Assembly (NCBI GenBank): GCA_036785375.1 | Contig: JAWMAR010000082.1 | Location: forward strand, 6,882,001 to 6,946,000 | Direction of reading: 5' to 3' | Length of the DNA stretch: 64,000 nt | From: Leucoraja ocellata | Taxonomy: Eukaryota | In this document: one piece after another, positions 1-64,000 of the stretch | Layout of the letters: every line of letters begins with the position of its first letter | Position numbering within the stretch: the stretch's first letter is position 1 | The notes under the pieces: generated by a model | The model's database searches: none | Told to the model about the DNA's origin: nothing | The model's input: only the letters and a program-made list of their open reading frames with translations | Made by a program: the position numbers and the translations under genes

Positions 1-2326
1 AAAAAGGGTCTCTGAGGGGGGAAAAAAAACAACAAACAGATCCCATGTCCACAATGCAGAACTCAAAACATTTTTCATGCTTTGTGGTTTCACGAGAAGC
101 AGTAAGCTGTTTAAAAAAAAAAATGCCTTGTCCAAATTGAACATTTGCTTGACATGATGGAAAAGTGAGTGCTATTTTCTGTTATATTGCCCTTATTCTA
201 CATTTACAAGAATATTTTTTTTTTGCTGCTCCCAACTGATTTCACAGTGGTGAACTTCGTTTATGAATTATCTGACACATCCCCTGCAATTTTTCTGACA
301 ACAGTGCTCAGTGGAAATTTCAAGGCCCTCTTTCTGACAAGTAGAAATATCAATATTTGAATAAATTGTGGATTTTAAACTTCTCACTTCGATGCACTGG
401 AGCTGGGAGACTGAATTTTTCTTTTACTGGGTCTAATCCCCTTGAGCCTAAAGAAAGAAATCTGTATGCAGCATTTCATTACAAGAGAGCTGCACTGAGT
501 GACATTTGAAGCACACATCTAAGTCGAGCTGATGAAGTTTACTTCCTTCAAACAACAAATAGCATCTTTGTATTATTTCCCCTTCTCAAGAAAAAGTGAA
601 AGCATGATGGCTAGCAAAAAACAGAAATGTTGATTCACAAATTGACAGGTCAATCTTTAAACAAATGTGTTTCTTTGGGAAAAAGTGCAGCTTTGTTCTT
701 TGCTGAGCATTTTTTTTTTGGCTGGCAGAAAAATTCCAAAGCTGATTAGAAGGAACTTGTTAGGGTCCTGTCTCAGACACGCTGACTCCACATTTTAACA
801 ACCGCGCAAACTAAACAACATAAAGATAACAAAACATTGTCATTACTTTTTATGGGTGCTGTGGATGTCAATCAATACACAGCATTTAGGAATATAAAAA
901 AACAGTGTGGTGCTGAGAAATGCATTTGATTTATTCATTGGGAAAGCAAGACAATGATTAACAGTGTAAAAATTAATTATGACTATTCTGTACCTGCTAA
1001 AGATGGGAATGTACAGATTAAATGTTTTGTCAACTGCTGGGATGTCCAGCAAATGAATGTAAAGGACGGGGTAACAAATCATAAATAAGCTTTAAAAAAC
1101 TATTGACAGTGTGGCCTGATTGTAAGCCTTATTACCTCCTCAAGTAAACCTTCTTTGACAGCACCACTTCTGCCTCTCCTGCCCTCAACCTCTTGTCTTA
1201 TCCATCGAAACCCTGATGATAGCCTGTTGGTTGGCTTGTTTCGCAGGATTCCTTCTGTAACACTGCCATAGATCTGATAGTGCCACTTAACAATAGATTG
1301 GCCTATTCCTTTTTTTTTAAGGTAAATAACCGACCCGCACAGTTTCAACAGCACAAAAACCTCAAGAGAACAGATTTTCAGCTTGTGTCTCATCTTTTGT
1401 TTATCCGCACAACTCTATACTGGCCATAAATAATTCCGCTTTAATGGGTTTCAAAATTCGGCAAATCCATAGAAACTGATCAGCTAAATCTGAGACAAAG
1501 CACTCTAAATAAAACAATTCAGTACATTTTTATATACATTACTTTATCCTACTAAAAGCAATGTTCTTTCATCTGAACTTGTTTAGCATTGGTGTTTGTG
1601 TGAGCTGTTTAGTGTTTGTGTAAACTGCTTTCTTTTAGACCGATTGCAAATCATATTATCCTGCACACAAAACCCAGCCCATCATCTATAACGAAGGCCG
1701 ACATACTCCGCCTGCTCCCTGTTTTAATTTTTAGCATGTTCTGGCGTGGTAATAATGCTCTGATGCATTTCACTCTTGACTGGATACAGTGAGATTGCTA
1801 ATCAGGATTACTTGATTCAGTCAACACTAATTTCAATAAAAGGACAAAAAAATTATCATAAATATAGAGAAAGTGCTGTGGGTAGTGACAGGTGATTAAA
1901 ATCTCATTCATTTGGAATCAGACTGATTCATGGTGGTCAGATAAGGAAAGTCTTCATATCAACAGCAGATGATTATCATCTGACTCGTTCTGAGTCATTT
2001 CTGATTGCACATGCACATGCAAATTGGTATAAAGTCGACATGAACAACACATCATCATATCAGAGGATGACCTCTTCCAGATGGGCACATTGTTCAAATT
2101 ATTTTTTTGCCTGCAAAGGGATCTGTAGTACAACTAATCCTAATTTGCCACACCAGCGGAAAGGGTAAAGACATTTTTTCAAAACCAAAACCTGTAAGTT
2201 CGAACCAAGCCACGACTTTTATATGCTGAGGGACCTGTGTGTAAATGTGTCATTGACAAGAAAGTCCCAGATTTTACCACAGATATGTGTCCACGTGAGG
2301 CTTTACATGAGCAATTGAGTCCTGCA

Positions 2327-2493
2327 GAAATGGAATAGGTGACGTTTCGGGTCGAGACTCTTCTTCAGACCCTTCTCGACCCGAAACATCACCTATTCCT
2401 TTTCTCCAGAGATGCCGTCTGACCTGCTGAGTTTCTCCAGCTTTTTGTGTCTGTCTTCGGTTTAAACCAGCATCTACACAATTCCTTCCTACA
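2327..2493. mobile_element. Penelope-derived short element with inverted 5' segment, flanked by 15-bp TSD
   Basis: Internal inverted repeat (2326-2357 vs 2374-2405). Body ...ccagagatg...ctgacctgctgagtttctccagctttttgtgtct... is shared with other copies in the window. Flanks are caattgagtcctgca (2312-2326) and caattaagtcctgca (2494-2508). Confidence 0.8.
2332..2370 (-). ncRNA. Minimal type I hammerhead ribozyme motif (Penelope pLTR type)
   Basis: Minus strand reads GU-CUGAAGA-A-GAGU-CUCG-ACCC-GAAA-C-GUC-ACC. It has the CUGANGA and GAAA core boxes, a short stem II (one A.C mismatch; GGGU/ACCC in sister copies), a palindromic ACGU in place of stem III and a GUC cleavage triplet. Confidence 0.65.
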
Positions 2494-3306
2494 CAATTAA
2501 GTCCTGCACCAAGCCTTGTCAGTCCTGAGATAAGTAGAAGAAACTCAGCCCATGCTCCAGCTCATAGCTATGAACGTGCTCCATGTTGGAATGGTAAATG
2601 TATTGACACTGATAAGATCCCATGGCCACACAACCCATTAATACCCAAGTAGAGGAACTGACTAAGATGGAAAACATTAAAAAATAACAGAAATAAATGT
2701 TCCTGACAGTTTACACAGTGTAGAAAGTGTCGTTCTCAATCATATCGCAATTGGCCAGATGTTCATTCTCTAATTTCAGTTATAGCAAGGAAAGAAGGAA
2801 TGATTGAACGGGAAGATTAAAATAACACAAATACAGTAAATACAGTGATATCTTCCTGTGGGAAAAGAAAAAAAAAGAAATGAAGTATGTAATCCTTTTT
2901 CACATACTTTGTTTAGGTTAATATTGGGAAAAGCCAAACAAAGGCTTCTTTCCTAGCTTCTTCATGAGATAACCATCCAGATATGAGTAAAGCTGCCATT
3001 AGACACAACCCATCACATTCATCTAGTAAAGTGTTTTACCCATCTTTCCAGCAATAATTAGCTTTAAGTGATTTCAAGATTTTTCAATGTCCAAATATAT
3101 TTGATTATTTTCTGTTGAGGAGATATCTGTCATCACTTTTAATTTATTGTTCAGCATTTTCAACTAGTATTTTTGGCTTAATCTCAATGAACGTGGATTT
3201 CGCTTTTTTTCCCCATTTACTTTCTTAGATGTCTCTCAATAGTCAAATGAGGAGAAATTAGCATGTGACTTTTTTTACTCTTTAACTCTCTGATGATAGC
3301 AATTCT

Positions 3307-4154
3307 TACGAAGGTAAGCTAGCCAAGAATGTAAAGGAGGATAGTAAAAGCTTTAGGTGTGTGAAGAGGAAAGAAATTAGTTAAGACCAAAGTTGGACCC
3401 TTGGAGACTGAAAAAGGCAAATTTATTATTTGGGAACAAGGAAATGGCAGATGAGTTGAACAGGTACTTTGGATCAGTCTTCACTAAGGAAGACACAAAC
3501 AATCTTCCTAATGTACTAGTGGCCAGAGGATCTGGGGTGACGGAGGAACTGAAGGAAATCCACATTAGGCAGGAAATGGTGTTGGGTAGACTGATGGGAC
3601 AGAAGGCTGATAAATCCCCAGGTCCCCTAATTTTAGGAAGGACATTCTTGCTATCGAGGGAGTGCAGCGTACGAGACAAGGTTAATTCCCAGAATGACGG
3701 GACTCTCATATGCTGAGAGAATGGGGCGGCTGGGCTTGTACACTCTGGAATTCAGGATGAGAGCAGATCTTACTTAAACATATAAGATTATTAACGGTTT
3801 GGACATGCTAGAGGCAGAAAACATGTTCCCGATGTTGGGGGAGCCCTGAACCAGGGGCTACAGTTTGAGAATAAGGGGTAAGCCATTTCGAACAGAGTTG
3901 AGGAAACACTTTTTCACACAGAGAGTTGTGAGTCTGTGGAATTCTCTGTCTCAGAGGGCCATGGAGGCTGGTTCTCTGGATACTTTCAAGAGAGAGCTAG
4001 ATGGGGCTCTTAAATATAGCGAGGTCAGGGGATATGGGGAGAAGGCAGGAATGGGTTATTGATTGGGGATGATCAGCCATGATCACATTGAATGGCGGTG
4101 CTGGCTCGAAGGGCCGAATGGCCTACTCCTGCACCTATTGTCTTTTGTTTATTG
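3307..4154 (+). mobile_element. CR1-clade (HER1-like) LINE fragment, internally deleted
   Basis: ORF2 remnants NKEMADELNRYFGSVFTKED...KADKSPGP, then the C-terminal block and RKHFFTQRVVSLWNSL. Typical 3' tail ggctcgaagggccgaatggcctactcctgcacctattg. Confidence 0.9.
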
Positions 4155-4287
4155 AGTCTGAAGAATGTTCAGACCTGAAACAATATCTGGTCCCTTTCTC
4201 CAGAGATGTTTCCTGACCGGCTGAGTTGCTCCAGCACTTTGTGTCTATCTCTTGTGCTCACCATCACCTGCAGTTCCTTCCAACACA
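4155..4287 (+). mobile_element. Penelope-derived short element (degenerate hammerhead)
   Basis: agtCTGAAGAatgttcagacctGAAAC... followed by the family body tctccagagatg...gctgagttgctccagcactttgtgtct...gcagttccttccaacaca. Confidence 0.75.
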
Positions 4288-4326
4288 AACACTTTGAGAC
4301 CCTGTATATTCAAAGTGGAGAACATA

Positions 4327-5780
4327 CAGTGCCCTCCATAATGTTTGGGACAAAGACCCATAATTTATTTATTTGCCTCTGTACTCCACAATTTGGGATT
4401 TGTAAAAAAAAAAAAATCTCATGTGGTTAAAGTGCACATTGTCAGATTTTAATAAAGGCTATTTTTGTACATTTTGGTTTCACCATGTAGAAATTACAGC
4501 AGTGTTAATACATAGTCCCCCCCCCCCCCCCCCCCCCCCCCCCATTTCAGGGCACCATAATGTTTGGGACACATGGCATCACAGGCGTTTGTAATTGCTC
4601 AGGTGTGTTTAATTGCCTCCGTAATGCAGGTATAAGAGAGCTCTCAGCACCTAATCTTTCCTCCAGTCTATCCATCACCTTTGGAAACTTTTATTGCTAT
4701 TTATCAACATGAGGAACAAAGTTGTGCCAATGAAAGTTAAAGCTATTATGAGATTGAGAAACAAGAATAAAACTCTTAAAGACATCAGCCAAACCCCAGG
4801 CTTACCAAAATCAACTGTTTGGAACATCATTAAGAAGAAACTGGTGAGCTTACTAATTAGACGCAAAAATAGGATGGCCAGGTTACAGTTTGCCAAGAAG
4901 TACTTAAAAAGAGAAGCCACAGTTCTGGAAAAAGGTTTTTTGGACAGATGGGATGAAGATTAATTTATATCAGAGTGATGGCAAGAGCAAAGTATGGAGG
5001 AGAGAAGGAACTGCCCAAGATCCAAAGCATACCACCTCATCTGTGAAACACGGTGGTGGGGGGTGTTATGGCCTGGGCATGTATGGCGGCTGAAGGTACT
5101 GGCTCATTTATCCTCATTGATGATACAACTGCTGTTGGTATCAGCATAATAAATTCTGAAGTGTATAGACACCTTATCTGCTCAAGTTCAAACAAATGCC
5201 TCAAAACTCATTGGCCGGCAGTTCATTCTACAGCAAGACAATGATCCCAAACATACTGCTAAAGCAACAAGGGAGTTTTTAAAAGCTAAAACATGGTCTA
5301 TTCGTGAGTGGCCAAGTCAATCACCTGATCTGAACCCAATTGAGCATGCATTTTATATGCTGTAGAAAAAACTGAAGGGGACTAGCCCCCAAAACAAGCA
5401 TAAGCTAAAGATGGCTGCAGTACAGGCCTGGCAGGGTATCACCAGAGAAGACACCCAGCAACTGGTGATGTCCATGAATCGCAGACTTCAAGCAATGATG
5501 GTATGCAGATATGCAACAAAATACTAAACATGACTACTTTCATTTACATGACATTCTGTGTCCCAAACATTATGGTGCCCTAAAATGGGGGGACTTTGTA
5601 TAAACACTGATGTAATTTTTACATGGTGAAACCAAAATGTATAGAAATACCCTTTATTAATATCTGACAATGTGTACTTTAACCACATGTGATTTTTTCT
5701 ATTACAAATCTCAAATTGTGGAGTACAGAGGCAAATAGATAAATGACGGGTCTTTGTCCCAAACATTATGGAGGGCACTG
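4327..5780 (+). mobile_element. Tc1/mariner DNA transposon, IR/DR type, non-functional
   Basis: TA|CAGTGCCCTCC...GGAGGGCACTG|TA. Terminal inverted repeats of ~225-245 bp (4327-4573, ~5557-5780), each with outer and inner copies of CCATAATGTTTGGGACA. Confidence 0.95.
4709..5527 (+). pseudogene. Degenerate DD34E Tc1 transposase
   Basis: HTH remnant ISQTPGLPKSTVWNIIKK, then VKHGGG-VMAWACMAA and QQDNDPKH...[12 protein letters not shown] (34 residues between D and E), ending YATKY*. It carries frameshifts, an in-frame TAG (~5363) and an internal deletion. Confidence 0.92.
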
Positions 5781-6004
5781 TATGCCTTTTTTTTCCTTTT
5801 GCAGTGACACAGTCTACCCTCGTTATTATGGGCCTCTTTATAATGGATTTCAGTTAAACAGCAGACAATATCTGTCATAACCTCACTTTCAATAGTGGGA
5901 TCAGAGAAGGATATTTTCCATGGGATATGATCAGTGGTCCCGGAATGCATAGGGACCACATAATCCCAGAGTCAAAGAAACAGAATGGATCCTGAACTAA
6001 AATT

Positions 6005-6100
6005 AGGAAGATCTGGAAACGCTCAGCAGGTTAGGCAGTGTGTTTGGAAGGGGAAACGGGATTAACGTTTAAATCCAATGTCCTTTCACCCTGAACTCTG
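6005..6100 (-). mobile_element. Old Penelope-type short element remnant
   Basis: ctggaaacgctcagcaggttaggcagtgtgtttgga...ttaacgttt resembles the family body (ctggagtaactcagcaggtcaggcagcatctctgga...gacgttt) but is highly diverged. Confidence 0.5.
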
Positions 6101-6714
6101 GGTGGGCAGTTGGTTGAGGGAGTCTCACTTAGAGCAGAACAGGGTTTCTTCATCCACCGCACCAATGCTCTGAACCTCCCACTTTGCTCTCAATCTCCGA
6201 ATGCGGGATTCAGCAACAGGGGCAGAGGTTATTGCCGTTCCCCAGCTGTGCTGGACAAGGTGGTGCTGGGCAGCCTTCTGGGGCTGCTGTGCTCGGTGTG
6301 GTGAGGTGGGACGTACCACTGGGAAGGGGCTCCAGGATTCTGACTCCTCTCCTGGGCAGTGAAGTCAATGGGGCTCAAAAACCCTTGTTCGTTTATAGTG
6401 GACAATCGGCAATAACGGACATCAACCCCTCCCCCCCATTATAGTCTCTTTGAATGACGGTTATCTGTATATAAATATTCAATGTCTACTGCTATCAACC
6501 TCTGCCTATTCCATCCGGCTCACCTACCTTTCCTTATTTGTCATGGTATACATGTGTAACCAATTTGAATTGTATTGTTGAATCTAGATGATGAAAGCAT
6601 ATTAAAGATATTAGGGATCCCAGCATAAAACTCAGATTTTTCCTTTACCACAACAACATTTTCCTACAAGGACCAAGTACTAGGATATGGAAAGTGAAAC
6701 AAATATGACAAACT

Positions 6715-7058
6715 GAAAAGCTATCAAATGCTTAAAGGTCTTGACATCATAGATACAAGTGGAGATGGTTTCCTCTTGGCTGAAGAGTCAAGAACCGACA
6801 GCATTTAGGACTTAAATGAAGAGGAATTTCTTCACCTAGAAGGTGGTGAATCTTTGGAATATTCTACCCTCTACAGCTGTGTAAGCTCAGTCATTTTGTT
6901 CATTCAAAAGAGAGATCAATAGGTTTCTGAGCTTTAAGGGAATTAAGAGACAAGGGAACAATGTTAAAAAATGGTGCTAAAGTAGAAGATTGGTGATACA
7001 GTACAAATGCTCAAAGGGCTGCATTGCCTGCTCTTGTTCCAATTTCTTATGTTCTTAT
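6715..7058 (+). mobile_element. CR1 LINE 3' fragment (old)
   Basis: aggaatttcttcacctagaaggtggtgaatctttggaat (RNFFT.KVVNLWN) and tail gctcaaagggctgcattgcctgctcttgttccaatttcttatgttcttat. Confidence 0.75.
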
Positions 7059-10021
7059 TTAAATACAGTTCTCCTGTCAATGAAAACATTATTTCAATTT
7101 TCCCTTTCTTTTCTCTGGGATTTATTCCACTCAAGGATTTCAAACAAAAAGCGGATCCTTCTTCCACATCTCAGATTGCAATGCCAAATTGCACGTTTAA
7201 ACCCAGAGCTAAATTGAGGCTAGGTTCTCTCCACGACGGACTCAACTACACTGATCGAAAATTGAGCTCCACTCATTTAGCTGGTAATTCCATTGGTCAT
7301 TTATTTTAGCTCTAATCTACTCCACACAGCTGCAGCAAGATCATCACTTGGTACCTTCCCACGGATGGCCCTGGGAATGGCGCCAAATGATGCCTTTAAT
7401 AGTGAATGAGATCATGGTTCCAAATCACAAATACTGGATTTGAAGTGCTTAGATCTAGTTCTTCAACAACACTTAAAACTGGATGCAAAATGAGCATTTT
7501 TGCATCAATAAAGGTATTTGAAATTAATATATTTTAATTTTGCTTATTTTATCAATTTTTCTGTACATGATAGAGCATATGTATAAGTTATAGGTTCTGC
7601 TTATAGGGACGGATTAAATAAAATCCTAAAGGGCATTATAGGTTTTTTCTCTTTGTTCAAAATATCAATTGTAATTGATTTATGGATTATGGATCAAGTG
7701 TTTCTTTCCCCTTTAACATTGTGCTATAAATGAATTCCAGGCGAGCTAAGTCAACGAAGACCTAACATGGTCAAATTTAATTAATTAATATTAGTCCTGT
7801 GTTCAGCTGGAGGGTATCGGTTAATCTGCATTTCCATCAGTTTTACAATTGTCCAGAAATGTTCGCACCAGAACTATGGAGAACGAACACAACTCTACAA
7901 AAACATATTGAAGGCAGGTTGGAAATCTCCAGGGTATATATGTTAGCCATTTGATCTGTTACGGAAAAAATAACAATAAGGAACAACAAATTTGGGCTGC
8001 CTTCCCAGCACATGTATATTAACATTCTGTAAAAATCCCAGAATTTAGTAAAATCTGGATGAAAATTGACGAGTGCTAACTGAATTCATTTATGCAATTA
8101 TTTTTAAAAACCCATTTTATGCTAATGCTTATAACAGAGATTAGCTCGTGTAACTAAGAAAGGAGATTATCAATTAATCTAAACTCAAACATTGTGAAGG
8201 TCACAGGGGTCATGCCCATCCACCAAAATAAGAAATACATTTGTCTTTTTAACTCAATTCCCTTCAGGAAAAACCTAATTAATGAGTCATTTTCAATCAA
8301 GAAAAATCTCTGCTTATGATGAATAGGGCTTGAGATTTGGTGGAATATTTGGGACAGAAGACAAATAAAATCTGTATTTCCTTAATTCAGTTCTAAATCA
8401 CCTACTAAGTTCTTTTTTCTCTCCGAATAATGAATTACTGCTACATTATCTTAACCTTGGGAGAATAGTATAAATTAATAATACCACAAACACAGCTTTA
8501 CCATAATGTTAAATGGTTTAAAATGTTGTTCGGGAAGATTTTTAAATTAACAGTGCAATCAAACACAGTAGCAATGTCTGTGTCAAAGTGCAAGTCAATA
8601 CCTTAGTTAGAAGTTGTCTAATAGAAATGAATAACAGCAGCTGAAGCTAAGGGAAACACACTTGAAGCAGAGGATCTGGCTTGTGTTCCAAGCAATTAAA
8701 GTCTGGTGAATCAATGGGGAGAAAGCAATGCAAGATTTTATTTAGTGTGGTCATGGCTCATAAAGTCAACCTGTTGAAGGGCAGAGGAATGGAGATACTT
8801 GGGGTAGCAGGCAGTAAAAACCCATTTTATACTGTCTGGATTCCTTCAGATGCAGGAAGAACTGAAGCTGGAGAGTTACAGAAGTGACCCCCACCAGTTC
8901 TAACATTTAGAGCAGATAATGTTCAATTCCCTGCAGCGTCTACATCTGATAACCCAATTATCCCCAATCTATTTTTCACAGCCTTTTTGCAGCTCTCCAC
9001 TTACAAATAAATGCATTCTTTTCTTGCAGAATGATGGTCTCAATTATTCTGACTATTTTTAACGCTGCTATCATATGGCAAAACAAAAGAGTACTGAATC
9101 TTAAATAAATCATTTTCAACATACCTACTGACTACTTAATCAATGCATGCTTATGGCAAAATTCTACTCCAGATTTCATTCTGTCGCTACTATTTAAAAT
9201 ATGTAAGCTATTTGTAATATGAATATCTTTAAACAGAAAAGCTTGTTCTACTTATTTTTGACTTTCTAATTAAAGGTCCATTTATAGCCGTTATGTTTTT
9301 TTAGTGAGACTAGGAGTGGTTAGGAATTTCTAATTCAGACTTGTTGATAGCTATCAAATCCCAAGCAGATAATTACATTTACTCTATACACTTAACCATC
9401 CAATCATAAAACATCAGGAGTTTAATCTGAACAGGAAAGATGCTGGAGAAAATAGACTGCAGCCGTAGTACATCACCGTCCTGCGTTCTTGTGTGTTAAT
9501 AGTAGAAATTAATCCATCACATAAAAATAGGGGACATAAAGTGAACTATTAAAGCGAAGTTTAACTTCCTGGCTCATAGGTTCAGCCACAATTCTCTAAA
9601 CATACTGCGCCCCTCTAAACTGCAAATCAAAATCACATCAAATTTGTTGATCCATAGTTGATCTTCCTTCTATTTCATAACTGTCATGAAGTAATGTTGT
9701 ATTTATGTTTCAAGTTGGATTCGCTCTGGTCTGGCAGAACCAGAGTATCAAAATCAAGCCGTACATGCATTCAAGGCATATGAGTGCAGTGATATGTCAT
9801 CATACCAGTGATTCGCATCAGTTCAGACATTAAGAAGCATCGCAGACTGCTGAAGGTAAGGGCACCTTCCTTTTCCTTTCTGCGGGTAGTGCATTTTAAA
9901 ATCCTGAAACCGAACCACATATAATAGAAACAGACATGTCATTTTTCTGAGATACAATGACATGTCCCATGTTTACCCATTCCCCTGGAAGTAATAACTT
10001 ATGCTGGGATGATGTTCCCAT

Positions 10022-10339
10022 AAACATCGGTGCTATGCGGAAATAGGCCCTTCGGTCTGTGTCGAACATCAACCACCCATTTACGCTGATCCCACTTCTT
10101 GTTCTCCCCACATTTTCATCAACTCCTTCCAGACTTATTGCTCACCTACACACACCGGGGCCAATTAACCTGCCACACAAGATCTTTGGAATGTTGGAGG
10201 AAACCAGAAAACCTAGAAGACATCTATATGGTCCCAAATATGTGCAAACTCCGCACAGACAGCGCGCAAGGTCCAGATTCAACCTCTGGTGGTGTGAGGC
10301 AGCAGTTCCACTAGGTGTTCCACTGCCACTATGCCACCC
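10022..10339 (-). mobile_element. HE1-like V-SINE (tRNA-derived), degenerate
   Basis: Reverse complement matches the copy at 23832: head gggtggcatagtggc...gctgcctcaca and tail ccgaagggcctatttccgc. Confidence 0.75.
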
Positions 10340-10856
10340 TTCTGTCACTTCACTGAAAAGATCATATTTAATGTTTGAACATGGACAGGGAGTCTCATGA
10401 GATTATTTCACTCTGGGCCATTTTTGTCAGATTCAATCCTATTCTCACCCAATAATGAATCTTGAAAAAATTCCAATACCAGGATTGGAAAGAAAGAAGG
10501 AGCCATGGACTCCTTTCCTATCCCACCAGCACCAATGGGAATGGTTGTGGCCCAGATTAAGATCGCATTCCAATAATTCACTGAGGAACATATTCAACTT
10601 GGTGCGAGGATTTTTCCCGAACGATCAGTTTTACTTTATATAAATGAATTTACGACGTCATTTGCAAATTACAGAAAGGTTTGTCTGCTAATTTTGTCCT
10701 CTCCAAGAAAATCAGGTTGACAGGTTCATTCTTGTACAATATCAATGCCATTTTGGTAATAGTTGGTGTCGAGAACATACAGATTGGTTGCCCTGTTTTT
10801 CAAGTGCAGCTCCACATTTTCTGGAGTCCCATTTATGCATGACGAATGAACAGTTT

Positions 10857-11221
10857 TAGAAACATAGAAACATAGAAAATAGGTGCAGGAGTAGGCCATT
10901 CGGCCCTTCGAACCTGCACCGCCATTCAATATGATCATGGCTGATCATCCAACTCAGTATCCTGTACCTGCCTTTTCTCCATACCCCCTGATCCCTTTAG
11001 CCACAAGGGCCACATCTAACTCCCTCTTAAATATAGCCAATGAACTGGCCTCAACTATCGTCTATGGCAGAGAATTCCACAGATTCACCACTCTCTGTGT
11101 GAAAAATGTTTTTCTCATCTCAGTACTAAAAGATTTCCCCTTTATCCTTAAACTGTGACCCCTGGTTCTGGACTTCCCCAACATCATGAACAATCTTCCT
11201 GCATCTAGCCTGTCCAACCCC
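10857..11221 (-). mobile_element. CR1 LINE 3' end
   Basis: ORF 11062..11250 reads GLDRLDAGRLF...SRTRGHSLRIKGK...FFTQRVVNLWNSLP. (AGAAACAT)n tail at 10858-10877. Confidence 0.92.
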
Positions 11222-11852
11222 ATTTCATTTGGTAGCAGTTTTACTGACATGTACTCTATCTGAAGACCAACAACCCTAGAGCCTTTTCCTGTGGGTGACT
11301 CACCAGATTACTTGAGATTAGGGAGGGTCTTGGCAGGTGTCCTTTCTGCTAGAGTGCATTAAGGGAAACTACATGCTATAGAACAGATGCTGGACCTGAG
11401 GAAGGATGTGACATGATTTTGGCACAAAGAGCCTCCAAACAAAAAGTTAACTCTTTTTCACTGATCCAAGTCTGCTTTACAGTTGTGCTTTCCCCATGTG
11501 GGCTCACAGATGACTCTAAGTCAGCCATTTGTTCTATATTTCTGCAGTGAATCAACTCTATATACTCCAAGAGCTAAAATCAATGCAAGGGATGTCACAC
11601 CACATCAGCATTTAGTCCTGCTTGGCTGGTGGCCATGGTGGATGTGAATAAGAGCTCCATACCCACCACCCAACCAGTTATTCATGATACTTTACATATC
11701 TTATTCCTCACTTGTTCCTACTGGCATAGATTTTCCAGAAATGGCCCAATCTAACCACCCACAATGTCTGGTCATAACTTATGCACATTGCATGCAACAG
11801 CTCCCTGCACGAACCATTCAATCCTCATAGCAAGAACAATCCTTCTCCTACA

Positions 11853-12130
11853 AGTCATAGAGTCATACAGCATAGAAACAGGCCCCTGTGCCCAGCTTGC
11901 CCATTCCAACCGAGATGCCCCATCAACACTAGTCCCACCAGCCCTCGTGCATTGGCCCAATCCTCTCAGCACCTTTCCTATCCTGATATCTGTCCAAATG
12001 TTGTTTAAATATTGTTATAGTTTCTGCCTCAACTACCTCCTCTGGCAGCTCATTCCGTATACCCACTGTGTGGAAAAAGTTGCCACTGTGATTCGTATTA
12101 AATCTTTCCCCTCTCACCTGAAACCTATGT
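11853..12130 (-). mobile_element. CR1 LINE 3' end (second subfamily)
   Basis: ORF 11929..12117 reads RGERFN...NFFHT...NELPEEVVEA...FKQHLDRY; gtcatagagtcatacagca tail. Confidence 0.85.
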
Positions 12131-12306
12131 CATCTATGTAAACATGTCCTGCCGAACAAACCTTTACAGTTAGCTAAGACATGTGCCTCTACTTCTATTG
12201 ACTAGGCCGCAATCCCAGGCCTAGTAGCCAATGGAGATATCTGCAGGAGCCTTGAATGGTTCCAAATATCTCTTGCTAAAAATCCCTCAACTATAAATAA
12301 AAAAAG

Positions 12307-12421
12307 GGGAGAAAGCAGGAGAATGGGGATAGGAGAGAGAGATAGATCACCCATGATTGAATGGTGGAGTTGACTTGATGGGCCGAATGGCCTAATTCTA
12401 CTCCTATTCCTTATAACCCAT
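12307..12421 (+). mobile_element. CR1 LINE 3' tail fragment
   Basis: ggggagaaagcaggagaatggg...tgatgggccgaatggcctaattctactcctatt. Confidence 0.75.
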
Positions 12422-12457
12422 GGAAAAATTAAAATGTGTACACATTATAAACACAAT

Positions 12458-12790
12458 GAGCAGCACAGTGGCACAGATGGAGAATTGCTGCTGCACAACT
12501 CCAAGAAAAAAAGGTTCAATCCTGAAATGCTGTCCTGTGCGTGTGATCCTTTGACCAGATGCGTTTCTTAGTGGTGCTCCAGTTTTCTCTTATATCTCAA
12601 ATCATGTGAACTAGAGGATACATTTTACACGATAAATTGTCCCACGGAAAGTAGTATAAGGTGAAGGGAGTTGATGGGAATGTGGGGGTGAATAAACCAG
12701 GGATTCATGTGGGAATAGTTTAAATAGGTGCCCGATGATCGGCAGGGACCTGGGGGACTGAATGGCCTGTGTTCATGCTGGATGATTCTA
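12458..12790 (+). mobile_element. HE1-like V-SINE, degenerate
   Basis: gcagcacagtggcacagatggagaattgctgc head, GGTTCAATCC B box, gactgaatggcctgtgttcatgctg tail. Confidence 0.7.
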
Positions 12791-12880
12791 TATGAAAATG
12801 AATACACTTAGGAATACTCAAAATGCACCCAACCAAACTCAGTTAATTCAAGCAATGGAAGTAAACACCTTGTAGATCCT

Positions 12881-12981
12881 AGGTAGACACAAAATGCTGG
12901 AGTAACTCAGTGGGTGAAGCAGCATCTCTGGAGAGAAGGAATGGACAAGGTATCGGGTTGAGACCCTTCTTCAGAATGATC
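12881..12981 (-). mobile_element. Penelope-derived short element with 10-bp TSD
   Basis: agacacaaaatgctggagtaactcag...gggttgagacccttcttcaga, flanked by tgtagatcct (12871-12880 and 12982-12991). Confidence 0.82.
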
Positions 12982-13619
12982 TGTAGATCCTCCTCTTCTC
13001 CAGCTAAAAGCATAGCACCGTGTCTTGTGACAGCAGTGTCTATAGAACGTGGATTTTGGCAAAGAACAGGTGCCTTTATTCTCATTTCAATTTTTTATTA
13101 CATTTGGTTTCATAGTTTAATTTTCCATGCAGTTTTAAAATGGAATAATATAAAGTGGTAAACATGTAGGCTTTAGTCTCCCAGGTATTTGGGCAACCAG
13201 CTAGAACTGGTTCATTGAAGTCAGGTGACTCAAAAGTGCTGAGACCTAGGAAACAAAGTCTCTGGGGTTGATGCAAAAACAGCATGTTTTCAGCTCAGCA
13301 TCCTATCACCGTAATGATCACAATCTCCAGACTCTGACGAAGTCACGGTGACAGTGATAATATTAAATAAACCAATACAGAACTATAGGACGACAGGTAT
13401 CGCAGGTTATGCGTTGTATCTGTGACATGTGGGAGTTGATACAAACCATTATGACCCTTGGCCACTACACATCCAGTAATTGTGTACAGCTCAAAGAACT
13501 TTGAGTCAGAGTGAATTGTCTGGAGTTTTAAGCACTGCAATGCATCAGGAAGAGGAAGACTACATGGATACTGTCCTAAAGGCACGCATACATCCTAGTT
13601 TTAATCTTGTTTTTTGCCT

Positions 13620-13880
13620 TTAGAAAGGAGATGAGGAGGAATTTCTTTAGATAAAGGGTGGTGAATCTGTGGAATGCATTTCCACAGACAGCCATGGAGG
13701 CCATGTCAATGGATAGTTTTAAGGTGGAGATTGATTACATTCTTGATAGTGAGGGTGTCAGGTGATGTGGAGAAGGCAAGAGAATGAGGTTGAGAGGGAA
13801 GGATAGATTAGCCATGATTGAATGATGGATTAAACTTGATGGGCCAAATGGCCTAATTCTGCTCCTGGAACTTATAAACC
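13620..13880 (+). mobile_element. CR1 LINE 3' end
   Basis: gagatgaggaggaatttcttt...gtggtgaatctgtggaat and tail gatgggccaaatggcctaattctgctcct. Confidence 0.85.
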
Positions 13881-14581
13881 TATAAATATTAGTTAACTGC
13901 TCAGTCAGGTGGAAGGAAGTGAGGCTGGTTTGGAAATCCAGACAATTGTGGAGCACCAGACTCAGCCCTCAATTCTCTGAAAGATACGAGGTTCTTGCAG
14001 CCTGTGTGATAACAACACAGACTGCAGAGTTGATGAGTAAACTGATCAAAACCTCATGATGTAGGGAGCCTTTCAGGTTTGGAGAATTATAAAGAATTAA
14101 GTAATAAAAGGGGACAGAATAGTCGGGTGGGTGAGATGGGGACAGCGTTCTCTGTAGCTGCAAACAAAAAGTCCCAAACACTGTGTTGCCCAACCATCAT
14201 CTCCTGTGGGCTGAAGAGAAACCCACAGTGGGTGGAGAAAGATCTCAACGTTGTGGTTCACATGGGAACCAATGACTTGGACAGAACAGTAGAAGGTTCT
14301 GCTGAAGGGAAGTTGAGCAGTTGAGTTCCAAATATAAAGGAACCACAAAAGGTGTTTGGATTATCACCTTGGCTATGGGCAAGATGGCACAAGGTAAATA
14401 AGATCGGAGAAATGAATTTGCACCTCAGTTAGGTATGAGAGAAATGGCTTCCAATTCATGGACACAGGTACCAGTGTTGGAAAATAGAGAGATATTCTGA
14501 TGGGACACGATTTACTTTAATCAGGCTGCTGCAAGCCTCCCGGTGAATCTGCTAGGCTGGAGATAAAAAAAACAACATAAT

Positions 14582-14652
14582 GGTGTGTATACGTATGTGC
14601 GTGCCTGTTTGAGCTCGTATGTGTGTGTGTGCGTGTGTGTGTGTGTGTGTGT
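14582..14652. repeat. Imperfect (GT)n microsatellite
   Basis: gtgtgtgtgtgcgtgtgtgtgtgtgtgtgtgt with degenerate flanks. Confidence 0.85.
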
Positions 14653-15673
14653 CTCTCTAAGTCTGTGTATGTATGCATGATTTGGGGCAAGGGTGGTAGG
14701 ATGGAGATTCTGGTAAGGGAAGTTTAAAAAGTTAAAGGGAAAGGAATGGATTCAGGGGTAACATTACTGCAGTCTATCTGGAAAGAATGGTTTTTCTAAA
14801 CAAAAGAATATACATCCAGTTAGAGTCACAGCAGAGAAAATGGTAAAACAAAAAGACAAACAAAAGGCTCTTTATCTGAATGCAGACAGCTTTAGTAACA
14901 AGATAAGTGAATTAACGGTGCAAATAGAAATAAATGTGCATGATCTAATAGCCATGAGCTATGCGGTTGGAAAGTGAGTAAATCTGGGAATTAAATATTC
15001 CAGGAAACTAGCATTTAGAAGAGAGGCAAGATGGATAAGGTATTGAGACTTTCATAATAATAAAGAATGAGGTAAATGCAGTAAAGAGGAGGGATCATTG
15101 CTTTGAAAATCAAGAAGTGCATTCATCCGAGTGCATCTAAGAAATAGCAAAGGGGGAAAAAAAATTAGGATTTATATATCGGCCGGCAAAACATTTGGGG
15201 CAGTAATATGGGGCACTGCATCAATAAAAAAATATATATAGAGGTGCATGAAACAAGAGGAACACAAAATGAATGGAAGTCTTTCATCCACATTAAAATT
15301 GGGGAAATCAAATGCAGTAATAGTCTAGAAAAAGAATTCATGGAGAATATTCTCGATCAATATGTTGAGGCAACAATAAGGGGAAAGGGTATTTTAGATC
15401 TAGTATTGTGTAACGAGAAAGGGTTAATTGATGTTCTGTTATTATATGGGTCTTTAGGGAATAATGATCGCAATACCGTATAAAGTAATATAAAAGGATG
15501 AAAGTGATTTAGTTCAAACTGAACCTAGTATCTTAAGTCTGAATAAACTTCACAACTAAGGGTTATGAAAGTGACAAACTACCTTAAAAAGTAAAATGTT
15601 TTATAACATTATAAAAAAGTAGTTAGAGTTAACGTGGGTCCCTTACAAAATTAAATTGGGAGAAATTAAGGGA

Positions 15674-15751
15674 AGATAGACATAAAAAGCAGGACAGGCA
15701 GCATCTCTGGAGAGAAGGGTTGGGTGACGTTTTGGGTCAAGACCCTTCTTA
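15674..15751 (-). mobile_element. Penelope-derived short element nested in old CR1
   Basis: agacataaaaagc...aggcagcatctctggagagaaggg...ggtgacgttttgggtcaagacccttctt. No clear TSD. Confidence 0.75.
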
Positions 15752-16555
15752 ACATGGAAGAGGGAAATAAATTTAAACAATGTTTTGATCGTTTCTTCTG
15801 AGAAGACATGGGAATATCTCACACAAACAAAATTTCTGGAATGATTGAGAAGCTCAATAAAAGTGCATCAGAACAAAATAACTTTTGACCGAATAAAGGT
15901 ACTGAAAGGGAGCCCGATTTCAAAGGCTTTGAAGGAGGTGGCTATAGATGAAGCACCAGTTGTCACTTTCCAAAATTACATTGAACTGCTACAAAAGACT
16001 GGAAGGCAGAAAGTGTAACCAATATGTCAATAGTTTTAGGAAGCAAGGTTGAGAGAAAACAGGGAAGAATAAAGCAGTCAGCTTTACATCAGTAGGAGGG
16101 AAAATGTTAAAAAGATGTTTATAAGGAAGTGGTAGCAGAGTACTTGAAAAATAGAAATGGGATTTATGAAAATAAAATTATATGTGTCAAACATACGTTT
16201 TTTGAGGTTATAACCAGGTGTTTCAATAAAGGCAATACATCTATGTTATGTGTTTGAATTTTCAGGGGGTATTTAATAAACTGCCACATGTGAGATTATT
16301 AAATAAAATTAGAGTGCTCAGTATAGGCGATCATATCCTGCAAAAGGCTGATAATCAGTTAATGGACAGAAAATAACAGTGCATGAAACAGTACAGCACA
16401 GAAACAGGCTGTTCAGCCCACAATGTCTGTGCCGAATATGATTGCAAGCAAATCAATAAATTGCTTTTGTATTGGAAACCAGTGACTACTGGAGTCCCAC
16501 AAGGATTGATTCCCCTTGATTGAGTACCCCACTTTTCATAGTCTATTTCAATGAA

Positions 16556-16646
16556 GATAGGCACAAAATGCTGGAGTAACTCAGCAGGCAGGCAGCATCT
16601 CTGGATAGAAGGACAGGGTGACCTTTCATGTCAAGACCCTTCTTCA
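16556..16646 (-). mobile_element. Penelope-derived short element with 9-bp TSD, nested in CR1 RT
   Basis: Family body flanked by ttcaatgaa (16547-16555, 16643-16651). Removing it restores tatttcaatgaattggat (YFNELD, matching the CR1 RT YINDLD motif). Confidence 0.82.
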
Positions 16647-17257
16647 ATGAATTGGATTGAGAGTAATATATCTAAGGTATTGATGATACGAATTTAGAGG
16701 AAAAAGTAGTCCGAGGAAAATGCAAAAAAGCTTCCAGTACTATAGATAATCAAAGTAAATTGAAAAGGCACGGAGAAATGCAAGGTCATCCATTTCAGTA
16801 GCAAAATAGAAAAATAGTTTTTTTTTCATGTGATTGAATGGTGTTGATGTTCAGAGGGTCCACGAATCTCGCGTACACGAATCACCGTGTTAGCATGTAG
16901 ATACAGTAAACCGCTTGGAAATCAAAAGTTGTGTTGGTCTATATTGCAAAAGCTTTCGAGCATTAAAGTAAATACGTCTTGCTCCAATTACACAGGGGCC
17001 TGCCAAAACCACATCTGGAATATTACGTGCAGATCTGATCTCTGTACCTGAGGAAGTTTATACTTGCAAGAATGGGAGTGCAGCAAAGGTTCACCAAATT
17101 GACTCCTGGTATGGCGAGTTGGTTGTATAAAGATAAATTAAGCAGGCTGTGTCTATATAGTCTCTTGAGTTCTGGAGCAGGAAAGGTGATCTCATTGAAG
17201 TAGATAAAATTCCCAAAGGGCTTGATGGAGTAGATGCAGAGCTGCTGTTTCCCCTTA

Positions 17258-17364
17258 AAAAATGGACACAAACTGCGGGAGTGACTCAACATGTCCGGCA
17301 GCATTTCTGGAGAACATGGATCTTTTGGGTCGGGACCCTTCTTAAGACTTCTTCTTTGGGATCC
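17258..17364 (-). mobile_element. Penelope-derived short element with 9-bp TSD, nested in CR1
   Basis: gacacaaactgcgggagtgactca...gggtcgggacccttctt, flanked by ttcccctta (17249-17257, 17365-17373). Confidence 0.75.
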
Positions 17365-18129
17365 TTCCCCTTACTGGGCTGTCTAAAAATGAGATATCGT
17401 CTTCCCAAAGTAGGAGTCAGAGATGATTCAGAGAGATTCCTTCACCCAGAGGGTAGTGATGAATCTTTGAAATTCTCTAACCTAAAAATGCTGTGGAAGC
17501 TCGACTGCTGAGTGTATTCAAGATAGAGTCTTAATTATCGATAGTAAGAGAACCATGAGATGTATGGTTAAAGCAGGAAAGTGGCCCAGAGGTAAAAGAT
17601 CAGTGGATGGAAAGGCTGTGTGGGCACCAGGGTCTAAACGTCCTCCTCTGGCTTTCACTTCTTAGTTAAGTAAATTGAGATGTTGTTCACTGCAGATGCT
17701 TTTCTGTGTATTTCAAGCATAATGATAAAATTCCACTTTGCTGCTGGATTCTACGAGAAGGCAGATGTCAGATCACAGTTAGGAAACGGCTGGAAGAAAG
17801 TGGGTGGCAGGTTCAGTGCCTTCACATTTATACACATATACGGGAATCTCAAACTTGGTGGCACTTAACACAGCCAAATGCCTCCAAGTCCACCTGGAAC
17901 TGTTAGCATTTACCTGCACTATTCATGACATTATTATTTTGTGCTGATGCACAATATAAGGTGGTAATAGAGCGTAATATACTGAAAATGAAAATGTTCC
18001 CTATTACATAAAATATTTTAAGTAGTGCTGCTTACATTCTAAAACTGATGTAAAATAAATGATATATAAAAATCACATTGTTATGGGTGTGAATCATCAG
18101 GAATTAGGCACATTCCCTTTCCTTCTTGC

Positions 18130-18452
18130 TTAGCCTCACCTTTTTTAGATTCCTTACTTATTTTATTTTTATTTTCTCAAGGCCCCCCTTTTCTGTGGGG
18201 CCTTTTTTTTCTTCTTTTCTTCTCACATTTTTAAGCACGTAGCTACTTAACCATTATCATTCAGTTAACGCCAACTACTGCGGACCACACTCCACTACTA
18301 TCCTCACTCTTTTCGTCATTCTCTTTTTTCTTTTCTCTTTTTCTATTATAGGTTAAAGTTTAAAAAGAAAGTTGTACAAGAAATGTAATATGGTGCATAT
18401 TATGATTAAGATGTATGTACATTGCTTCTAATAAAATTAAAATTTAAAAAAA
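18130..18452 (+). mobile_element. Possible L1/Tx1-like 3' UTR fragment
   Basis: T-rich stretch ending in ...tgtacattgcttctAATAAAattaaaatttaaaaaaa. No coding remnant seen. Confidence 0.35.
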
Positions 18453-19544
18453 CTCAATGTGGAACCACAAAAAAAAAAAAAAAAAAAAATCTCACTGTTG
18501 CTAGCAATCCTTATCCTGTTGATTATTATGGCACAAACCAAGTTGAATTCAGCCTGCTGCCCAGATTCTCTCACCTGCCCACATTTCCCTGGGGTGAAAA
18601 TGGAAGGTCAAACAATCGGCCTCCCTTGCACGAGACACCTTGTAGGTGAGAAGTGAGGCCTCAGTTGTCAGTGGGCTTCAGATGGTGAATGCTGGTGTCA
18701 TGCCCCACAAGACCCCGACTGTCCTTGATAGGAGGCAAGTCTAAAGGCTTTGTCTCCTGTCAAAGACCCGTAGAAACTACAGAGTCAAATAAATAAAATA
18801 AATAATACAATCTTTAAAAAAGTAAAAATTACAATGAATCAGAACGAAGAAATAGTGGGAAGCGGTGAAATAAAAGTTGAGTCCAGTAATGGAACGGAGA
18901 GGCAGCATTTGCTCATCTGCACATCCCAGACTTTCTACAGGTCTGGAATGTACTTACCTAGGAGCAGTGGAATTCCTGCAGTTCACCATGGAACTATTAT
19001 CCACAGCCTGTTCGTTTCTGCTCAATGACTTGTTTACCAAGAAAGATTACTAAATAAAATGCCAGCTTAAAAAAGATGGAAAAATGAAGTTATTCGACAT
19101 CCCTTTTGATTGCTTCAACGTCCCATTTGCCAACAGCAATGAAAGCAATGAATGCAATGAACAGTTTGTCATGCCAAGCAGAATCCAGCTCAGAAATGAA
19201 ATCGGTCAAAACCTAGCCATCTACCTAAGATGACTATACTAGAAGTATCCTGGACAGTAATGTTTCTGAATACTATTCATTCAAAATGCTGCCGCTCACA
19301 TTCTCAGCATCACAGAGAAAAGAAAGATTTATAAACTACCTATAGTGGCCGTTCAGGAAGTCCCACACTAATTACCTTGTTCTTTCTCTGTATTTTCCAA
19401 GTTTATCTCCCTTTTCTGCTAAATGAATCCATCTCAGCCTAACTTAGCAACTTCCTTTAAATAAACCTCCTTTCTTCTGAGAGTGGATCACGTGAATGTT
19501 ATTTTTCTCATCATCCACTCTTCTGTTGATGGCCAGGGCATCTT

Positions 19545-19849
19545 CATAAGTTCATAAGTGATAGGAGCAGAATTAGGCCATGTGGCCCATCAAGTCTACT
19601 CCGCCATTCAATCATGGCTGATCTATCTCTTCATCCTAACCCCATTCTCCTGCCTTCTCCCCATAACCCTGGACACCTGTACTAATCAAGAATCTATCTA
19701 TCTCTGCCTTCTGTGGCAATGAACTCTACAGATTCACCACCGTCTGACTAAAGAAATCCTTCCTCATCTCCTTCCTAAAGGGACGCCCTTTAATTCTGAT
19801 GCTATCACCTCTAGTTCTAGATTCTCTCCACATCCACTCTACCCAAGCC
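19545..19849 (-). mobile_element. CR1 LINE 3' end
   Basis: cataagttcataagtgataggagcagaattaggcc tail and acagattcaccaccgtctgactaaagaaat (reverse of FFSQTVVNL). Confidence 0.85.
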
Positions 19850-21861
19850 TTCAGTAATTACTCAGCAATTACACTCTGTCACCTGGAATTCCCCAGTAGC
19901 TCCTTCTGCTGATCTTTGCCTCATTGAACATAGTCTTTATGAAAGTACCGTACAACTTTACATCATGGAACAATCTGAAATAAAGTATACCCCATATTTC
20001 TGCACATCAATAGGTCATCACACTCGATGCCTAAGTGGAAAGTCTTATGTTTATTTCTCCATAATTTCTTACTTTCTGAGTCACGTTATATCATTCCTAG
20101 CTCCCTGTTTGAAAAGCCTTTTTTAATACTAGAAAGATTTTTGTTATTTCTGTCTCCATTGACAGGCACAAATATAAATAAAATCTTCCAATAGAATGGG
20201 TGCAAGATATTCTTCATTACCAAGGCAAAGTAACAAACCATTTATTTTTGAGTCTCTGGAGGAAACAGTTTCCAATTAGCATATTAACCACGTTCTACTT
20301 GGTGCCTCTTTATAAACATGGGACCATTTTTTTGCTTTAAAAGACATTGCAGAGGATGCTTTATTTCAAATCCATTCTGTGGGGAAAATGTCAAAAAATC
20401 CTTAAGCCTGACAGTTCCATTGAAGGTCATGGCAAGGTTCTGTTGTTGCTTTGCACTTACACCAGGCTCTTGTCAGCTCAATCTGGGAGTCTGCCCAGGT
20501 CCTGCAGTGGTGCTCTAACATGGAATGGTTTCATTGTTGGAAGGATTGTGAATCACCTGGCACCGGTATGAACTTTAAATAGAAAAAGGTCATTGAAGAA
20601 GCAGTGGAATCTGGCTGGGTTGAGAATGTTGGCCTCAGGTGTTCCTTCAATAACTATCACCATCCTTCTTTGTATTGAATATGACTTCAGTCATCGGGGT
20701 GTTTTACATTTAACCCACATTGACGTCAGTTTATTTGACAGCACCGTGGATCTATGTTGGTTAAAAGCTGCCTTGGCATAGTTGACAGTCACACTTGCTG
20801 CTCTTCTGGCATACAGTTCTTGGATCCATGTCTCCATTATGAATATGATAAAGTTGGCAGCCAACTGGTTCTGATAGAACGTAAGCTGAGCGTTGGTGTG
20901 CAGGTTTCTGTGGAACAGGTGCAACCTGATGGCACCATTAATGACTTCATCCATCAATTCACTGATTATTGAGAAGGGGGGGTCTAATCGTACACTAATT
21001 AGTCAGGTTAGATCTGTCTTTTTTTTATAGTAGATATCAGTGTTCCACTTTGTCAGGCAAATTGATGTCAGTGTCACAAAACACTGGAAACGCTTGGGTG
21101 GGAGTTGCTAGATCTGAGGCACACATCTTCAATTTGCAACTCATATTTTTGCCAAATCTTCTTGGCAGTTGGCCAACTTTTAATTTCACATGAAGTGAAT
21201 GGAATTGACCCGGTGCTGGCATTTGTGACGGCCGGGGTCTTGGAAAGGGATAACAGAAATTCGCTGTTCAAAAATCTTCGAATAAAAATGATTCCAAACA
21301 TGCCTTAGGATTTTCACACTGTGCTCACGTTAAGGTTCCCATCAGGAGAACTTTGTTGAGATGGAGGTTATTCCCTCTCAAGGTAATTATCTGACTGTCA
21401 ACTGCTCTTCTCATCTAGATTTGGTTGTACTGCAAAGCTTTGGTTTTAGGGTCCATTTATGTTTGCAGTATGCTAATTTGGTTATTATCGTAGTTTTTTT
21501 CTTTCTAATAGTTTCACAAGCTTGAAACCGCTTTCAAAGTGCTGCATTGACATCTTCTCTACACTCTGCTTTCAATTAGAATACGGTTCGAGGGCTTATG
21601 TTGATAGGGGAACATGTGACCTGTTAAGCCATGTGGTTGCATCTTCTGTGGCACCTAATGTTTCAGCTGATATGCTTTAATACCATGTGGACATTCAGGT
21701 TCTGGGTTTTTATATTATCATATCAAGTGGGATGATAGTGCCACATCATGCAAAGGAAGATATTTCCACCTTTAATTTGTGAGGATCATACAGTAGTTAC
21801 TCATGCTACTTGGTGGTGTACAAGTGTAAACTTGACAGATAATTTGGGATGAACATGGTCA

Positions 21862-22002
21862 AGTCATAGAATCATAGAGCTATGTAACTTGGAAAACAAG
21901 CTGCCCACCTTGTCCACACCAACCAAGTTAGCATATTGGGTGAGTCCCATTTGCAATCATTTGGCTTATAGCCCTCTAAACCGTACATCTGTCCAAATAT
22001 CT
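21862..22002 (-). mobile_element. CR1 LINE 3' tail fragment
   Basis: gtcatagaatcatagag tail and gcccaccttgtccacaccaacc...agtcccatttgc, similar to the copies at 11853 and 52594. Confidence 0.65.
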
Positions 22003-23831
22003 GCTCCCTTAAGTAAATTCTTGCAAGACCAAATACAGACCCAGTCCATATTCTTCAGGACTACACCAACTAAAGTCATGATAGTAATAATAAATTGTTC
22101 GGTGTGGACAATACAATCTTTTACAAAGAGTGAGGGAGAGATGGAGAAGCAAGGGAGAGGTAAGATGCTGTTTATCAAAATCAGTCATTTAAATGGAAGC
22201 AATGAAACTTGATGGGATGCAGAAATATTGCTGGGGACATCCAGAGCCATTCTCAGATTCCCTTATCATGGCATTCCCATCTCAGAGCAGGGCATCCTGC
22301 CGAAGAAATAGTACATTATCAAGGCAGATTATGGAGGAGTGAGGATATGGGATAATAGAAATATTAGATTAAGCTACGTGATGGTTTCCAAACTTTCCAT
22401 GGTTAATTGGTCTAATTAGTCTAACACCGCTCTGTCTTATCCTGAAGTGATGTCTCGTCATTACCAATAGTGCCTTCCAATAGTATGTCAACTGCATGGC
22501 CTACAGGTTTCTAGCCAAACTCAGGGTACATTATGTTTTAATTAAATTGTCTGTATTTCTCTTGCACATTAGTCAGAATGGACAGAGGCTCTCTTTCCTC
22601 AACACATTAGTTGGATTTGGTCAACCTGAAAATTTACAGCAATTTTATCTGATACTATCTGACAAATTAACAGCTTTGCTGAATTCAATCTCTCAGCTAG
22701 CTGTGGTGGGATCTGAACCATCAGAGTTTGTAAGTCAGTGGCTAATTCATTATTTTGAGTACTGTTTGACTCTGCCTCATCTGTTAAGAATGCACAAAGC
22801 TGCACACAAAACAAAAATGTATTTTAATCCATAGCTCTAGTTTATACTTTTTGCATTCTGGTGTTTTTACTGTTATTATTGAAGTTTGAGAAAGCTAGTG
22901 TTATAATGCAACTAGTTCATAGGGAAAATAATGGATTAATTTTGACTACCTGTTTAATCAATAAGTAAATCGCAAGGAGTATGATCCCATACAGGCATTC
23001 TTTAGCCTGAGGAGTAGATTTGTTAGGCTCAGTTTGCTGCTAAAAAAGCAAACGATAGCTTTTACACAAATAACCATAACCACAGAGGTTTTATATTGTC
23101 AGCCTGCTCTTCATTATGGACATGCCTGACCTCATAGTCCCAGTTGGATGGGATTCTAGTGGCTTTCCACAGACAAACAAACATCAAGTACTTACAGGGA
23201 ACAGCCTTGTTGAAATGATTCCTCAATCAACATTATACAGAGCAAATTGGGCTTATTCTATCCAAAATATAATTAGGAACAGCCTACATATGCAGTATAA
23301 GTTGAAAAGGCCTGACTTGTAAACATTATATTTTAAAAGCATCTTCACACAATTGACATCTCAAGGGAGATTTTGTGGGGAGCGGTTTGATCATTATATA
23401 ACTGTAAACTTCTGAATGTTAACATTAGATAATCTCTATCAGATGTTTTCAGCCTCTTCCAATACTTACAAACAGTAGATGAAGCCCAGATGGTTGCCAA
23501 AAGTAGCCAGGAAGGACTGGAAAAGTTCACTCTATCAAACACAAGCTTTCATTGCGTGGGATCATTTATCTAAAACTTTCGAACTCATTTTTCTTTATGA
23601 CGGACTACTATTTTACTTACTCCATACAGTGGTGTCAGTGACTTTTAAGTGTTCAAGTTGAATACAATGAAAAGATCATAATCATAGAATGTATTTTCTG
23701 TGAAGCTCTCAAAAACGGCAAATAGAGGATGTGATTTTCCTCACTTAAAGGTGGAAAAAATGCCGTGTTAGGCCATAGATACCACGTCTAAAGCAGCTTC
23801 CCGGAGAAAACCATGGAGCACGGTCAGAGAA

Positions 23832-24122
23832 GGGTGGCACAGTGGTGCAGCAGTAGAGTTGCTGCCTCACAGCGCCAGAGACCCAGGTTCGATCCTGAGT
23901 ACGGGTGCTGTCTGTATGGAGTGACCTGCGTGGGTTTTCTCCGAGATCTTCGATTTCCTCCCACACTCCAAAGGAATACAGGTTTGTAAGATAATTGGAT
24001 TGGTACAAATTGGTATAAATTTTCCCAAGTGTGTGTAGGATAGTGTGCGGGGATCACTGGCCGGCGGGGACTTAGTGGGCTGAAGGGCCTGTTTACGCGC
24101 TGTATCTCTAATCTAAACTAAA
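23832..24122 (+). mobile_element. HE1-like V-SINE (tRNA-derived)
   Basis: Pol III A box (tggtgcagcagt) and B box GGTTCGATCC (23886-23895), central gcgtgggttttctcc...ttcctcccacactccaaa V-domain, CR1-like tail gggctgaagggcctgttt...tgtatctctaatctaaactaaa. Confidence 0.9.
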
Positions 24123-36608: not shown

Positions 36609-39112
36609 CTAAAACAAATTATCCAGAGAAAAAACAATCAGCGTTTTGACATTGAAAAGTTGACGTGAACAATGACTGAATATCGCTCTACCTGGCGACG
36701 TAAAAACGCTGCTCATTTTTAATAAAGGAACACACTAGTTTTCAGATCACCTAAAACGATTTCCCCCAAGGTGGTGCATTAAGGCAATCTATACATATTT
36801 AGAAAGGATATTAAAAACGGGGGAAAAAAACCCAAAGTGAGAATTCTGTCGGCCCGCAACTCTGAATCTGCCGGACACGTTAGATTCGATCATAGAACCT
36901 TTCCTTTAACAAGGTGGGGAGCGCTTGTCATTCCCAGGTATTAATTACATGTCATGTTGAATTTTTATCCTGCATTTTATGAGGGGGGGTGAAGATAGGA
37001 CAAAAAACACCACAAAAAAACGCTAATTGGTAAATATTGCATTTGACTGGCACCAGTCCCCACAGCTATCCATGTTTGGGGAAGTGTAACGGTGCCGTGA
37101 TTTATTTTGTGAGGCGGCGAACCAAGTTTCGGAGTAAAGCAATGTTGTGTCTTAGTTTGTCCTTTCACCTTCCCTCCCACCCCCATCCACGGCCCACAAA
37201 ATAAAAAAGATCCTGCTATTTTTTTTGGTGCGATTTGCGTCTGTGGGGTGAATCTGGTATTTATTTTTCAATTACACACAATGATTTTTTTCTCTAAAAA
37301 GACAGTCTGTGGGTACGGTTGAGTAATTATTGAGCATTCGTTCTAACAGCAGCCAGATGGTGGGAGTTCTAGGTGTGTTCGCCTTCTCCTAGCTCGCCTT
37401 TCAGCGAGTCTTCTCCAGCGAGCAGTGCGCACAAACGCACCACGCTCCTTTACAACTCAGCTAAGCGCATCGGATCCCAGTTCCAAGCTGTCTCTACCCT
37501 TATTATTCAACTAACGAGATCCGCTTTGCTCGCATTGTAACGAGCTGCACCTCCCCACTCCAGATGCTTATTTTCTGATTGTTGTCACTGAAATCAAACA
37601 TGACTAAGTTGGGAATGTTATTGTTCAACCCTCCCAATCGCCCATTCCTGCGCGCTTTTTTTTGGTTCCGCGCTTCTCTTGTTTTCCATTTTGCTGCAGA
37701 AATCCTAATCAGTAAATTAGTTGTTCTGCGCCGTTGATTCTTTGATCGCTTACGTTGCTGTTTTCCATCAATCAAGTGAGATTAACGTTTTTACAAAGCG
37801 CCGTTTGCATCATTAAAATAGTAAGATGCGTGGCCCCGGAGAGTAGATATCTCTTAAAATAACAGTCCCTTCATACCCAGGTATTTAGAAGCAGGGAATA
37901 CACCCTCCTAATTAGGCTACGGTGATCTCGGCAAACGTATACCATTCAGATAAAATGGCAATAATGTCATGTTGTCGCCTCTCAAAAAACACAGAGGAAC
38001 GGCAAGGAGGTTTCTGACCTATTGAAATAACTGTGGCAAGTGGGAAATAGCACTGAGGTCCCCATGATCAGTGTCAATCCCGTGGCAGACTCAGGTCTTT
38101 AATTCCAAAACAAGACATCTATGGGTCATCATAGGATCTGTGCGGGCACTGTTAACAATGTCCCTTGTTTTCCCAACTCGCAAAATCACTGCGTGACCAC
38201 AAACTTAATTAGGAAATTTGAATGATGAGGAAGACATCTGATTCCATGAGATGAATGTAGGGCACGTAACGAGTGTCTCTGCCCCAATAATGCAAAACTA
38301 AACAAGCAAACATAACGGTTTTCAACGGATGGAGGAGTAGGCATTCGGGCAATTTCTTGAATGATGTTCTTTATTTATTTATGATGCCTTTACGACAATT
38401 ACATTACAATGCAATGTAAAACAGAGTGTATTGGGGGATATGCTGAAATGTTTGGCGACTTTCATTGGAAATGTAAACGTGCCGACTCCCGTGGCTAATT
38501 ACTGTGCAGCACTTTTGATCAACCGCACTTATCATCTTTGAAGTTGCAGAAGACAGGCTAAATAATTTAATAAGCAACCGCCTGTAATTATGTTATTTAC
38601 AATGTATGACAGACAGATGATAAAGAAATACAGCTGATCCCAGGAAATGGACTGTTTCGTGACCCCTGGCGCACCCACTCAAAGCTGCAGCTTCTGGGCA
38701 GGGAGAAAATAAAGTGGAGCTGAATTATGGAGAATGGGCTGAGAGGTGAATTGGAACTAGGAGAGAACAAGCTGACTTTTCACCTGAGCGCATTTAACTC
38801 CGCAGACAAATGGAGACGCCAACTTGCTCTACAATAACCAAATCACGCCCTTCTTTACAAAAGTGCAAATTTAACGCGGGATTTTTTTCTGAGGCACACG
38901 TGCATAGTAAAACTTAACTAAACACAATCAATTGTGTTTGATTCCATGACAGGCAATTACATTTAAAAATACTTGCCAAACAAAAAAGTGTCGCTTTCCT
39001 CCACACGCAAGTGAAATCGTGTGCAATGTTAGGCTCTAAAGTTAAAGGAGTTAAGCGTCCGGAAACATTACAGGGTAAAATATGAAAAGTTTTTTTCCCC
39101 CGACTGTCTCAC

Positions 39113-39168
39113 CTGTTTGGTCATAGAATCGATGAGCCTGACGTAGAGGTCTTGTTCTGTTCGCACCC
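39113..39168 (-). CDS. ebf3: EBF3 coding exon 4
   Basis: Acceptor tttatttctAG, donor GTGAG, 56 nt. Encodes (G)VRTEQDLYVRLIDSMTKQ. Confidence 0.96.
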
Positions 39169-39995
39169 CTAGAAATAAAGTAGTATCAAATTTAACGGCA
39201 CAAAAAGAATGAAATTATGAATGGGCCGTCTCAAGATCTAGGTCATTCAAACACAGGAAGGCAAGTTTACATCGCTCTGTTAAAGGGCACTGTTAATTTG
39301 GCAAAATGTGGGAGCTGGTGGCCTTGTAATGAATGCAATAAAACGAGCTGATAGGCGATAAAACGCGAATAAAATATTCGTCAGAGAAATATAAACTGTA
39401 TCCCAGGAAATTCATGATTTTTTGACATTTATTGTAAATTTTATGTTTAGTTGAAATGTGTAATTTGCAGTGATGTGGAGCGTGGAGCGCTGGTCTTTCG
39501 CGGGGCCAATGTTTGTCCCATACTTTGTATATTTTCTTTTAGGACAAGTATCACATTACACTCAAATGGTGATAACTAATGTGACGGATATAGTTAATGT
39601 TTTGTTCATGATACTCATATCTGGAGCACATGGACAATCGTGGAAATCATAAGCACTATCTAAATCTTTTAGGGCTAACAATTTTACTGCCTGTGTTTAA
39701 TTGTTACAATATAGGACAATATGCTGCCCCTTAAGATAACGCCAAAAGGTCATGAGATAAAAAAAACAACATTGAAATGGCACGAGGGCACTACTTCAAG
39801 TGATGAGAACAACATCATGTTCACTTTCAAACCCAAATGTCCGATAAACTAGCAGAAGCGACATTGATATTCTAATCTTTTTAATTTATTTTTAAGCTTA
39901 ATTGCTAGCCAGGTTGAACTTCAAAATTATACAAACAGTGACTTGTATCTACACCACATGCCTCACAACCAAAGTCTATTAAAATAGAAAAATCA

Positions 39996-40097
<102 letters not shown>

Positions 40098-40437
40098 CTA
40101 AAAGCAACCGTTATAAATCAGTAGTTATATAATTCAATGTATTCCATAGTTTATTTTTCATGTCTTTTTAAATATATGTGCTTATAATTAACAGCTTGTT
40201 ATGCCATTCTTTGGCTTGTTAAGTATGCGGCGAGTTCCCGCATTCTAGCAATAGGAAACATTTTGCTTTTAGGCTTTTGTAATAAAATAATATTTACACA
40301 CAATGTCATAAACAGGCAGCTATTTTTCTTAGCAGCCGAGAGCTGTTATAACAAGCAGAACTACACGTGGTTTGGGCGCCTCTTGAGTACCGTTAGGCTT
40401 GTTAGTTATTGTGCACTTAAAGAGAAAATCATTCCTA

Positions 40438-40854
<417 letters not shown>

Positions 40855-40879
40855 TCAGATGGAGGGTAGTATTTGATTA

Positions 40880-41800
<921 letters not shown>

Positions 41801-44800
41801 TGCAGACATTATTATTAACATAATGAATCCTTCAGGAAAAAAAAAATATATATACACACATACACACGGCGGATGCGAATTGTTTGTCTTCAAACAGAAA
41901 TTAAAAGGGTAAAAATTGTTACTTGAAACACACTCTGATCAATAGCGAGAACTTGCGGATGAAGTTTGCACTTAAACTTATAAAATAGCGCGTGGAGAAT
42001 GTGCCTTGACTGGCCTTGACTACAAATGGTTGCTGGACAGTGCAATATATGGCCAGAAAATCAATACAATCCTACATTGAAGCTACCTGACAAATTAATT
42101 ACAAACCTGAATTTTGTGTGTCTCTATGCGTGTAAGTGTGTGCATGTGCATGTTTATGTCTGTGTTGAGAGGGGTGTCTTTAGTGTTTATTTAAAACACA
42201 CGTTCTTATCAAACGACGTGTCTTCTTTATGTAGTTTGTTGTGTGTAAAGTGGCGTATTACAAACATTTTTCCTATCCATGTGATCACATAATCAATTAT
42301 GGGTTAAAGATCTCGGTATGTCCATTGAATCAATATCCAAATTCTGAGGTGCATTTTATATTAACAATATAAGGGGCTGCAATAACGGCGGTGAATCTAC
42401 ACGACGATGTGAAGTTAGATGATACGGTATGAAGATATGCGATCACCGGGAATTCCTGAAGATCCACATGTATTTCTAACTAGATTTTTGTTGACTAAAA
42501 CTAGCCTTTCAGAGATATTAGCTAGTGCCCAGAAGAGGGGACCCTGGGGACGGAGCCTGCCCTCTGCTTTTTTTGTAACTAAAGGTAGGAACCCTGGCTG
42601 GTGGGAGAGAATCAGGGATAGTCACTTACTCAATAATCAGCCCCTTCTCTTCGTTCGTATTAGCACTGCCATCCTTTATTTGACAATTGGCACAGTATGT
42701 ACGCTAATATTTTAATTAATCGGTGAAAATCGAAGTCCGAATTCTGTTATCTGGGGACACCATAACACTTGAATTTCAATAGTCCGCTGAGGGTGAGAAA
42801 GAGATGTGTTAGAGCAATCTATTTTCTGGTGTTGGGGGTTAATGACTATTGCGACAGATAAGTGAATTATCAAAGCTGTTGCTATTCCGATTTCAAAATC
42901 CATTACATTGCTGGCGTCTAATTAAATACGTAAGTATAATAAAATCATATTTTATGGCGATTGAAAGTAATAAGATTAGTCTTCAGAAGCAATCATCACA
43001 TATTAAGATGCCATATAGATCTACAGAATCCTAAGTCTGTATTTTAAAATCAAAACGTGCAGGGAACAATATGCATAATAAATAAAAAGAGATTCTGAGC
43101 TGTAGGAATCAGTGTCGCATCGATCTTGTACATCTGTGTTATTAACACAATTATTACATCTCAACCGAAAATAAAAATAAGTTGCAGAAAGTAAACCTTT
43201 CTTCTATCTAAGTGCGATGTTTGAAACCTGTAAAACGTTTAAGCGCATTTTCATTCTGCGAGTCACTTGTTTTGTACATGTATGCAAAGCTCCGCTATAG
43301 TAAACATGCATTAGTAATTAATGAGTGCAGCAATATAAATATAACATTGGTAATTTTAACACCAGCGAGTCGAAGTGAACACATTTTTTATCAATCATTT
43401 ATTTAATTTTAAATATATTTAAAGTGATTTCCTTCAAATCTGATAAACGTGTTTTGCACCAAGTCAATGACAGTGTTCTCATACCAGATTACACCCGCCG
43501 AGGCGATTTAAATCTGATTACCAAATTATAGGGTTTTAGCCAAATCCTTTTAAAGCTGACTGTAAAACGTAACCTGGAAAGTTCCGCAAAACCGTCACAG
43601 AGGCTCCATCCGCGCTGCAGCCAAAGAGTTTTAAAACGTATTGGACAACAAATGCAGCTGCACCACTATTTTTTTTTGAAGATATTAGGCGAAAATTAAT
43701 GCAAATCTGTGTTCAGAAGCCATCTGGCCAGAATAGGGGAATCAGCTGTTCCTCACAACAGGGTTTGGGCTGAATATATTTCGCTCATTTTCTATTCTCA
43801 TCTGGTGTGGCCGACGACTGCTCCAGACGATAGCGTGGAAAATACAACCTTTATCGCCCACCCCAAATTTACCATTTTGACAAACTGCTTGCAACAACCC
43901 AAATTTAATCGAGGGGAAATGTGACGACTCCGTATTGACACAACAATTTACCGCTGCCATTTCTTGTAGGGGAAGGGTCGCATAAAAGCGACTCTAACTT
44001 AATCTCTTCAATATAAAGTGACTTTGGCGTTCAGACAAATAACTTTCCCGTGTTTTGAGAGCGCTTTAAAATTTTCCAGGTAGCCTTTGTTCCCGGTGAG
44101 GGGAATAGTAGCAGCACATTCGCCCGAATAGCACCTTAAAGCATCTACAATTACACACGCGCCTTCCTCTTTGCAAGTAAGCAGCTCCATCCAAAATGAA
44201 GCGAGACTGTCGAACGATGTATTCTGCTGGAAAAAAAAGTGAACCCGCGGAACACATTTAAATAATTTACCACAATGGAGTAGGACAATGAGCCAGACAG
44301 TTTTATGAGCTGTTTGTTGTCAAATATTGTTTGAATTATCTGGTTTATATATATATATTTTAAATCACACTGGGCAGTGGGTACAGTTGCGTGTGGTGAA
44401 ATACTAGGGGAATCAGTCGGGTTCTTAGTTTGTGGAGTGAGCTAGCTAGCAACCACTGTTGGACAAAGAGAGCCAGAAGCTTGCGGGATTGAATCGGATT
44501 TGCATGGTCCAGTCAAAGACCTCCCGAAGTAACGATCCTCCGTATTATGTGAAGTGTTCCTTTTGTAAATTTACGGTGAGGGGTTGAATGATACACATAA
44601 TTTGCATATAAATAGCGACATCAAGCGATTCGCGTGCCACACACCAGTGGTCCCCCAGATGTCAAGGCAAAGCCAGTCAGATGGACACTGGGAGTTCCAT
44701 GTCCCCCGCGCCAGCTGTCCCCTCCTCGCCGATCATACCAGTGCACACTGCAAAATCACAATCGCCAAGCGAGCACACTGCTTTTCACCAAATCTCCCGC

Positions 44801-47800
44801 TTTGCCTTCTTGCTTTAACCCTCAACCCCGTTTTACAAACGTTGTTTTGTGTTGGACACTCGACAGCCTTTGTTCACTTATAATGTAGTGGTTTTAGATG
44901 TTATCCCCCCTCCCCTCCCCCCCACCCCTCAATAAAAAAAAGTAGACGTCTTCTAAATGATTAAAACTGAGCTAATTGTTGGTGTTTACAAGTCCTCCTC
45001 TCACCTCCTTTTTTTTTTAAAGACAAAAAAATATTCCTAACTGACTTTTAAAACAAAATACTTAGACCAAGTACACCTCCGCTCGCGGGCGCTCAGGGCC
45101 ATTTAGCGCATACATAAGGGCAGTTTTCAAATAAAGGTAACAAAATCGTGGTGTGCCTAAAACTTGCTGTGAAGATGACACAAAGGGCCACAATATAAAC
45201 TGGAGTGATACGGCGCGAGGTGAGAACGGGAGGGGAAATCTTTTACTGCAGTATGTAATATACATTCAATGCGTATCACACCAATTGTCTATTGCATGCC
45301 CCGATCCCAGTTAGACACTTTTAATTGACCGCAATATATTTTCCAACTTACGCGAAATAAACAAATAGCAAGCCCGCATCATTTTTTTATTCTCTCGAAG
45401 AAACCGTACAGCAGTCATTCGGGAACCTCCAGCGCACCCATAATAAAAACTACATATTAACTGATCGATTAAAAATGTTCGGTTCCCTTTATGCAGTTCA
45501 GCCTCCATATAGATGTTATGACAGAACTTACATTTTAAAAAATAGCACGAATCATAAATGAGTTCTCCGCACTAACATATAACCACGCATTATGTTGATT
45601 ATATTGTGGCTTTGATCAATTGAAACTACGGTGAGTTGATATTTTGAGCATTTCCCCCACCGAAAGGGCTATTCTATGAAGCGCCTTGCAGAGATTTAGC
45701 GGAAAGTCTCAATCCCTGTTTTCACGTTACAACCTGTAAGGTGCATATTTGACAAATAGCGCCGCCTCGGGAGGGCCGGAGATTCGGCTTTGGGATCAAT
45801 CTGGACTCCATGAAGAGCTCGCCAACATCGCGAACGTGGAAAGGAGCCCGCTGCTCACACTAAGATTTCCTTACCAACTTTCCCCGAATATCCCTCATGC
45901 ACCTTTACGCGCCCACCAGACGCATCTCACTCCCGTTCTCAGGTGCCCGCTTCTGAATGCCTGCAACTTTAAAGCTTTTATTTAAAAAATTCCGCCGCGC
46001 ATTAATTAATATCCAAATCGGCAACTTTTGTTTTTGTGGGAACAGAAACGCACGAATCGACTGCATCTCTCAAAATAGTTCCCTGAACGCGCTGCAGAGT
46101 TTCATCATTGAGATCGCTACGGCATGGGTAGCAATTTATAAATGGCAATGATGTAGTAACGCGCGAGAGGTCGATTTGTCCACTCTATGCAACTTTTTCA
46201 ACACTTTCTGCTTGTGAGGTGAATAACCCGCGGCCACTGTCTTAGAAAAGTGGTCAGTCTATGAAGAGTGGGGCAAATGTCAAAGCGGATGGCAGCGGGG
46301 AGAGAAATATCAGTCGTAGATAGTGCCCGACAGTCAGAAAAAAAACGTGCAAAAGTCCTTCTTGTAAACGGGGCACCTTCTCACAACTGAGAGCGCTGCT
46401 GCTACAGCTACTTCCGAGGTTATACCTGAACGCATTTTGGCATATCCCTGAGTGACAAGAAACTTCAACAATTATACATATCGGGAAATACTGGTAAATA
46501 TCTCAAACTTGATCAGTGAAATGCGCAAATTTCAGAGCCATCCCGACAATTCGGGGTCTCAGACATTGCGCATCTAGGTGGATGGGGGGTCAATGAAACG
46601 TCCGGTCTAGAGACAAATTGGTTCACTAAAATCTCGCAAGGTTCAATAATAAATCAGCCCAAAGTACCAACTTTAATTTGTCCCCCACCTCAGGAAGTTC
46701 GCTGCATTGTGCAAATTGAAGCTTCGCGGTCTCAGGCAAAGCAGAGGTGGAATTTGGATGAAGAAGGATCGATTGCGTTATTTTAAATATTGTAATGCCC
46801 TTTAATAAAACACACTTCGTTTTAATTAATTCTGATATTATTTTGTAAGTGCCCGGACGTTGATGTCATATTTAATATGTTCAATCCAGATGTGATGCCT
46901 AGCGCAAGACAGTCAGTGATGAAGTGTAGCTTCAGTTCAACTCATTGAGGAGAACTGTATAACACTGCTGTGGGGACTGGACTTTTGCATTCCAATTGCA
47001 AAAACACGAATTCAAATGTGACTATTTTGAAATAGCCGATACGTAATATATATTTCAAAACTCTATCTTTTAAAATCGGGTACCATAGACAATGAACTAT
47101 ATACACTCGTAACCAATAGCGAAACTTTCAATCTGCTGCGCTTGACGGTATTGTATCTAAAATTTAAATGTTCGCAGATAAAATCCAAACCCCTCATTTT
47201 AACAGACTACGTATTCTAATCGCGTGTCTCCTGTAGTATAGGCGCTGCATAGGAAAATAATTTCCATTAAAATTTGGTATATTCTCATACTAATAGAACT
47301 ATTGATTGGAAAGCTGTTGCCAATTTACTTTTTGTAATGCCACGCCGCAATTTGCATTTATTCAACAGATCGTAATGAAGAAAGAAAGCTGGGCGGTTTG
47401 GCTGCCGAAAGCGTAGCTGGGGGGCAATGCAAGAACATAGATTGCTTCCAGTCAATTAATATGCAGTTTGTCCCAATAAAGCAAGGAGTGGAAATAAAAT
47501 AAGACACTGCGGGCTTCCTCACTATTAAGATTAGTCAACGAGATTTCCAAATTTGTTGTTAGGGATGAGATGCTCCTCTAACTGACAGTAATTTGTTAAA
47601 CTACCAGAGATGCGCCCGCACACTTGAAACTGCCAGTAAGGTATTACCCTTGAACTAGATCTAAATTATTCAGCAGGTTAATTTACTTGAAGAAAACATG
47701 GGACAAAGTTAAATACAGTATTACATCCTGGAATGTGTTTGCTTGCACATAATTTGGAAGGAATGAATACTATGAGTTAGAACAAAGTTTGATTCTAATA

Positions 47801-48896
47801 CATTGGCTTAGTGAAATTAATTTGAAGAAGGGGAACAATATTTGCTGTAGGAAATTGCACGATAGGTCCATGAATGGCAAACATGCTTAATCTGCATTTT
47901 TTACAGCTAATTTTTGCTTTTGACGGGGGCACGTTTTCTCGCTACATTTAGAGTTAGCGTTTTAACGCAGATGGCATCAATGAATAACAAGAGATAGGCT
48001 AACTTCTTGCAATCACAGATATTAGCAACGCTTTTGGATAGCGATCAAAAATCTCAACTCTCGTACCATGGTGACAGTGCGCCACCTAAAGGAACCTTTG
48101 CATATAAGCAGGATAACAACTTAAAGAGTTTAAAACTTAAACTAGACCGTTCATTTTTTTGAAATCTCACATTTAAAACAAAATGCTCTGAATATCTTCT
48201 AAGGATATCTTTTCCTAAAATGCAATGGTAGTCAATAGTTCATTTGCGTTGATCAATTTTGTTTCATGAAGAATACTGAAGAAAGCGCACCCCCAAAGAA
48301 CGTGTTAACGAAGCATAAACCTTCCGCAATATAATCAAATGGATGAAGAGTGGCCACTTTCTGATTATTGATTATGGCAAGAGAGAAGACTGCAAAGTTA
48401 ATGACTTAACCTCAGAAGTGACTGGTGGGCTGAAGCGACTGGTCGCTCAGATGGCTTTTGCTCGAGTTTTTTGTTGCTATTTTTTATATTTTAACATCAA
48501 TCTGGATTTGAGCTCGATGAACTCAACTTCACCTACTGGACATTAAATGCACTATCAAGGAAATTAGCACCTTGAATAAATCAACAATATTCCTGACAGA
48601 TCGATCAATTTGTGGTTGTTTACTTTTTAGAATTGATTCGTGGCTATTATAATAATACTTTAAACACTCTACCTTTTACGCTGCAGGACATGATTGAGGA
48701 TATAGTTTCAACCTTAAAACCGAATGAAGAATTGCCATCAGTGACAGCATTTACATTCACATAAAATTGATTTGTTTTAAACTTTTAACTGTTGATGTCG
48801 TTTATCACACCGTGCAAATAACGAAGGGATGTTTGGGATGCATTTAATCAGCATAATGAATGTAATCCAAATACTTACGTAACAAATTGTTAATAA

Positions 48897-49400
48897 ATAG
48901 AACACATAGAAACATAGAACGTAGAACATTTGGCCCTTCGTGCCCGCACCGCCATTCATTGTGATTATGGCTGATCATCCACAATCAGTAACCCGTGCCC
49001 GCCTTCTCCCCATATCCCTTTATCCCGCTAGCCCCTAGAGCTCTATCTAACTCTCTTTTAAATTCATCCAGTGAATTGGCCTCTACTGCCTTCTGTGGCA
49101 GAGAAATTTTCAACTCTCTGGGTGAAAAAGTTTTTTTCTCATCTCAGTTTTAAATGGCCTTCCCTTTATTCTTAGACCGTGGCCACTGGTTTTGGATTCC
49201 CCCAACATTAGGAACATTTTCCGGTCCTTTTATAATTTTAATTTTCTATTAAGATAGCCTCTCATCCTTCTGAATTCCAATGAATACAAGCCCAGACTTT
49301 CCAATCTTTCATCATATGACAGTCCCGCCAACCCGGGGATTAACCTCGTGAACCTACGTCCACTCCCTTGATAGCAAGGATGTCCTTCCTCAAATTAGGA
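48897..49400 (-). mobile_element. CR1 LINE 3' end
   Basis: catagaaacatagaac tail. Reverse strand shows cctaatttgaggaaggacatccttgcta (PNLRKDILA) and the FFTQRV region. Confidence 0.9.
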
Positions 49401-50180
49401 ATGAAAATTAAGAATTAAGAAACACAAGGATGAAAAATTCGAAAAAGTTGCAAAATGTAATTTATTGTATATTAATATTATCCGTTATAAATACATAACA
49501 CATATCTGTAATAAATGTCCATGAAATGCAAACATGCATCAATGTATAATAATCTGTAAATTCATTATTTAATGGACGTGTTCAAACAAATTATTTTGGA
49601 GAAACATTGAAAACGCCTCATGAGCTGCTGGTAACGTTCTTACGAACTAAATGTGAATTGTACCAAATAACACCGAAAGGGATGTTTAAACGCAAAATAA
49701 AGAGAGCGCATCTGACTATAACCTATAACTGAGACTGTTATGGCATGTCAAGGTAGTGTGAAATCTAGAACATCGCTTACCTTTCATGGATAATTAGACA
49801 CTAGACAGATTTTCCTTTAAAGCCAAAGTCGGAACTATTTACCCGTCATGTTGTGTTTATTTATGTTCTGTGAAAGCGTGATCCTGGACTAGTTTACTTA
49901 CTTACAAGGAAAATCTTTGCAATTTCTGCCTACATCTCAAATTGGGGGTCGCCTGGCCAGTGCAAACCCCGCACAGACGCAAGCGCAGTCCGGGGAGGCG
50001 GGATGTAGCTTGTGCTTCGTGGCTTTGTCTTTGACAGTGTTCAAGTAATCGGGGAAGGGGATGAGCGACTACGAGCAAAGAACTTCAGACAAGCAGGGGG
50101 TTCCATTGAGTCTTGAGCCGCGGGTGCACTTTCTCCAGCAAGGGCAGAGGTCCATATTTTTTTTAAAGGACAGCCTACCA

Positions 50181-50200
50181 CCCCCCCCCCCCCCCCCCCC
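50181..50200. repeat. Poly(C) homopolymer
   Basis: Run of 20 C; source of the poly-Pro in spurious ORF 50061..50330. Confidence 0.9.
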
Positions 50201-52593
50201 ACTACCCCTCAGGATAAATGCAAATGTTATGACAACTTCTCAAGTGTTGAAGGTTAAACATTTAAGTGTTTTAAAAGTGTCAGAATCTGAGCGAACGTTG
50301 ACTGAAGCTGTGCGCGACTTCCTGAAGTAACTGTCTTTGCCCAACAGTGTTCAATTCCCTTGCTCAGTGAACTATTGGAAAGCGGGTCACGGTGTGAAAG
50401 GGCACGTACCAGGTGACCCTGGAGTTCAGTTCAAATGTGGCAGTCGTTCCACAGGGGACAGCAACAAGCAACCTTACAAAACTTCCCAGCACTCACACAC
50501 ATGTCTGTCATTCAAGTGAATGCGAACAGGGTGTGGAGCAAGCCTTGCCACAGAGTTAAAGGCATGAAGCAGGAACAATTCAAAAGGTCCATAATGGTGA
50601 CCACACATCATTTGCATTTACCTTTCATTCTTTGGAATAATTTACGCTGGTGACCCATCCATCCTCTGCACATCATAATTTTCATCCAATTGTATCAAAA
50701 TTGTTGAACCTTTAGGAGAAACCTAAACAAAAAAAACTATAAATTGCTTTTAAAACTACAAGAAATAATTTTGAGAATACAAGTTATGGTCAGGCATTGA
50801 AAGGTCGGCTACCTGTAAACTCTGTTTCTGTTTGTTTTAGTGAAATAAATTAAATAAAAATGTCAATGTCTGTTCAGAATGTGCAAAAAAAATGATAAAA
50901 AAATAAGGCTTTACACAAAATTAAACAGCCTTGGCATCAGCATTATGGGGTGTGCATGTATTTAACAATATAATTACATGAAAAGGGTTACTTTTGAGTG
51001 AGCTGGCAGCTAATTAAGGTGTTCCGATTATGTCAAAAACCATTAAGGGGAAAGTTCAAGTAGACCATAAACATGGTCTGAACTTTGAGATACGGCAATA
51101 CTATTTAACTCACACTTTGGTACCTATTATGTTTCCAGATCATTATGCCACTTATAGCTAATTAGGAAGCTGATTTTATGATGTCAGAAGACATTCAACA
51201 GTCTGAGAGGCATGGGACATTCATTCACCAGCAGTCTGTGTTCCGTTTCCATGGGAACGTAAACCTTAAATCCAATGTTGGAATTCTGCAATCAAGTATT
51301 TTTTAAACAGCAATGTTTTTGCTCCCCAGAGGTCACACAATATAGTCATTAAATTAATGGTAATCAGAAATAGTGTCTGCAATATATTTTCCTTAAATGA
51401 TTTCTAAAACAATATTGCATTTTGCAATATTTATAAAATTATTATTTTTTAAAGTAAGTTGAATATCTTCTCTCCAGTTCTTGTGTTAATCCATTTGGTT
51501 GAAATGTCAGAATTCCAGAGTACAGGCAAAATGCAAAGCAAGGAACTTACAATTCAGTTTAAGATGTTCTTATTTAATATTATGTTAAAATATATGTTAC
51601 ATGACACTTACCACAATTTAAAAATGTACTTTTTAAACTTTTTGCTTGTTTGGAGCGTATCAGCACTGTGGTGAATGATGCCTGGAGAATTATGTTATAT
51701 TCTGCAAGTCGTTGTACGTGTGACTGTAACTTGCGAATGTCACAAGTGTTTTGAAAGTAGAGTATATTGTAAAGGAACACAATTGCTTCAAGTGAGCATT
51801 AATGCATGGTAATTATGCCCTTTTGCTCCGATTGTTCACCTGGACTAAATCATAGCTCTCAGCAACATTGATAAAAATAATCTGGAATATTTATTTTTAC
51901 CATAATGCGTAAAAAGTAATAGTCTACCACAACATAGCCTTACAAATATATAAGCACACATTTTAAGAAAAGTATTGAATGCTTTGCCATTAATGCTCTA
52001 TTGTTAACTAATAATGTAACCCACCACATTGTCCATTTAAATGCCATTAAAATAATGGTGTTTGATATTCTTTCAGTCAAGTAAATGAATTCAACTTTCA
52101 TTATTAGCTTTGAAAATAATAGTTTTTTTGCATACGATTGGAACACATTTCCCTTTAGCATGTATAATACTAATTTTTAATAAATGTTGAAATTAGAATT
52201 AGTATCAGAAAATATAAACATCCATACAACATTTTATATTGCATTTAATAGGCTAATTTAATCTTATTGTTCTGATTTCGGTGCACTATTGTATTCATTA
52301 TCACTTATTATGCAGTTATTATTAATGCAAGCTAAATACAGCAATAAAGCTGAATCCTGAGTGTTTGAGCATTACAGATATTTTGTACTTTGTTACCATA
52401 GTCTCAATTGACAACGGGAAATATGCAAATGTAGGGTGATTACACCAAAAATCATTCATTAGTCGTGATTCACAATTTGTTAATCTGGATCAAAACTTTA
52501 TACTTTCTTAAACAATGGACGTACATTTTTTTGTCATTTATTGTCATTTCTGGTGCAGGGAGAGCGTCAGAATACTTAGCTTCCTTCACATTA

Positions 52594-53038
52594 CATAACC
52601 ATATAACCATATAACAATTACAGCATGGAAACAGGCCATCTCAGCCCTACAAGTCCATGCCGACACAACTTTTTTTCCCTTAGTCCCACCTGCCTGCACT
52701 CATACCATAACCCTCCATTCCCTTCATCCATATGCCTATCCAATTTATTTTTAAATGATACCAACGAACCTGCCTCCACCACTTCCACTGGAAGCTCATT
52801 CCACACCGCTACCACTCTCTGAGTAAAGAAGTTCCTCCTCATGTTACCCCTAAACTTCTGTCCCTTCATTCTGAAGTCATGACCTCTTGTTTGAATCTTC
52901 CCTATTCTCAAAGGGAAAAGCTTGTCCACATCAACTCTGTCTATCCCTCTCATCATTTTAAAGACCTCTATCAAGTCCCCCCTTAACCTTCTGCGCTCCA
53001 GAGAATAAAGACCTAACTTATTCAACCTATCTCTGTAG
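52594..53038 (-). mobile_element. CR1 LINE 3' end, relatively young
   Basis: ORF 52618..53091 reads YRDRLNKLGLYSLERRRLRGDLIEVFKMMRG...TRGH...RNFFTQRVVAVWNELP; (CCATATAA)n tail. Confidence 0.93.
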
Positions 53039-53246
53039 TATCTGCAGTAATATCTCTTGAATAGCCTGGGACCTGTAGTTGGTGAGCACAATTCATAGGT
53101 GCTGTTGGAGCTAGTAGAGAATTATCAATATAGTTTCCTATGCCAGTGCAATGAGCTATACTTACCAGCTGCTAAATTCTCAGTGTTTAGCAAGGACAAG
53201 ACAAGGCATTCATCTTTTTTAAAATGGATGAACCAAATACCTTTTT

Positions 53247-53612
53247 CGCTTGGGCAGCTTACTACTTGGGCAGTGGTATGAATATTGATTGCTCTCACTT
53301 CAGGTAGCCCTGGCATTCCCTCTCTCTCTATCCCTACCCCACCCAAGCCACACTAGTGTCTGATTTTCACCCAACAAACAGCTTACAATGACCTGTTTGC
53401 TTTATCATCGTTACTTTTTTGCATATCTTTCATTCGTTGTTCTTTATCTCTTCAGATCGTCTATATCTCTCGTTTCCCTTATCCCTAACCAGTCTGAAGA
53501 TGGGTATTGACGCAAAACATCACCCTTTCCTTCTCTCCAGAGATGCTGCTTGTCCAGCTGTGTTACTCCAGCTCTTTGGTTTAAACCAGCATCGACAGTT
53601 CCTTCTTACACA
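53247..53612 (+). mobile_element. Penelope-like element 3' end: ORF terminus + pLTR with decayed hammerhead
   Basis: cgcttgggcagctta...agtggtatgaatattgattgctctcacttcaggTAG (RLGSL...SGMNIDCSHFR*, resembling the L.tL.P.GLN end of GIY-YIG domains). A pyrimidine-rich UTR follows, then agtCTGAAGAtgggtattgacgcaAAACATC and the short-element body. Confidence 0.75.
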
Positions 53613-54989
53613 CTTTTAGAATCCATTTACATTTGTGCAACACATCCGATATAATTATACCTTTTTAATTTTTCATTTCACCTCTGGCTATGATCTGTCT
53701 TTTAAAAATATTTTTGTATTTTGTTTAATACCACATTTTAATCACCAATTTTTAGTTTATTAAATAAACAAAATCTGTATATTTAATCTGTGTCTGTTAC
53801 AATTTTCACGGTAATATGTTTTTCCTATCTCAAAGATCTGTTTCACTGAGAAATATATTTATTGTCACAAGGTGTTATGAAGTAACCATTAAAGGAGAAT
53901 CACCAGCGTGTAGATATTGGCCTTAGACAGATTCAAACGTAAGCCTTGAGCTTCCTTTTGCTACAAAAAGAGCCTTGAGAAACAGATGCAGCTTCAATGC
54001 AAATAGGTTCTGGGGTTCGGATGGTTTCATGGGGAGAGGGAGATGCTTGGATAGAGGCAGTAGTGTATGGTGAAGCTAACGAGAGGGGTCAGCCTGACCC
54101 ATCAACAGCCCATGTTGTTATCAAGAGAAACCAAAGTAGACCAAGAACAGGGCAGGAGTGGCGAATAGTTGGTGACCAAATTTCTTGAATTGGGATTTTG
54201 ATTAACATATTTAACACACCTAACCCTTGACCTTTGGCAGGTGCGATGGTCACTTGAAAGCTTTGAATGTAACAGCATTGCGCTTCTGAGATCACATACC
54301 CTGGACCATGTGTTGACAGCCTGCAACTGATATTTAATTTTAACTGATGTAAAAGCAGATGCCTTAACCTCCCTTCTGAAGTAGTTTTACTCTCTATAAA
54401 AACACAATCATTGTTGTCTGACCTGTTGTGTATTTTCAGCTTCTTTTTGTTTAAATTTAATATTTCCAGCTTCTGTGTTTTATTTTTCCAAAGTGGAAAC
54501 AGCATAACCATCAAATAAAACAGAATATTAGTTTTAGTGTTAAACCAGGAACACTTGTGTCATCCATTAAATTACCGACTATCATTTTTCTAAAGAAATG
54601 GTAATAAATTTCAGATGTTTTGGGCTTGATATTACACCACAATATATAACTCGTGCTGGTTTTTGATCAGGCTGGGATTAACATGCTAAGAATAGAAAAG
54701 CCACCTGTGGCAGGAAAGCACTTTATCAAGGGTGGTGTTAAAACCACTTTGTCTTAATAATGCCAAGTGCAAGTGACATTTCTACTAAGCAATACCACGC
54801 TTTATTTCAGGATCGTTTAACACATGTACAAAGACAAAGGAGAATTGAATTACTGAATTATTTTACTTTAAAAAAAATCAACTTAAAGATAGTGAAACAG
54901 ATATAATCATATTTGACACACGTGAACTTTCTTCTTATTGTAATGGAAAATTCCAAATAGTTCTCCCTTTTATCCGAATTTTAATTTTT

Positions 54990-55717
54990 GTACAGCCCAT
55001 CACACAAATCAGCCATTCCTCCCAATGACTCCACCTACACTCCACACGGCCTCGGGAAAGCAGCCAAAACAAGCAAGGGCCATTACACCCCCGTCATTCC
55101 TTCTTCTTCCTCCTATCGAGCAAAAGATACAAAAGCTTGAAAGCACATATGAACAGATTCAGGAACAGGTTCTTCCATGCAGTCATCAGACTACTGAATA
55201 GTTCTCTCATCAGCTAAGGATGTTGTCCCAGACTGGTGAATCTCTGGAACTCTCTGCCATAGAGGGTAGTTGAGGCCAGTTCATTGGCTATATTTAAGAG
55301 GGAGTTAGATGTGGCCCTTGTGGCTAAGGGGATCAGGGGGTATGGAGAGAAGGCAGGTACGGGATACTGAGTTGGATGATCAGCCATGATCATATTGAAT
55401 GACGGTGCAGGCTCGAAGGGCCGAAGGGCCGAATGGCCTACTCCTGCACCTAATTTCTATGTTTCTATGTTTCTATGTTTCTATGTCCCAATCCTCCAAG
55501 CTACTTCAATGCAACCTTTTCACCTTTTTTTTTAAATCTGCACTTTTCTGTAACTTTAATGCCATAACTTTGAACAATATGATTTGCACTCTGATATTTT
55601 TCTCTTTGCACTATCTTATGTAATTATGTATGGCGTGGTTGTACTCATGCATAGTATAATTTGACCGGCTAGTTTTTTCTGTATCTCTGTTCATGTGACA
55701 AAATAAACCAATACCAA
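54990..55717 (+). mobile_element. Rex1/Babar-type LINE 3' fragment, interrupted by a CR1 insertion
   Basis: cagcccatcacacaaatc...cctcgggaaagcagcc...agatacaaaagcttgaaagca...agattcaggaacaggttcttc (RYKSLKA..RFRNRFF), similar to the reverse of the 61845 copy. Confidence 0.7.
55231..55483 (+). mobile_element. 5'-truncated CR1 3' end with 7-bp TSD
   Basis: gtgaatctctggaactctctgcc...ggcctactcctgcacc + (TTTCTATG)4. Flanks tgtccca at 55224-55230 and 55484-55490. Confidence 0.9.
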
Positions 55718-55859
55718 TTATTTATCAAATTTATCAGAATTGTCATTGAATAACAATCATTGTCATTTCAAAACATTATGGATTCCTTCTATCCACACCA
55801 TGCTCACTTCTCATTGTATAAATTGGGCAGGAGGTACAGAAACCTGAAGTCCCACATCA

Positions 55860-56162
55860 CAGCGTGGGTAGTTGCTAACTTACAGCTCTTGCAGCGCCAG
55901 AGACCCGGGTTCAATCCTATGGGTGCTGTCTATACAGAGTTTGTACGTTCTCTCATTGACCGCGTGGGTTTTCTCAGAGATCTTTGGTTTCCTCCCACAC
56001 TCCAAAGACGTACACGTTTGTCGGTTAATTGGCTTGGTATTGTTGTAAATTGTCTCTAGCGTGTGTAGGGTAGTGTTAATGCACAGGGATTGCTGGTTGA
56101 TGCGGACTCGGTGGACCGAAGGGCCTGTTTCCGTGCTGTCTCTCTAAACAAAACTAAAATAA
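55860..56162 (+). mobile_element. HE1-like V-SINE inserted in an older Rex1-like fragment
   Basis: cagcgccagagacccgGGTTCAATCC, V-domain and ccgaagggcctgtttccgtgctg tail. The flanks (ggcaggaggtacagaaacctgaag / gtcagaaacagctacttt) read as contiguous Rex1 sequence. Confidence 0.85.
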
Positions 56163-57798
56163 ACCAGGGTCAGAAACAGCTACTTTCCTCTGGCCATCAG
56201 TTTGTGAACCATTCTGCACAACCCTAATCTTACTTGAGCAACGGAACATTACAGATCATGTCTTGCACTACCATGGACTTGCACTGAAGTCTTGTTTATT
56301 CTGTGTGTTGTCTGAAACTAAGTGCCTGTGATACTGCTCTTAGCAAGCTTTTCATTGTACATATACCTTGCCAATACACGTTCATAAGGCAATTAACTCA
56401 ATTTAACATTCTTCAATGGCAATTTGCTTCCTTCGTTAAAAAATGAAAATTATAATAAATTGTTTTAATATCACTATTGAATAACTGATACTTAGACACA
56501 ACTTTTAATAATTACTCATAGTTATATGATGCAGATTTGTATAAATGTTCAAATTATTTAAGTATGTGTTGTTATTAAAACAGCAGCCACTAAAATATAT
56601 TTTTCAATTAACTCCTAGTCCCATTTTTAGGTAGCATTTTACGTAAAGTCGTCTAAACGCAGGATCCTTTAACTGATATATGTTGTATTTCATATCTGAT
56701 AAAAATCTACTGTAAAACCAATCTTAGTAGTTAGTAGGGAGAAAAAAAGGTATTCATGTAGGTTATTTTCTTTCTCGCTGAAAAGAACAAGAGAAAATTT
56801 GAGTATTTTAAAGGGAGTGATTCTTCACTCAGCAGATGTTGGGTCAGTAAGGGGGCTATTACATCTTATGTACTAAGCTGTTGGGCAAATGACCAAGTGA
56901 ATTGTCTAATTCCCATAGCTGTTATGTGCATGAAACCACCCTCACTTTTATTTCCTAAACTGCTAAAATGACTGAGAAAAACTGCTTACACAGCAACTAA
57001 ATAAATAGCCCAATTTTCAGACAAAGGTTTTAACATTTCTGTTGAGTGCTTGAAGCATTTAAAGAAAAATAAGTGTTTTGAGTGGGTGAGGTGTTTTTGC
57101 ATTTAATATTTAAACAATATTTAAATACATACCAAGAATTGAAAAACACATTATAACGCCTTTAGCATTTAACGTCATTTCAATATTCCGATAAAGAACT
57201 AAAAACATTTTATATTCTTAGACTTGTTTTAATGGGGAAATTAATTTATCATGGCTACATGCTGGGGAATGCTTTGTTTTAAAAGTTTAAATGTAACTAT
57301 TTTTTAAACGCAAAGTTATCGACAGATTGCTGTAATTGAGAATCATCACATGCATAATAAAGGCACATCACTTAAATTCTGTGAGACTGCCATCTACTGG
57401 AATTTAGTTTGAATGTGTTAACATTTCCATTCCTGAAACATAAAGTGACACCTAGATAGGCAGTCTCAAAATCTGCTATACAATGAACTTGGCATAATAT
57501 GTGCGCAAGTCAAAAATCGTAAGGTAGAACATCTATGCATTTTTGCACAGTAGCTCCTGAGATTCAAATCATTTGTTGTGGAAGTGTTAAGCTCAGAGGA
57601 ACATGAAACTCAACATAACATTGAAAGGTAACTCCAATGAAAAACAGTTTGTTGTTTGGGGAAACATATCAACAAGCTGAAGGACCATCAGGCTAAGGTG
57701 AGCGGATTCTAATCCTTCACTGATTCTTGCTCTTGTTAAAACAAAAAAAAAGAACGTTTAAATTCAAAAAAAATATTTTCACTGGTTCAATTGTTCCC

Positions 57799-58070
57799 TT
57801 ATTATCATGTGTACCAAGGTACAGTGAGATGCATTTTTATACAGATCAGTAAGATTATGGCCATACATAAGTACAATCCCCAGTTGAGCACATAATACAT
57901 AGAAACAGCCCACTGAGTCCATATGTGATAGTCAGCAGGTTTTGGGATCATTTCACTGTCCCAAATGCAGGACGGCTCGATTGTAATCATGTATCATCTT
58001 TCCGCTGACTGGTTAGCATGCAACAAAAGCGTTTCACTGTACCTCGGTACACGTGACAATAAACTAAACT
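57799..58070. mobile_element. Two oppositely oriented Rex1/Babar-type 3' tails
   Basis: 57799-57832 is the reverse complement (5 mismatches in 34 nt) of 58029-58062. The right copy ends aataaactaaact like the 61845 element. Confidence 0.7.
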
Positions 58071-61000
58071 CAGCTAGTCATAAAGGTTTGTGGCAGCTGT
58101 TTACTCCATCTGGTCATCGATCACAAAGCTTTATCTTTATTTCAAATTGTGTTTATCTCCTCTGTTGCTCAATTATTTCACCTCATTAGCTTGTTTATGA
58201 GACCTGCCTAATGTGGGATGTCACCCTGATAATTCACTGCTCAAAGCTTCTGTAACGCCAGTGGGAATGATCTGGGAGGTCCTTAAATTGGACCTGAACT
58301 TGAAGCCCTGGATTCTGGTCTTTCATCAGATGGCCTTTAGTGACCAGAGGTTGACAGCAGCAGGAATCCCCAAATATTCGTTGCATCATTGAAAGACTGA
58401 GGATACTAAGTGTTGGTTGCGGATTGTCAACTTGGGGTCCAATTACAAGACTTTCATTGAACCCTGTAGCTTTAAAAGCTTATATTTAACACCGTCCCCC
58501 CCACTTGCTACCCAATCACCATCACTAGTACTGTTTTACAACAGGAACCAGCATGAAACCACCTTATCCATTCCAGGCACGAAGTCTCAATGCATCCCAC
58601 ACTCTGAACCTGCATCGTTGACCAGCACATGTGGCTTCCTGATTTGTAGACAGCCAAAATGTGGCCCTAGCAGTGTGGGCAACCATGAGTGTCATACACA
58701 GTAGGAATCCACATCATGAACTCACAACGCCCATTCGCATGAGTATGGGACATGCCCCAGAGTTGTCCCCCTTCAGACTTTCACCCCCCCTTTGAGCATC
58801 AACATTTTATTTATAAATGGAGCCCGGAAATTGATGTCATCTCTCCAGTTTCCATCCAGAGTAACTGTAAGGGGTAGAATGCTGGGTAAATAACTCCCTC
58901 TCTACATCAGCGAATAAGGACCGATTATAGCGTTCTGACCTTGGTCCTGTTTGAGATTAGACAAATTTCAAGATGGGCCACCAATAAAGAGAGTGTCTAG
59001 TTGTTTAGTTTTTCTTTTTTTATTGGGCCACCATTTTCTGTGTATGTACTTCCATTTTTTTTTTTTACAAAAATCTATTTGTTTTGTTTTCTTTCATTCT
59101 CCAACTCAGATTCTCTAACTTTGTGTTACATTCCTTTGGCTTTTCATTTAATTCCCTTGATACATCTTTCTTCATTTGCTTCACTTTTTAATCACCATAA
59201 TTTATCAGTTCTGTCTGTTTTATTCTCCCAATTTTCTCCATTAAAAATTACTCTTAAATGAACTCCAAACTCTATCTTTCCACATCATTTAACTCTGTCA
59301 AGCACTATCTTTACCATTTCTGTTTGCAATCATGCAACCGACATATCTAGAGTTGCTCGCTGAAAACATACATATGTTGTTGGCATTACTTGAAATTATG
59401 ACAGCTGCTTATGTTCTAGCCAATACAACTGCGTTGAATTATAGAGATTTTAGAATTTATTCTTTATTTGAGCACTGCTGGAAATTACTCCGACACTAAT
59501 GACAAAATATCATATTTGCATTAAATGCATTAAAATATTTCCACCAAATGTTCAATTTAGATTTTTTTTATTTATTATAGCAACAGTAGGGCTTAAAAAC
59601 AGCAATTCCACCCATTTGGAAATTAATAGATAAAATAGAAAAATTGAGCAATATCACTTGAAAAAAATTAACACAAATGAAAAAGATAATGCATTTGGGT
59701 TTTGTCAGTTGTGTTCTGTAAATCTAGCAATAGAATGTTGTTGCTTCTGCTTTAATTGACAGCCATGGGAAGGAAACAGAAACACTTAGCCCTCATACTT
59801 TTCAAATTAGATTATCATCACAATGAAATTCAGGTTAAATTACTGAAAAGCATATGCAAATTTTGATACATTATTTACAATTGTGTGATTATCTGTGTCT
59901 ATTTTAACATACACATTTGGAGTTTAAGCCTGATTTAAAAATATATATCTGGAACCTTTTATATTGATTTTAATAATAAAAATTCTGGATGTTTATTGCC
60001 AATTATATTTGTTCCCAACCTGTCACTATATTGAATCTGTGGCCAATTTTATTTCCTACAAGTTTATAATATTAAGGAGATAAATATGACAGCCTCTAGT
60101 GCATGATTATATATACACATTTTAACAGTTCTCCAGTATAATTAGTGTCTTCGTGGCATTCCTAGAGTGAAAAAATGTAACTGTAATTTGATGAAATTAT
60201 TTTTGCATAATACTTGTTGTTAATGTAGTTTCTGAAAACAAAAGCTTTGTGGCAGCAATAATTACTTTCTATATCAGTGGGTATTATTCATTAAATTAGA
60301 CCAATGATGCCATTGCAAAGAATGTATCCTTGTTTTATTAAGGGTAATGTGTATTCATTTACTTGCATATAGGAAGCAATTTAAATTAAAAGTTCCTAAC
60401 ACTTGTGGTTTTATTAGTTTATAAAGTCTAATAGTAATTGATAGCACGTTTAAATAATGTGTGACTTTGTGAATTGCAAGGGATCAATCTTAAGGATGTG
60501 TTGCAGTGACTCATTTTAAAATCTTACCGTAGGGTGACTTTTGTTATGTTTTTAATTGCATTATGGAGCTGGCTATTGATTTCAGGCCCTGGTAATTAAT
60601 AAAACAAGCTGTTGTTCAATAGCATTGAAACGTTTTGAAGAAAGTGAAATAAAAATGTTAAATTTATACAAATGTATATTTAACATATTTACCTTTTTTT
60701 GTGTGTTTTAATTTAGCACTTCTTATCAATATATTAACAATCAATTTGATTTTCTATAATTTATAGTTGCCTTTGTATAGGATGTTTATTTTCTGTTGCT
60801 CAGTACTTGATGAAAAAGTTTCCCCAAAGAGCTGGCAATGAAAAACCTCAGTAATTGTCTGTATTATATGGATCATTGACCTTGAACAGTGGAACTGTGT
60901 AACCGACTGTCCATTTATCTGGAAAATTACCACATGGCAAGATCAGATTAGACAGTTTTACACAAGATTTGCTACAGCGACTGCTAGTTTATTATTAGAT

Positions 61001-61844
61001 ACTAGACCTTACCAATCCCACCCCCTCCCCTGCATTGTATTGCCCCTTAACTAACCTGAGGTCAAGCTTTGATTATGTGTTGTAAGGCACTCCTGTTAAC
61101 CTTTGGAGTACTGCATTTCCATCTTGACGTGAACACCATGCGATTTTATCTGTCATTTTGACTAGTATAAAACAAAATAAGTAGTTCATCTATTTCTTAG
61201 GTCTACTGCATGCTTGAGAGGAAGATGAACAATCTATCCCACATCCGACACTGAAGCTCTGTACCTGCCTAGTTGGCTCATTCTTAGGGTTCTGATTTAT
61301 TGTCCGCAGAACATGAATGGCTGAGATTCACAGTGAAGGATCTGCAGGTACAAACTTGAATTGCAACCTTTGCATGGTATGATATGCATGATTCCCTGAG
61401 AATATTAACATTTTCAAAAGAATAACTGGTAAGAATGATTCCTTTAATAAATAAATGCCTGAAACTCAATGCAAGCAAACTTGCACAACCAAGATGTAAA
61501 TATGTATGTCTAAGAGCCTCTGATTAGAAATGGGCAACAGCTCAAAGCTGAGGGGCACAATCTGCCAAAACCATGGCTATCTCTCCCTGAGCCAATGTTA
61601 GACGCGCAGGAAAGTTCTGTGGCAGGCAAAAGCCTCATGTAAGACATGAAACAGCGTCCTTTGGACTATTCTGGGTAGTGTGTGAAGCATGCTATAACAA
61701 CGAGTTCCACTTATTGGTTTGAGAACTGAGTGGAATGATGCACCAGACCAGAAACCCAGTGTGGGGATTGCTGCTTATTCACATGTGCAAGACTGTCCCC
61801 AGCACCCAGCACTATGTGTTTTCTCCCTCGGTCCCCCAACAACA

Positions 61845-62630
61845 TTTAGTTTAGTTTATTGTCATGTGTACCGAGGTACAGCGAAAATATTTGTTTTGGG
61901 TGCTGTCCAGTCAGTGGAAAGACTACACATGATTAGAATTGAGCCATCCACAGTGTACAGCTACAGGATAAAGGAAATGATGTTTAGTGCAAGATAAAGT
62001 CCAGTAAAGTTAGATTAATGATAGTCTCCGTGTCTCCAATGAGGTAGATGGTAGCTCAGCCTCGCTCATTTTTATTGATGGTTCAGATGCCTGATAATAG
62101 CTGGGAAGAAACAGTTTTGAATCTGGAGGTAAATGGTTTCACACTTCTAATCCTCTTGCCTAATGGAGAGGGAAGAAGAGGGAGTGACTTGATTATGCTG
62201 GTGGCCTTGCCGAGGCAGCGGAAGTGCTGATGGTGTCTACGGAAGGGAGGTTAGTTTGTGTGATGGTCTGGGCTGCGTTCACAATTCTCTGCAATTATTG
62301 CGGTCTTGGATGGAGTTGTTCCCAAATCATGTTGTGATGCACCCCAATAAAATGCTTTCTACAGCGCATCTGTAAATGTTGGTGAGACTTGTAGGGGACA
62401 TGCCAAACATCCTGAGCCTTCTAAGGAAGTACAGGCGTTGGTGTGCTTTCTTGGCAATTGTTTCAATATGGCTAATCTAGGACACATTGTTGGTGATATT
62501 TACTCTTAGGTGCTTAAAGCTTTCAACAATCTCTACTTCGGCACATTCAATGTAAGTGTACTGGTTTGCTTCCTGATGTCGATCACTACAGTATCTCCTT
62601 TGTCTTGTTGACATTGAGAGATAGGTTGTT
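61845..62630 (-). mobile_element. Rex1/Babar-type LINE 3' part
   Basis: Minus strand encodes AKKAHQRLYFLRRLRMFGMSPTSLTNIYRCAVESILLGCIT...QRIVNAAQTITQTNLPS. (TTTAG)n tail at 61845-61857. Confidence 0.85.
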
Positions 62631-62744
62631 ATATTGACACCAGGTAACAAGGTTTACATTCCACCTTGCAGGTTTCAGACTGGTAGGCTATATGATGCAC
62701 TGTCTCATCACTGCCCAGAGTCCCAAGACAACTGCCCTCCCTCA

Positions 62745-62990
62745 AGGGCCTGTCCCACTTGGCGATTTTTTCGGCGACTGTCCGCATCATTGACTGACGT
62801 ATCCGGTCACCGATAGAGTCGCGGCGTGACGCTGCGTGATGACGTATTGATACGCCATGTCTCCTCAGGCGTCGCAACATTTTTTTTGTCGCTGCTGGAT
62901 TTTTAAATCTTCAAAATCTTTTGGCGACCCTGATACGACAGTCAATGATGCTGGCAGTCGCCGAAAAAATTGTCAAGTGGGACGGGCCCT
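62745..62990. mobile_element. MITE, PIF/Harbinger-like
   Basis: 246 bp, non-coding. Imperfect TIRs of ~68 bp start AGGGCCTGTCCCACTTGGCGATTTTTTCGGCGACTG. The 3-bp flanks are TCA and TTA. Confidence 0.82.
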
Positions 62991-63010
62991 TTACCTCCTT
63001 CACTCCCATT

Positions 63011-63316
63011 GGCAGCACAGTGGCGCAGCGGTAGAGTTGCTGCCTTCCAGCGCCAGAGATCCAGGTTCGATCCTGACTATGGGTGCCGTTTGTATAGAGT
63101 TTGTACATTCTCCCTGTGACCACGTGGACTTTCTCCCAGGCGGTGCTTCGGCTTTAATTTCCATATTCCAAAGAGGTGCAGGTTTGTAGGTTAATTGGCA
63201 TCTGTCAAATTTCCCCTAGTACGTAGGATAGGATAGGACTAGTGTACAGGTGATCGCTGGTTGGCTCTGACTCGGTGAGGTATCCTTCCACGATGTATCT
63301 CTAAAACTAAAACAAA
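63011..63316 (+). mobile_element. HE1-like V-SINE
   Basis: ggcagcacagTGGCGCAGCGGtagagttgctgcc, GGTTCGATCC B box, V-domain, tgtatctctaaaactaaaac tail. Confidence 0.9.
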
Positions 63317-63518
63317 TAAGACCCAGTTTTGTACAGACTGGTGACTCATCCAGCTACAATGTTTCACTGACCAGAGACTGGATACTTCTGGTGTGAAATC
63401 TACCTCAGATATTAACTGGCAATGATAGCAGCAGTAGTTAAAGGTCAACAGTCAGCTAATGTAATGATGTACAAATATAAAATACTCAATGTCATTGCTC
63501 TAAAGTCCATGTGGATAT

Positions 63519-63855
63519 CAGGTGTGAACTAGATTGCTTTTGGCTTCAGTGCTAGCTATCTGGGCATTCTATGTTCCTACATGAAGGATGACAATTTGAG
63601 CAATGTACTTGAGTAAGTAATAGCAATGCCTGGAGCAGTTTTCGAGCAAAGAGTCGATACATTCAGGAATTAACACAAAATAATGGAGGGGATCCTTGGG
63701 GGTGTGGGGATGTAATAATTAATATTACATTATTCTGATCTTTTGATGAGAGTTCAAGATAGAACAATTTTATTTTCATCGGGAGGTTTTTTCATCCTGT
63801 AACATTATCAAGCACTTTTGAAACAGGTGTGAACCAGATTGCTTTTGGCTTCAGT
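63519..63855 (+). repeat. 32-bp direct repeat pair, 305 bp apart
   Basis: caggtgtgaactagattgcttttggcttcagt (63519-63550) and caggtgtgaaccagattgcttttggcttcagt (63824-63855), 1 mismatch. Confidence 0.9.
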
Positions 63856-63967
63856 TGGATTCAACAAAATAAAACATGGTCGCATTGTTCAAATAAGAGT
63901 TTAAACGTAATCATAATCACATTTCAATCAGTGATATATATTTCTCCTCAGTGAATAGTTCTTATAA

Positions 63968-64000
63968 AGACACAAAATGCTGGAGTAACTCAGCAGGTCA
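63968..64000 (-). mobile_element. Penelope-derived short element (cut by window edge)
   Basis: agacacaaaatgctggagtaactcagcaggtca, same terminus as the 12881 copy. Confidence 0.75.

Follow-up and report, generated by a model that had tools for sequence, protein, structure and literature searches.

Short hammerhead-bearing repeats resembling dead terminal-repeat insertions of a Penelope-like element in Leucoraja ocellata

The Neptune-clade EN+ Penelope-like elements (PLEs) carry, on their coding strand, a hammerhead close to the 3' end, and they have an optional tail of about 40 nt, an inverted 5' copy, and target-site duplications (TSDs) of about 8-15 bp (PMC8557442; PMC3846280), together with the endonuclease C-terminal pattern of the published Neptune rows (PMC8557442). 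The repeat family analyzed here, from a 64-kb stretch of skate DNA (hereafter the window), resembles these elements in the first four respects and probably in the last, but its copies mostly start near one point and not at variable truncation sites. Metazoan PLE hammerheads are of minimal type I, with both boxes, one extra base before stem II, a G10.1-C11.1 pair, and a palindromic 15.2-16.2 without loop 3, and are mostly single dispersed motifs, some lying close together on opposite strands (PMC4209133); the motif described below is alike in these features. Its stems II and I are 4 and 2 bp, in contrast to 7-8 and 4-5 bp in the Schistosoma families, and a stem I of 2 bp is reported for the D. 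virilis hammerhead (PMC4209133). Two of the three supplementary files of that paper contain no shark or skate terms.

Similar to the present copies, the Poseidon element PAc of Anolis carolinensis has two 3'-end classes bounding the tail, primes on both target strands, and inserts RNA uncut by the hammerhead (PMC11167929). It belongs to another clade, and the parts of its text considered here do not take up short genomic copies with a fixed 5' end. Metazoan non-LTR retrozymes are also non-coding and pLTR-related, with a type I hammerhead, dispersed monomers, and TSDs of >4 bp, but what defines them is a tandemly repeated unit of a few hundred bp with a canonical hammerhead and circular RNA (PMC7229834; bioRxiv 10.64898/2026.07.22.740005), whereas the family here has no tandems, a minimal hammerhead, and ends away from the cleavage site. 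Chlamys has non-autonomous PLEs, MRC1 among them, that likewise share their 3' end with an autonomous PLE but, unlike the copies here, form their own pLTRs and head-to-tail copies; most Chlamys PLEs have no canonical hammerhead (PMC8557442). The titles and abstracts found, from open-licence texts, do not describe the present family.

Loci, target sites and ends of the copies

Self-BLAST of the window and a profile of the copies verified the repeat family at all nine loci listed by a first-pass annotation. Eight loci, 2312 with both of its arms, matched the profile at E<=2e-7, and the divergent 6005 copy, which had been left out of the profile, matched at E=0.022; the profile being made from the copies themselves, their E-values are optimistic. 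The top match of the same profile in the reversed-window control had E=1.8. Most copies are 87-167 bp long. No ORF sequence was seen at eight of the nine loci, one of which is cut by the window edge. The earlier description of tiny non-coding elements does not hold for the copy at 53247, which carries an endonuclease-like ORF end.

The locus at 2312 consists of two inverted arms inside one TSD (left, 2312..2326; right, 2494..2508; plus strand, 15 bp with 1 mismatch). The inverted arm (2327..2370, minus strand) spans positions -2 to +42 relative to the CUGAAGA box and the direct arm with tail (2374..2493, plus strand) spans +12 to about +131. A 10-nt junction (2367..2376, plus strand), which by direct reading is antisense to +5 to +14, overlaps both arms, and the last bases of the left TSD resemble the left arm's priming-site template, a microhomology. 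The TSD reported for a single element at 2327 is thus present, but the locus is a pair of arms; inverted 5' copies are among the features listed for PLEs (PMC8557442). Another copy with a tail (4155..4288, plus strand, -3 to about +134) adjoins the end of a different repeat. On the minus strand lie the divergent copy (5991..6097, 91 bp insert at 5999-6089, about +3 to +93) and tail-less copies at 12871..12991 (101 bp insert at 12881-12981, -7 to about +94), 15671..15750 (about +4 to +97, with a 14-nt deletion inside), 16547..16651 (87 bp insert at 16556-16642, about +2/+6 to +92/+96), and 17249..17373 (107 bp insert at 17258-17364, -3 to about +95, with 15 additional, unexplained bases at the 5' side), as well as a tail-less 3' end cut by the window edge (63964..64000, ending at about +90 to +93).

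TSDs of 8-15 bp were found at five of the eight loci tested, with the 63968 locus, cut by the window edge, outside the test, in agreement with separate TSD-making insertion events. All four distinct flanking repeats reported previously are present, namely 2312/2494 (15 bp), 12871/12982 (10 bp), 16547/16643 (9 bp, overlapping the element at both ends), and 17249/17365 (9 bp); exact flank matches as long as these occur in <=0.23% of 2979 random flank pairs. To these we add a fifth repeat of 8 bp at 5991/6090 (5991-5998 and 6090-6097, p about 0.01). The same comparison with random flank pairs gave nothing above chance at 4155, 15674, and 53247. Rotifer PLE TSDs are 8-10 bp (PMC3846280).

Of the nine informative 5' ends, seven lie in the interval from 7 nt before to 6 nt after the first base of the box. 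With ends distributed uniformly, such clustering inside 14 nt has p=0.007 for a span of 70 nt and p=3e-6 for one of 310 nt; counting only the five near-box ends defined by a TSD or junction gives p=0.054 over 70 nt. For two near-box copies without a TSD, the 5' end is where similarity to one reference copy stops. The near-box ends scatter over about 13 nt, three of them inside the box, and upstream of the box the match to the ORF-linked copy extends exactly 3 nt in two copies and 2 nt in one. The first-pass observation that most copies end a few nt from the box is borne out, and the ends are clustered, not random. This near-shared start may mark the start of the element RNA. The initiator pattern is YYANWYY, and the ORF-linked copy fits it just upstream of the box, the pattern occurring at 1.3% of window positions. 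CAG stands directly before the box, where a splice acceptor is equally possible. A spliced exon 1 was considered as the origin of the additional 5' bases and was rejected because these bases differ from copy to copy.

The 3' ends form two classes about 40 nt apart, at +90 to +97 (six copies) and +131 to +136 (three), in agreement with the optional 30-40 bp tail of PLEs (PMC8557442) and with the two Poseidon RT start sites that bound the tail (PMC11167929).

The shared 5' end could also be a truncation hot spot of the same autonomous PLE, primed from its 3' pLTR, with the RT stalling or the cDNA folding back past the hammerhead. In its most stable predicted fold the majority sequence has about -3 to +11 paired with +35 to +55, so that CUGAAGA is buried, and from about 4-6 nt upstream of the box the cDNA fold gains no more stability; heavy 5' truncation is reported for PLE insertions (PMC8557442), and single minimal hammerheads have been ascribed to truncated PLEs (PMC4209133). 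Nevertheless, the fold is not above shuffles in stability (RNA z=+0.76, cDNA z=+0.15), and none of the 11 pairs of the long hairpin shows a compensatory change. Polymerases usually pause where they enter a structure rather than where they leave it, which also counts against this explanation, and we regard it as possible though rather unlikely.

The hammerhead motif

Judged from the sequence, the hammerhead is of minimal type I, as in PLEs, and the majority sequence has the layout that had been proposed: CUGANGA, GAAA, and UH occur in order, an extra base follows A9, G10.1 pairs with C11.1, stem II has 4 bp, and helix I has 2 bp. The stem III position reads CA in three of eight copies, CG in two, and GG, GA, and CC in one each. 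The strict majority is CA, while the CG of the first-pass consensus (palindromic 15.2-16.2, without loop 3) is probably ancestral, judging by CpG decay.

Only one of the eight aligned copies retains both boxes and the cleavage triplet; the sole intact core lies in the inverted arm, from 2368 down to 2341. Departures from the majority affect 9 of 82 cells in the catalytic core, compared with 22 of 179 in the body (p=0.84), so the core is under no more constraint than the body and the decay is neutral. Across the whole window, Rfam returned no hammerhead at E<=5, its one match being a chance snoRNA. In the hammerhead stems 86% of cells pair, against 14-40% in slid controls. The stem II covariation that the first-pass annotation had set as a criterion is absent, with none of seven pairs altered on both sides, a count of little power in eight neutrally decaying copies. 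Two of ten single-copy folds beat shuffles (z=-3.1 and -2.1), neither of them in the active hammerhead fold. The plain two-box pattern was discarded as evidence, as its 6 matches against 6.2 expected make it uninformative. Bacterial and archaeal genomes, scanned with a hammerhead pattern for contaminating host contigs that might hold longer copies, gave 0 matches.

Non-LTR retrozyme monomers, freed by hammerhead cleavage and copied from circular RNA, would be another source of such copies, given that retrozymes derive from pLTRs, leave dispersed monomers, and are present in the one chondrichthyan genome sampled (bioRxiv 10.64898/2026.07.22.740005). However, the unit is not in tandem anywhere in the 64 kb, where the only three arrays found are of simple sequence; none of the nine 5' ends coincides with the cleavage position (+29), circular permutation is seen in no copy, and helix I has 2 bp against the canonical 6 bp. 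We consider this origin very improbable.

A copy linked to an ORF remnant

The longest copy, at 53247, reaches 253 nt further upstream, into a frameshifted ORF remnant of about 22 codons (53241..53307, plus strand, stop codon 53305-53307). The Neptune-type endonuclease C-terminal pattern has a single match in the window (both strands, six frames), located at the 5' end of this copy and on the same strand as the hammerhead; a stop follows 10 codons later. The expected number of matches in a 300-nt stretch is 0.0005, an optimistic value since the pattern was relaxed at one residue after the sequence had been seen. By this pattern test and by comparison by eye with the Neptune rows in Fig. S2 of PMC8557442, the remnant fits the C-terminus of a Neptune-type GIY-YIG endonuclease. 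It is followed by a pyrimidine-rich putative 3' UTR or upstream pLTR (53308..53490, plus strand), which occurs once in the window, and by the hammerhead module, body, and tail (53491..53613, plus strand; decayed core 53494-53521; 3' end about +136). The box begins 187 nt past the stop codon on the same strand.

A protein database search with the remnant retrieved no candidate sharing three words, which is weak evidence for so short a query, and Pfam has no family for it. Pfam detected no RT or GIY-YIG among 57 sequences, 56 of them from the 143 listed ORFs, and the window contains no RT, full endonuclease, or full-length element in which the partial-tandem pLTR-ORF-pLTR arrangement of a master and the Cys-rich RT-EN linker of Neptune would be visible.

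The polarity given by the ORF remnant is opposite to that of a Pol III SINE read from the other strand. The antisense majority does have A-box-like (2 mismatches) and B-box-like (1 mismatch) motifs 30-60 nt apart, but 6.5% of 1500 shuffles equal this score, no tRNA gene was found, and the copies reach well upstream of the presumed start; a SINE of this kind is scarcely credible.

The PLE-type hammerhead, tail classes, and inverted arm uphold the Penelope origin proposed by the first-pass annotation. That annotation went on to propose an independent SINE- or retrozyme-like family, in which non-autonomous pLTR-only units would descend from master copies of their own and be mobilized in trans. 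Both ends are clustered at loci almost all without ORF sequence, the divergent 6005 copy ends at the same two points as the other short copies, pLTRs suffice for trans mobilization in a rotifer (PMC3846280), and non-autonomous PLE derivatives exist in MRC1 (PMC8557442) and retrozymes. Against this, the module is preceded in one copy by an endonuclease-like ORF end and forms no tandems, significant Pol III promoter evidence is absent, and the core shows no sign of selection. Shared minor alleles are scattered, and no diagnostic site splits the short copies from the ORF-linked copy (n=9 sequences). Moreover, six copies are tail-less, and the Poseidon assay needed RNA beyond the RT start sites (PMC11167929); by analogy, the short copies therefore probably have no protein-binding signal. 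A separate family seems improbable to us.

Origin and meaning of the short copies

We consider it likely that the copies are by-products of an autonomous PLE, which is probably Neptune-type. They look like dead insertions of its terminal repeat, not retrozymes, because tandems, cleavage-site starts, and covariation are lacking and the core decays like the body, and also because of the ORF-linked copy, the two 3'-end classes matching the PLE tail, and the inverted two-arm locus. An autonomous endonuclease-bearing PLE would insert its own pLTR, dead on arrival, through its own RT/GIY-YIG protein acting on its own mRNA. A pLTR-ORF-pLTR transcript would hold the priming signal twice. Priming at the downstream pLTR would give ordinary 5'-truncated insertions reaching the ORF, as at 53247, and priming at the upstream pLTR would give run-off cDNA of 90-140 nt that stops where the RNA begins, about 3 nt before the CUGAAGA box. 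The short copies would then share both ends, and a separate master would not be needed. The 2312 locus may represent two run-off cDNAs that were primed on opposite strands and became linked through microhomology.

We give the run-off step specifically an even chance. Its mechanism is borrowed by analogy from a Poseidon-clade element. In vitro, the protein of that element can nick either strand of the target, initiates cDNA at two internal sites, works without hammerhead cleavage, and yields shorter products from 5'-shortened templates (PMC11167929). Penelope transcription starts inside the upstream pLTR (PMC2377424). As a counterpoint, in D. virilis Penelope a 75-nt intron starts 46 nt after the start site (PMC2377424) and the hammerhead starts where the intron ends, so that the RNA 5' end there is far upstream of the box.

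Some run-off copies could keep an internal promoter and the priming signal and turn into masters. The result would be a dispersed, non-tandem, ribozyme-bearing non-autonomous Penelope partner of 90-140 nt with a defined 5' end, some copies being their own masters, an outcome that we likewise hold to be improbable.

The family itself is ordinary, consisting of short, decaying insertions of a ribozyme-bearing PLE end, and adds little to the thousands of dispersed single PLE hammerheads already known in vertebrate genomes (PMC4209133). The useful part is the common 5' end. Upstream pLTR regeneration in PLEs was described as lacking any obvious mechanism (PMC2377424), and the steps following internal priming are described as still unvalidated (PMC11167929). 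Should the short copies prove to be run-off products from the upstream pLTR, the RNA start and the priming sites could be mapped from thousands of genomic fossils, and run-off would be a simple source of direct and inverted pLTRs. If instead the copies include a non-autonomous partner, a PLE would have given rise to an element that is SINE-like yet has no Pol III head and that might seed retrozymes.

Copies of the family and their surroundings

All nine short Penelope-like element (PLE) repeats listed in the first-pass annotation, which we name by their starts (2312, 4155, 6005, 12881, 15674, 16556, 17258, 53247 and 63968), were recovered by self-BLAST and a profile search of the window (64 kb, GC content about 39%). 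The profile matches of eight of these loci had E<=2e-7, that of the divergent 6005 copy E=0.022, and the best match in the reversed-window control E=1.8. The copies are 79-91% identical to their own majority sequence. A decayed older relative of the family body was also observed at 54412-54474 (+), and its profile match (54412-54443, E=0.41) was excluded from every count. The four target-site duplications (TSDs) already proposed for the family are real, each being equalled by at most 0.23% of 2979 random flank pairs, and a probable fifth is present at 5991/6090, with a chance level of about 1% of random flank pairs; no TSD was found at three of the eight loci tested. Between the TSD and the 5' end of the 17258 copy lie 15 extra bases (17350-17364). 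Pol III boxes on the opposite strand were considered and were not significant.

The window also contains an EBF/COE transcription factor exon on the reverse strand (ORF 40438-40854; Pfam COE1_DBD, E=1.6e-29, residues 80-134), which identifies the locus as animal DNA, and a probable Tc1/mariner-type DNA transposon at 4323-5784, with inverted repeats at 4323-4573 and 5557-5784 (84% identity) and weak transposase HTH matches in an ORF at 4655-4960 that fall below the cut-off (E=0.003). Self-BLAST revealed a second dispersed family (3626-4171, 10847-11220, 12306-12419, 13617-13889, 19540-19834, 48898-49399 and 55230-55475), which we take to resemble CR1-type LINE 3' ends, and a third one, with members about 270 bp long (23837-24124, 55888-56160 and 63015-63277), presumably similar to a tRNA-derived V-SINE. 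The 4155 copy adjoins the end of a member of the second family. Two inverted repeat pairs (62744-62806 / 62929-62991, 89% identity; 57970-58070 / 61848-61949, 82% identity) and an assembly gap of 140 N (35323-35462) were also recorded.

The hammerhead motif

Read in order, the hammerhead of the majority sequence consists of the CUGAAGA box, an additional A, stem II (4 bp, closed by G-C), GAAA, a two-base spacer and UC. The minimal type I hammerhead layout previously suggested for the family is thus present, and it agrees with PMC4209133, in which most such motifs are single and probably represent truncated PLEs, and some are near neighbours on opposite strands. All boxes are intact only in the inverted arm (2327-2370) of the 2312 locus, and stem I has a length of 2 bp. 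The palindromic CG was seen in two of eight copies, and CpG decay would account for its state in the remaining ones. An Rfam scan of the window found no hammerhead, and covariation, to which the first-pass annotation had looked in stem II, did not emerge, with changes on both sides in 0/7 stem pairs. Catalytic positions were as variable as the body (9/82 vs 22/179, p=0.84), giving no sign that the inserted copies are under selection.

It is unlikely that the copies are monomers of non-LTR retrozymes. Retrozymes are defined by tandem units in PMC7229834 and bioRxiv 10.64898/2026.07.22.740005, and none were found in the window. The same preprint lists chondrichthyan retrozyme families, and its supplements may contain the sequence of the family studied here. 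Elements of the PLE kind have already been published, as have their ribozyme and terminal structures (see also PMC6765202 and PMC8969392); among open-licence texts, no title or abstract was found that describes this family or 5' ends fixed at the hammerhead, which is weak evidence of novelty.

A copy linked to a probable coding remnant

On its upstream side, the 53247 copy extends beyond the box by 253 nt, which are found nowhere else in the window. With one frameshift, its first 67 bases (53241-53307, +) translate to a match for the end of a GIY-YIG domain, resembling that of the four Neptune rows in Fig. S2 of PMC8557442. The pattern used consists of residue classes, one of which was relaxed once the sequence had been seen; it was found once in the window, against an expectation of 0.2 per resampled window and 0.0005 per given 300-nt stretch. 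Following the pattern are a stop codon at 53305, a pyrimidine-rich spacer of 186 nt and, with no change of strand, the hammerhead; canonical PLEs are reported to have their parts in this order. Since a protein search with the remnant returned no candidate and Pfam no family, its assignment as a Neptune-type endonuclease C-terminus is likely but unconfirmed.

The first-pass annotation had read the short copies as a tiny, non-coding family mobilised independently as PLE terminal repeats (pLTRs). An independent non-autonomous family is a less likely possibility: pLTRs function in trans (PMC3846280) and such derivatives are known (PMC8557442), but no site distinguishes the short copies from the ORF-linked one.

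Ends of the copies and their possible origin

Counting the first box base as +1, the 5' ends of the nine copies lie at -3, -3, -2, -7 to -1, about +2 to +6, +3, +4, +12 and -253. Seven of the nine fall inside 14 nt (p=0.007 for a 70-nt span, 3e-6 for 310 nt), upholding the earlier claim that the ends are non-random; for the five ends defined by a TSD or junction, the values are p=0.054 and 0.00016, respectively. In two copies, similarity to the long copy ends exactly 3 nt before the box is reached, and the base at this break matches the initiator pattern, as do 1.3% of window positions by chance. A pyrimidine run and CAG right before the box (53470-53493, +) form a candidate splice acceptor that overlaps this initiator-like motif and that the intron end of the D. 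virilis pLTR resembles. No 5' end was found at the hammerhead cleavage site (+29) in any of the nine copies, so the templates had not been cut by the hammerhead; this agrees with the dispensability of cleavage in vitro described in PMC11167929.

The 3' ends, with one base subtracted for a script offset, lie at about +90 to +97 in six copies and about +131 to +136 in three. These two classes fit both the optional 30-40 bp tail of the PLEs in PMC8557442 and the pair of internal sites at which the RT of the anole Poseidon element begins synthesis (PMC11167929). At the 2312 locus, two arms share one 15-bp TSD, one of them direct (+12 to +131) and the other inverted (-2 to +42). Their overlapping parts show 93% identity, a short antisense repeat joins them, and microhomology with the TSD marks the start of the inverted one. 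Among PLEs of rotifers, 5' copies in inverted orientation have been described together with TSDs of 9-10 bp (PMC3846280), and the anole Poseidon protein extends both target strands (PMC11167929).

Transcription of Penelope begins within its upstream pLTR (PMC2377424), so a priming signal would lie near both transcript ends. Priming near the transcript 5' end would then yield a short cDNA halting at the RNA end. Against such run-off, more than 100 nt separate the start site in D. virilis from the hammerhead downstream of it (PMC2377424 and PMC4209133), the same bases before the box could serve as a splice acceptor, and the 5' ends are scattered over 13 nt. The main rival is that stalling of the RT at the hammerhead sets the 5' ends; in the predicted fold, the box does pair with +35 to +55, and the structure closes near these ends. 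Its stability, however, is not above that of shuffles, and covariation is absent. The simplest account requiring no second element would be run-off, an inferred step by which the short copies would be by-products of an autonomous PLE.
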